DNA from: Mobula hypostoma
Lineage: Eukaryota
Direction of reading: 5' to 3'
Length of the DNA stretch: 64,000 bases
NCBI RefSeq assembly: GCF_963921235.1
Contig: NC_086097.1
Location: 50,036,001-50,100,000 of the forward strand
This document shows, piece after piece, positions 1-64,000 of the stretch. The translations under genes and the position numbers were made by a program. A model generated the notes under the pieces. The model searched no databases. It was not told the DNA's origin and was given only the letters and a program-made list of their open reading frames with translations. Within the stretch, counting starts at the first letter, position 1. Each line of letters begins with the position of its first letter.

Positions 1-1625
1 CTGTCTGAATGGTGACTACCGAAGCAACAGATCTACAGCAGATGCTATCTCGTTGGTTCATCACACAAACCTGGAACATCTGGAAAGCAAAGAAGCATAC
101 ATCAGGATGTTCTTTTAACATCATCATCCCCTCAAAACTCCAAGACCTGGGCTTCAATACCCCCTTGTGCAATTGGATCCTGGATTTCCTCACTTGTAGA
201 CCCCAGTCAGTTTGGATTGACAAAAACGTCTCCTCCACAATCTCCATCAGCACAGGAGAACCACAGGGATGAGTACCTAATCCCCTGCTCTACTTGCTTT
301 ACACCTACGACTGTGTGTCTAAGTACAGCTCCAACACCATATGAAAGTTTGCTGATGACATCACTGTTTGTGGGCTGTATCAAAGGGCATGTTGAATCAG
401 CATACAAGAGGGAGACTGAAAACTTGGCTGAGTGGTGTAATAACAATAATCTCTCACTCAATATCAATAAGATCAAGGAACTGACTGGAAACTTAAGGAG
501 AAGGAAACCAGAGGTCATGAGCCAGTAACCATAGGTGGATCAGAGTTAGAGAGGGTCAGTGACTTTAAATTCCTGTGTGTCACTATTTCAGAGGACGTGT
601 CTAGGACACATCATATAAAGAACACTGAGGCTGTCTACAGGAAGGGCCAGAGCCGTCTTTATTTCCTGAGGATACTGAGGTCCTTTAACATCTGCCGGAT
701 GATGCTGAGGATGTTCTACGAGCCTGTGGTGGCCAGTGCTATCATGTTTGCTGTTGTGTGCTGGGGCAGCAGGCTGAGGGTGGCAGACACCAACAGAATC
801 AACGAACTCATTCGTAAGGCCAGTGATGTTGTGGGGATGGAACTGGATTCTCTGACGGTGGTGTCTGAAAAGAGTATGCTGTCTAAGTTGCATGCCATCT
901 TGGTTACTGTCTGCCATCCACTACATAATGTACTGGGTGGGCACAGGAGTACATTCAGCCAGAGACTCATTCCACCGAGATGCAGCACTGAGCATCATAG
1001 GAAGTCATTCCTGCCTGTGGCCATCAAACTTTACAACTCCTCCATTGGAGGGTCAGACATCCTGAGCCAGTCCTAGTCCTGGACTTATTTCATAATTTAC
1101 TGGCATAATTTACATATTACCATTTAACTATTTATGGTTCTATTACTATTTATTATTTATGGAGCAACTGTAACGAAAACCAATTTCCCCCAGGATTAAT
1201 AAAGTATGACTATGACTACGACTATGGCTATTATTTCAAAGAAAGCACGACAGAGTCTCTACTTCCACAGACGTCTGCGCAGACTCAGCATGTCATCAGA
1301 AATCTTATCAAACATCTATAGATGTGTGATGGAAAGTGTGCTGAGACTGGCTGCATTACAGCCTGTATGCGACCACCAATGCCTTTGAGTGGAAAATCTT
1401 ACAAAAAGAATATTTGGCCCAGTACGTCATGGGTAAAACCCTCCCTACATTGAGCACATCTACATGCAATGTTGCCATAGAAAAGCAGTATCAATCATCA
1501 AAGATCCTCACCACCCAGGCTATGCTCTTGCTACTGCTATCAGGTAGAAGGTACAGGTGCCTCAGGACCCTCACCACCAGGTTGAAGAACAGTTACTACC
1601 ATACAACCATCAGGCTCAAAAGGAG
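1..1625 (+). mobile_element. Decayed Rex1-like LINE (RT and C-terminal part), interrupted at 621-1225
   Basis: [21 protein letters not shown] and KFADD-like motifs; resumes after 1225 with KKARQSLYFHRRLR. Frameshifts and stops. Confidence 0.75.
621..1225 (+). mobile_element. Younger 5'-truncated Rex1-like LINE 3' end with (TATGAC)n tail
   Basis: Intact ORF end KGQSRLYFLRILRSFNIC...KSFLPVAIKLYN, then 3' UTR, aataaa and a tatgac microsatellite tail. Confidence 0.8.
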
Positions 1626-2201
1626 ATAGCTGCACTCCTTTAAGGATTCATTTAAGGACTCTTAAATTGTTATTCCGTGCTTAAAGTCTTAAAGGACCAC
1701 TATTAACCTAAACTTTTGATTATTGCTGAGATGTTTAGATTTCATAAAATGAATCAAGGGGAAGGCCAGTCTATTTCACAGTTTGTGGCAGTGGTGAAGC
1801 AATTGTCTGAACACTGAGATTTTGGGGAGTCGCTGAATGATACGTTATGCAATAGACTCGTATATTGTCTGCATATTGAGGCAATTCAGAAGTCAGACTA
1901 ACATTGCAGAAGGCAATTGATATTAGTACATTGATGGAGAAGGCAGCTAAAGAAGCACAGCTATTATGCATATCTTCCCAAGTTCCTAAAGTTGCTACTG
2001 ACTTTAAGAATAAGACACCTATTGGCAATCAGTGTTACAGTTGTGGCAAAACTGGGCATTCAGCAAAAGAATGCTGGTATAAGGATTAGTTTGCCGAAGC
2101 TGTGGCAAAAAGGGACATATTGAATGCACCTGAAAAAGCAAAAAGGCACTATCAATCAAAAATCACTTTTGGAAAAGCAAAAGAAACGTGCATAAGATGG
2201 A

Positions 2202-2496
2202 AACAACAGGAATTCTGCAGATGCTGGAAATTCAAGCAACACACATAAATGTTGCTGGTGAACGCAGCAGGCCAGGCAGCATCTCTAGGAAGGGGTGCAG
2301 TCGACGTTTCAGGCCGAGACCCAACGCAGCAGGCCAGGCAGTATCTCTAGGAAGAGGTGCAGTTGACGTTTCAGGCCGAGACCCCTCACTCTTCCTTCAG
2401 TTAGTCCTGACGAAGGGTCTCGGCTGAAACGTCGACTGCACCTCTTCCTAGAGATGCTGCCTGGCCTGCTGCGTTCACCAGCAACTTTTATGTGTG
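2202..2496. mobile_element. Non-coding fold-back Penelope-like pLTR insertion
   Basis: 14-bp TSD GTGCATAAGATGGA (2188-2201 and 2497-2510). Inverted arms ~2240-2322 and ~2414-2496. Internal 62-bp duplication (2261, 2323). Confidence 0.8.
2402..2438 (+). ncRNA. Minimal type-I hammerhead ribozyme motif (Penelope-type)
   Basis: UAGUC-CUGACGA-AGGGUCUCGGCU-GAAAC-GUC-GACUG: both core boxes present, stem I UAGUC/GACUG, palindromic ACGU helix III. Confidence 0.6.
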
Positions 2497-4719
2497 GTGC
2501 ATAAGATGGAGGATACTGAGGATAGACTGAGTGACTCTCACTCTGTGCTTGAAGAAACTTTATCTATTTCAGGACACATCATCCCATAATGTGGGGACAG
2601 TTATCTTACACATCATGCCATGGGGTGAAGAGTGTCCAGTTGCTTTCATATCAGACATTAAGCAAGACAGAAAGCCACAATGTCCAGATTGAGTGGGAAG
2701 CACTCGAATTTTCTTTGGAGTTAGGAAATAACATAAATTTCTCTTTGGTCGATGATTTACATTATTGACAGATCATTGCCCCTTGACGTCAATTTTTGGT
2801 CAATATGCTGGCATTCCTTCCCTAGCAGCTAGTTGAATTCAACGTTGGGCTCTGTTACTATCTTTGATATACAGTACAGGAGGTCCAAGCACCATTTGAA
2901 TATTAATGGACAATCCAGACTTCCCTTAGCTGTTACAGCGCCAGAGAAATCCCCGAAAGAGATTTTTTACTTCAAGGAATTACCTAGAGCTCCAATAACT
3001 GCACACAAGTCTGGAATCACACATATACTGACCCTGTTCTATCTAAAGTGATGGACATTGTGACTCACAAATGGAAAGAGAGTCAACTGAAACCTTACCA
3101 GACTCAAAGAAAGTAGATCACAGTACAAGCACCGTGTTGTCATTCCTCCCCCATTAAGAAGGCAAGTGCTTGATGAGCTACGTGCAGGGCACTGTGGCAT
3201 AGTCTGCGTGAAAGAAATTGCACACAGCTACTTCTGGTGACCAGGACTGTATGTAACCATTGAAGGGAAGGCCAAAGCATCTCTACACAGTCAGAAAGTG
3301 AGAAGTGTTCCTCAGCTTGCTCCTTTAAATCCATGGGCATGGCCTGCAAAACCATGGCAGAGGATTCACATGGATTTAGCAGTACCTATAGAAGGCCACA
3401 TGTTCTTGGTCATCACACACTGCAAGTGGCCTGTGTTTGCCATTATGAAAATACATATTTGCACTGCATATGAAAAATGCATTGAGGAGCTACATTCCAT
3501 CTTTAGCTGCTTTGAGCTTCCTCAATAGTTTGTAAGTGACAATGGCACACAACTTCTGTCTGAAGAGTTCAAGGCATTTATGGAAACAAATGGTATTCAG
3601 CATATCAAGTCAGCACCATATCATCCAGCTGCTAATGGCCTTGCTGAACAATTCATGCTTACAATGAAACAAGCCCTCAAGATATCAGTGGGAAATGGAT
3701 CCCTCAACCAGGATCTTAGCACTTGCTTACTGACATACCGCAGCATACCTCACTCCACCAACAAAATGGGTCCAGCCATTGCACTGATGAAAAGACAGCT
3801 TTGTATCTGGCTTTACCCTCAAATACAAAACAGATTGTGCTGAATGAACAGAATACTCAAGCAGAGAGACATGCCAAAGTGAAGTACAGAAATTTCTCAG
3901 CAGGAGAGAGAGTAATTGCCTAGAACTACATCTCTGGAACAAAGTTGATACCTGTGATGGTGTTCTGTGTCATACACAGTGGAAACTAGTAACCACAACA
4001 TCCTGAGAAGGCTGTTGACAGTTGTTGCCCACTTCTGAGGCAACTGAAAACCAGCATAAACTGACCGATCCAGATCCAGTTGTAGAAATGGGACATGATT
4101 CTGAGATAACAACTGCAGAACTTCCATTAAGATCAAATATCACAGCCAGTGCTCCCCATTAACAGTACTTTATGAGGTACCCCCTGACTATGCAGTACCT
4201 AAGCTAAGATCTATACGTACACCACCAAGAGATGAAATTACTTTGGTGTCATCGCCAGGTCATTGGTACTCTCCCAGGAACAGGCAGCCTCCAGACGGAT
4301 TGAATCTTTCGTGACTATCCTTCAGCGCATTAGGCAGAATAATACCCAGGGTTAGGAATGTGAATGGGAATAGGGGCTGTCTACCCTCTGTCCCTAGTTT
4401 AGAAAAAAAATTGTTTTTTTTGTTGTTGGTTGAATTTGATGATTACTCCATTGAATGTTAATAGTTCAGCAGAAGGGGAGAAACCTTTAAAATAAGGGGG
4501 GTGGGGGGGGAAGAAGGATATGTTATACATTCATGCATATTTTGACCCTTACGGGTTGCCATACTGATCATAATGATGTAATGTGAGAGGACATTCTGGA
4601 ATGAAGACTTACAAGTGAAATAAACTGTGCGTGTTTTGTTTTTTCACGTCCCCCATCTCTCGTGTATTATTTATAACCACCCAGCTCCCCAGCACCACAA
4701 ACTTACATAACTCAAATGA

Positions 4720-4925
4720 ATATTGAAAGATTTGGATAGAGTGGACATGAAGTGGGTATTTCCAGTAGTGGGAGAATCTAAGACCAGAGGGCACAGCCTC
4801 AGAATAAAAGGATTTCCCTATAGGCCAACAGTGCTTCCAGTACCAGATATAGAAAGGCTTGGATCTTTTTCCCGTGGTACAGTTAAAGTTAAAAGGGAGA
4901 AATAGAATGATTTCCTGATAAGTAT
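4720..4925 (+). mobile_element. CR1 LINE 3' fragment
   Basis: LDRVD...FPVVGESKTRGHSLRIKG motif. Confidence 0.65.
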
Positions 4926-5979
4926 ATCTCAAAGGCTGCTCTCAGTAACAGCATTAACATTTCATGATAAGGTTCAGTGACAGTTATGAGGTACAATAGG
5001 AAGGAAAACAACCCTCCCAGTACCAGTGCCATTCTCAACATAAGGCGTGTGTTCCCTTCATAAGGCTTTGTAGCTTGTTGTCAATCATGCTCTCTCCTGA
5101 CTCTGAAGGTCTTTTTCCTATAAAGTGTTGAAGAATTCAAATATCACTGGTTTTCAAGACCTGCAAGAAGTCCAGGTATGACATACGAAAGTTTTTGTGA
5201 GAGCAAAAAGGTAATTCTTTGTGAGGTTAGAGACATGGTCGGATGACACATGATAGCTGTAGCAGGCTTTGTTTACCATTTACTTCATACAGGATGAGAG
5301 CTAACAGCATAAATGGCTGTAATGATTCACTCTCTGATGAGCTCAATGCCTTTTATGCACACTTTAAAAGGGAAAATAATGTTACTGTTCATCTGTGTGA
5401 ATCTCTACAGCATCTGGCAACCCTGTGATCTCTGTCCTGGAGGCTGATATCAGGATGTCCTTCAAGAGGGTGAAACTTTACAGGCTACTGAAAACATGTG
5501 CCAACCAACTGGCTGGAGTGTTCAAGGACATGTGCAACCTCACTGCTGCAGTCAGGGGTTCCCCCGCTTCAAAAGGTCATCAATCTTAGAAGTGCAGGAT
5601 GAGGTGCCTCAGGGACGTTCACCCAGTAGTGCTCACGTCTACCATGATGAAATACTTTGAGAGGTTGGTCATGGCTAGAATTAACTGCTGCCTAAACAAG
5701 GAGCCACTTCAATTTGCCTACCACCACAACAGGTCTGCAGTGGACGAAATCAAACTAGCTCTCCCCTCAGCTTTGGAGCACCTGGACCACAGCATTACTA
5801 TGTCAGGCTGCTGATTATTGATCACAGTTTGGCGTTCAACGCAATCAATTCTTCAGTACTAATCAACAAGCTTCAAAATCCCGGTCTCTGCAACTGGATC
5901 CTTGACTTCCTCATCAGGAGATCACAATCTCCACCTCGTTGACAATCTGCACAGGTGCACCTCAAGGATACATGCTCAG

Positions 5980-7515
5980 GTCAAGTACTCAGGATGTGTG
6001 CACACAGCTCACTGATGTCTTCACAGATATCTTCAACACATCACTTATCCTGTGGGGGTTACTGTCCCCACATGCTTCAAATTAGCCACCATCATATCTG
6101 TACCAAAGTACTTTACACCTTCAGAACTACCATCATCATGATGTACTTTGAATGGCAGGTAAGGGCATGTGTCAAAACTCCATCTCTGCCACACTGGACA
6201 CCCACTAAAATGCTTACTGACAGAATCACTCTTTGACATGTAGCATCTGTCATGCACCTGGGCCTGACACACTTAGAAAACAAGGACATTTATGTCAGAA
6301 TGCTGGTTCTGGATTTCAGTTCGACATTCAATACTATTGTCCCACAGACCTTGGTGAACAAACTCCTACTCCTGGGTTTAAATACACCACTGTACAACTG
6401 AGTGTTGGACTTACTAACAAACAGGCTTCAGATATCCAGGATGCACAACCATTCTTCCTTCCCCATCATCCTCAACACAGGTGCTCCCAGGATTGTGTGC
6501 TAAGCCCACTGCTGTACACTCTGCTCACACATGGCAGCATAGCCAAACACCTGAGTAAGTACATTGCTGTTCGCTGATGACATGACAGTGGGTCTCATCA
6601 CTAAGAATAATGAGATAGCCTACAGAGAAGAGAGGAGATGGAAGAGCTTGAGGCCTGGTGCCAGCTAAATAACCTCTTCCTCAATGTCAGCAATTCAAAG
6701 GAGATGGTTATCAACTTAAGGAGAACTTGCACCACTCACACCCCTCTTTACATTGGTGGCACAGGGTGTAAACTGTGAGCAGTTTGAAACTACTGGGAGT
6801 GCCCATCTTGCACAACCTCTCATGGTCCCAAAACACATTGTACACAATCAGGAAAGCTCACAAATGTGTCTACTTTCTGAGGAGTTTGAAGAAAGCTGAA
6901 CTATGCAGATCTATACTCGTGTCATTCTACAGATACACAGTAGAGAGCATGCTAACAAGCTACATCACTGCATGGCACTGCACAGAAACTTTACTGCAGC
7001 AGTCAGGAAGGTTCTACAATGGGTAGTCCAAAGTGTCTAACACATCATCAACACCAACCTACCCACCATCAAGGACATATATGCAAAAAGGTGCCAGAAA
7101 AGGGAGAGTATCTTCTTGAAGGATCTCACCCACCCTGTTCAAGGACTGTTTGTCCCACTCCCATCAGGGAGGAGGCCACGTAGCATCCACACCAGTACCA
7201 CCGGAGTCAAAAACTGTTATTTTCCTCAAGAAGTAAGGCTGACCAACAACCCCACCCACTAATGAACCTTTCCACATCTCCAAACACTACTACTTTATCA
7301 TTTCCTGTCAAGTACCTTATGTATAGACACATCTGTGCCTAGTGTTACTTAATGGGCATACCATCAATCTATGTATATAAGATATCTTAAGTATTTATTT
7401 TTATTGTGTTGTTTACCTTATTGTGTTTTTTTGTGCTGCTTCAAATTCAGAATAACAATTATTGTGTTCTCTTTTACACTTGGGGATTGAAAATAACATT
7501 AAACAAACTTAACTC
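5980..7515 (+). mobile_element. Nested Rex1-like LINE (RT to 3' end)
   Basis: [29 protein letters not shown] and KAHKCVYFLRSLKK motifs; AT-rich 3' UTR. Confidence 0.7.
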
Positions 7516-8587
7516 TTAGCTACTGCTTAAGTCTCTCTACAGTCATGATTGTGTGGCTAATCACAGCTCAAACACTATCTGTAAGTTCACCGATGACACC
7601 ACACTATTGGCAGAATCTTGGATGGCGATGAGGAGGTGTACGGGAGCAAGATAAATCATCTGATTGGTGCTGCAACAACAACTTTGTTCTGAACATCAGC
7701 AAGACCAGAGGATTCATTGTGAACTTCATTTAAGAGAATACACACCAGTCCTCATAGAAGGGTCAACAGTGGACGGGTGAACTTCAAGTTCCTTGGCATC
7801 AGCAACTAGGAGGATCTATCCTGGGCCCAACATATTGATTAAATCATGAAGAAGGCACAACATTAGTATACTTCATTAGGAATTTGAGGAGATTTGGCAT
7901 CTAGGATCAACTTTAGTTTTCATATACATTTACATGTATTAGGAATTTGCTGTAGAGTGTTGCTTAGGGCATGGCATGAAACAAAAACAACAACATTCAA
8001 CTATTATAAAGAATAAAGAATTACATAAAAATAAAGTTTGAGGTTAAAGTAAGGATATGGAATAAATCGTGCATAAATATCAGCATCTATTTACAATGAA
8101 ACCCATGTTATAAAATGTGGTTTAAAGTATTTGCAGTGCAGTGTCGAGGGTAATAGATGGAGAGTGGGGTGGCTACCTAGAATGGTTGATCAGATTAACT
8201 GCCTGTGGGAATAAACTATTAAGATGGCGTGATGTTTTTGTTTTCAACAGCCCTCCAGAGTTTTCTAGAAGGGAGCTTTAGGAAAAAGCAGTTTGCAAGG
8301 TAGATAGAGTCCACAATGATTTTCCTGCTGCTTCATTGCTGCGGACACATACAAGTCCTATAGTGTTGGTAGGCTGTAGCCAATGACCTTCTCTGCTGAC
8401 CTGACAGTTCACTGTAGTTTTCATATATTGTGAGAGGATGCTACACTAATCCAGACAACAATGACTGATGTGAGGCTGTTCTCTATGATGGGAGTGTGGA
8501 ATTTCACCAATATGTTCTGGGGAAGATGGAGTTTTACCAACTGCCACAAGAATTACATCCTCTGCTGAGTCATGGTTCTTCCATAGG

Positions 8588-9666
8588 TGTCATAATGGGG
8601 GGCGTTGGGAACGGACCCAAATGCAAGACACAGACACTGAAGTACTAGGAACAGGAACGGACAAAACTAAATGACAGGACAGGATACAGACTAGGAGTAG
8701 GGACAGGAATACAGACTAGACTAGGGAAGCAGGACCAGAACGAGGGTATAGGGAACAAGGAGCCTGGGCGTGGACTCCGAGCCAGAGACTGGACAAGGAC
8801 CCGGAACCTGGGTCTTGACTTGGGCTCGGACCCCAAAACTAGGGGAAGATGTGACGAGGCTTGGATTCTTGGAGACGGAGCGAAGACATGATAAGTCTTG
8901 GGTTCTTGGAAACCAGGCGAAGACGTGACGAGGCTTAGGTTCTTGGAGACCAGGTGAAGACGTGACGAGGCTTGGGTTCTTGGAGACCTGGCAAAGACAT
9001 GACGAGGCTTGGGTTCTTGGAGACCGGGTGAAGATGTGATGAGTCTTGGGTTCTTGGAGACCGGGCGAAGACGTGACAAGGCTTGGGTTCTTGGAGACCA
9101 AGCAAAGACATGATGAGACTCGGGTTCTTGGAGACTAGACGAGGACATGACGGCGCAAGGGTACTTTGATGCAACTCCTGGGCAGGAAGCGGGACTCCAC
9201 CCCATGGAGGCAAGGACAGGGAGGGGTAGACCCAGCTGCAGGGTAACAGCAAATGGCCTGGCTTACCCAACAGAGGCAAGGGACAGGAAGGGGCAGAACC
9301 AACCGCAGGGTAATGGCAAATGGCCTGGCTTACCCGATAGAGGCAAGGGACAGGAAAGGAGCTAGGTCCGGGGTGGCTTCAAGACTCGAGGCGGCCAGTA
9401 ACCTTGGCGGGCTAAGGAACAGCCAAATCCATATCCCGATGACTGCACTAGCCTTCCACCGGTGGGTTGCTCCAAGGGGAGTCTGACGAGACGACCCAGC
9501 AACCACACTCGATCCCAGGGCCACTTATATTCCCAGCCCCAAGATAAGCATCAGGTGCTTATGGTCAAGTCCAACCGAAACAAGGGACAGCTAGAAGACC
9601 CAGAGTCCGGAGTCCACGGACCGGACCATGAACTGGAATGCAGACTTCACGGACCGGAGCATGACA
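8588..9666. mobile_element. Solo LTR (TGTCA...TGACA) with internal minisatellites
   Basis: Terminal TG/CA with short inverted ends; 5-bp TSD ATAGG/ATATG (one mismatch); shares motifs with the element at 59511-60869. Confidence 0.7.
8845..9153. repeat. 37-bp minisatellite, ~8.3 copies, inside the solo LTR
   Basis: Unit gaagacgtgacgaggcttgggttcttggagaccgggc starts at 8845, 8882, 8919, 8956 ... 9141. Confidence 0.95.
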
Positions 9667-11861
9667 ATATGATGTCCTGCAAAATAATGATGCCCAGAAA
9701 CCTGAATCTTGAAACAGTGCTAAATGTAGAGTTGTTGATGATGAGTGGGTGGAGAGAAGACAAATTTCTCCTGAAGTTGATAAACATCTCTTTGGTTTTG
9801 AGGGCCTGCAGCTCCAAGATGTTCTGCCTGCACAAGGACATTAGCTTGCTTACTTTCTGATAGTACATGGATTCATTGCCTCTGGTTTATCAGGTTAACT
9901 CATGGATCACTGGGGACACAGTCATTGGTGTATCAAGAAAATAAGAGAGGGGAGAGAACACACCCTTATGGTGTACCAGTGCTGAGTGAGTGGGGTGTGG
10001 AAATGTGCTTGCCTAGTCTCAGTGTCAGAGAGGAAGTTTGTAATCCACCAGCAGGTGGGACCTGGTACATTAAGCTTGGAGCATTTCTCTTGCAGAGGCT
10101 GAGGGGTAGTGGCTTTGAAGGCTGAACTGAAATCAACAAAGAGAATTTTGACATATGTCACCAAAGACACTATCAAGTTTCTACAAATATACTGTGGAGC
10201 ATTCTGACTGGTTGTATCACTGTCTGGCATGGATGCTTCTATGTCCAAGGTCACAAGGGGCAGCAGAAGGTTGTAGACTCAGCTGCTCCATCACAGGTAC
10301 AAGTCTCCACCATCCAGGATATCATCAAAGGACAGTGCCACAAGAAGGCTGCATCCGTCATTAAGGACCCTCTGGGAAATGTCTTCCGCATTACTACCAT
10401 AAGAGAGGAGGTAAAGGAACATGAAAGCACACACTCAATATTTTGGGAACAACTTCCTCCCTTCTGCCATCAGATTTCTGAATTGTTCATGAACACTGCC
10501 TCACCATTCCTCTTTAGTACTATTTATTTATTTTATTTTTATTGTAGCATAGTAAATTTTTTAATGTTTTGTATTGTAATACAACAAAACAGCCAATGTC
10601 ATGACATATGTCATGATAATAAACCTGATTATGATCCATTAGCATGTAGTTGTCTGTATGTAGCCCCAGTGGAAGTGAAAACATCTAGTATTATTCTGAC
10701 GGGTGCAATTATACAACGATATTAATGAAGGAATATTTTAAGCTGTAGGCTAGAGATGTATCGATGGTTGCTACATTGGCAACATTACTGACAATCACAT
10801 CACTGATCTTTACTGGAGTGATTGGAGGTAATTAGAGTTGCTAGGAATTCATTATGCATACATCTTTGGAAAGAACGACCAGCATCTCTTGACTTGTTCA
10901 ACTTGACAACGATATGAAGCATTTTTTGATACTGAGTGATCATGCTTGTGGTATTCAAAATGATACTCAGAGTCCTCATTTCTTCAAGAGGGGGCACTTG
11001 GCACATTTTACACACCACAGTTCCAAGGAGACGCTGGATTGTGCATAATTAGGTACTTGGTAGGGACCAATAATAAGAAGTTAGGTTGAAGTGGAGCAGT
11101 TATTATGTGATTTGGCCAGTGTTGGAGTGGGGAGTTAAGGATTTGGCTCATTGAGGTTAGGAGAGGGGAGGTAGTTGGCCATAGGTTGATTTGGTTTTCA
11201 TTATTTATTCTTTAATTCTTTCTTATTGCACAGTTACAGCAGTGGAGATACAGGTAGGATACTGGAATGCTCCGCTTGCAGGGTGTGGGAAGGCAGGGAG
11301 ACTTCTTCACCTGCAAGAAATGCATCCACCTACTGCTTTTAACAGACCGTGTTAAGGATTTGGAGCTGGAACTGCATGAACTCCAGATCATTTAGGAGGC
11401 TGAGGGGTTGATAGACAGGACTTACAGTGCGGTATAATAGTTAAACCCAAGATGCAGGATACAGGTAACCAAGTGACTGGAGATAAAGGGATAAGTAGCC
11501 AGTGCAGAATACTTCTGTGACTGTCCCACTCAACAACAGGTACTGTTGAGGGGATGACCTAACAGAGGAAAGCCACAGCAATCAGGTCTCTGGCACTGAG
11601 TCTGGCTCTATGGCTCAGAACGGAAGGGTGGAGAAGAGGTGAGCTGTGGTGATAGGGGATTTGTTAGGAGAACAGAAAGGAGATTCTGTGGATAAGATTC
11701 CTGGTTTGTTGCCTCTTGCGTGCCAGGATAAAGGATATCTCAGATTGCATCCATAGCATTCTTAAGTGGGAGAGTGAACAGCCAGAGGTCGTGGTCCACA
11801 TTAGTACCAATGACATAGGTAGGATGGGTGACAAGGTCCTGCAAAGTGAGTCCAAGGAATT

Positions 11862-13114
11862 GTGCATGGTAGGTCATGTTTGACCAATCTATTGTAGTTT
11901 TTCAAGGAGGTTACCAGGAAAGTGGATAAAGGGAAGGCAGTGGATATTGTCTACATGGACTTCAGTAAGGCCTTTGACAAGCTCCCGCATGGGAGATTAG
12001 TTAGGAAAATCCAGTCGCTAGGTATACATGGAGAGGTGGTAAATTGGATTAGACATTGGCTCAATGGAAGAAGCCAAAGAGTGGTAGTAGAGAATTGCTT
12101 CTCCGAGTGGAGGCCTGTGACTAGTGGTGTGCCACAGGGATCAGTGCTGAGTCCATTGTTATTTGTCATCTACATCAATGATCTGGATGATAATGTGGTA
12201 AATTGGATCAGCAAATTTGCTGATGATACAAAGATTGGAGGTGTAGTAGACAGTGAGGAAGGTTTTCAGAGCCTGCAGAGGGACTTGGACCAGCTGGAGA
12301 AATGGCAGATGGAGTTTAATACAGACAAGTGTGAGGTATTGCACGTTGGAAGGACAAACCAAGGTAGAACATACAGGGTTAATGGTAAGGCACTGAGGAG
12401 TGCAGTGGAACAGAGGGATCTGGGAATACAAATACAAAATTCCCTAAAAGTGTCGTCACAGGTAGATAGGGTCGTAAAGAGAACTTTTGGTACATTGGCC
12501 TTTATTAATCAAAGTACTGAGTATAAGAGCTGGAATGTTATGATGAGGTTGTATAAGGCATTGGTGAGGCCGAATCTGGAGTATTGTGTTCAGTTTTAGT
12601 CACCAAATTACAGGAAGGATATAAATAAGGTTGAAAGAGCGCAGAGAAGGTTTACAAGGATGTTGCCAGGACTTGAGAAACTCAGTTACAGAGAAAGGTT
12701 GAATAAGTTTGGACTTTATTCCCTGGAGCGTAGAAGAATGAGGGGAGATTTGATAGAGGTATATAAAATTATGATGGGTATAGATAGAGTGAATGCAAGC
12801 AGGCCTTTTCCACTGAGGCAAGGGGAGAAAAAACCAGAGGACATGGGTTAAGGGTGAGGGCGGAAAAGTTTAAAGGGAACATTAGCGGGGGCTTCTTCAC
12901 AGAGAGTGGTGGGAGTATGGAATGAGCTGCCAGACGAGGTGGTAAATGCAGGTTCTTTTTTAACATTTAAGAATAAATTGGACAGATACATGGATGGGAG
13001 GTGTATGGAGGGATATGGTCCGTGTGCAGGTCAGTGGGACTAGGCAGAAAATGGTTCGGCACAGCCAAGAAGGGCCAAAAGGCCTGTTTCTGTGCTGTAG
13101 TTTCTATGGTTTCT
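11862..13114 (+). mobile_element. Young 5'-truncated CR1 (RT) with (TTTCTATGG)n tail
   Basis: 225-aa ORF with DFSKAFD, GVPQGSVL and FADD; 4-bp AATT duplication (11858-11861 and 13115-13118). Confidence 0.9.
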
Positions 13115-15393
13115 AATTAGGTGCTAAGTTAAAGGACAGGACCTCCATGATTGTGATCTCAGGATTGCTACCCATGCCACATGGTAGTGAGGCCAGAAAT
13201 AGGAAGATCATGCAGTTTAAACACATGGCTGCGGAGATGGGGCAAGAGGGAGGGCTTCAGATTTTTGGATTATTGGGCTGTCTTCCAGGGAAGGTGGGAC
13301 CTATACAGTGTACAGGAGGGATGACTTGCACCTGAACTGGAGGGAGACTAATGTTTTAGAGGGTAGGTTTGCTATTGCTGCATGGTGGGGGGGGCGGGTG
13401 GTGTTAAACTAGAGTTGCAAGGGATGGGAACCAGAGCACCAGAACAGATAGTGAAGTGGGTATTGAGAAAGATGTTGTTAAGCCTACATACAAAGTTAGG
13501 AATCAAAAGATCAAGCATGATAGTAGTAATGTTCTAAGCTGTGTATATTTCAGTGCAAGGAGTATTGTCGGACAGGTGGCTGAGCTATGACATTGCAGCC
13601 ATTCATGAGGGTTGGTTGCAGGAGGGGCAGGATTGGCAGTGTTCTGGGTTTTGTTGTTTTAGACATACAGAGCGGGAGGTATTAAAGAGGGAAGGGTGGC
13701 ATTCCTAGTCAGGGAAAATGCCTCGGCAGTGCTCAATCAGAACAGACTGGAGAGCTCATCTAGTGAGGCTTTATGGGTAGAAATGCAGAATAGGAAAGGT
13801 ATGGCCATGTTAATGGGATCATATTGTGGACCACCCACAGTCCTAGAGATTTAGCAAAGCAAATTTATAGACAGGTTACAGACTGTTGCAGGAAACATAA
13901 GGTGATAATAGTAGGTGATTTTAACTTTCCAAATCTTGACTGGGACTCCCATACTGTACAGGGCTGGATGGGAAAGAGTTTGTCAAGTGTGTTCAGGAAA
14001 GTGTCCTTAATCAGTACATAGAAGTCCCAACTAGAGAGAGTGTGATAATAGGGAATGAGAGAGGGCAGATGACGGAAGTTTGTATAGGGGAATACTGTTC
14101 ATCTAATGATCATAAGGCCATTAGTTTCAAGGTAATTGTGGAAAAAGCTAATCAGGATGAGAGCCTAACTTAGAGAAAGACCAATTTTGATGGTATCAGA
14201 AAGGATCAGGCAAGTGTGGACTGAACTGGTTGTTTTCTAGTAAAGGTGTACTTGATAAGTGAGAGGCCTTCAAGAGTGAAATTTTGAGGTACAGGGTTTA
14301 TATGTTCCTGTCAAAATAAAAGGCAAGGGCAACAGATATAGGGAACATTTGTTTTTGAGAAATATTGAGGCCCTGGTTAAGAAAAAGAAGGAGGTACATA
14401 GCAGGTAAAGGCAGCAGGAACAAATGAGGTACTTGAGGAGTAAAAGCAATGCAAGACAACACTTAAGAAAGAAATCATGAGGGCTAAAAAAAAGGCATAA
14501 GTTTGCTCTAGCAGACAAGGTGAAGGAGAATCCTAAGGTCTTCTAAAGATATGTTAAGAACAGATAGCAAGGGACAAAATTAGTCCTCCGGAAGATCAGA
14601 GTGGTAATCTATGCATGAAGCTGAAAGAGATGGGGAAGATCTTAAGTGGATTTTTACATCTGTATTTACTCAGGAGACGGACACAGATTCTACAGATGTG
14701 AAGCAATGCAGCAAAGAGGTCATGGACCCTATACCGATTACAGAGGAGCAGGTGTTTGCTGTCTTGAGGCAAATTAGGAGGATAAATCCCCAGGGCTTGA
14801 CAATGTGTTCCTTTGGACCCTGTGGGAGGCTAGTGCAGTAATTGCAGGGGCCCTAGCAGAAATATTTAATACATCCTTAGCCACAGCTGAGATGCTGGAG
14901 GATTGAGCGATAGCCAATGTTGTTCCATTCTTTAGGAAAGGCTCTAAGAATAAGCCAGGAAATTATAGGCCAGTGAGCCTGATATCAGCAGTGGGAAAGG
15001 TATTGGAAGGTATTCTAAGGTACTGGATATTTCAGTGTTTGGATAGACATGGACTGATTAGGGATAGTCAACATAGCTTTGTGCATGGAAAGACAAAAAT
15101 CTTATAGAGTTTTTCAAGGAAGTTACCAATAACATTGATGAAGGCAAGGCAAGGGATGTTATTGACAGGGATTTTAGCAAGGCCTTTGACAAGGTCCCGT
15201 ATGGGAGTTTGGTCAGGAAGGTTCAGTCACTTGGCATTCAAGATGAGGTAGTAAATTGGATTAGACACTGGCTTCACGGAAGAAACCAGAGGGTGATTGT
15301 AGTGGTTGAAAGCCTATGACCAGTGGGTGTGTCACAGGGATCAGTGCTGGGTTCCTTGTTTGTCATCTATATTAACGATCCGGATGCTAATGT

Positions 15394-18300
15394 TGTTATG
15401 TTTTATAATTCCAAAACATAAAACCAATCGAAAGAAAAACAAGGAGCCAGGAGATAACTCATGTATGCTTCATTTTTACTTTTAGTGAGTCATGCACATA
15501 TGATGCGGTGGTGTAATGACATATGTCATCCATGTACTTTTACATATAACTTGTTATGAATTATGTAAATAGCAAACAATGCTCTATGAAACAATATATT
15601 TTCAATATTAGTCAGATATTACTGAAACATTATATATATTTATATGGATTATTTATTACTCTTGTGGGCTAACATATTTCCTCATGACAGGAGTCACTCT
15701 GCTTGGCAGGTGAGACTTGTGGCTATGTAACAATCTCAGGTTCAGGGGCCTCCTCCGTGGTGGTTATAGGAGTTGACTCTTGGACTGCAGGAAGTGATTC
15801 TAATAGCTCTAGAAATCTTTCTTCTGAATCTGTTGGCATCCTGAGCAGTGCATGTCAAGCTGCTCAATCTGCTGATTTATCTCAGGCCACCAAAGCTTCG
15901 AGTCAATGCTTTCATTTTGACCACACTTAAATGACCTGTTTGTGGCTCCTCCAACATGTTAGCTCTCATCTTGGATGTTACAACAACTCTCAATATCCCA
16001 TGCAAGGCAACCCTGTGAAGGGCAAAGTCATCCCGGCGCTGGCAAAAAGGGGGAGCTGGAATTTCTGCTGTACATTCTAGCTATTTTGGGTGGTCATGTA
16101 AACCTGAGACAGTGTGGGATCTTTTCTGGTTTCCCTATGGTTTATTCCTACCATCCATCACTGCTTGAATTTTCTCCACACACTTGTGTAGTTCTTGTGC
16201 ATTGATGGTGTAACCACTGAAAGTGATGCTTGGTGTAGAAGAATTCACGCTTGCTGCATCATGCTCTGAGCCCATATATTACTAATAATTTTACCACTGT
16301 CTTAAAAGCTTGGAGATGCCCCTTGTCATCCTTACCAGATAACACTGAGTGTCTAGGCGGCCTTTCAGCACCTGGCCCATAGCTTTCTGCCAGAGTGCAA
16401 GTGCAGATGCTATTATAGCGATCAAGCCCTTTGTGAGTGTTTGTGGAGAGAAACACTTTAAACTCTTCTTTCATCTCCATCTGTAGGTAGGCCTCAGCTT
16501 AGTGCACTTTGCTGAAGGGTTTCCCTCCAGAAAGGTTTGCAAATATATCCTCTGTCCTGGGCAGAAGGTATTGATCTACTTTCAGTACTGGGTTGATGGT
16601 GACCTTAAAATCCCCACAGATCCTGACAGACCCATTCTTCTTGGTTGCTGGGACCACTGGCATTGTCCATGGGTTCCATTCAACCTTGGAAAGAATTCCT
16701 TCAGCCTCCATGCGATCTAGCTCACTGACCACTTTATCACAGATATTATTGGGAACCCAAGAGGCTTTATAAGACTTGAGTATGGCATTTTCATTTAATA
16801 CTATTTTACTCTTGTTTGAGCTTCCCAAAGCCATCCGAAACACAGCTGTGGTATCATCCATTCCCTTTCTTAATTCACTTTCAGTTGACTTATTGCAGTG
16901 GATGTGGCATGAAAATGGTGGATGGATCTCCAATCAAGTTGTAATTGTCTCAGCCTTTCACAACCCCACAATGCTGGCCCTCCTGTTTTTATACATAAAG
17001 CCCTATGTGGCTTGTTGGTTGTTGTATTTCACTCTTAAGAATGTCACTCCATGGGAATTATCTCTTCTTCGGTATAAATTCTTAGTTAGATATCTGCAGG
17101 TTTCAGTTTAGTATCAAACTTATTTTGTGGAATGACTGAAACAGCCAAGCCAGTGTCCTATTCTATTTCAATTAATTTGCCCTTCACTTCTGGTGTAAGC
17201 CATATTGTTTATCTCTTGTTATTTTTGCACATTGTAAATCTCAAGGCTATCCATTTCTGTGTCACTCTCATCATTCTCAGATTTTTCATCAACAGCATGT
17301 AGATTAGTGTTTCTTTAAATTTGCCACATGACTTTTTATCTTTATTTCTTCCCTTTGCAGTTAATTTACTTTTGTCTGCAGATGTGTCCTGGTTTAATGC
17401 ATTTTCTGCAAGCTTTGCCTTTAAATCTGCATTGGTCTTGTTGTAGGTGAGCATCTACCACAATGGTAACACAGTTTGTTTGGCCAGACAGGTTTCTGTA
17501 TAGATGTTCCAATATTGTTCATGATCACTTTCATTCCTGACTGCAACTCAATAGTGTCTCTGCTGTTTCCATTGATACAGCGATTTCAACTGCTCTTTTA
17601 AATGTGAGCTGTGCTTCAGTTAGGATCTGTTTTTGAATGGTTTCTTGTAAGAGTCCACAAACTGAAAGATCTCTTAGTGCATCATTAAGCCCATCAATGA
17701 ACTCACAATGCTTGGACAATTTCTTCAGTTCGGCCACGTAAGTTGAAATGGAATCCTCTTCCTTTTGATTTTGTTTATGAAAACCTAAAGCATTCTGCAA
17801 TCAACAATGGTTTTGGTTCTAAGTGTTCCTGCATTACTTTCACAATATCAACAAAGCTCATTTTGGCTGGTTGGTTGGAGCAGTCAAACTTCTAAGTAAA
17901 CTGCATGTCTTTAAACCCAATGCACTCTGCAAAACTGGCACTGGCTATTTCATTTGCTTCAAAATACAGATCAATTCGTTCAGTACTGTATACATATTCC
18001 AATTATCTCTTGTGCAACTGAATCAATTTATTTTTCCAATGTAGGAACATTTCTGCTTCTTTTAAATTATTATTATCACCTGGTATTCATTGTTTATGAA
18101 CCCATGAATTTCACCCATTACCTGCCTTTTTTTAAACTCCAATGTCTCCTCCTCTTGTAAAGAAAGTCCGATGTGATTTTTTTAAGTCTCACTCGAAAGT
18201 CTCACTGAGCTTTTAGAAATTTGAACATCTCACTGTGTTTCAACAGGTAGGAGGTTGTCTCAGGTTCATTTTAAAACTTACTCATTGCCACTGTTATGTT

Positions 18301-18539
18301 TTGTAACTCCAAAACATAAAATTATTTGAAAAAAACACAAGGAGCTGGGAGATAACGTGTGCGCTTTGTTTTTGCATTTAGCGAGGCACGCACATATGAC
18401 ATGGTGGCATAATGACGTGTGTTATTCATGTACATTTACATATATCCCATAATGAATTACGTAAATGACAATGCTTAATCAAACAATATATTTAAAATAT
18501 TACTCAAATATTACTGAAATATTAAATGCATACACAACA
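15394..18539 (-). mobile_element. Decayed Gypsy-like LTR retrotransposon with both LTRs (18292-18539, 15394-~15640)
   Basis: Two similar LTRs; PBS-like GTGGCAATGAG after the 5' LTR; gag (YVAELKKL) and RT (VRICGDFKVTINP) remnants; TSD AATGT/AATAT. Confidence 0.85.
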
Positions 18540-19504
18540 AATATGGTAAACTGGATCAGCATGTCCAGTTGCGGATGACACCATGACTGGAAGTGTAGTG
18601 GAAAACAAGGAAAATTATCAAAGCTTGCAGTGGGATCTGGAGCAGCTGAAAAAAGGTACTGAAAAATGGCAGATGAAATTTAATGCAGGCAAGTGTAAGG
18701 TGTGGCACTTTGGGAGGACCAAGCAGGATACGTGGTGAATGGTGTAGCACTGAGGAATGTGGTAGAACAGAGGGATCTGGGAATATAGATCCATAATTTT
18801 TTGAAACTGGCATCAAAACTTGGTAGAGTCACGAAGGAAGCTTTTGGCCTTCATAAATCAATGTATTGAGTACAGGAGTTGCAATGTTATGTTGAAATTG
18901 TATAAGATGTTGGTAAGGCCAGATTTGGAGTGTTGTATCCAGTTTTGGTCACCTACCTACAGGAAAGATGTAAATGAGATTGAAAGAGTGCAGAGAAACT
19001 TTACAAAAATAGTGCAGGGAGTCGAGAACCTGAGTTATAAGGAAAGGTTGAATAGGTTACGATTTTATCCCCCAGAATGTAGAAGATTGAGGGGATATTT
19101 TATAGAGGTAAACAAAATTATGGTTTAGATAGGGTAAATACAAATAGGCTTTTTCCACTGAGGTTGGGTGAGACTACAAATAGAAGTTATGGGTTAAGGG
19201 TGAAAGGTGAAATATTTAAGGAGAACATGAGTGAGAACTTCTTCACTCAGAGGATGGTAAGAGTGTGGAACAAGCTGCCAGCGCAAGTGGTGGATGCAGG
19301 GTCAATTTCAATATTTAAGAGAAATTTGGATAGGTACATGGATGGGAGGTGTATGGTCTGGGTGCAGGTTGATGGAACTAGGCAGATTAATGGTTCTGCA
19401 AATACTAGATAGGCTGAAGGGTCTGTTTCTGTGGTGTAGTGCTCTATGACTATGATTCTTTGACTTGATTTTGCAAAATGCACATTGCTGTCCTGCTGTT
19501 AATT

Positions 19505-21040
19505 TTTATTCCACACTACGAATAATTAGGGTTTTCAATTTAACAAGATTATACTGGATGAAGAAGGTAATTTGGTTATCTCAGTAACCAATCTTGAAAT
19601 ATTTTAACATTGGCCCACTATAACATCAAATTGTCCTCAAGGTAATTCTCAAGCTATTGTAGCTACTATTTCATATGGTGATGATTCTTTGTAGTTTTCC
19701 TTATTTGAATTTGCATCCCCTAGTTACACTTCTGGATTACAGTGTAATACACCAAATTAACATTCTTTCACATTATAAATGATGTTTGTCATGTTAAAAC
19801 AAATGATTACTGTTTGAAATCGAAGAGTTTTCAGATTGTATGTTTATACATCTGATTTATTGATGACACATATACAGAGTTGGCAGATGCATTAACTTTC
19901 AGCTAACCTAACAAAACAAAGGTACTATTTCAAATGGGTAATACCTTAAAGTAATCATGGTATATATCAGCAGCTGTTTCAGAATACAAATTGTCAGTGA
20001 ACTATATTTACAGCAAAAATATTCACACAAATTTTAAAACATATTCAGGATTTCAGTAGAAGAACAAATTAGCTTACTATCCATTAAGCTCCACTGATAT
20101 GTTGACATTAATCACTTGGAATATACTGTGCATGTATAGTCTTTTAGACAATTTTGTTGATTGGATATTATTCATCTGCATGCATTTGAAATAATTTATG
20201 ATGCTAATTAATACTAGTGCTTGAGTTCAATTACATGAAATCCAATATAAACATTTCAGAATGATTGTGAAAAGCTGGGTAGTGTAATGGATTAGACATT
20301 GATTTTTCAAGACAAAGACATAGGCCGAATACCTCTGGGATAAAAATATTCACAAAATTGCTACTAAAATTATTTGAATTGTTAATATTCATTACAAAGT
20401 GCTAGTCTGGATTAAGATGAAAACATACAATACTAGTGCAATGTGATGTATGTTTCTACTTGCTGATGCAAAGTGATTCAAAGGAACTTTAACTGTGTAT
20501 TTGACAATATTTTATATATGTTGCCTTAGTTATAAAAAAAATTATAAAATATATTCTGACTGACTGCAGGTGACTATTCTGAAAGGGTCATATAATGTAA
20601 TGTCAGCAAATGTAAACTGATTGATGATATGTGGTGTGAAATGAAGCTTAGGAAGTAGGAAGTTTTTTTTTACATTTAAACCAAAAACAGCATTGGAGCA
20701 ACCTGTACATAAATGTGTAAAATAATGTACAATTTAAATTCAGATCTTAAAGAGAGTCCTATTATATGTGAGCCTGTGATTTTTAACAATAGATGCTGTG
20801 TGCAATGTCCTTATTGTTCTGCAGAATATATATTTTGCTAAGAATAATCAAGTAATATTTGATTAAATACAGAAAACAGTAGATGAATACATTGTAAAAG
20901 CATCATTTCACAATTATAAACAAAACTGTAAATATATATCTTGCTCCTTGGTTACAGAATTGTTAATCTGTGTTGTCTCAGATTCAGATACAGAGAAGGC
21001 AACTGAAGGAACTTGGGATGTTTAATATAACTGCTTTTCT
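19505..21040 (-). other. Probable AHNAK2 3' UTR with candidate AATAAA signals at 19861-19856 and 19510-19505
   Basis: AT-rich stretch with no recognised TE after the stop codon. Plus-strand tttatt at 19856 and 19505; the 19856 site has a U/GU-rich tract downstream on the minus strand. Confidence 0.55.
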
Positions 21041-22011
21041 TCATTCTGATTTTTTTTCCATCTTTCTCTGGAAAACAGTGGATGACCCTTCAGTAGGTGC
21101 TGCTTCTAGAACAGTGTCTTCATGTATTTCAGGATTCTCAGGTAAGGTTACTGCAGTTTTGGTAAAATTCTTAGAGAAGGAGTGGCTTTTGAGAGATTCA
21201 GTACATTCTGATTTAGATGACTGGAAATCAGCCAGGAATGAAGAATATTCGTTAGTAACGTTTTCTTGTCCAGAAGACTCACTGGCAGCACATTCTTGAA
21301 TGCTGTATTTCTTAGTGATATTAGTGGAATGTTCTTTTGGATACATTTGCGATGAATTTTCAGAATATGAATATTCTGATAGTTTGGGAGCTTGAAAATT
21401 TTGTGGCTTGTCTGTACTTTGTTCCTTGAACGTTTTTGTTATTTTACTTTCAGTCAAAGTAGTTTGAAGAATTCCAGTTGACGTCTGATAGGTTTGATCT
21501 TGGCTTTGATGAGGACTTTCAGACAAGGGCATTTTTCTTGACTTAGATGACTTTATATTCATTGTGAAATCACCTGACTCAAGCAAAGCAAGCTCAGTTC
21601 TGGCAGTTGATGTTACTACTTGGCTGGACTTTTTCACATGCTCATCTATTATGACATCAACATTTTTGCACTTAGTTACCATTTGACCACTGTCATCAGC
21701 TGCAACTATATTTTCAACACTTTCATCAACTGCTGCTTTATTTGAAGACTGATGACCATGAGTTGTCATTTCAGTAGATTTGAGACCAAGTTTATGTGCT
21801 TCAACACCTAGCACTGTAGCTTCATGTGAAGCTTGTTTCTCTCCATCGGTATTGTGCTCTTTTTTCCATGGTGATGAAAAGCTAATTTTCGGAAATTTAA
21901 ACCAACTTGCCTTTTCTTTTGGTGTGGAACTATCTTTTGTTTTTAATGCAACATTTGTCAGGGAAACTTCAGGTATAGCTTTATTCAGACCTTCGTTCAT
22001 CTTTCCCAGAA
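21041..22011 (-). CDS. AHNAK2: AHNAK2-like terminal coding exon (C-terminal domain)
   Basis: 'EKASWFKFPKISFSSP' and 'VVTSTARTELALL' match recalled AHNAK2 C-terminal motifs (EKAGWFRFPKLGFSSSP, VTSAARTELIL). Strong polypyrimidine acceptor tttcttattccttttacgtttcag|TT at 22011 is phase 1, matching the giant-exon donor (G+TT=Val). TGA at 21043-21041. Confidence 0.85.
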
Positions 22012-22519
22012 CTGAAACGTAAAAGGAATAAGAAAAAGGAACATCTGAGAATTCAAATATCACTTTACGCAATCCAATATCATCTCTAAACTTCTCTGCC
22101 TTTGTCTTGTCAATGTTCATTTCAACCTAATGTGGTTATCAAAATGCTTCGGTTTAAGAGGAATAAGTATTTTGCACAAAGAGTTGATGATATCTGGATT
22201 GAGCTGCCAGAGAAGGAACAGAAACAACATTTAACAACCAACTGAACAGTAACTTGAATGAGCAAGTCACTGAGCACTATGAATTTAATCCAGGCAAATG
22301 GGCTTAATATAAATTGGCATGATGGCTGACACTGAGGTTGTGAACCAAGTTCTATGACTATGACTTCAAGAATGTACATGCATTAAAATATCTAAATTGT
22401 TCATATGGACACAAGCATCTTCATATAGTTTAATTTCAATTGTGCATGCTGTGCTTTCATTTTAGGTGTTTTCATATTTAATCAGGTGAGTTTATAGTCT
22501 AGCAATTGATGGCAGCTCT

Positions 22520-22715
22520 TGACTCATAAAGTGAGTGAGTCCTTTGATGACTACAAAAAGATTAAGAATATACTTCAGAGAAATCAGGAGGACAAAGAAA
22601 GGGTATGAGATGGACCTGGCGGGCAAGATTAAGGAAAATTACAAGATGTTCTGTAGGTGTATTAATGGTAAAAGGGTGACTAGGGAAAAAAAAAAGGTTC
22701 CCTTCAAGATCAGCA
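22520..22715 (+). mobile_element. CR1 ORF2 fragment
   Basis: REIRRTKKGYE..KIKEN.K.F motif. Confidence 0.6.
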
Positions 22716-22759
22716 AGTCTGCTATAACTGGCGCACCAGTTGTGTGTTGGAGAACAGGG

Positions 22760-25700
22760 CAGGTTCAGGCATAAAAGGAAGGAACTGCCTAGCGGAGCAG
22801 TCATCAAAGGAGCGGTCATCGATAGAGTGGTCTGAGTCAGAGTGGTAGGGCTTTGGCTCATTCGGGCTTCGACGAGGTAAGTAGGTAAGTGGACTTCATT
22901 TTTTCCTTGCATTTTTTGAGGAATAGAGAGTATGTCTATAGGGTTAGTGCTTTGCTCTGGGTGTCAGATGTGGGAATCCTGGGAATTTCCAGTCTCCCAG
23001 AGGGTCCCATCTGCACCAGGTGCACCGAGATGCAGCTCCTGAGAGAGCATGTTAGGGATCTGGAGCTGTGGCTTGATGACCTACAGCTTATTAGGGAAAA
23101 TGAGCAGGGAGATAGATAGGAGGTACAGGGAGTTAGTCACCCTGAGGCTAGAGGAGTTAGACAAGTGGGTGACTGTCAAGGAAGGGAAGGGAAGAGCTCA
23201 GATAGTAGAGACCACCCCTTTAGCCATCCCCCTCAGTAATCGTTTTCCTGTTTTGGATGCTTTGGGGGGGGGAGGTGACCTGACAGAGGATGACCACAGC
23301 GACTGGGTCTCTGGCACTGAGCCTAGTTCCATGGTGCAGAAGGGAGAGAAGAAGATGAGGATTGCAGCAGTCATAGGGGATTCCATAGTGAGGGGAACAG
23401 ACATGAAGTTCTGTCACCCTGATGGAGATAGCCCCATGGTGTGTTGCCTCCCAGGTGTCAGGGTATGGGATGTCTCGGATCAGGTGCGAAGTATTCTGAA
23501 GGGAGGTGGTGACCAGCCAGAAGCCTTGATACACATTGGTACCAATGACATTGGTAGGAAAAGGGAGGAGATCCTGAAGAGAGAATTCAGGGAGTTGGGT
23601 AGGAAGCTGAAAAGCAGGACCTCCAGGGTAGTAATGTCAGGATGGCTGCCAGTGCCACATGCTAATGAGCACAAGAATAGCATGATCAGGCATATTACTG
23701 AGTGGCTGAGAGACAGGTGCATGGGGCAGGGCATCGGATTCATGGATCACTGAGGCCTCTTCTGGGGGAAGTACGACCTGTACAAAAAGGATGGGTTATA
23801 CCTGAACCCAAAGCGGTCCAATATCCTAGCAGGCAGGTTTAATAGAGCTATTAGGGAGGGTTTAAACTAATTTGGCAGGAGAATGGGAACCGGATTGATA
23901 AGACTGAGGAAGGGGGAAACTGAAATAAATCAGAAGTAGCGTGCAACAGAGATGATAGAAAGAGCAGGCAGGAGGTGCGGCTTAATCACAGACAGTGGGA
24001 TGGTTTACAGGGCAATCGAGGCATGATGCAGTTAAAACAGAAAGCAACAAATACCAGACTGGAAGTGTTATGTTTGAATGCACATAGCATAAGAAATAAA
24101 ATGGATGATCTTGAAATTCAGCTATAGATTGGCAAGTATGACGTTGTGGCCATCTCTGAAACTTGGCTAAAGGATGGCTGCCATTGGGAGCTGAATGTCC
24201 AAGGATATACGGTGTATCAGAAAGATAGGTTAGTAGGCAATGGGGGTGGTGTGGCCCTGTGTATAATATTAAGTTATTAGAAAGGGATGACATAGGATCG
24301 GAAGGTGTAGAGTCTCTATGGGTTGAGTTAAGAAATGGCAAGGGTAAAAGGACCCTAATAGCAGCTGTATACAGACCTCCAAACAGCAGCTGGGATGTGG
24401 ATTACAAATTACAGCAGGAGATAGAAAAAGCGTGTCAGGAGGGCAATGTCATGATAATTGTTGTGGATTTTAACGTGAAAGTGGATTGGGAAAACCAGGC
24501 CAGTACTGGACCTCAAGAGAGAGAATTGGTAGAGTGTCTAAGGGATGGCTTTTTAGAACAGCTTGTTATTGAGCCCATTAGGGGATCGGCTGTGCTGGAT
24601 TGGGTGTTGTGCAATGATCTGGAGGTGATAAGAGAGCTTAAGGTTAAGGTACCCTTAGGGAACGGTGATCACAATATGATCGAGTTCACTTTGAAATTTG
24701 AGAGGGAGAAACTGAATTCCAATGTGTTGGTATTTCAGTGGAATAAGAGGAAGTGCAATGGCATGAGAGGGGAGCTGGGCAAGGTTGAGGAGGAGAAGAT
24801 GGCACGCAGCCTCTCCAGTGATGATGTCTGTTATCTGTCAAGTAGGGGACCATGCACAATTCTGATTTGATGGAGACAGACGTCAGAGTACGGAGGAACA
24901 TCTGGAAAACTTCTGAAATGCCCGCTTCGCTGCCGCTGCTACTGTGTGGTAGCCAGAATTTCCGGAGCAGAAGGCCCCAAAATCCTCGGCTTTGTTTGTT
25001 TCAGTGGCTGGGGCGAGGTCAAAGGCGCTCGGCAGAGGATGACACTCGGGAGGCTGTATCGGAGGGGCTGGTCGGAGGCTCGAAGTTTTCGGATGGGTGG
25101 ACTCGGTGTCGGCTGTGGTCAGCTGCTTCCCAGGCATCGGCAAGTTGACGGTGCCTGGAGGGTTATGGCAGGGAGTTTCTCCTTTTTGCCACCTGCTATC
25201 AGGGACTCGGGAGTCGATCGACTCGGGGACCTTGAGACATTTTTTACCATGCCCATGGTCTGTTCTTTATCAAGTTATAGTATTGTTTTGCACTGCTGTA
25301 ACTATACGTTATAATTACATGGTTCTGTCAGTGTTAGTCTTGGTTTGTCCTGTTTTCTGTGCTATCACTCAGGAGAAACATTGTATCATTTCTTAATGCA
25401 TGTATGCATTTCTAAATGACAATAAAAGAGGACTGAGTGTTCTCATAATCTAAATCTAAAGAGACACTAGCAGGAAGGACAGCAGAGCAGCAATGGCTGG
25501 AGTTTCTTCAAAAAATGAGAGAAGTGCAAGACAAATATAATCCAAATAAGAAGAAATTTTCGAATGGAAGAAGGAAACTACCATGGCTGACAAGTGAAGT
25601 CAGAGCCAAAGTAAGAGCAAAAGAGAGGACATACAAGGAAGCCAAAGCTAGTAGGAAAATATAGAGGACTGGGAAGCTTTTAAAAACTTGCAGAAGGAAA

Positions 25701-26020
25701 CTAAAAAGATCATTAGGAAGGAAAAGATGAATTATGAAAAGAAGATGGCGACTAATATCAAAGAAGATACTAAAAGCTTTTTTAAGTATATAAAGGGTAA
25801 AAGAGAGTTGAAGGTAGCTATAGGACCAATAGAAAATGACGCTGGAGTTTGGACTTGATACTGCAGGACACTATACAATGGTTGTATTATTTGTTGTTGA
25901 AGCCACACTTGGAGTACTGTGGATGGTTTTGGTCACCCTGTTATAGGAAAGATGTGGTTAAGCTGAAAAGTGTGCTGAAAAGCTTTATGATGATGTTTCC
26001 AGGACTAAAAGGCCTGAGTT
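22760..26020 (+). mobile_element. CR1 5' half (5' UTR, ORF1 zinc finger plus SGNH esterase, ORF2 endonuclease), internally deleted
   Basis: ICTRC, VIGDSIVRGTD, CCLPG, HIGTND, VYRPPN and DHNMIEF motifs. Confidence 0.85.
24789..25457 (+). mobile_element. ~670-bp non-autonomous retroposon (SINE or deleted LINE) inserted in CR1
   Basis: GC-rich 5' part starting ggaggagaagatggc; aataaa and taatct/taaatct tail; the host CR1 frame ELGKV|KETLAGRT is interrupted. Confidence 0.6.
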
Positions 26021-26199
26021 AGAGGTGTCAACTATATCTTTTTTTAAAATTATGCTGCCTGACTTGCTGATTTCATTTAGCAGTTTGCTTTTTGTTCCGC
26101 ACCCCAGTTCCTAGTCTCTTGGGTCTCTCTATATTCTGTTCTAAACCCTCTTTACCTATACCATTTTAAAACCCGAATGTGGTTGTTTCATTTATTTAA

Positions 26200-26345
26200 A
26201 CTCGCAATAAACTCCAAATGCTGGAATCTGGGGCAACATACAAGGGGCTAGAGGAACTCTGCAAGTCAAGCAGCATCTTTGCACAGGAATGGATATTCAT
26301 TGTTTTTGAGGCAAGACACTTCATCTGAACGTCTGGTCCAGATAG
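26200..26345 (-). mobile_element. Degenerate Penelope-like pLTR fragment
   Basis: Similar to the 2202-2322 arm (atgctggaa...gaactc...gcagcatc...ttcatc). Confidence 0.5.
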
Positions 26346-26349
26346 ACTC

Positions 26350-27190
26350 TCAAAGTCCAAATTGTCCGTGCTGACCAAGTTGCCCCATTCAAGCTAGTCC
26401 CATTTGACAGTATTAATTCCATAAGCTTCTAAAGCATTTCAATCCATGTATCTGTCCAATTGTCTTTTAAAAATAGCAATTGTATCTGCCTCAATCACTT
26501 CCTCTGTCAGCTGATCCCATATAGAACCACACTTAGTGTAAAATTTTGCCCTTCTGGTTCCTCTTAAATCTTTCTCATTTTAAACCTTAAACCTATGCCA
26601 TCTAGTTCTGATTCCCCAACCCTGCGAAGAAGACTGGGTGCATCCACCCTATCTGTGGCTCTGGATTTTATACACTTTTATAAGAACACCTTCGAGTCTT
26701 CTATACTCTAAGTAACAAAGTCCTAGCCTGGCCAACTTTTCTCTATAGTTCAGTGCCTCAAGCCTTGGCAACATCCTTGTAAATTTTTTCAGTACTCTTT
26801 CCATAGCAGGATGACCAAAACTGAACATAATACTCCGAGTGAGGCCTCACCAGCATCCGACACAACTGCACCATCTTCTCAAAATTTTTATACTCAATGC
26901 CCTGAGTTAGGAAGGCCAACGTGCCAAAAGCTTCTTCATCACCTTGCCCCTCTGTAATTTCACTTTTAGTGAACCATATAAATGTACTACAAGTTCCCTC
27001 TGTTGTACAGTACTATCCACAGCCCTGCCATTCACTCTAAAAGTCTTACCTTGAATGAACTTTACAAAATGCAAAACCTCACACTTACTTGAATTAAACT
27101 CCATTTGCTATTCCTCAGCCTACTTAGCCAGCTTGAAAAAAAAATCCCTTTATAATTTTTGATCACCTTCTTTGTCCACTATACCATTTC
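26350..27190 (-). mobile_element. CR1 3' fragment
   Basis: MEFNSSKCEVLHF motif and CR1-type 3' UTR. Confidence 0.8.
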
Positions 27191-27194
27191 TTTT

Positions 27195-27292
27195 AGATGA
27201 AGGGTCTTGACACAAAATGTCGACTGTCCATTTCCGTCCATAGATACTGCCTAACCAGCTGAGTTCCTCTAGCATTTTTTTGTGTTATTCCC
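27195..27292 (+). mobile_element. Degenerate Penelope-like pLTR fragment
   Basis: gatgaagggtcttg..aaaatgtcgactg...tgcct..gctgagttcct sequence. Confidence 0.55.
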
Positions 27293-28129
27293 TTTAGTTC
27301 ATCAGTACTAGGATTCTTAATATCAATATAAATGTCTGGGGGGAAAAACAGTGTGTTCTGTAGTATTCTTTGAATGTTGCTTGTATTTTGCCAATATCAA
27401 ATTTTCTGTTACAGGCCACTAATCCAGTTTCTCCCCATTTGGAGGGGGGGGCGGTGGTGGTGGTGGCTGTGCGTGTATGCAATTTTAATTGAAAGTTAAA
27501 CTCAGGTGTTTCAATAATGTACAAAGCGGGATAGAGGTATTGTATTTCAAATTGACCGTTACGGAGAGAATAGATGGATGGTGGAGAGAAAAAAATCTAC
27601 GTTGAAGAGTGATATCAACATTCACCATAAATTGATTGATTGGTAGCCCTGTGATGAAACATCTTTCTTAACTTCAGGTAAGTTAAATTGGTCTGGACAC
27701 GTAGTGCACAATAAAAGTGTTATCACACATTAATTGACTGTATTCATAATAGTTCAATGTTATAAAACCATTACTGTATATAAGTCTCAATCACTTCAGC
27801 AAGATCTGAAGCAAGACTTCATTACCAATAATGTCATTTCCAACTGTGCTTCTTTGGAATTCAACATAGTTAATCAATAAATACTTTGATGAAAATAATA
27901 TAAATAAGCCAGTTTTTAAATCTGCAGACAAATCATCGCAAACTCCACATTGTCAACACTGTCCGCATCAGAAACTGGAAAGGGAAATGTGTTTGTGTAC
28001 AATCATGAAATGTACTTAATATGCCAATGAGGTAGAGGGTGACAACCTTTCATGCGCACTTTAATTCCTTGGTTCGCTAGTAGCAAAAGATGTGTGCATG
28101 CATACACGCACACACTTTAGCCGGAACAT

Positions 28130-30320
28130 TGATTGCTACCTGTGTCACATGCTAGTGAGGCCAAAACTAGGAAAATTATACAGTTTAATACATGGCAAAG
28201 AAGTTGGTGTAGGAGGGAGGGCATAAGATTTTTGGATCTATGGGCTCTCCTCCAAGGAAGGTAGGACAGAAGGGACAGTTTGCACCTGAACTGTAGGGGG
28301 ACTAATATCCTAGTGGGAAGGTTTGTTAATGCTGCACAGTGGGGTTTAAACTAGAGTTGCAGTGGGGTGGGAATCAAGTACCAGAACAGTTAGTGGAGTG
28401 GTTATGGAGGCAGATGTCAGCAAGACCTCAGGCAAAGTCAGGAATCAAAAGGTTGAGCATGGTGCGACTAGTGTCCTGTGTTGTGTATAGTTCAATGCAA
28501 GATGTATCATGGGAAAGGTGGATCTCAGGACATGAATAAACACCTGGAATTATGACATTGTAGCCATTCATGAGACTTGGTTGCAGAAGGGGCAGGACTG
28601 GCAGCTCAATATTCTGGGGTTCTGTTGTTTTAGATGTGACAGAATGGGAGGGATTAAACGAGGAGGGCTGGCATTACTAGTCACAGCAGTGCTCTGTCAG
28701 GACAGACTGGAGAACTCGACCAGTGAGGCATTGTAGGTGGAACTGAGAAATAAGAAAGATATGACCACGTTAATGGAGCTATATTACAGTCCACCCAACA
28801 GTCCAAGAGATTTAGAGGAACAAATTTGTAAAGAGATCTCAGACTGTTGCAAGAAACATAAGGTTGTTATAGTAGGTGATTTTAACTTTTCACATATTGA
28901 CTGGGAATCCCATACTGTAAGAGGACTAGATGTGATAGAGTTTGTCAAATGTGCTCAGGGAAGTTTCCTTCATCAGCATGTAGAAGTCTCAATGAAAGAG
29001 AGTGTGATACTGGATCTGCTATTAGGTGACAGAAGTTTGTGTAGGGGAACACTTTGCATCCAGTAACCACAATACTATTAGTTTCAAAGTGAATATGCAA
29101 AAAGATAGGTCTGGTCTATGAGTTGAGATTCTAAATTGGAGAAAGACCAGTTTTGATGGTATCAAAAATGATTTGGCAAGTGTGGATTGGAATAGGCTGT
29201 TTTCTGGTAAAGGGGTACTTGGAAAGTGGGAGGCCTTCAAAAATGAAATTTTGAGAGTACAAAGCTTATCTGCGCAAGTCAGAATAAAAGGTAAAGTTAA
29301 CAAATATAAGGAACCTCGGTTTTCAAGAGATAATGAGGTCCTGGTTAAGAGAAAAAAGAACGTGCACAGGAGGTATAAGGAAGTAGGAACAAATAAGGTG
29401 CTTATGGAGTACAAGAAATGTAAGAGAACACTTAAGAAAGAAATCAGGAAGGCTAAAAGAAGGCATGAAGTTGCTCTAGCAGACAAGGTGAAGGATAATC
29501 TTAAGGGATTCTACAGGTATGTTAAGAGCAAAAGGATTGCAAGGGATAAAGTTGCTCCTCTGGAAGAATAAAATAGTATTCCATGTGTGGAGCAAGACAG
29601 ATAGAGAAGATCATAAATGCATTCTTTACATCTGTATTTACTCGAGAAATGGATAGAGTCGATAGAAGTGAGGCAAAGCAGCATCAACTTCATGAACCCT
29701 GTACAGATTATAGAGGAGGAGATGTTTGCTATCTTGAGGCAAATCAGGGTGGACAGTCCCCAGGGCCTGACAAGGTGTTCCTTTGGATCCTACAAGAGGC
29801 AAGTGCAGAAATTGGTGGGACCCTTACAGAGATATTTTAAAAAGCCTTAGTAACAGGAGAGGTACCAGAGGATTGCAGGGTAGCCAATGTTAATTGGAGG
29901 TTAGCCAAAGGAAAACCAGGAAGTTATAAGCTGGTCAGTCTGATATCAATTGTGGGAACGTTATTGGAAGGTATACTAAGGGACCATATATATAAGTATC
30001 TAAATAGACATGGGCTGATTAAAGATAGTCAGCATGGCTTTGTGCGTGGTAGATCATGTCTAAGCAATCTTACAGAGTTTTTCAAGTAAGTTACAAGGAA
30101 AGAGGATGAGGCCAAGGCAGTGAATGTTGTCTACATGGACTTTAGCACAAGGGAGCTTGATTTCAATGTTTAAGGGAAGTTTGGATAGGTACATGGATAG
30201 TAGGAGTATGGAAGGTTATGATCCCCGTGCAAATCAATGGGAGTAGGCAGTCTAAATGGTTTTAGCATGGGCCATCTGGGCTGAAGGTCCTGTTTCTGGG
30301 TTGTAGTTCTCTATGACTCT
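28130..30320 (+). mobile_element. Decayed CR1 (ORF1 end, endonuclease, partial RT, 3' end)
   Basis: YSPPNSPRD, VGDFNF and KGFYRYVKSK motifs; CR1-like tail. Confidence 0.85.
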
Positions 30321-30332
30321 AAACCTTGTTGG

Positions 30333-30552
30333 TAGAAACCATAGAAACCATAGAAACCATAGAAACTACAGCACAGAAACAGGCCTTTTGGCCCTTCTTG
30401 GCTGTGCCAAACCATTTTCTGCCTAGTCCCACTGACCTGCACACAGACCATATCCCTCCATACACCTCCCATCCATGTATCTGTCCAATTTATTCTTAAA
30501 TGTTAAAAAAGAACCCGCATTTACCACCTCATCTGGCAGCTCATTCCATACT
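30333..30552 (-). mobile_element. Young CR1 3' end, same subfamily as 11862-13114
   Basis: Near-identical reverse complement of ~12915-13114, including the (ccatagaaa)n tail. Confidence 0.9.
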
Positions 30553-31134
30553 TGAAATTAAGAAACCGCAAGGGAAAAAGCCCTTAATGGGAATTATATA
30601 CAGGCCTCTGAACAGTTGTCAGGATGCGGGATACAAATTAAAATGTGAATAGAAAAAACATGTAAAAGGGCAATGTTGTGACCATCATGGTGGATTTCAA
30701 TATGACGGTAATTAGGGAAAATCAGGTTGGTGCTGGATCCCAAGAGAAGAAATTTATAGAATACCAACGAGCTTACCAAGTTTTTAAGAGAAGCTTGTGG
30801 TTGAGCCCATGAGGGAAAAGATAATTCTGGATTGGGTTTTGTGTAATGAACCAAATTTAATTAGAAAGCTTATGATAAAGGAACCCTTGAGAAGCAATGA
30901 TCATAATATGCCAGAATTCACACTACAGATTAAGAGGGAGAAGCTAAAATCAGATGTATCGGTATTACAGCTGAGTAAAGGTAACTACAGAGGCATCAGA
31001 GAGGAGCTAGCCAAATTTGATTGGAAGGGAACACAGACAGGAATGGACGGTAGAGCAGCAAATGTTAGAGTTTCTGGGAATATTTTGGAAGACTCATGAT
31101 TGGTTCTTTCCAGAACAGAAGAAGCATTATAAAG

Positions 31135-31211
31135 CAAGGGTTCGCAACCTGGGGTCCATGGATCCCTTGGTCAATGGTAAGGCTCCATGGCATAAAAATG
31201 GTTGGGAACCT
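31135..31211. mobile_element. 77-bp hAT(Charlie)-type MITE
   Basis: TIRs caagggttcgcaacc / ggttgggaacct; 8-bp TSD TTATAAAG/TTCTAAAG. Confidence 0.6.
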
Positions 31212-32332
31212 TTCTAAAGTGAGTATAAGGTAACCGTGGCTGAAAAGAGAAGCCAAAGACAGCATTAAGGCAAAAGTGAGGGCATGGAATATAACAAAAA
31301 TTAATGGGAAGCTTTTAAAAACCAACAGAAGACAACTATAACAAAGGTTTTTTTTCAAATGTATAAAGTGGAAGCAGTGGACATCGGACCACTGGAAAAT
31401 GACACTGTAGAGGCAGTAACAATGATCAATGAAATGGTGGACAAACTGAATAAGTATTTTGTGTCAGTCCTCACTGTGGAAGAGACTAACAGCATGTCAT
31501 AAATTTGGGAGTGTTGGGACAGAAGTGAGTTTAGTCACTAATACTAAGGAGACAGTGCTTGAAGGCACATGATAAAATAGACTGAAGTCTGTATGGTTTC
31601 TTAAGGGGAAATCTTGCCTTACAAATCTGTTGGAACTCTTTGAGGAAATACCAGGCAGGATAGACAAAGGAATGTTAATGGATGTTGCTTGCTTGGATTT
31701 TCAGAAGACCTTTGACAAGATGCCAAACACAAGGCTATTAAACATGGTATACAACAAAGATACCAGCATAAGGCAAGGATATCAGATACTGGCAGAAGGC
31801 AAAGAATGGGAATTAAGGGGGGATCTTTTCTGGTTGGCTACCAGTGACTACTGGTGAACCGCTGTGTTCAGTGTAGGGTCTGCTATTTTCCACATTGTAT
31901 GCTAATGATCTAGATGATGCAAGTGATGGCTTTTTGACCAAGTTTGCAAATTATGCAAAGATGGGAAGCTTATGTTGAGGAAGCAGGGAGTCTGCAGAAG
32001 GACTTGGACAGAGAATGGGCAAAGAGGTGGCATATGGAATCCAGTGCAGAGAAGTGTTGGGTTATGCACTTTGGAAGAAGGAATAAATGCATCAACTATT
32101 TTCTAAATAGAGAAGGGAGAGTGAATTCAGAAATCGAAGGTGCAAAGGGACTTGGGAGATCTAGTGCAGGATTCCCTAAAGATTAACTTGCAGGGTTGAA
32201 TCATTAGTAAGGGAGGCAAATGCATTCATTAGCATTCATTTCAAGATGACTAGAATATTAAAGCATGAATGCAATGCTGAAATATTGGTCAGACCACATT
32301 TGGAGTACTGTGAGCTGTTTTGGATCCAATAT

Positions 32333-33431
32333 AAACACAAAATAATCTGCAGATGCTGTGATCAAAGCAACACTTGCAGTACGGTGGATGAACTTAGCAG
32401 GTCGGGCAGCATCAGTTAGAAACGATGAATCGACGTTTCGGGCTGGAACCCTTCGTCACGACTGAAGAATGAAAGATGGGGAAGGATTTGAAGAGTGATT
32501 GTAGCTTCAGTTGAAAGACCAGTAATTTGAAAGACAAAGGGGTGGGGATTAACGCGGTGGATCCAGCACATTATCCTCCGCAACTTCCACCACCTTCAAC
32601 AGGACCCCACCACTAAGCACATCTTTCCCTCTCCACCCCTCTCCACTTTCTGCAGGGATCGATCCCTCTGCGACTCCCTTATCCACACGTCCATCCCCAC
32701 TGATCTCCCACCCGGCACTTATCCCTGTAAGCGTAAGTGCTACACCTGTCCCTACACCTCATCTCTTGCAGCCATTCAGGGCCCCAAACAGTCCTTCCAG
32801 GTGAGACAACACTTCACTTGTGAGTCTGTTAGGGTCATTAATTGCATCCGGTGCTCCCGGTGTGGCCTCCTCTACATCGGTGAAACCTGACGCAGATTGG
32901 GGGACTGCTTCGTCGAGCACCTCCACTCCGTCCGCCACAACAGGCAGGATCTCCTGGTAGCCACTCACTTCAACTCTGCTCCCCATTCCCATTCAGATAT
33001 GTCCCTACATGGCTTCCTCTACTGCCATGATGAGGCTAAACTCAGGTTGGAGGAGCAACACCTCATATACCATCTAGGTAGTCTCCAGCCCCTTGGTATA
33101 AACATAGAATTCTCCAACTTCTGGCAATTCCCTCCCCCTCCCTTCCTCTATCCCTATTTCACTTTGCCCCCTCCCCCAGCTCCCGCATGGTTCCGCTTCC
33201 TTCTTCTACTACCCATTGTTTTCAGGGCTATGACGTCAATCCTTCCCCTCCCCCACCCCGTTGTCTTTCAAATTACTAGTCTTTCAACTGAAGCTACAAG
33301 CATTCTTCAAGTCCTTCCCCATCTTTCACTCTTCAGACTTGACGAAGGGTTCCGGCCCGAAACGTCGACTCATTGTTTCTAACTGATGCTGCCTGACCTG
33401 CTGAGTTCATCCAGCGTACTGAAAGTGTTGC
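32333..33431 (+). mobile_element. 5'-truncated Penelope-like element (GIY-YIG endonuclease) with inverted pLTRs
   Basis: CSRCGLLYIGET, FVEHL, VATHFN and QPLGIN motifs; inverted repeat 32350-32548 vs 33248-33431; 13-bp TSD TTGGATCCAATAT (32320-32332 and 33432-33444). Confidence 0.88.
33334..33371 (+). ncRNA. Degenerate hammerhead motif in the Penelope pLTR (second copy on the minus strand at ~32428-32465)
   Basis: UUGACGA-AGGGUUCCGGCCC-GAAAC-GUC-GACU; core position C3 is altered in both copies (U and G). Confidence 0.5.
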
Positions 33432-34031
33432 TTGGATCCAATATGAAAGAATGTGCTGGCATTAGAAAGGGTGGAGAGTTGGTTTTCACGAATGATCCTC
33501 AAAATGAAAGTGTTAACATGTGAGGAACGTTTGATGGCTCTGGGCCTGCACTCACTGGAGTTTAGAAGAATGAGGTGGGAGCTTATTGATCCCACCAGAT
33601 ATTGAACGGCAAAGCCAGAGTGGATGTGGAGATGATGTTTAAAATAGTGGCATTGTCTAAGAAGAGATGGCACAGCCTGAAAATACTGCAGAAGGATGTC
33701 CCTTTAAAGCAGAGAAAAGGAGGGATTTCCTTAACCAGAGGATTGTGAACCTTTGGATTTCTTTCCCACAGATGGCACTGGAGAACATTTAAAGTGACAG
33801 TTGTTGATTTGAAAGAGTATAAAAGCTTACGAGGAAAAGGCAAGGGAATAGGATTCAGAGATAAAATAAATCAGCCCTGATAGAAAAGTGGATCGCATTT
33901 AATAGGCTGAATGGACTAATTCTGCAACTACGTCTTATAGTATTAATTCCAATGTTCCATTATGAACCGCTGTATCTATGGTTGGTAATTCGACTCCAAA
34001 TTTAAAAATTAGATTATATAAATATCAGTAC

Positions 34032-37000
34032 CTGGTTCTCTGGCAGAATCTGAGTCCTGTAAGGGTGAAACGACTTCCTTTGGTGTTGTAAAGCCAAAGT
34101 CCACATCTGGAAATGTAAATGTAGAAACTCCAGTTGCTTGCATTTTAACTTCTGGCATTTTCAAGTGATCTCCATTCACTGTGTTAACATCTATTGAATC
34201 AGTATCCACACTCAGTCTTGCTGCTTCAACATTAAGGCCTGGGCTTTTGAAGCCCACTGGCAAACTTGTAATCTCACTTGTTGTTGCAATATCAGGGGGA
34301 ATAATTCCAAATTTTGACAATTTAAATTTCGCAATTTTTATTTTTCCTCTGCTTCCTTCATCTTCCTCAACAGCACTGTCGAGACAAGCTTCAGATTGCG
34401 GCGGCAAGACTTCAACAGTTTCACGTTTCACATACAAAACAGGTGATATTGCAACAGGTGCAGAACTTTCAACAGGCTTTGTCATTGAAACATTTATCTC
34501 TGGCTTTTTCACATCCATATCCACCTCTGGACCTTTAAATTTGGGAAGAGATATTCCAAATGAAGGCATTTTCATGGATGGCATTTTAAACCCACCACCA
34601 TGACTTTTCATCTTCCCATCAGCGGATTCCATATCCACATCTATTTCAGGTGCCTGGATGTCGGTACTAATGGCTTGAAGGTCCTTTGACATTTCTGGTA
34701 AAGAAACATCAACATCAGGCTTCTCTACGGCCACATCAATGTCAAATTTACCTTCCACCTTCGGGAGAGATACATCTATTGATGGCTTTTCAATCTTTGG
34801 CATTTTTAGACTGACTTCCGGTCCCTCCACATGTGTACATCTGACACCAGTTTCAACTTCTAACTTGCCTGGTTGTATATCGCCTTCTGGAATTTTAATA
34901 TCAGCATCAAGTTTTGGGAGAGTAATATCAGTTTTAGGCAAGCTGACATCAAGACTCATTTTTGGAGATTTAATATCAGGTGCAGAAACTCCAAATTTTG
35001 GGAACTTCATTTTCCCTCTTTTGCGTTCAATATCCACTTGCGATGAATCTACATCAACTTCACACTCTGGAGCGGACACTTCAGGCATTTTGCCCTCTAT
35101 CTCCACTTCAAGCTTTATCATTGAAACATCAATTTCTGGCTTTTTCGCGTCCATATCCACCTCTGGACATTTGAATTTGGGAAGAGATATTCCAAATGAA
35201 GGCATTTTCATGGATGGCATTCTAAATTTATCACCATGACTTTTGATCTTCCCATCAGCAGATTCAATATCCACATCTAGTTCAGGTGCCTGGATGTCAG
35301 TACTAATGGCTTGAAGGTCCTTTGACATTTCTGGTAAAGAAACATCAAAATCAGGCTTCTCTACGGCAACATCAGTGTCAAATTTACCTACCACCTTCAG
35401 GAGAGATACATCTGTTGAAGGCTTTTCAACCTTTGTTGTTTTCAGACTGACTTCCGGTCCCTCCACATGTATACCCCCGATCCCAATTTCACCTTCTAAC
35501 TTGCCTGGTTGTATATCGCCTTCTAGAATTTTAATATCAGCATCAATTTTTGGGAGAGTAATATCAGCTTTAGGCAAGCTGACATCAAGACTCATTTTTG
35601 GAGGTTTAATGTCAGGTGCAGAAATTCCAAATTTTGGCACCTTAAATTTTGGGACCTTCATTGTCCCACTTTTGCCTTCAATATCCACTTGCAATGAATC
35701 TACATCAACTTCACACTCTGGAGCGGACACTTCAGACATTTTGCCCTCAATCTCCACTTCAGGCTTTGTCATTGAAACATCGATGGCTGGCTTTTTTACA
35801 TCCGTATCCATGTCTGGACCTTTGAATTTGGGAAGAGATATTCCAAATGAAGGCATTTTCATGGATGGCATTTTAAACTTCCCACCATGACTTTTCATCT
35901 TCCCATCGGCAGATTCAATATCCACATCTATTTCAGGTGCCTGGATGTCAGTACTAATGACTTGAAGGTCCTTTGACATTTCTGGTAAAGAAACACCAAC
36001 ATCAGGCTTCTCTACGGCCACATCAATGTCAACTTTACATTCCACCTTCGGGAGAGATACATCTGTTGATGGCTTTTCAAACTTTGGCTTTTTTAGACTG
36101 ACTTCCAGACCCTGCACATGTATACCTCCGACACCAATTTCACCACCTAACTTGCTTGGATGTATATCAGCTTCTGGCATTTCAATATCAGCATTTGGTT
36201 TTGGGAGAGTAATATCAGTTTTAGGCAAGCTGACATCAAGACTCATTTTCGGAGCTTTAATATCAGGTGCAGAAATTCCAAATTTTGGCACTTTTGTTTT
36301 TCCTCTTTTGCCTTCAATATCCACTTGCGATGAATCCACATCAAGTTCACACTCAGGAGCGGACACTTCAGGCATTTTGCCCTCGATCTCCAATTCAGGC
36401 TTTGTCATTGAAACATCTATGTCTGGCTTTTTCGCGTCCATATCCACCTCTCGACCTTTGAATTTGGGAAGAGATATTCCAAATGAAGGCATTTTCATGG
36501 ATGGCATTTTAAATTTACCACCATGACTTTTCATCTTCCCATCAGCAGATTCAATATCCACATCTATTTCAGGTGCCTGGATGTCAGTACTAATGGCTTG
36601 AAGGTCCTTTGACATTTCTGGTAAAGAAACATCAAAATCAGGCTTCTCTACGGCCACATCAATGTCAACTTTACCGTCCACCTTCGGGAGAGATTCATCT
36701 ATTGATGGCTTTTCAATCTTTGGCATATTTAGACTGACTTCAGGATCCTCCACATGTATACCTCCGACACCAATTTCACCTTCTAACTTGCCTGGTTGTA
36801 TATCGCCCTCTGGAATTTTAATATCAGCATCAGGTTTTGGGAGAGTAATATCAGTTTTAGGCACGCTGACATCAAGACTCATTTTCGGAGCTTTAATATC
36901 AGGTGCAGACATTCCAAATTTTGGCACTTTCATTTTCCCTCTTTTGCCTTCAATATCCACTTGCAATGAATCCACATCAAGTTCACACTTGGGAGCGGAC

Positions 37001-40000
37001 ACTTCAGGCATTTTGCCCTCGATCTCTGCTTCAGCCTTTGTCATTGAAACATTTATGTCAGGCGTTTTCGCGTCTATATCCACCTCTGGACCTTTGAATT
37101 TGGGAGGAGATATTCCAAATGAAGGCATTTTCATGGATGGCATTTTAAACTTCCCACCATGACTTTTGATCTTCCCATCAGCGGATTCAATATCCACATC
37201 CATTTCAGGTGCCTGGATGTCAGTACTAGTGGCTTGAAGGTCCTTTGACATTTCTGGTAAAGAAACATGAACATAAGGCTTTTCTACGGCTACATCAATG
37301 TCAACTTTACCTTCCACCTTCGGGAGAGATACATCTGTTGATGGCTTTTCAATCTTTGGCATTTTTAGACTGACTTCAGGATTTTCAGGTTTTGGGAGAG
37401 TAATATCAGTTTTAGGCAAGCTGACATCAAGACTCATTTTCGGAGCTTTAATATCAGGTGCAGAAATTCCAAATTTTGGCACTTTAATTTTTCCTCTTTT
37501 GCCTTCAATATCCACTTGCGATGAATCCACATCAAGTTCACACTCACGAGCGGACACTTCAGGCATTTTGCCCTCTATCTCCACTTCAGGCTTTGTCATT
37601 GAAACATCTATGTCTGGCTTTTTTACGTCCATATCCACCTCTGGGCCTTTGAATTTGGGAAGAGATATTCCAAATGAAGGCATTTTCATGGATGGCATTT
37701 TAAACTTCCCACCATGAATTTTGATCTTCCCATCAGCGGCTTCACTATCCACATCTATTTCAGGTGCCTGGATGTCAGTGCTAATGGCTTGTAGATCCGT
37801 TGACATTTCTGGAACTGAAACGTCAACATCAGGCTTCTCAACAGCCACATCAATGTCAACATTACCTTCCACCTTCGGGAGAGATACATCTGTTGATGGC
37901 TTTTCAATCTTTGGCATTTTTAGACTAACTTCAGGACCCTCCACATGTATACCTCTGACACCAATTTCAGCTTCTAACTTGCCTGGTTGTATATCGCCTT
38001 CTGGAATTTTAATATCAGCATCAAGTTTTGGGAGAGTAATATCAGTTTTAGGCAAGCTGACATCAAGACTCATTTTCGGAGCTTTAATATCAGGTGCAGA
38101 AATTCCAAATTTGGGCACATTAAATTTTGGGACCTTCATTTTTTCTCTTTTGCCTTCAATATCCACTTGCGATGAATCCACATCAAGTTCACACTCTGGA
38201 GCGGACACTTCAGGCATTTTGCCCTCAATCTCCACTTCGGGCTTTGTCATTGAAACATCTATGTCTGGCTTTTTCGCGTCCATATCCACCTCTGGACCTT
38301 TGAATTTGTGAAGAGATATTCCAAATGATGGCATTTTCATGGATGGCATTCTAAATTTACCACCATGACTTTTCATCTTCCCATCAGCAGATTCAATATC
38401 CACATCTATTTCAGGTGCCTGGGCTTGAAGGTCCTTTGACATTTCTGGTAAAGAAACACCAACATCAGGCTTTTCTACGACTACATCAATGTCAACTTTA
38501 CCTTCCACCTTCGGGAGAGATACATCTGTTGATGGCTTTTCAATCTTTGGCATTTTTAGACTAACTTCAGGACCCTCCACATGTATACCTCCAACACCAA
38601 TTTCACCTTCTAACTTGCCTGGTTTTATATCGCCTTCTGGAATTTTAATATCAGCATCAAGTTTTGGGAGAGTAATATCAGTTTTAGGCAAGCTGACATC
38701 AAGACTCATTTTCGGAGCTTTAATATCAGGTGCAGAAATTCCAAATTTTGGCACCTTAAATTTTGGGACCTTCATTTTCCCTCTTTTGCCTTCAATATCC
38801 ACTTGCAATGAATCTACATCAACTTCACACTCTGCAGCGGAGACTTCAGGCATTTTGCCCTCGATCTCCAATTCAGGCTTTGTCATTGAAACATCTATGT
38901 CTGGCTTTTTTACGTCCATATCCACCCTTGGACCTTTGAATTTGGGAAGAGATATTCCAAATGAAGGCATTTTCATGGATGGTATTTTAAACTTCCCACC
39001 ATGACTTTTGATCTTCCCATCAGCGGATTCAATATCCACATCTATTTCGGGTGCCTGGATGTCAGTAATAATGGCTTGTAGATCCGTTGACATTTCTGGA
39101 ACTGAAACCTCAACATCAGGCTTCTCTACAGCCACATCAATGTCAACTTTACCTTCCACCTTCGGGAGAGATACATCTGTTGATGGCTTTTCAATCTTTG
39201 GCATTTTTAGACTAACTTCAGGACCCTCCACATGTTTACCTCCGACACCAATTTCACCTTCTAACTTGCCTGGTTGTATATCGCCTTCTGGAATTTTAAT
39301 ATCAGCATCAAGTTTTGGGAGAGTAATATCAGTTTTAGGCAAGCTGACATCAAGACTCATTTTCGGAGCTTTAATATCAGGTGCACAAATTCCAAATGTT
39401 GGCACTTTCATTTTTCTTCTTTTTCCTTCAATATCCACTTGCGATGAATCCACATCACGTTCACACTCAGGAGCGGACACTTCAGGCATTTTGCCCTCGA
39501 TCTCCAATTCAGGCTTTGTCATTGAAACATCTATGTCTGGCTTTTTCGCGTCTATATCCACCACTGGACCTTTAAATTTGGGAAGAGATATTCCAAATGA
39601 AGGCATTTTCATGGATGGCATTTTAAATTTACCACCATGACTTTTCATCTTCCCATCAGCAGATTCAATATCCACATCTATTTCAGGTGCCTGGATGTCA
39701 GTACTAATGGCTTGAAGGTCCTTTGACATTTCTGGTAAAGAAACATCAATTTCACGCTTTTCTACGGCTACATCAATGTCAACTTTACCTTCCACCTTCG
39801 GGAGAGATACATCTGTTGATGGCTTTTCAATCTTTGGCATTTTTAGACTGACTTCAGGACCCTCCACATGTATACCTCCGACACCAATTTCACCTTCTAA
39901 CTTGCCTGGTTGTATATTGCCTTCTGGAATTTTAATATCAGCATCAGGTTTTGGGAGAGTAATATCAGTTTCAGGCAAGCTGACATCAAGGCTCATTTTC

Positions 40001-43000
40001 AGAGCTTTAATATCAGGTGCAGAAATTCCAAATCTGGGCACCTTAAATTTTGGGACCTTCATTTTCCCTCTTTTGCCTTCAATATCCACTTGCAATGAAT
40101 CTACATCAACTTCACACTCTGGAGCGGAGACTTCAGGCATTTTGCCCTCTATCTCCACCTCAGGCTTTGTCATTGAAACATCTATCTCTGGCTTTTTGAC
40201 GTCCATATCCACCCCTGGACCTTTGAATTTGGGAAGAGATATTCCAAATGAAGGCATTTTCATGGATGGCATTTTAAACTTCCCACCATGACTTTTGATC
40301 TTCCCATCAGCGGATTCAATATCCACATCTATTTCAGGTGCCTGGATGTCAGTACTAATGGCTTGTAGATCCGTTGACATTTCTGGAACTGAAACCTCAA
40401 CATCAGGCTTCTCTACGGCCACATCAATGTCAACTTTACGTTCCGCCTTCGGGAGCGATACATCTATTGATGGCTTTTTAATCATTGGCATTTTTAGGCT
40501 GCCTTCTGGACCCTCCACATGTATACCTCCGACACCAATTTCACCTGCTAACTTGCCTGGTTGTATATCGCCTTCTGGAATTTTAATAGCAGCATCAGGT
40601 TTTGGGAGAGTAATATCAGTTTTAGGAAAGCTGACATCAAGACTCATTTTCGGAGCTTTAATATCAGGTGCAGAAATTCCAAATTTTGGCACTTTCATTT
40701 TTCCTCTTTTTCCTTCAATATCCACTTGCGATGAATCCACATCAAGTTCACACTCAGGAGCGGACACTTCAGGCATTTTGCCCTTGATCTCCACTTCAGG
40801 CTTTGTCATGGAAACATCTATGTCTGGCTTTTTCGCGTCCATATCCACCTCTGGGCCTTTGAATTTGGGAAGAGATATTCCAAATGAAGGCATTTTCATG
40901 GATGGCATTTTAAACTTCCCACCATGACTTTTGATCTTCCCATCAGCAGATTCAATATCCACATCTATTTCAGGTGCCTGGATGTCAGTACTAATGGCTT
41001 GAAGGTCCTTTGACATTTCTGGTAAAGAAACATCAACTTCACACTTTTCTACGGCTACATCAATGTCAACTTTACCTTCCACCTTCGGGAGAGATACATC
41101 TGTTGATGGCTTTTCAATCTTTGGCATTTTTAGACTGACTTCAGGCCCCTCCACATGTATACCTCCGACACCAATTTCACCTTCTAACTTGCCTGGTTGT
41201 ATATTGCCTTCTGGAATTTTAATATCAGCATCAGGTTTTGGGAGAGTAATATCAGTTTTAGGCAAGCTGACATCAAGACTCATTTTCGGAGCTTTAATAT
41301 CAGGTGCAGAAATTCCAAATTTGGGCACCTTAAATTTTGGGACCTTCATTTTCCCTCTTTTGCCTTCAATATCCACTTGCAATGAATCTACATCAAGTTC
41401 ACACTCAGGAGCGGACACTTCAGGCATTTTGCCCTCGATCTCCAATTCAGGCTTTGTCATTGAAACATCTATGTCTGGCTTTTTTACGTCCATATCCACC
41501 TCTGGGCCTTTGAATTTGGGAAGAGATATTCCAAATGAAGGCATTTTCATGGATGGCATTTTAAACTTCCCACCATGACTTTTGATCTTCCCATCAGCGG
41601 ATTCAATATCCACATCTATTTCAGGTGCCTGGATGTCAGTACTAATGGATTGTAGATCCGTTGACATTTCTGGAACTGAAACCTCAACATCAGGCTTCTC
41701 TACGGCCACATCAATGTCAACTTTACCTTCCACCTTCGGGAGCGATACATCTATTGATGGCTTTTTAATCATTGGCATTTTTAGGCTGACTTCTGGACCC
41801 TCCACATGTATACCTCCGACACCAATTTCACCTTCTAACTTGCCTGGTTGTATATCGCCTTCTGGAATTTTAATAGCAGCATCAGGTTTTGGGAGAGTAA
41901 TATCAGTTTTAGGAAAGCTGACATCAAGACTCATTTTCGGAGCTTTAATATCAGGTGCAGAAATTCCAAATGTTGGCACTTTCATTTTTCTTCTTTTTCC
42001 TTCAATATGCACTTGCGGTGAATCTACATCAAGTTCACTCTCAGGAGCGGACACTTCAGGCATTTTGCCCTCGATCTCCAATTCAGGCTTTGTCATTGAA
42101 ACATCTATGTCTGGCTTTTTTACGTCCATATCCACCTCTGGGCCTTTGAATTTGGGAAGAGATATTCCAAATGAAGGCATTTTCATGGATGGCATTTTAA
42201 ACTTCCCACCATGACTTTTGATCTTCCCATCAGCAGATTCAATATCCACATCTATTTCAGGTGCCTGGATGTCAGTACTAATGGCTTGAAGGTCCTTTGA
42301 CATTTCTGGTAAAGAAACATCAACTTCACGCTTTTCTACGGCTACATCAATGTCAACTTTACCATCCACCTTCGGGAGAGATACATCTGTTGATGGCTTT
42401 TCAATCTTTGGCATTTTTAGACTGACTTCAGGACCCTCCACATGTATACCTCCGACACCAATTTCACCTTCTAACTTGCCTGGTTGTATATCGCCTTCTG
42501 GAATTTTAATAGCAGCATCAGGTTTTGGGGGAGTAATATCAGTTTTAGGAAAGCTGACATCAAGTCTCATTTTCGGAGCTTTAATATCAGGTGCAGAAAT
42601 TCCAAATTTTGGCACTTTCATTTTTCCTCTTTTTCCTTCAATATCCACTTGCGATGAATCCACATCAAGTTCACACTCAGGAGCGGACACTTCAGGCATT
42701 TTGCCCTCGATCTCCAATTCAGGCTTTGTCATTGAAACATCTATGTCTGGCTTTTTTACGTCCATATCCAGCTCTGGGCCTTTGAATTTGGGAAGAGATA
42801 TTCCAAATGAAGGCATTTTCATGGATGGCATTTTAAACTTCCCACCATGACTTTTGATCTTCCCATCAGCGGATTCAATATCCACATCTATTTCAGGTGC
42901 CTGGATGTCAGTACTAATGGCTTGTAGATCCGTTGACATTTCTGGAACTGAAACCTCAACATCAGGCTTCTCTACGGCCACATCAATGTCAACTTTACCT

Positions 43001-46000
43001 TCCACCTTCGGGAGCGATACATCTATTGATGGCTTTTTAATCATTGGCATTTTTAGGCTGACTCCTGGACCCTCCACATGTATACCTCCGACACCAATTT
43101 CACCTTCTAACTTGTCTGGTTGTATATCACCTTCTGGAATTTTAATATCAGCATCAGGTTTTGGGAGAGTAATATCAGTTTTAGGCAAGCTGACATCAAG
43201 ACTCATTTTCGGAGCTTTAATATCAGGTGCAGAAATTCCAAATGTTGGCACTTTCATTTTTCTTCTTTTTCCTTCAATATGCACTTGCGGTGACTCCACA
43301 TCAAGTTCACACTCAGGAGCGGACACTTCAGGCATTTTGCCCTCGATCTCCAATTCAGGCTTTGTCATTGAAACATCTATGTCTGGCTTTTTTACGTCCA
43401 TATCCACCTCTGGGCCTTTGAATTTGGGAAGAGATATTCCAAATGAAGGCATTTTCATGGATGGCATTTTAAACTTCCCACCATGACTTTTGATCTTCCC
43501 ATCAGCGGATTCAATATCCACATCTATTTCAGGTGCCTGGATGTCAGTACTAATGGCTTGTAGATCCGTTGACATTTCTGGAACTGAAACCTCAACATCA
43601 GGCTTCTCTACGGCCACATCAATGTCAACTTTACCTTCCACCTTCGGGAGAGATACATCTATTGATGGCTTTTCAATCTTTGGCATTTTTAGACTGACTC
43701 CTGGACCCTCCACATGTATACCTCCGACACCAATTTCACCTTCTAACTTGCCTGGTTGTATATTGCCTTCTGGAATTTTAATAGCAGCATCGGGTTTTGG
43801 GAGAGTAATATCAGTTTGAGGCAAGCTGACATCAAGACTCATTTTCGGAGCTTTAATATCAGGTGCAGAAATTCCAAATTTGGGCACCTTAAATTCTGGG
43901 ACCTTCATTTTCCCTCTTTTGCCTTCAATATCCACTTGCAATGAATCTACATCAACTTCACACTCTGGAGCGGAGACTTCAGGCATTTTGCCCTCTATCA
44001 CCACTTCAGGCTTTGTCATTGAAACATCTATGTCTGGCTTTTTTACGTCCATATCCACCTCTGGGCCTTTGAATTTGGGAAGAGATATTCCAAATGAAGG
44101 CATTTTCATGGATGGCATTTTAAACTTCCCACCATGACTTTTGATCTTCCCATCAGCGGATTCAATATCCACATCTATTTCGGGTGCCTGGATGTCAGTA
44201 CTAATGGCTTGTAGATCCGTTGACATTTCTGGAACTGAAACCTCAACATCAGGCTTCTCTACGGCCACATCAATGTCAACTTTACCTTCCACCTTCGGGA
44301 GCGAAATATCTATTGATGGCTTTTCAATCTTTGGTATTTTTAGGCTGACTTCTGGACCCTCCATATGTATACCTCCGACACCAATTTCACCTTCTAACTT
44401 GCCTGGTTGTATATCGCCTTCTGGAATTTTAATATCAGCATCAGGTTTTGGGAGAGTAATATCAGTTTTAGGCAAGCTGACATCAAGATTCATTTTCGGA
44501 ACTTTAATATCAGGTGCAGAAATTCCAAATTTTGGCACTTTCATTTTTCCTCTTTTTCCTACAATATCCACTTGCGGTGAATCCACATCAAGTTCACACT
44601 CAGGAGCGGACACTTCAGGCATTTTGCCCTTGATCTCCACTTCAGGCTTTGTCATGGAAACATCTATGTCTGGCTTTTTCGCGTCCATATCCACCTCTGG
44701 GCCTTTGAATTTGGGAAGAGATATTCCAAATGAAGGCATTTTCATGGATGGCATTTTAAATTTACCACCATGACTTTTCATCTTCCCATCAGCAGATTCA
44801 ATATCCACATCTATTTCAGGTGCCTGGATGTCAGTACTAACGGCTTGAAGGTCCTTTGACATTTCTGGTAAAGAAACATCAACATCACGCTTTTCTACGG
44901 CTACATCAATGTCAACTTTACCTTCCACCTTCGGGAGAGATACATCTGTTGATGGCTTTTCAATCTTTGGCATTTTTAGACTGACTTCAGGACCCTCCAC
45001 ATGTATACCTCCGACACCAATTTCACCTTCTAACTTGCCTGGTTTTATATCGCCTTCTGGAATTTTAATATCAGCATCAAGTTTTGGGAGAGTAATATCA
45101 GTTTTAGGCAAGCTGACATCAAGACTCATTTTCGGAGCTTTAATATCAGGTGCAGAAATTCCAAATTTTGGCACCTTAAATTTTGGGACCTTCATTGTCC
45201 CACTTTTGCCTTCAATATCCATTTGCAATGAATCTACATCAACTTCACACTCTGGAGCGGACACTTCAGACATTTTGCCCTCAATCTCCACTTCAGGCTT
45301 TGTCATTGAAACATCGATGGCTGGCTTTTTTACATCCTTATCGACCTCTGGACCTTTGAATTTGGGAAGAGATATTCCAAATGATGGCATTTTAAACTTA
45401 CCACCATGACTTTTGATCTTCCCATCAGTGGATTCAATATCCACATCTATTTCAGGTGCCTGGATGTCAGTACTAATGGCTTGAAGGTCCTTTGACATTT
45501 CTGCTAAAGAAACACCAACATCAGGCTTCTCTACGGCCACATCAATGTCAACTTTACCTTCCACCTTCGGGAGAGATACATCTGTTGATGGCTTTTCAAT
45601 CTTTGGCATTTTTAGACTGACTTCAGGACCCTCCACATGTATACCTCCGACACCAATTTCACCTTCTAACTTGCCTGGTTGTATATCGCCTTCTAGAATT
45701 TTAATATCAGCATCAGGTTTTGGGAGAGTAATATCAGTTTTAGGCAAGCTGACATCAAGACTCATTTTCGGAGCTTTAAAATCAGGTGCAGAAATTCCAA
45801 ATTTTGGCACTTTCATTTTTCCTCTTTTTCCTTCAATATCCACTTGCGATGAATCCACATCAAGTTCACACTCACGAGCGGACACTTCAGGCATTTTGCC
45901 CTCGATCTCCACTTCAGGCTTTGTCATTGAAACATCTATGTCTGGCTTTTTTATGTCCATATCCACCCCTGGACCTTTGAATTTGGGAAGAGATATTCCA

Positions 46001-49000
46001 AATGAAGGCATTTTCATGGATGGCATTTTAAACTTCCCACCATGACTTTTGATCTTCCCATCAGCGGATTCAATATCCACATCTATTTCGGGTGCCTGGA
46101 TGTCAGTACTAATGGCTTGTAGATCCGTTGACATTTCTGGAACTGAAACCTCAACATCAGGCTTCTCTACAGCCACATCAATGTCAACTTTACCTTCCAC
46201 CTTCAGGAGAGATACATCTGTTGATGGCTTTTCAATCTTTGGCATTTTTACATTAACTTCAGGACCCTCCACATGTATACCTCCAACACCAATTTCACCT
46301 TCTAACTTGCCTGGTTTTATATCGCCTTCTGGAATTTTAATATCAGCATCAAGTTTTGGGAGAGTAATATCAGTTTTAGGCACGCTGACATCAAGACTCA
46401 TCTTCGGAGCTTTAATATCAGGTGCAGAAATTCCAAATTTTGGCACCTTAAATTTTGGGACCTTCATTTTCCCTCTTTTGCCTTCAATATCCACTTGCAA
46501 TGAATCTACATCAACTTCACACTCCGGAGCGGAGACTTCAGGCATTTTGCCCTCTATCTCCGCTTCAGGCTTTGTCATTGAAACATCTATGTCTGGCTTT
46601 TTTCCGTCCATATCCACCCCTGGACCTTTGAATTTGGGAAGAGATATTCCAAATGAAGGCATTTTCATAGATGGCATTTTAAACTTCCCACCATGACTTT
46701 TGATCTTCCCATCAGCGGATTCAATATCCACATGTATTTCAGGTGCCTGGATGTCAGTACTAATGGCTTGTAAATCCGTTGAAATTTCTGGAACTGAAAC
46801 CTCAACATCAGGCTTCTCTACGGCCACATCAATGTCAACTTTACCTTCCACCTTCGGGAGCGATACATCTATTGATGGCTTTTTAATCTTTGGCATTTTT
46901 AGACTGACTTCTGGACCCTCCACATGTATACCTCCGACACCAATTTCACCTTCTAACTTGCCTGGTTGTATATCGCCTTCTGGAATGTTAATATCAGCAT
47001 CAGGTTTTGGGAGAGTAATATCAGTTTTAGGCAAGCTGACATCAAGATTCATTTTCGGAGCTTTAAAATCAGGTGCAGAAATTCCAAATTTTGGCACTTT
47101 CATTTTTCCTCTTTTTCCTTCAATATCCACTTGCGATGAATCCACATCAAGTTCACACTCAGGAGCGGACACTTCAGGCATTTTGCCCTCGATCTCCAAT
47201 TCAGGCTTTGTCATTGAAACATCTATGTCTGGCTTTTTTGCGTCCATATCCACCTCTCGACCTTTGAACTTGTGAAGAGATATTCCAAATGAAGGCATTT
47301 TCATGGATGGCATTTTAAATTTACCACCATGACTTTTCAACTTCCCATCAGCAGATTCAATATCCACATCTATTTCAGGTGCCTGGATGTCAGTACTAAC
47401 GGCTTGAAGGTCCTTTGACATTTCTGGTAAAGAAACATCAACATCAGGCTTTTCTACGGCCACATCAATGTCAACTTTACCTTCCACCTTCGGGATCGAT
47501 ACATCTATTGATGGCTTTTCAATCTTCGGCATTTTTAGGCTGACTTCTGGACCCTCCACATGTATACCTCCGACACCAATTTCACCTTCTAACTTGCCTG
47601 GTTGTATATCGCCTTCTGCAATTTTAATATCAGCATCAGATTTTGGGAGAGTAATATCAGTTTTAGGCAAGCTGACATCAAGACTCATTTTCGGAGCTTT
47701 AATATCAGGTGCAGAAATTCCAAATTTGGGCACATTAAATTTTGGGACCTTAATTTTTTCTCTTTTGCCTTCAATATCCACTTGCGATGAATCCACATCA
47801 AGTTCACACTCAGGAGCGGACACTTCAGGCATTTTGCCCTCAATCTCCACTTCGGGCTTTGTCATTGAAACATCTATGTCTGGCTTTTTCGCGTCCATAT
47901 CCACCTCTGGACCTTTGAATTTGTGAAGAGATATTCCAAATGAAGGCATTTTCATGGATGGCATTCTAAATTTACCACCATGACTTTTCATCTTCCCATC
48001 AGCAGATTCAATATCCACATCTATTTCAGGTGCCTGGGCTTGAAGGTCCTTTGACATTTCTGGTAAAGAAACACCAACATCAGGCTTTTCTACGACTACA
48101 TCAATGTCAACTTTACCTTCCACCTTCGGGAGAGATACATCTGTTGATGGCTTTTCAATCTTTGGCATTTTTAGACTAACTTCAGGACCCTCCACATGTA
48201 TACCTCCAACACCAATTTCACCTTCTAACTTGCCTGGTTTTATATCGCCTTCTGGAATTTTAATATCAGCATCAAGTTTTGGGAGAGTAATATCAGTTTT
48301 AGGCAAGCTGACATCAAGACTCATTTTCGGAGCTTTAATATCAGGTGCAGAAATTCCAAATTTTGGCACCTTAAATTTTGGGACCTTCATTTTCCCTCTT
48401 TTGCCTTCAATATCCACTTGCAATGAATCTACATCAACTTCACACTCTGCAGCGGAGACTTCAGGCATTTTGCCCTCTATCTCCACTTCAGGCTTTGTCA
48501 TTGAAACATCTATGTCTGGCTTTTTTACGTCCATATCCACCCTTGGACCTTTGAATTTGGGAAGAGATATTCCAAATGAAGGCATTTTCATGGATGGTAT
48601 TTTAAACTTCCCACCATGACTTTTGATCTTCCCATCAGCGGATTCAATATCCACATCTATTTCGGGTGCCTGGATGTCAGTAATAATGGCTTGTAGATCC
48701 GTTGACATTTCTGGAACTGAAACCTCAACATCAGGCTTCTCTACAGCCACATCAATGTCAACTTTACCTTCCACCTTCGGGAGAGATACATCTGTTGATG
48801 GCTTTTCAATCTTTGGCATTTTTAGACTAACTTCAGGACCCTCCACATGTTTACCTCCGACACCAATTTCACCTTCTAACTTGCCTGGTTGTATATCGCC
48901 TTCTGGAATTTTAATATCAGCATCAAGTTTTGGGAGAGTAATATCAGTTTTAGGCAAGCTGACATCAAGACTCATTTTCGGAGCTTTAATATCAGGTGCA

Positions 49001-52000
49001 CAAATTCCAAATGTTGGCACTTTCATTTTTCTTCTTTTTCCTTCAATATCCACTTGCGATGAATCCACATCACGTTCACACTCAGGAGCGGACACTTCAG
49101 GCATTTTGCCCTCGATCTCCAATTCAGGCTTTGTCATTGAAACATCTATGTCTGGCTTTTTCGCGTCTATATCCACCACTGGACCTTTAAATTTGGGAAG
49201 AGATATTCCAAATGAAGGCATTTTCATGGATGGCATTTTAAATTTACCACCATGACTTTTCATCTTCCCATCAGCAGATTCAATATCCACATCTATTTCA
49301 GGTGCCTGGATGTCAGTACTAATGGCTTGAAGGTCCTTTGACATTTCTGGTAAAGAAACATCAATTTCACGCTTTTCTACGGCTACATCAATGTCAACTT
49401 TACCTTCCACCTTCGGGAGAGATACATCTGTTGATGGCTTTTCAATCTTTGGCATTTTTAGACTGACTTCAGGCCCCTCCACATGTATACCTCCGACACC
49501 AATTTCACCTTCTAACTTGCCTGGTTGTATATTGCCTTCTGGAATTTTAATATCAGCATCAGGTTTTGGGAGAGTAATATCAGTTTCAGGCAAGCTGACA
49601 TCAAGGCTCATTTTCGGAGCTTTAATATCAGGTGCAGAAATTCCAAATTTGGGCACCTTAAATTTTGGGACCTTCATTTTCCCTCTTTTGCCTTCAATAT
49701 CCACTTGCAATGAATCTACATCAAGTTCACACTCAGGAGCGGACACTTCAGGCATTTTGCCCTCGATCTCCAATTCAGGCTTTGTCATTGAAACATCTAT
49801 GTCTGGCTTTTTTACGTCCATATCCACCTCTGGGCCTTTGAATTTGGGAAGAGATATTCCAAATGAAGGCATTTTCATGGATGGCATTTTAAACTTCCCA
49901 CCATGACTTTTGATCTTCCCATCAGCGGATTCAATATCCACATCTATTTCAGGTGCCTGGATGTCAGTACTAATGGATTGTAGATCCGTTGACATTTCTG
50001 GAACTGAAACCTCAACATCAGGCTTCTCTACGGCCACATCAATGTCAACTTTACCTTCCACCTTCGGGAGCGATACATCTATTGATGGCTTTTTAATCAT
50101 TGGCATTTTTAGGCTGACTTCTGGACCCTCCACATGTATACCTCCGACACCAATTTCACCTTCTAACTTGCCTGGTTGTATATCGCCTTCTGGAATTTTA
50201 ATAGCAGCATCAGGTTTTGGGAGAGTAATATCAGTTTTAGGAAAGCTGACATCAAGACTCATTTTCGGAGCTTTAATATCAGGTGCAGAAATTCCAAATG
50301 TTGGCACTTTCATTTTTCTTCTTTTTCCTTCAATATGCACTTGCGGTGAATCTACATCAAGTTCACACTCAGGAGCGGACACTTCAGGCATTTTGCCCTC
50401 GATCTCCAATTCAGGCTTTGTCATTGAAACATCTATGTCTGGCTTTTTTACGTCCATATCCACCTCTGGGCCTTTGAATTTGGGAAGAGATATTCCAAAT
50501 GAAGGCATTTTCATGGATGGCATTTTAAACTTCCCACCATGACTTTTGATCTTCCCATCAGCAGATTCAATATCCACATCTATTTCAGGTGCCTGGATGT
50601 CAGTACTAATGGCTTGAAGGTCCTTTGACATTTCTGGTAAAGAAACATCAATTTCACGCTTTTCTACGGCTACATCAATGTCAACTTTACCATCCACCTT
50701 CGGGAGAGATACATCTATTGATGGCTTTTCAATCTTTGGCATTTTTAGACTGACTTCAGGACCCTCGACATATATACCTCCGACACCAATTTCACCTTCT
50801 AACTTGCCTGGTTGTATATTGCCTTCTGGAATTTTAATAGCAGCATCGGGTTTTGGGAGAGTAATATCAGTTTGAGGCAAGCTGACATCAAGACTCATTT
50901 TCGGAGCTTTAATATCAGGTGCAGAAATTCCAAATTTGGGCACCTTAAATTCTGGGACCTTCATTTTCCCTCTTTTGCCTTCAATATCCACTTGCAATGA
51001 ATCTACATCAACTTCACACTCTGGAGCGGAGACTTCAGGCATTTTGCCCTCTATCACCACTTCAGGCTTTGTCATTGAAACATCTATGTCTGGCTTTTTT
51101 ACGTCCATATCCACCTCTGGGCCTTTGAATTTGGGAAGAGATATTCCAAATGAAGGCATTTTCATGGATGGCATTTTAAACTTCCCACCATGACTTTTGA
51201 TCTTCCCATCAGCGGATTCAATATCCACATCTATTTCGGGTGCCTGGATATCAGTACTAATGGCTTGTAGATCCGTTGACATTTCTGGAACTGAAACCTC
51301 AACATCAGGCTTCTCTACGGCCACATCAATGTCAACTTTACCTTCCACCTTCGGGAGCGAAATATCTATTGATGGCTTTTCAATCTTTGGTATTTTTAGG
51401 CTGACTTCTGGACCCTCCATATGTATACCTCCGACACCAATTTCACCTTCTAACTTGCCTGGTTGTATATCGCCTTCTGGAATTTTAATATCAGCATCAG
51501 GTTTTGGGAGAGTAATATCAGTTTTAGGCAAGCTGACATCAAGATTCATTTTCGGAACTTTAATATCAGGTGCAGAAATTCCAAATTTTGGCACTTTCAT
51601 TTTTCCTCTTTTTCCTACAATATCCACTTGCGGTGAATCCACATCAAGTTCACACTCAGGAGCGGACACTTCAGGCATTTTGCCCTTGATCTCCACTTCA
51701 GGCTTTGTCATGGAAACATCTATGTCTGGCTTTTTCGCGTCCATATCCACCTCTGGGCCTTTGAATTTGGGAAGAGATATTCCAAATGAAGGCATTTTCA
51801 TGGATGGCATTTTAAATTTACCACCATGACTTTTCATCTTCCCATCAGCAGATTCAATATCCACATCTATTTCAGGTGCCTGGATGTCAGTACTAACGGC
51901 TTGAAGGTCCTTTGACATTTCTGGTAAAGAAACATCAACATCACGCTTTTCTACGGCTACATCAATGTCAACTTTACCTTCCACCTTCGGGAGAGATACA

Positions 52001-55000
52001 TCTGTTGATGGCTTTTCAATCTTTGGCATTTTTAGACTGACTTCAGGACCCTCCACATGTATACCTCCGACACCAATTTCACCTTCTAACTTGCCTGGTT
52101 TTATATCGCCTTCTGGAATTTTAATATCAGCATCAAGTTTTGGGAGAGTAATATCAGTTTTAGGCAAGCTGACATCAAGACTCATTTTCGGAGCTTTAAT
52201 ATCAGGTGCAGAAATTCCAAATTTTGGCACCTTAAATTTTGGGACCTTCATTGTCCCACTTTTGCCTTCAATATCCACTTGCAATGAATCTACATCAACT
52301 TCACACTCTGGAGCGGACACTTCAGACATTTTGCCCTCAATCTCCACTTCAGGCTTTGTCATTGAAACATCGATGGCTGGCTTTTTTACATCCTTATCGA
52401 CCTCTGGACCTTTGAATTTGGGAAGAGATATTCCAAATGATGGCATTTTAAACTTACCACCATGACTTTTGATCTTCCCATCAGTGGATTCAATATCCAC
52501 ATCTATTTCAGGTGCCTGGATGTCAGTACTAATGGCTTGAAGGTCCTTTGACATTTCTGCTAAAGAAACACCAACATCAGGCTTCTCTACGGCCACATCA
52601 ATGTCAACTTTACCTTCCACCTTCGGGAGAGATACATCTGTTGATGGCTTTTCAATCTTTGGCATTTTTAGACTGACTTCAGGACCCTCCACATGTATAC
52701 CTCCGACACCAATTTCACCTTCTAACTTGCCTGGTTTTATATCGCCTTCTAGAATTTTAATATCAGCATCAGGTTTTGGGAGAGTAATATCAGTTTTAGG
52801 CAAGCTGACATCAAGACTCATTTTCGGAGCTTTAAAATCAGGTGCAGAAATTCCAAATTTTGGCACTTTCATTTTTCCTCTTTTTCCTTCAATATCCACT
52901 TGCGATGAATCCACATCAAGTTCACACTCACGAGCGGACACTTCAGGCATTTTGCCCTCGATCTCCACTTCAGGCTTTGTCATTGAAACATCTATGTCTG
53001 GCTTTTTTACGTCCATATCCACCCCTGGACCTTTGAATTTGGGAAGAGATATTCCAAATGAAGGCATTTTCATGGATGGCATTTTAAACTTCCCACCATG
53101 ACTTTTGATCTTCCCATCAGCGGATTCAATATCCACATGTATTTCAGGTGCCTGGATGTCAGTACTAATGGCTTGTAAATCCGTTGACATTTCTGGAACT
53201 GAAACCTCAACATCAGGCTTCTCTACGGCCACATCAATGTCAACTTTACCTTCCACCTTCGGGAGCGATACATCTATTGATGGCTTTTTAATCATTGGCA
53301 TTTTTAGGCTGACTTCTGGACCCTCCACATGTATACCTCCGACACCAATTTCACCTTCTAACTTGCCTGGTTGTATATCGCCTTCTAGAATTTTAATATC
53401 AGCATCAGGTTTTGGGAGAGTAATATCAGTTTTAGGCAAGCTGACATCAAGACTCATTTTCGGAGCTTTAAAATCAGGTGCAGAAATTCCAAATTTTGGC
53501 ACTTTCATTTTTCCTCTTTTTCCTTCAATATCCACTTGCGATGAATCCACATCAAGTTCACACTCACGAGCGGACACTTCAGGCATTTTGCCCTCGATCT
53601 CCACTTCAGGCTTTGTCATTGAAACATCTATGTCTGGCTTTTTTATGTCCATATCCACCCCTGGACCTTTGAATTTGGGAAGAGATATTCCAAATGAAGG
53701 CATTTTCATGGATGGCATTTTAAACTTCCCACCATGACTTTTGATCTTCCCATCAGCGGATTCAATATCCACATCTATTTCGGGTGCCTGGATGTCAGTA
53801 CTAATGGCTTGTAGATCCGTTGACATTTCTGGAACTGAAACCTCAACATCAGGCTTCTCTACAGCCACATCAATGTCAACTTTACCTTCCACCTTCAGGA
53901 GAGATACATCTGTTGATGGCTTTTCAATCTTTGGCATTTTTACATTAACTTCAGGACCCTCCACATGTATACCTCCAACACCAATTTCACCTTCTAACTT
54001 GCCTGGTTTTATATCGCCTTCTGGAATTTTAATATCAGCATCAAGTTTTGGGAGAGTAATATCAGTTTTAGGCACGCTGACATCAAGACTCATCTTCGGA
54101 GCTTTAATATCAGGTGCAGAAATTCCAAATTTTGGCACCTTAAATTTTGGGACCTTCATTTTCCCTCTTTTGCCTTCAATATCCACTTGCAATGAATCTA
54201 CATCAACTTCACACTCCGGAGCGGAGACTTCAGGCATTTTGCCCTCTATCTCCGCTTCAGGCTTTGTCATTGAAACATCTATGTCTGGCTTTTTTCCGTC
54301 CATATCCACCCCTGGACCTTTGAATTTGGGAAGAGATATTCCAAATGAAGGCATTTTCATGGATGGCATTTTAAACTTCCCACCATGACTTTTGATCTTC
54401 CCATCAGCGGATTCAATATCCACATGTATTTCAGGTGCCTGGATGTCAGTACTAATGGCTTGTAAATCCGTTGAAATTTCTGGAACTGAAACCTCAACAT
54501 CAGGCTTCTCTACGGCCACATCAATGTCAACTTTACCTTCCACCTTCGGGAGCGATACATCTATTGATGGCTTTTTAATCTTTGGCATTTTTAGACTGAC
54601 TTCTGGACCCTCCACATGTATACCTCCGACACCAATTTCACCTTCTAACTTGCCTGGTTGTATATCGCCTTCTGGAATGTTAATATCAGCATCAGGTTTT
54701 GGGAGAGTAATATCAGTTTTAGGCAAGCTGACATCAAGATTCATTTTCGGAGCTTTAAAATCAGGTGCAGAAATTCCAAATTTTGGCACTTTCATTTTTC
54801 CTCTTTTTCCTTCAATATCCACTTGCGATGAATCCACATCAAGTTCACACTCAGGAGCGGACACTTCAGGCATTTTGCCCTCGATCTCCAATTCAGGCTT
54901 TGTCATTGAAACATCTATGTCTGGCTTTTTTGCGTCCATATCCACCTCTCGACCTTTGAACTTGTGAAGAGATATTCCAAATGAAGGCATTTTCATGGAT

Positions 55001-57876
55001 GGCATTTTAAACTTCCCACCATGACTTTTCATCTTCCCATCAGCAGATTCAATATCCACATCTATTTCAGGTGCCTGGATGTCAGTACTAACGGCTTGAA
55101 GGTCCTTTGACATTTCTGGTAAAGAAACATCAACATCAGGCTTTTCTACGGCCACATCAATGTCAACTTTACCTTCCACCTTCGGGATCGATACATCTAT
55201 TGATGGCTTTTCAATCTTCGGCATTTTTAGGCTGACTTCTGGACCCTCCACATGTATACCTCCGACACCAATTTCACCTTCTAACTTGCCTGGTTGTATA
55301 TCGCCTTCTGCAATTTTAATATCAGCATCAGATTTTGGGAGAGTAATGTCTGTTTTAGGCAAGCTGACATCAAGACTCATTTTCGGAGCTTTAATATCAG
55401 GTGCAGAAATTCCAAATTTGGGCACATTAAATTTTGGGACCTTAATTTTTTCTCTTTTGCCTTCAATATCCACTTGCGATGAATCCACATCAAGTTCACA
55501 CTCAGGAGCGGACACTTCAGGCATTTTGCCCTCAATCTCCACTTCGGGCTTTGTCATTGAAACATCTATGTCTGGCTTTTTCGCGTCCATATCCACCTCT
55601 GGACCTTTGAATTTGGGTAGATATATTCCAAATGAAGGCATTTTCATGGATGGCATTCTAAATTTACCACCATGACTTTTCATCTTCCCATCAGCAGATT
55701 CAATATCCACATCTATTTCAGGTGCCTGGATGTCAGCACGAATGGCTTGAAGGTCCTTTGACATTTCTGGTAAAGAAACATCAATATCAGGCTTTTCTAC
55801 GGCTGCATCTATGTCAACTTTACCTTCCACCTTCAGAAGAGATACATCTATTGATGGCTTTTCAACCTTTGGCATTTTTAGACTGCCTTCTGGACCCTCC
55901 ATATTTATACCTCTGACACCAATTTCACCTTCTGACTTTGCTGGTTGTATATCGGCTTCTGGAATTTTAATATCAATGTTAGGTTTTGGGTGCGAAATAT
56001 CAACTTTTGGCAAACTGCATTCAAGACTCATTTTTGGTGCTTTAATATCATTTGCAGAAATTCCAAGTTTTCGCCCTTTAAATTTGGGGAGCTTTGTAAT
56101 CCCTCTTTTGCCTTCAATATCTAGTTGTGGTGCATCTATATCAAGTTCACACTTTGGAGCAGCTATCTCAAGCATTTTTCCCTCTATCTCCATGTCAGAG
56201 TCTTTCTGTGAATTGACTAATTTTGGCTTTTTCCCATCTGTGTCCCTTTCTGGACCTTTGAATTTGGGAATAGAAACCCCAAAGGTTTGTGATTTCATGA
56301 CTGGCTTTTTGAACTGATCATCATGGCTTTTCATCTTCATGTCATCTGATTCAATGTCTACATCTATTGTTGGAGCCTTCTGATCCATTGATGTTTCTTT
56401 TATTGAAATTTCATATTTGGGCTTCTCTATTCCTCCATCGACATCAAGTTTACCTCTCTGCTTTAGCTCTGCCTCAGCTTTTGGGAAGGAAATGCCTTGT
56501 TCGGTCTGACTGATATTAAAGCTTCTATTTGGAGTTCCAATATCAGGTGCAGATATTGCCATTTTTGGTCCTTCATGAATGTCAGATAGCTTGGCTTCAA
56601 TGTTTGTATCCATTTGTTGAGATGGGGAAATTTGATATTTCTGGCTTTTGTTTTTTGATGTTTTTGATTTACTCCCTTTTTTGAGGTGTTTGCCTGAAAT
56701 TGCTTTTGAGTTCGCTGGATGGTTACTACTTTCTGTCATGAGCTCGCTGTCCCTGATTTCACCTTGATTGTTGCTCACGGATATTGCACTGTCATTTTGC
56801 TTTATCATGATATTCTGTTCCGGTACAATAGTTTGTTGCGCATTTGGTCCACTCTTTTGCTCATTCAACTTGTGTCGTACTTTTTTTTCTTCCATTAATG
56901 TAACAGTATATTCACTGCTTGCATGTGTCATGTCATCTTTGATTAGACTGACATCAATGGCAAGAGTAGAAGATGTGGACTCAGTTTGAGAGTTTTTATC
57001 TTTTGTTTCATTCATTTCCTGTTCTTTAATTTTCTGCTGCTTTTCAACCTTGGCTGTTTTGTTTTGTATTTCAAAAGCTTGCATTGAAATGTCAGTAACT
57101 TCCTTGCTTGTGCTTGTATCATACTCCTTTGGTAATGGTAAAATATCATCAGCCTTTACATCTGTAATGCTTTGTGAAATATCCTGTAGCATTGATTGAG
57201 AACATGTTCTTTCCTCTGGCAATTGATATGCTGTATTCTGTGTTGTTAGAATTGGTTCAGGAAGTACAAATTTAGCTATTTTGAGTTTAGGTATTTTCGC
57301 TTTAGATTCACTGTTAATCTTATCACATTCCATTTGTTCACTCTGATTAGCCAGCAATTGTTTAGTTTGAGTTGTGGTGATCATTATGGTGTTTGATTTT
57401 TGTTGTGTACCATGTACATTTGTTTGCAAATTGGCACATTCCACAACAGTGGAATCCTTCATTCCAATCAAAATTTCGTGCTTTACGTCTTCACAAGCTT
57501 CTTTGTTCTCTGTGTTTATATCTTTTGTACCCATATGTGGTAATTTTATTTTCCTTCTTGTTTTTTTCGCTTTCTGTGGGCTTTGTACTGGTTTTAAATG
57601 GGTTTTGATATCTGTGCCTGTAGCAGTGACATCATCCTGAACATGTTCTCCTGGCTCTGATAAGCTGTGAGATCTGACCAGTTTCTGTGTCTTTGATTTT
57701 TTAAAAGCTGGGAATTTGGGGCAGGAAAAGGTGATATCAGGTACATCCGTCTTCTTTGTCTTCCCCTTCTTGATGGTTTGTTGAATTTGTGGTCCTTCTG
57801 CATTCAATTCTTCGGCAATACCTCTTGCTTTTGATTTACTTCCATACAGTTTTATGAAAAAGTCTTCATCATGCCC
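34032..57876 (-). CDS. AHNAK2: AHNAK2-like protein, giant repeat-encoding exon (23,845 nt; acceptor phase 0, donor phase 1)
   Basis: Lies in the 8000-aa ORF 58011->34009. Repeats rich in KxP/PxF/DVSLPK are typical of the AHNAK/periaxin family. N-terminal 'FSCPKFPAFKKSK..RSHSLSE' resembles the recalled human AHNAK2 'LSWPKFQSIKSK..RSHSSSE'. Acceptor cttccctcag|GGGCAT at 57876; donor CCAG|gtactg at 34032. Confidence 0.9.
34470..56500 (-). repeat. Coding tandem array of ~34 units of 636/651 bp (212/217 aa)
   Basis: The SHGG landmark recurs at 34603, 35239, 35890, 36526, 37162, 37717, 38368 ... 55024, 55675, with a degenerate copy at ~56320. Spacings are 636 or 651 bp, with one of 555 bp. Confidence 0.97.
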
Positions 57877-58420
57877 CTGAGGGAAGATATGGGTAGTTAT
57901 TTTAAAGGTACTGAATATAAAACTTAGCTGATTTATAAGAAGACAATAAGTATTGCCACTTTTTAATAATTTTATATCTTTTAAATTATTCAATAGAATG
58001 TAAATAGCCATTTTTTCCTCAACTGTAACAAAGAAGTATCAATAAGTTTTACAATTTTGTAATGCATGTTTGTGCATTATATGTTATTTTTCCTGACGCC
58101 CTAATTATTGATAACAGAGTGTACAAGCATGTAAGGAAAAGGAAGTAAAATATATGATCAGGAGTAAGTATGAAATATCATTGAGCCTTTTTTCATGTCT
58201 AATATGAGCATAATTGTTCTGATCTATTACCTTTTACTGGCCAATTTCATTTTCCTGCTGAATTGTCCTGGATTCCCCTATGGACTAAAATTTTATCTTA
58301 CCCTTAGCAACTGAGCAATTAATAGATTTACAACCCTCTGCGATAAGTTATTAGTCCTCATCACAATTTTATCTGGTTGACCTTTAATCTTGAAAATGTA
58401 TTTCCTAGTTTCAGATACAG

Positions 58421-58480
58421 GTGGGTTTCCTCTGGGTGATCCGATTTCCTCTCACAGTCCAAAGGCGTAGTAGTTAGTAG
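58421..58480 (+). mobile_element. V-SINE (HE1-like) core fragment
   Basis: gtgggtttcctctgggtgatccgatttcctctcacagtccaaag matches the recalled V-domain consensus. Confidence 0.65.
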
Positions 58481-58757
58481 TGTTGCATAATTAATTTTTA
58501 AGTAATATTGTAAATATGTTGTTGATTAAGCATTGTTTGTTTAAAATAATTCATTATGGGTTATATGTAAAAGTATGCAAATTGCATCTGTCATGATGCT
58601 ACCACATGATACATGCATGCCTTACAAAGTAAGAAAAAATGAAGTTAGACTCACATTATGGACGGTCCATGTTTTCGTGCCAATTAGTTTTATGTTTTGG
58701 ATTTACAAAACATAACAGTGACAATGAGAAAGTTTTAAACAAATCTGGGGTGACTAC

Positions 58758-58929
58758 TGTTATGTTTGTACAACTACATATCAATAAATAAAGGGACATA
58801 CACAGTGGTGAAGTTAACTTGTATATTCACTTTGCAGAAAAAGCCACAAATCAATGCACGTAAGTTATCGGTTGATAATTAGTGCTAAGGGGAGTTATTG
58901 CACTAAAAGAAAGAGATCCGTTCACAACA
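58758..58929. mobile_element. 172-bp solo LTR
   Basis: TGTTA...CAACA ends; perfect TSD ACTAC (58753-58757 and 58930-58934); absent at the equivalent site in the paralog near 18250. Confidence 0.75.
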
Positions 58930-59510
58930 ACTACCTACCTGTTGAAGTGCAGCAAGATATTCAAGTTTTTAAAAAGCGCATTGAGAAAGAGTTGAGTTAA
59001 AAAATACACCGCATGTTTCTTTTTCTTTGGAGAAAAACAGTGAGTGTCAGGTGATAATATTCTTAAAAAAAAAAGCAGAGATAGCTGGCTACTTTGGAAA
59101 GATTTATTCCACAAAAGGTAACTGGAATATGTATACTGAGCAGTTTGAGCAATATTTCAAAGCAAATGGAATAGCTAATGAGAAACAGGTACAAGTTTTG
59201 CTGAGTGCATTGGGTGGAAAAGCATACAGTTTGACTCCTCCAACCAAACCAGACAAAATGAGTTTTACTGATATCTTGAAAGTAATGCAAGAACACTTAG
59301 AACTGAAACCATTATTGATTGCAGAATGCTTTTGGTTTCATAAATGGAATCAAAAAGAAGGGGAGTCCATTTTAACATACATGGCAGAATTGAAGATATT
59401 GTCTAAGCATTGTCAGTTCAATAATGGGCTTAATGATACACTGAGAGACCATTTGGTTTGTGGAATCTTACAAGAAAGAATTCAAACTGACTCCTAACTG
59501 AAGCACAACT

Positions 59511-60869
59511 TGTTACAGTGGGGGGGCATAGGGAGCAAGGGTGGACCCAAATGCAAGACACATCTTGTGAGGTTAAATAAATTGAGTTTATTGTTTGATA
59601 CCAGGAGAGCAAAGCAGGAGCAGGAAATAGCGAACTGGACAAGGACTCAGGACTACGATTAGGCTGGGACCAAGGGTCTGGGCTAGGACTCGGAATCGGA
59701 TCCCAAAACTAGAGACGACATGAAGAGGCTACGGTATGGACTCCGAGCCAGAGACTGGGCAAGGACCCAGTACCTGGGTCATGCCCCAGGCTCGGACCCC
59801 AGAACCAGGCATGGACATGACATGGGCTAGGGAGAGGAGGAACATGGAAAAACAGAGCCTTGGTCTCGGGAGAGCAGGTAAATGGAACCATGGACACATA
59901 CACAGAACACAGAGTCGGAAGCCCTCCTTGGGAACAGGACATAGGGCCGGGACCCACACACAGAACAGAGAGCTGGGACCCCTCCTTGGGTACAGGACGT
60001 AGGGCCGGGACTCATGACCCCCCGCAGGGCAATGGCAAGATGGCCTGACTTACCCCACTGAGGCAAGGACAAGACACGACAAGACATGACCCCCCACAGG
60101 GCAACGGCAAGACGGCCTGACTTACCCCACGGAGGCCAGGACAAGACAAGACAAGACATGACCCCCCGCGGAGCAACGGCAAGACGGCCAGACTTCCCCC
60201 ATGGAGGCGAGGACAAGACAAGACCAACACGAAAGAACGCCAGACAGTACCTATCTAGCTCTGGCGATAGAACTAGACTGAGGTGCAGGCGAGGGCTGCA
60301 GACGAGGGCTACAGGTGAGAGGGGCAGAGAAGGGATTCAGACGGGGGGGGGGGTAGGACAGGAATTACAGACCGCCAGGGTCAGGACTTGACTCAGAACT
60401 TGGATGCCGCCAGGGACGGGATTTGACTCGGAACTTGGATGCTGCCAGGACCAGGACTTGACTCGGTACTTGGAACAGTAGACAGCGGTTCTTGATTCCC
60501 TCCAGCGGGTTAACTGACGGACCCAGCTCGGTGAGGAAACTTTGCAGGCTTGCTTTGGCGAGGTAACTTGACAGGGTTGCTCCGGTGAGGAAAGGCGAAT
60601 TACCGGCACTCACTTCCAGCGGAGACTAGGCTTGCTCTGGCCAGATGACATTGGCACGTCGTACCTTTGGTGACTTTGCAGACGCTCCCGCGCCGAACAG
60701 CTGAAAGTCGGAGACTATAAACTACCAGTTCAGCCGAGAGTAAATTGCCTCTAATCACCAAGGCCGAGTGACACGGGAAAACAGGGAACCAAAGGAAACA
60801 GAGAGTCAAGAGTTCGGATCGTAACATAAACAAAGTAAATTTAAAGAGACCCCGATCTGGACCATGACA
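59511..60869. mobile_element. 1.36-kb solo LTR with internal tandem repeats (3 x 72 bp at 60013-60225)
   Basis: TG...CA ends; perfect TSD CAACT (59506-59510 and 60870-60874). Confidence 0.85.
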
Positions 60870-60939
60870 CAACTTACATTTAAAAGAGCAGTGGAAATAG
60901 TTCTTTGTAGCAAAACAAGAGCAAAAGAAATCATGAGGT

Positions 60940-61530
60940 AGTGTTCTTGGTTCAATGTCCATTCAGAAATCTGATGGCAGAGGGGAAGAAGCTATTCTTG
61001 AAATGTTGAGTGTGTGTCTTCAGGCTACAGTACCCGCTCCTTGATGGCAGCAATGAGAAGAGGGCATGACCTAGTTGATGGCGGTACTTAATGATGCATG
61101 ACACCTTTTGAAAGTGCCTTTGATGCTGGGGAGGCAAGTGCCATTGATGGAGCTGTCAGAGCTTACAACTTGCTGCTGCTTCTTCCAATTCTGTGCAATG
61201 GCTCTTCCATACAAGATGGTAATGCAACCAGTTAGAATGCTGTCCACCATACAATTTGCAAGTCTTCAGTGAAATACCAAGTCTCCTTAAACTCCTAATG
61301 AAATAAAGCCACTGTCATGCCTTCATTGTAATTGCACAAATATGTTGGATCCAGGATAGATCTTAAGTGATATTAATATCCAGGAACTTGAAACTGATCA
61401 CTCTTTTCATTGCTGATCCCTTGAAGATGACTGGTGCGTGTTCCCTTGACTTTCCCTTCCTGAAGTCCACAATCAATTCCTTGGTCCTACTTGACATAAA
61501 GTGCAAGGCTGTTGTTGCAACACCACCTCG
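60940..61530 (-). mobile_element. Rex1-like LINE 3' fragment
   Basis: HALFSLLPS..FKNSFFPSAIRFLN motif. Confidence 0.75.
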
Positions 61531-61584
61531 CTCCTGTACTTCTGGGAGTCCACTTTTTTCCCCTCCACATTTTATACCTCACTG

Positions 61585-62165
61585 ATGTTCCTTAAGGTTG
61601 CTATAGCCGGGGGTGGTAATGGGAACAAGCTCCCACTACCTATTAAATGCTCCCAATGGCATGTGCCTCAAACAACCAAGTCCAGCTCCTGGCCTTCATG
61701 TGTGGCTTAGCTACTAAGGCCAACAGAACCATTTTACTGACAGGAGAAGGGGCAAAGGTGGGTTGCCGGTGCCTTAAAACCAGTCACTTCAGGCAGATAG
61801 GGCTCGTCAGGCGTGGTTGGCAGCTCATCAAGGAGAAGGAAAACTCTGATCTCAAACCTCTGCTGCCTTGTGGCTTTACCTATTGATGGGAATAGCTTTG
61901 GGAGTAAACTCCAAGGGAAAAATCTGGAGCTGGAATCCCTAAGGCAGTCCTACATTGAGTTCAAAGCTGACTGGCAACTCCTGCAACACTGCTGGTACCA
62001 AGCTGTATCAGTCTCTGCCATTCCTTTAGGTTCATCAGATGCGTGGAGAGGGGGAGCTTGTTACATGGGCAACAGCCTGCTCTCCATATCATACTGCCCA
62101 AGCTTGCATATCTAAATGGCTAGGACGCAATATCCGTGGTTAACTCCGACCGATGGAGACCTCAG
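61585..62165 (+). mobile_element. Probable RTE-like LINE 5' UTR or non-autonomous derivative
   Basis: ggagaaggaaaactctga..caaacc motif recalled from RTE-clade 5' regions; no meaningful ORF. Confidence 0.35.
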
Positions 62166-62274
62166 ATAGACAGATGTTATGTCACATCATACAGGAATGA
62201 ATACCACTTCACATGTGGTGTTCTCAACCTTATTTTGAATGAAAGTACCAAATTTATACTGATTCTCACCAACA

Positions 62275-62925
62275 CTGAGGAAGAAAGAAGCATACTTGAG
62301 GTTTAAGAAACAAGGATCAAACAGGGCTCTAGAGAGCATTCGTAAGAAAAGACTTAGGAGAGCTATAAGGGAGGATGAGAAAGCTTTGGTGAGAAGGATT
62401 AAGGAAAGACCCAAGGTATTTTACATGTACATGAAGAACAAAAGGATAACTATAGTGAGGGTAGGACCGATCAGGAGTGAAAGAGGAAATAAGTGCCTGG
62501 AGTCAGAGGAGAAGTGGGAGGTCCTTAATGAATACTTAGCTTCAGCATTCACCAGTGAGAGGGACATTGACAAATGCGAGGACAGTGTAAAGCAGGCTGA
62601 TAAATTGGAATATGTCAATGATAAGAAAGAGGATGTGCTGGAACTTCTGAAAATATGAGGGTAGGTAAGTTCCTCCAGCATTTTACATGTGTTGCTTTGG
62701 ATTCTCAGCATCTGCGGACTTTCTCATGTTTGGGACAGGTAAATCCCTGGGGCGGACAGGATATAACCTAAGTTACTACGGGAGAAGAGATTGCTCTGCC
62801 TTTGATGATAATCTTTGCATCCTCACTGGCCAGAAGAGTAGTACCAGAAGATTGGAAGATGACAAATGTTATTCCTTTGTTCAGGAAAGGTATTAGGAAT
62901 AATCCTGCAAATTATAGACAGTGAG
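62275..62925 (+). mobile_element. CR1 ORF2 fragment with a short Penelope pLTR piece at ~62670-62732
   Basis: RIKERPKVFYMYMKNKR and LNEYLASAFT motifs. Confidence 0.75.
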
Positions 62926-62926
62926 C

Positions 62927-63990
62927 ATTAGAGTCATAGAAAAGTACAGCAAATTGGTCCTTCCGCCCATCTAGTCAGTGCTGAACCATTTAAACTGTCT
63001 ACTCCCATCGATCAACACCGGGACCGTAGCCCTCCATACCCCTACCATCCATGTATCTGTCCAAACTTCTCTCAAATTTTGAAGTTTAGCTTGCATGCAC
63101 CACTTGTGCTGGCAGCTTGTTCCATACTCTGATGACCCTCTGAGTGAAGAAGATTCCCCTCATGTTTCCCTTAAACTTTTCACCTTTCACCCTTAGTCCA
63201 TAACCTCTGGTTGTAGTCCCACCTGATCTCAGTGGAAAAAGCTTGCTTGCATTCACCCTATCTCTATCCCTCATAATTTTGTACACCTCTGTCAAATCTC
63301 CCCTCAATCTTCTACGTTCCAAGGAATGAAGTCCTATTCTATTTAATCTTTCCTTATAACTCAGGTCCTCCAAACCCTGCAACATGCTTGTAAATTCTCT
63401 CTGTACTCTTTCAATGCTATTTACATTTTTCTTGCAGGCAGGTGACCAAAACTACACAATACTTCAAATTAGGCCTCACCAATGTCTTGTGCAATTTCAA
63501 CATAATATCTTATCTCCCGTATTCAATACTTTGATTTACGTGCCAATGTGCCGAAAGCTTTCTTTATGACTCTATCTACCTGTGACACCACTTTCAATTA
63601 ATTATAGACATGTATTCCCACATTCCTTTGGTCCACCACACTCCTCAGTGCCCTACTGTTCAGTGTATAAGACCTACCCTGGTTGGTCCTACCTAGCTGC
63701 AACACCTGTCTCTATCAAATTCCAACTGTCCATTTTTTCAGTTGGTCCAGATCCCACTGCAAACCATTATAGCCTTCCTCCCTGTCCACTACACCCCCAA
63801 ACATTCACAAATTTGCTGATCTAGTTAACCACATTATCATCCAGATCGTTAACATAGATGATAAACAACAATGGACCTAGCACCGATCTCTGTGGCACTC
63901 CACTAGTCACAGGCCTCCAGTCAGAGAGATAACCATCTACCACCTCTCTCTCTGGTTTCTCCCACAAAGCCATTCTCAAATCCAAATGCG
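62927..63990 (-). mobile_element. CR1 3' fragment
   Basis: LSYKERLNRIGLHSLERRRLRGDL and FFTQRVIRVWNKLP motifs. Confidence 0.85.
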
Positions 63991-64000
63991 ACGGAACCTT

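What the first reader, a model, noticed from the sequence alone, without database searches (positions are those of the whole stretch)
34032..57876. 23.8-kb AHNAK2-like exon with an unusual 212/217-aa repeat period
Seen: one uninterrupted 23,845-nt exon with ~34 units. With the last exon it encodes ~8,270 aa before any upstream exons are counted. Known: human AHNAK has ~128-aa repeats and AHNAK2 ~165-aa repeats. Inference: this lineage built its array from a different, longer unit, making an exceptionally large coding exon.
Basis: partly seen in the sequence, partly recalled or inferred. Interest (0 to 1): 0.7.

Follow-up and report, generated by a model that had tools for sequence, protein, structure and literature searches.

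The report
Shark-and-ray AHNAK2 giant repeat exon
This is the cartilaginous-fish copy of the known giant scaffold gene AHNAK2: its 23.8-kb exon is real and is spliced to a separate last exon, but the roughly 215-residue repeat is the normal one for sharks and rays, and repeat length differs widely between vertebrate groups, so it is not a one-off invention.

Summary
Observation confirmed. The minus strand holds an 8,009-codon open frame; the exon 57,876-34,032 (23,845 nt) has AG/GT borders and 34 units of 212 or 217 aa (one of 185). Contigs of three probable-RNA runs join 34,032 exactly to a last exon at 22,011, giving 8,271 aa; a DNA run reads through both borders. The gene is AHNAK2: both ends match shark/skate orthologues and tetrapod AHNAK2, and sharks have separate AHNAK and periaxin genes. 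The claimed novelty mostly fails. Heptranchias, Amblyraja, Chiloscyllium and Scyliorhinus orthologues have 213-220-aa units. Family periods run from about 146 (perch-like fish) to 386 (turtles); 104 of 203 measurable hits exceed 217. Bird and turtle proteins reach 7,900 aa, and human mucin exons exceed 24 kb. The unit is three 72-aa modules, homogenised within species; four multi-unit blocks were duplicated recently. What remains of interest: this giant exon is internal (the human one appears terminal), skipping it would give a short PDZ-only protein (untested), and I found no paper surveying these periods. The 5' junction, internal continuity of the mRNA and synteny were not tested. The scan had no earlier AHNAK note.

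The parts
34032..57876 (-). Giant internal coding exon, 23,845 nt, 7,948 codons + 1 nt
   Evidence: Open frame, AG/GT borders; 3' border confirmed by spliced contigs; 5' border matches the point where orthologues pass from the PDZ exons into this segment
57877..57895 (-). Splice acceptor (pyrimidine tract + CAG) of the giant exon; the PDZ-coding exons lie upstream, outside the window
   Evidence: Sequence; no PDZ hit in 57.9-64 kb by tblastn or Pfam; junction not tested with reads
56332..57876 (-). Non-repeat N-terminal segment (aa 1-515 of the exon) with the basic post-PDZ motifs of AHNAK2
   Evidence: 47% identity over 485 aa to Amblyraja AHNAK2, 41% over 386 aa to Heptranchias; motif scores 15-27 bits against 8 bony-vertebrate AHNAK2 proteins, at most 5 against periaxin-clade proteins
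34609..56331 (-). Array of 34 repeat units (212/217 aa, one of 185), each three 72-aa modules; a partial 35th unit follows to about 34,470
   Evidence: Unit alignment; module analysis; mean 94% nucleotide identity among units 2-34
47640..55617 (-). First copies of four recently duplicated multi-unit blocks (55,617-53,290; 53,177-50,757; 50,771-49,366; 49,724-47,640)
   Evidence: 35 differences in 8,240 nt from the second copies, no indels
38025..47925 (-). Second copies of those blocks (47,925-45,598; 46,121-43,701; 42,443-41,038; 40,109-38,025)
22012..34031 (-). 12,020-nt GT..AG intron, rich in retrotransposon remnants
   Evidence: Skipped exactly in contigs of X5, X6, X13; entered from both sides by DNA run X1; LINE-type Pfam hits
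21041..22011 (-). Coding part of the last exon (323 aa) with the WFKFPK..FSSP and TSTARTEL motifs shared with AHNAK2 of other vertebrates
   Evidence: 49% identity to the Heptranchias C-terminus, weak hits to tetrapod AHNAK2 C-termini
19856..21040 (-). 3' UTR down to a candidate AATAAA at 19,861
   Evidence: Signal found; spliced contigs cover 21,040-20,600 and run past the laid stretch by 651 (X5) and 748 (X13) letters; the end point is inferred

Best explanation
This is the functional AHNAK2 orthologue of an elasmobranch (probably a ray). Small upstream exons (outside the window) supply a PDZ domain. The 23.8-kb exon supplies a basic post-PDZ segment and about 7,250 residues of acidic, Pro/Lys/Val/Asp-rich repeats, and a separate last exon supplies the conserved C-terminal motifs. 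SHOWN: the open frame, the unit structure, the 3' splice, the orthology, the within-species homogeneity of units. INFERRED from human work: the protein dimerises through its domain-swapped PDZ and acts as a very long, largely flexible cortical scaffold whose ends carry the specific binding motifs. INFERRED from the sequences: the array turns over by unequal exchange and conversion. A basic module of about 60-85 aa is grouped into a higher-order unit (three modules, 217 aa, in elasmobranchs); whichever higher-order unit is being amplified in a lineage becomes its 'period'. The 212-aa form is a derived 15-nt deletion variant of the 217-aa unit that has spread through this array. Selection keeps the frame and the composition, not the unit length.
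For: Best hits are Heptranchias (59%) and Amblyraja AHNAK2 (56%); the next proteins are at 35% or less. Heptranchias has three family members: an AHNAK (P0054), a periaxin-clade protein (P0284) and the orthologue of this gene (P0001); Callorhinchus has periaxin (P0268) apart from AHNAK2 (P0123). In the PDZ tree AHNAK is split off at 100/100 and periaxins group at 81/94 without the orthologues of this gene. Module similarity: a-b aligns without gaps, z 7-12.5 against shuffles; circular autocorrelation peaks at 72 (z 4.7 here, 4.9 Heptranchias, 4.2 chimaera). Units are 79-90% identical within a species and 43-65% between species. All four indel types among units are multiples of 3 (15, 15, 15, 81 nt); dN/dS between units 0.38. 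Chimaera AHNAK2 mixes 159-, 168- and 231-aa units, the 159 form lacking 58 aa of the elasmobranch unit. A preprint ranks AHNAK first and periaxin eighth for fast repeat evolution (10.1101/2020.02.14.947036, passages).
Against: The PDZ exons of this very gene are not in the window, so PDZ evidence is through orthologues. The shark PDZ scores alike on human AHNAK2 and periaxin (99.1 vs 98.2 bits), and the tree does not resolve one AHNAK2 clade. A 58-84-aa sub-period reached z of 3 or more in only 9 of 17 representative units; turtle, cobra, smelt, dunnart and macaque units showed none. The rotation control for module similarity was beaten only narrowly (123 vs 112.5; 75 vs 72.5; 131 vs 122). Counting distinct variants gives a weaker ratio of 0.60. 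No functional or structural result was obtained for this protein; synteny could not be tested.
Confidence: 0.88

Rival explanations
1. The gene is real but the unit count (and so the 23.8 kb) is inflated by mis-assembly, for example two haplotypes of the array joined in tandem.
For: Four multi-unit blocks recur at 99.6% identity with exact runs up to 1,043 nt. Copy-number errors in mouse Ahnak2 assemblies are on record (PMC12903361, passage).
Against: The copies differ by 35 substitutions in 8,240 nt (17 synonymous, 18 not) with no indel. Contigs from two other samples of the same organism differ by 0 letters over 1,948 and 1,644 flanking bases, so allelic difference in the flanks looks much lower than 0.42%. 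The four blocks have four different offsets. Orthologues of 7,146 and 7,526 aa imply about 30 units.
Confidence: 0.12
2. The repeats fold into a chain of compact beta-rich domains (the old beta-propeller prediction), and the longer unit means a different fold or stoichiometry in this lineage.
For: A review reports the prediction of antiparallel strands and a propeller for human AHNAK2, stating that it is not proven (PMC8833689, passage). Units show weak 7-residue side peaks around the 72 lag.
Against: Periods range from 146 to 386 aa and units tolerate 5-, 27- and 58-aa deletions. The repeat region has no Trp, 3 Tyr, and is 42% P/E/V/K with net negative charge. No solved structure matches by sequence (best E 0.13). 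The related periaxin tail is described as predicted disordered (PMC7072810, passages).
Confidence: 0.2
3. The gene is a giant periaxin or an AHNAK paralogue rather than AHNAK2.
For: The shark PDZ matches human periaxin as well as AHNAK2; databases label the Heptranchias orthologue 'AHNAK-like' and a Hemiscyllium fragment 'periaxin-like'. The last exon scores 24 bits on Heptranchias periaxin.
Against: Separate AHNAK and periaxin-clade genes exist in the same shark. The C-terminus has the AHNAK2 motifs and lacks the AHNAK end. Post-PDZ motif scores favour AHNAK2.
Confidence: 0.04
4. The 'exon' is really several exons, or the array is spliced internally in most transcripts.
For: Two strong donor-like motifs lie inside the array (52,458 and 45,402); databases list many internally shortened isoform models for turtle and snake AHNAK2.
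Against: The frame is open throughout, every unit is intact coding repeat, and no strong acceptor pattern was found inside.
Confidence: 0.08

Closest known systems
AHNAK2 of sharks, skates and chimaera (Heptranchias perlo 'AHNAK-like' 7,526 aa; Amblyraja radiata AHNAK2 7,146 aa; Rhincodon, Chiloscyllium, Scyliorhinus, Callorhinchus models)
   Same: Collinear 213-220-aa unit in elasmobranchs, same post-PDZ segment, same C-terminal segment.
   Different: More units (34 against about 30), the 212-aa deletion variant dominates, recent block duplications; the chimaera uses mostly 159/168-aa units. These are automatic gene models, not studied genes.
Human AHNAK2 (5,795 aa; 24 units of about 165 aa; large exon of about 17,559 bp)
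   Same: PDZ - giant repeat exon - conserved C-terminal motifs (reviews PMC8833689, PMC10682155; macaque motifs).
   Different: Longer unit; larger exon; a 12-kb intron puts the C-terminal motifs in their own exon, whereas the human large exon is not in a published list of internal exons over 10 kb (PMC3467050) and so appears terminal; of two C-terminal F-x-x-P motifs of tetrapods the first is eroded in elasmobranchs at the intron position.
AHNAK (AHNAK1)
   Same: Related low-complexity repeats; giant exon flanked by small exons, with a 17-kDa small isoform (PMC10682155, passage).
   Different: Distinct PDZ clade (100/100) and distinct C-terminus; period 192-196 in most sharks and rays sampled, about 128 in human per the review.
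Periaxin
   Same: Closest PDZ relative; long low-complexity tail; short and long splice forms (PMC7072810, passages).
   Different: 1,300-2,500 aa; separate gene in sharks and chimaera; lacks the post-PDZ motif pattern.
Giant coding-VNTR exons (MUC16 exon 3 over 21 kb, MUC4 alleles to 27.8 kb, MUC12 to 23,080 aa, titin over 17 kb)
   Same: Very long internal coding exon made of tandem repeats.
   Different: Unrelated sequence; some are longer (PMC3467050, PMC13345508, passages), so this exon is no record.

Membership tests
AHNAK2 | N-terminal PDZ domain of the AHNAK2/periaxin type | not testable with these tools
   PDZ exons lie outside the window. Orthologues carry it: Rhincodon PDZ matches PDB 4CN0 at E 1e-27.
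AHNAK2 | Giant central repeat region encoded by one very large exon | tested here: met
   34 units in one open frame of 23,845 nt; continuity in mRNA not tested.
AHNAK2 | C-terminal motifs (W-F-x-F-P-K..FSS and S/T-A-R-T-E-L) as in tetrapod AHNAK2 | tested here: met
   Present in the last exon; 43 of 120 proteins hit at E up to 1e-3, the listed ones all ending in the AHNAK2 manner.
AHNAK2 | Post-PDZ basic motif segment closer to AHNAK2 than to periaxin or AHNAK | tested here: met
   15-27 bits on 8 bony-vertebrate AHNAK2, 63-105 on 6 chondrichthyan orthologues, at most 5 on periaxin-clade proteins, none on AHNAK; macaque, dog and dunnart AHNAK2 gave no hit.
AHNAK2 | One-to-one orthology: separate AHNAK and periaxin genes exist in the same lineage | tested here: met
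   Heptranchias P0054 / P0284 / P0001; Callorhinchus P0268 / P0123.
AHNAK2 | Repeat unit of about 165 aa (as written for human) | tested here: not met
   212/217 here; but 165 holds only for some mammals (macaque, mangabey) and is no family-wide trait.
AHNAK2 | Conserved synteny with the human 14q32 neighbourhood | not testable with these tools
   No genome held; no neighbouring gene found among 124 plus-strand frames in 1-21 kb.
AHNAK (AHNAK1) | AHNAK-type C-terminal end and PDZ clade | tested here: not met
   AHNAK-labelled shark, toad and fish proteins share a different end; last exon scores about 0 on them.
Periaxin | PDZ in the periaxin clade, protein of 1,300-2,500 aa | tested here: not met
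   Orthologues fall outside the periaxin group (81/94); product over 8,200 aa.

The most novel reading that the evidence does not exclude
Elasmobranch AHNAK2 has a gene layout unlike the human one: its giant exon is a true internal cassette. Skipping it would join the phase-0 PDZ exon to the last exon out of frame, ending after four residues (FWER-stop) in the final exon, so the message would escape nonsense-mediated decay and make a small PDZ-only AHNAK2, the counterpart of small AHNAK and short periaxin. That would give a natural on/off switch between a protein of about 900 kDa and one of 13-25 kDa, and one of the longest non-mucin internal exons for studying exon definition. Together with the clade-by-clade change of period (146-386 aa), it would show that the AHNAK repeat is a length-tolerant tether and not a fixed fold.
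Probability: 0.2. Interest if true: 0.5.

Novelty: new member of a known kind. Interest (0 to 1): 0.25.

Why it matters
For this finding alone, little: it is an orthologue with the unit typical of its group. The comparative result has modest value. Reviews give 128 and 165 aa as the family's repeat lengths and mention a propeller fold; the survey here shows periods from about 146 to 386 aa, changing by clade, with in-frame deletions of up to 58 aa tolerated, which argues against a fixed-size fold and for concerted evolution of a roughly 72-aa module. A fully assembled 34-unit array with recent block duplications is a clean case for studying coding-repeat turnover, and a 23.8-kb internal exon with a confirmed 3' splice is a useful test case for large-exon recognition.

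Tried and rejected
Whole-genome search for synteny: no genome held. Pfam on 124 plus-strand frames of 42 aa or more in 1-21 kb found only retrotransposon families; of the 120 minus-strand frames there only 3 were scanned, and of 76 intron frames 13, so small exons of a neighbour could be missed. tblastn of orthologue N-termini and Pfam on all 36 minus-strand frames in 57.9-64 kb found no PDZ exon. Pfam hits on the repeat (DUF6470, DUF4097, PIH1_CS) treated as composition noise. No listed run is on record as RNA; the runs used are 'RNA?' guesses and X13 is flagged 'probably DNA', so the inference to RNA rests on the exact GT..AG join itself. The join is read from table 8; the printed part of table 5 did not list it. 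Exon skipping: each of the three contigs runs unbroken through the last-exon acceptor, so no skipped form was seen; contigs drop rare forms, so this is no proof of absence. AlphaFold2 on two units without alignment gave mean pLDDT 31.5: uninformative, not used, no fold search run. PDB sequence search of the repeat: nothing under E 0.1. ESM Atlas gave AHNAK-fragment clusters at 0.90-0.91 with low recognition: weak. 'Longest known coding exon' rejected: human MUC4 and MUC12 alleles are longer. 'Longest AHNAK2' not claimed: no hit exceeded 7,914 aa, but I cannot tell whether the collection holds longer proteins. Support values of the unit tree after re-rooting are unreliable; identities are used instead. 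The original paper on AHNAK splicing (de Morree 2012) was not held; I saw only its citation and a table row and a review's summary. Earlier findings of the scan: two unrelated notes, none on AHNAK.
Full report
OBSERVATION. A six-frame scan finds one frame far longer than any other: minus strand 58,038-34,009, 8,009 codons. Inside it an acceptor (pyrimidine tract + CAG) opens an exon at 57,876 and a GT donor closes it at 34,032: 23,845 nt, phase 0 in, phase 1 out. A second frame at 22,126-21,041 has an acceptor at 22,011 in the matching phase; the join gives 8,271 aa. The two other sense frames of the exon hold 442 and 1,001 stops. Splitting at a fixed anchor gives 34 units: 21 of 212 aa, 12 of 217 aa, one of 185 aa.

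SPLICING. I laid four runs on 20,600-34,600. In each of the three probable-RNA runs one contig joins 34,032 directly to 22,011 with adjacent record coordinates (X5 record 16, X6 record 23: same organism as the window, one study, 0 differing letters; X13 record 9: another organism and study, 21 differing letters in 1,933). The DNA run X1, which may be the window's source, reads through both borders into the intron. So the 12,020-nt intron is real. Indirect support: the exon's first residues align to the place where orthologues leave the PDZ segment (residue 212 of Amblyraja, 115 of Heptranchias), and a 122-aa Hemiscyllium model breaks off from its relatives at exactly that point. No PDZ exon lies in 57.9-64 kb. 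Adding the orthologues' N-termini would give about 8,385-8,480 aa (inference).

IDENTITY. A two-unit query against proteins of 4,404-14,016 aa gave 200 hits, 120 listed; Heptranchias (59%) and Amblyraja AHNAK2 (56%) stand far above the rest (35% or less). The N-terminal segment matches Amblyraja at 47% and the last exon matches Heptranchias at 49%; weaker last-exon hits are tetrapod AHNAK2 C-termini. The PDZ alone does not decide: the whale-shark PDZ scores 99.1 bits on human AHNAK2 and 98.2 on periaxin. A tree of 47 PDZ domains (47 of 51 chosen; four lacked a full PDZ match) splits AHNAK off at 100/100, groups periaxins at 81/94, and leaves the chondrichthyan orthologues outside both, in an unresolved set with the other AHNAK2 groups. 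Name look-ups show that the periaxin group holds a Callorhinchus periaxin and a second Heptranchias protein. Heptranchias thus has AHNAK, periaxin and this gene's orthologue as three genes. The motif scores of both ends favour AHNAK2. The animal is an elasmobranch, probably a ray (units group with the skate's). Synteny could not be tested.

IS THE PERIOD UNUSUAL? No. I measured the dominant period in all 241 proteins; 203 had a clear one and 104 of these exceed 217 (the set has many birds and redundant isoforms, and was found with this query, so it is not an even sample). Elasmobranch orthologues: Heptranchias 217, Amblyraja 217 with 215-222 variants, Scyliorhinus 215/213, Chiloscyllium plagiosum 217, Rhincodon a very weak 217; a 928-aa C. 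punctatum fragment showed none. Chimaera: 159, 168 and 231. Other AHNAK2-type proteins: many perch-like fish about 146, smelts 202, catfish, characins and a knifefish 209-216, arowana 354, squamates 236-243, turtles 386, birds mostly 335-367, mammals 151-175 (macaque 165; canids alternate 168 with 175/182). Proteins with the AHNAK-type end: sharks and rays mostly 192-196, toads 185, medaka 186. No mammalian AHNAK was among the hits, so 128 comes from a review (PMC10682155, passages). The longest hits are 7,914 (Natator) and 7,892 aa (Grus). For exon size, human MUC16 exon 3 exceeds 21 kb (PMC3467050, passages), and long-read alleles of MUC4 (27,843 bp) and MUC12 (to 23,080 aa) are longer than this exon (PMC13345508, passages).

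ANATOMY OF THE ARRAY. The 217-aa consensus is three modules of 72, 72 and 73 aa, each a basic K-x-P block followed by an acidic stretch; modules align with z 7-12.5 against shuffles, and the circular autocorrelation peaks at 72. The rotation control was passed only narrowly, and a 58-84-aa sub-period reached z of 3 in 9 of 17 representative units, so the module model is firm for chondrichthyans and non-mammalian AHNAK and weak elsewhere. Shark and skate units carry the five residues that the 212 form lacks, so 217 is the older state. Indels among units are 15, 15, 15 and 81 nt. Units 2-34 average 94% nucleotide identity, with pairwise dN/dS 0.38 (0.60 when each variant is counted once). Among units cut at a second anchor (32 here, 19 Heptranchias, 20 Amblyraja, 5 chimaera, 2 catshark; spans outside 150-240 aa dropped), identity is 79-90% within and 43-65% between species: concerted evolution. 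Four multi-unit blocks recur 7.1-9.6 kb downstream at 35 differences in 8,240 nt, 17 synonymous, no indels. That is less than the 1.1% between the two organisms and more than the 0 between samples of one organism, which fits a real recent duplication better than two haplotypes joined in error. Long reads would settle it; Ahnak2 copy-number errors are known in mouse assemblies (PMC12903361, passage).

HOW IT MOST LIKELY WORKS. From reviews of the human proteins (PMC8833689, PMC10682155, PMC7072810; passages only): AHNAK2 and periaxin PDZ domains form domain-swapped dimers, and AHNAK2 is linked to membrane and cytoskeletal organisation. I infer the same here: a PDZ-dimerised scaffold of about 900 kDa whose conserved ends bind partners and whose centre is a long spacer with repeated low-affinity sites. 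The repeat region is 42% P/E/V/K, net acidic, without Trp. The propeller fold predicted for the human repeat is unproven, and the spread of periods and tolerated deletions of 5, 27 and 58 aa argue against a fixed-size fold. A single-sequence AlphaFold2 model was uninformative (pLDDT 31.5). None of the function is shown here.

WHAT IS LEFT OF NOVELTY. (1) The giant exon is internal. A published list of human internal exons over 10 kb names only mucins and titin, so the human AHNAK2 large exon appears terminal. At the intron position shark and chimaera proteins differ in length by small blocks (by eye, Heptranchias, Rhincodon and Chiloscyllium have three residues more than this protein and Scyliorhinus; the chimaera about five more again), and the first of two C-terminal motifs of tetrapods is eroded there. 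This suggests an intron older than this species with a sliding acceptor; I could not read those genomes. (2) Skipping the exon would end the frame four residues into the last exon, a possible small PDZ-only form like small AHNAK; none was seen in the three contigs. (3) Seven literature searches found no paper on shark or ray AHNAK2 or on periods across vertebrates; one preprint already ranks AHNAK first for rapid repeat evolution. The library lacks most subscription papers, including the original AHNAK splicing paper, and I read no supplements, where that preprint's per-species repeat data may lie.

VERDICT. Real, correctly measured, correctly named; a new member of a known kind with the repeat unit typical of its group. 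Interest 0.25.

Noticed in passing
proteins P0004, P0007, P0010, P0023, P0026, P0042, P0061: Non-mammalian AHNAK (AHNAK1) has periods of about 180-196 aa, about three modules, against the 128 aa written for human; the textbook value looks mammal-specific.
   Followed up: partly
P0123, P0125, P0144 (Callorhinchus AHNAK2): The chimaera array mixes 159-, 168- and 231-aa units: a change of period caught midway.
   Followed up: partly
window 22,011 / 34,032 junction and orthologues: Shark and chimaera proteins differ by small blocks exactly at the intron position, and the first C-terminal F-x-x-P motif of tetrapods is eroded there in elasmobranchs.
   Followed up: partly
database names: Family names are unreliable: Heptranchias AHNAK2 and periaxin are both 'AHNAK-like', a Hemiscyllium AHNAK2 PDZ fragment is 'periaxin-like', many teleost AHNAK2 are 'AHNAK-like', and P0085 and P0209 carry unrelated enzyme names.
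   Followed up: partly
P0002 (Amblyraja AHNAK2 model): The model ends in the repeats and lacks the C-terminal segment, as expected if the last exon was missed.
   Followed up: no
window 52,458 and 45,402 (minus strand): Two strong donor-like motifs inside the array, in duplicated units 7 and 18, which also carry a 15-nt deletion.
   Followed up: no
window 1,880-3,840 (+): Broken LTR-retrotransposon remnant (zinc knuckle, RNase H-like and integrase Pfam hits).
   Followed up: no
window 471-1,385, 6,772-7,023, 11,898-15,316, 23,043-24,867 (+); 63,824-64,000 (-): LINE-type remnants (reverse transcriptase, endonuclease, esterase-like and ALKBH8_N Pfam hits).
   Followed up: no
window 8,677-9,356 and 59,892-60,593: Two clusters of short tandem arrays (periods 24-111) that look like copies of one repeat element.
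   Followed up: no
window 32,360-32,547 and 33,251-33,438: 188-bp inverted pair at 91% identity in the intron, 0.6-1.7 kb from the giant exon's donor; a high-copy repeat by depth.
   Followed up: no
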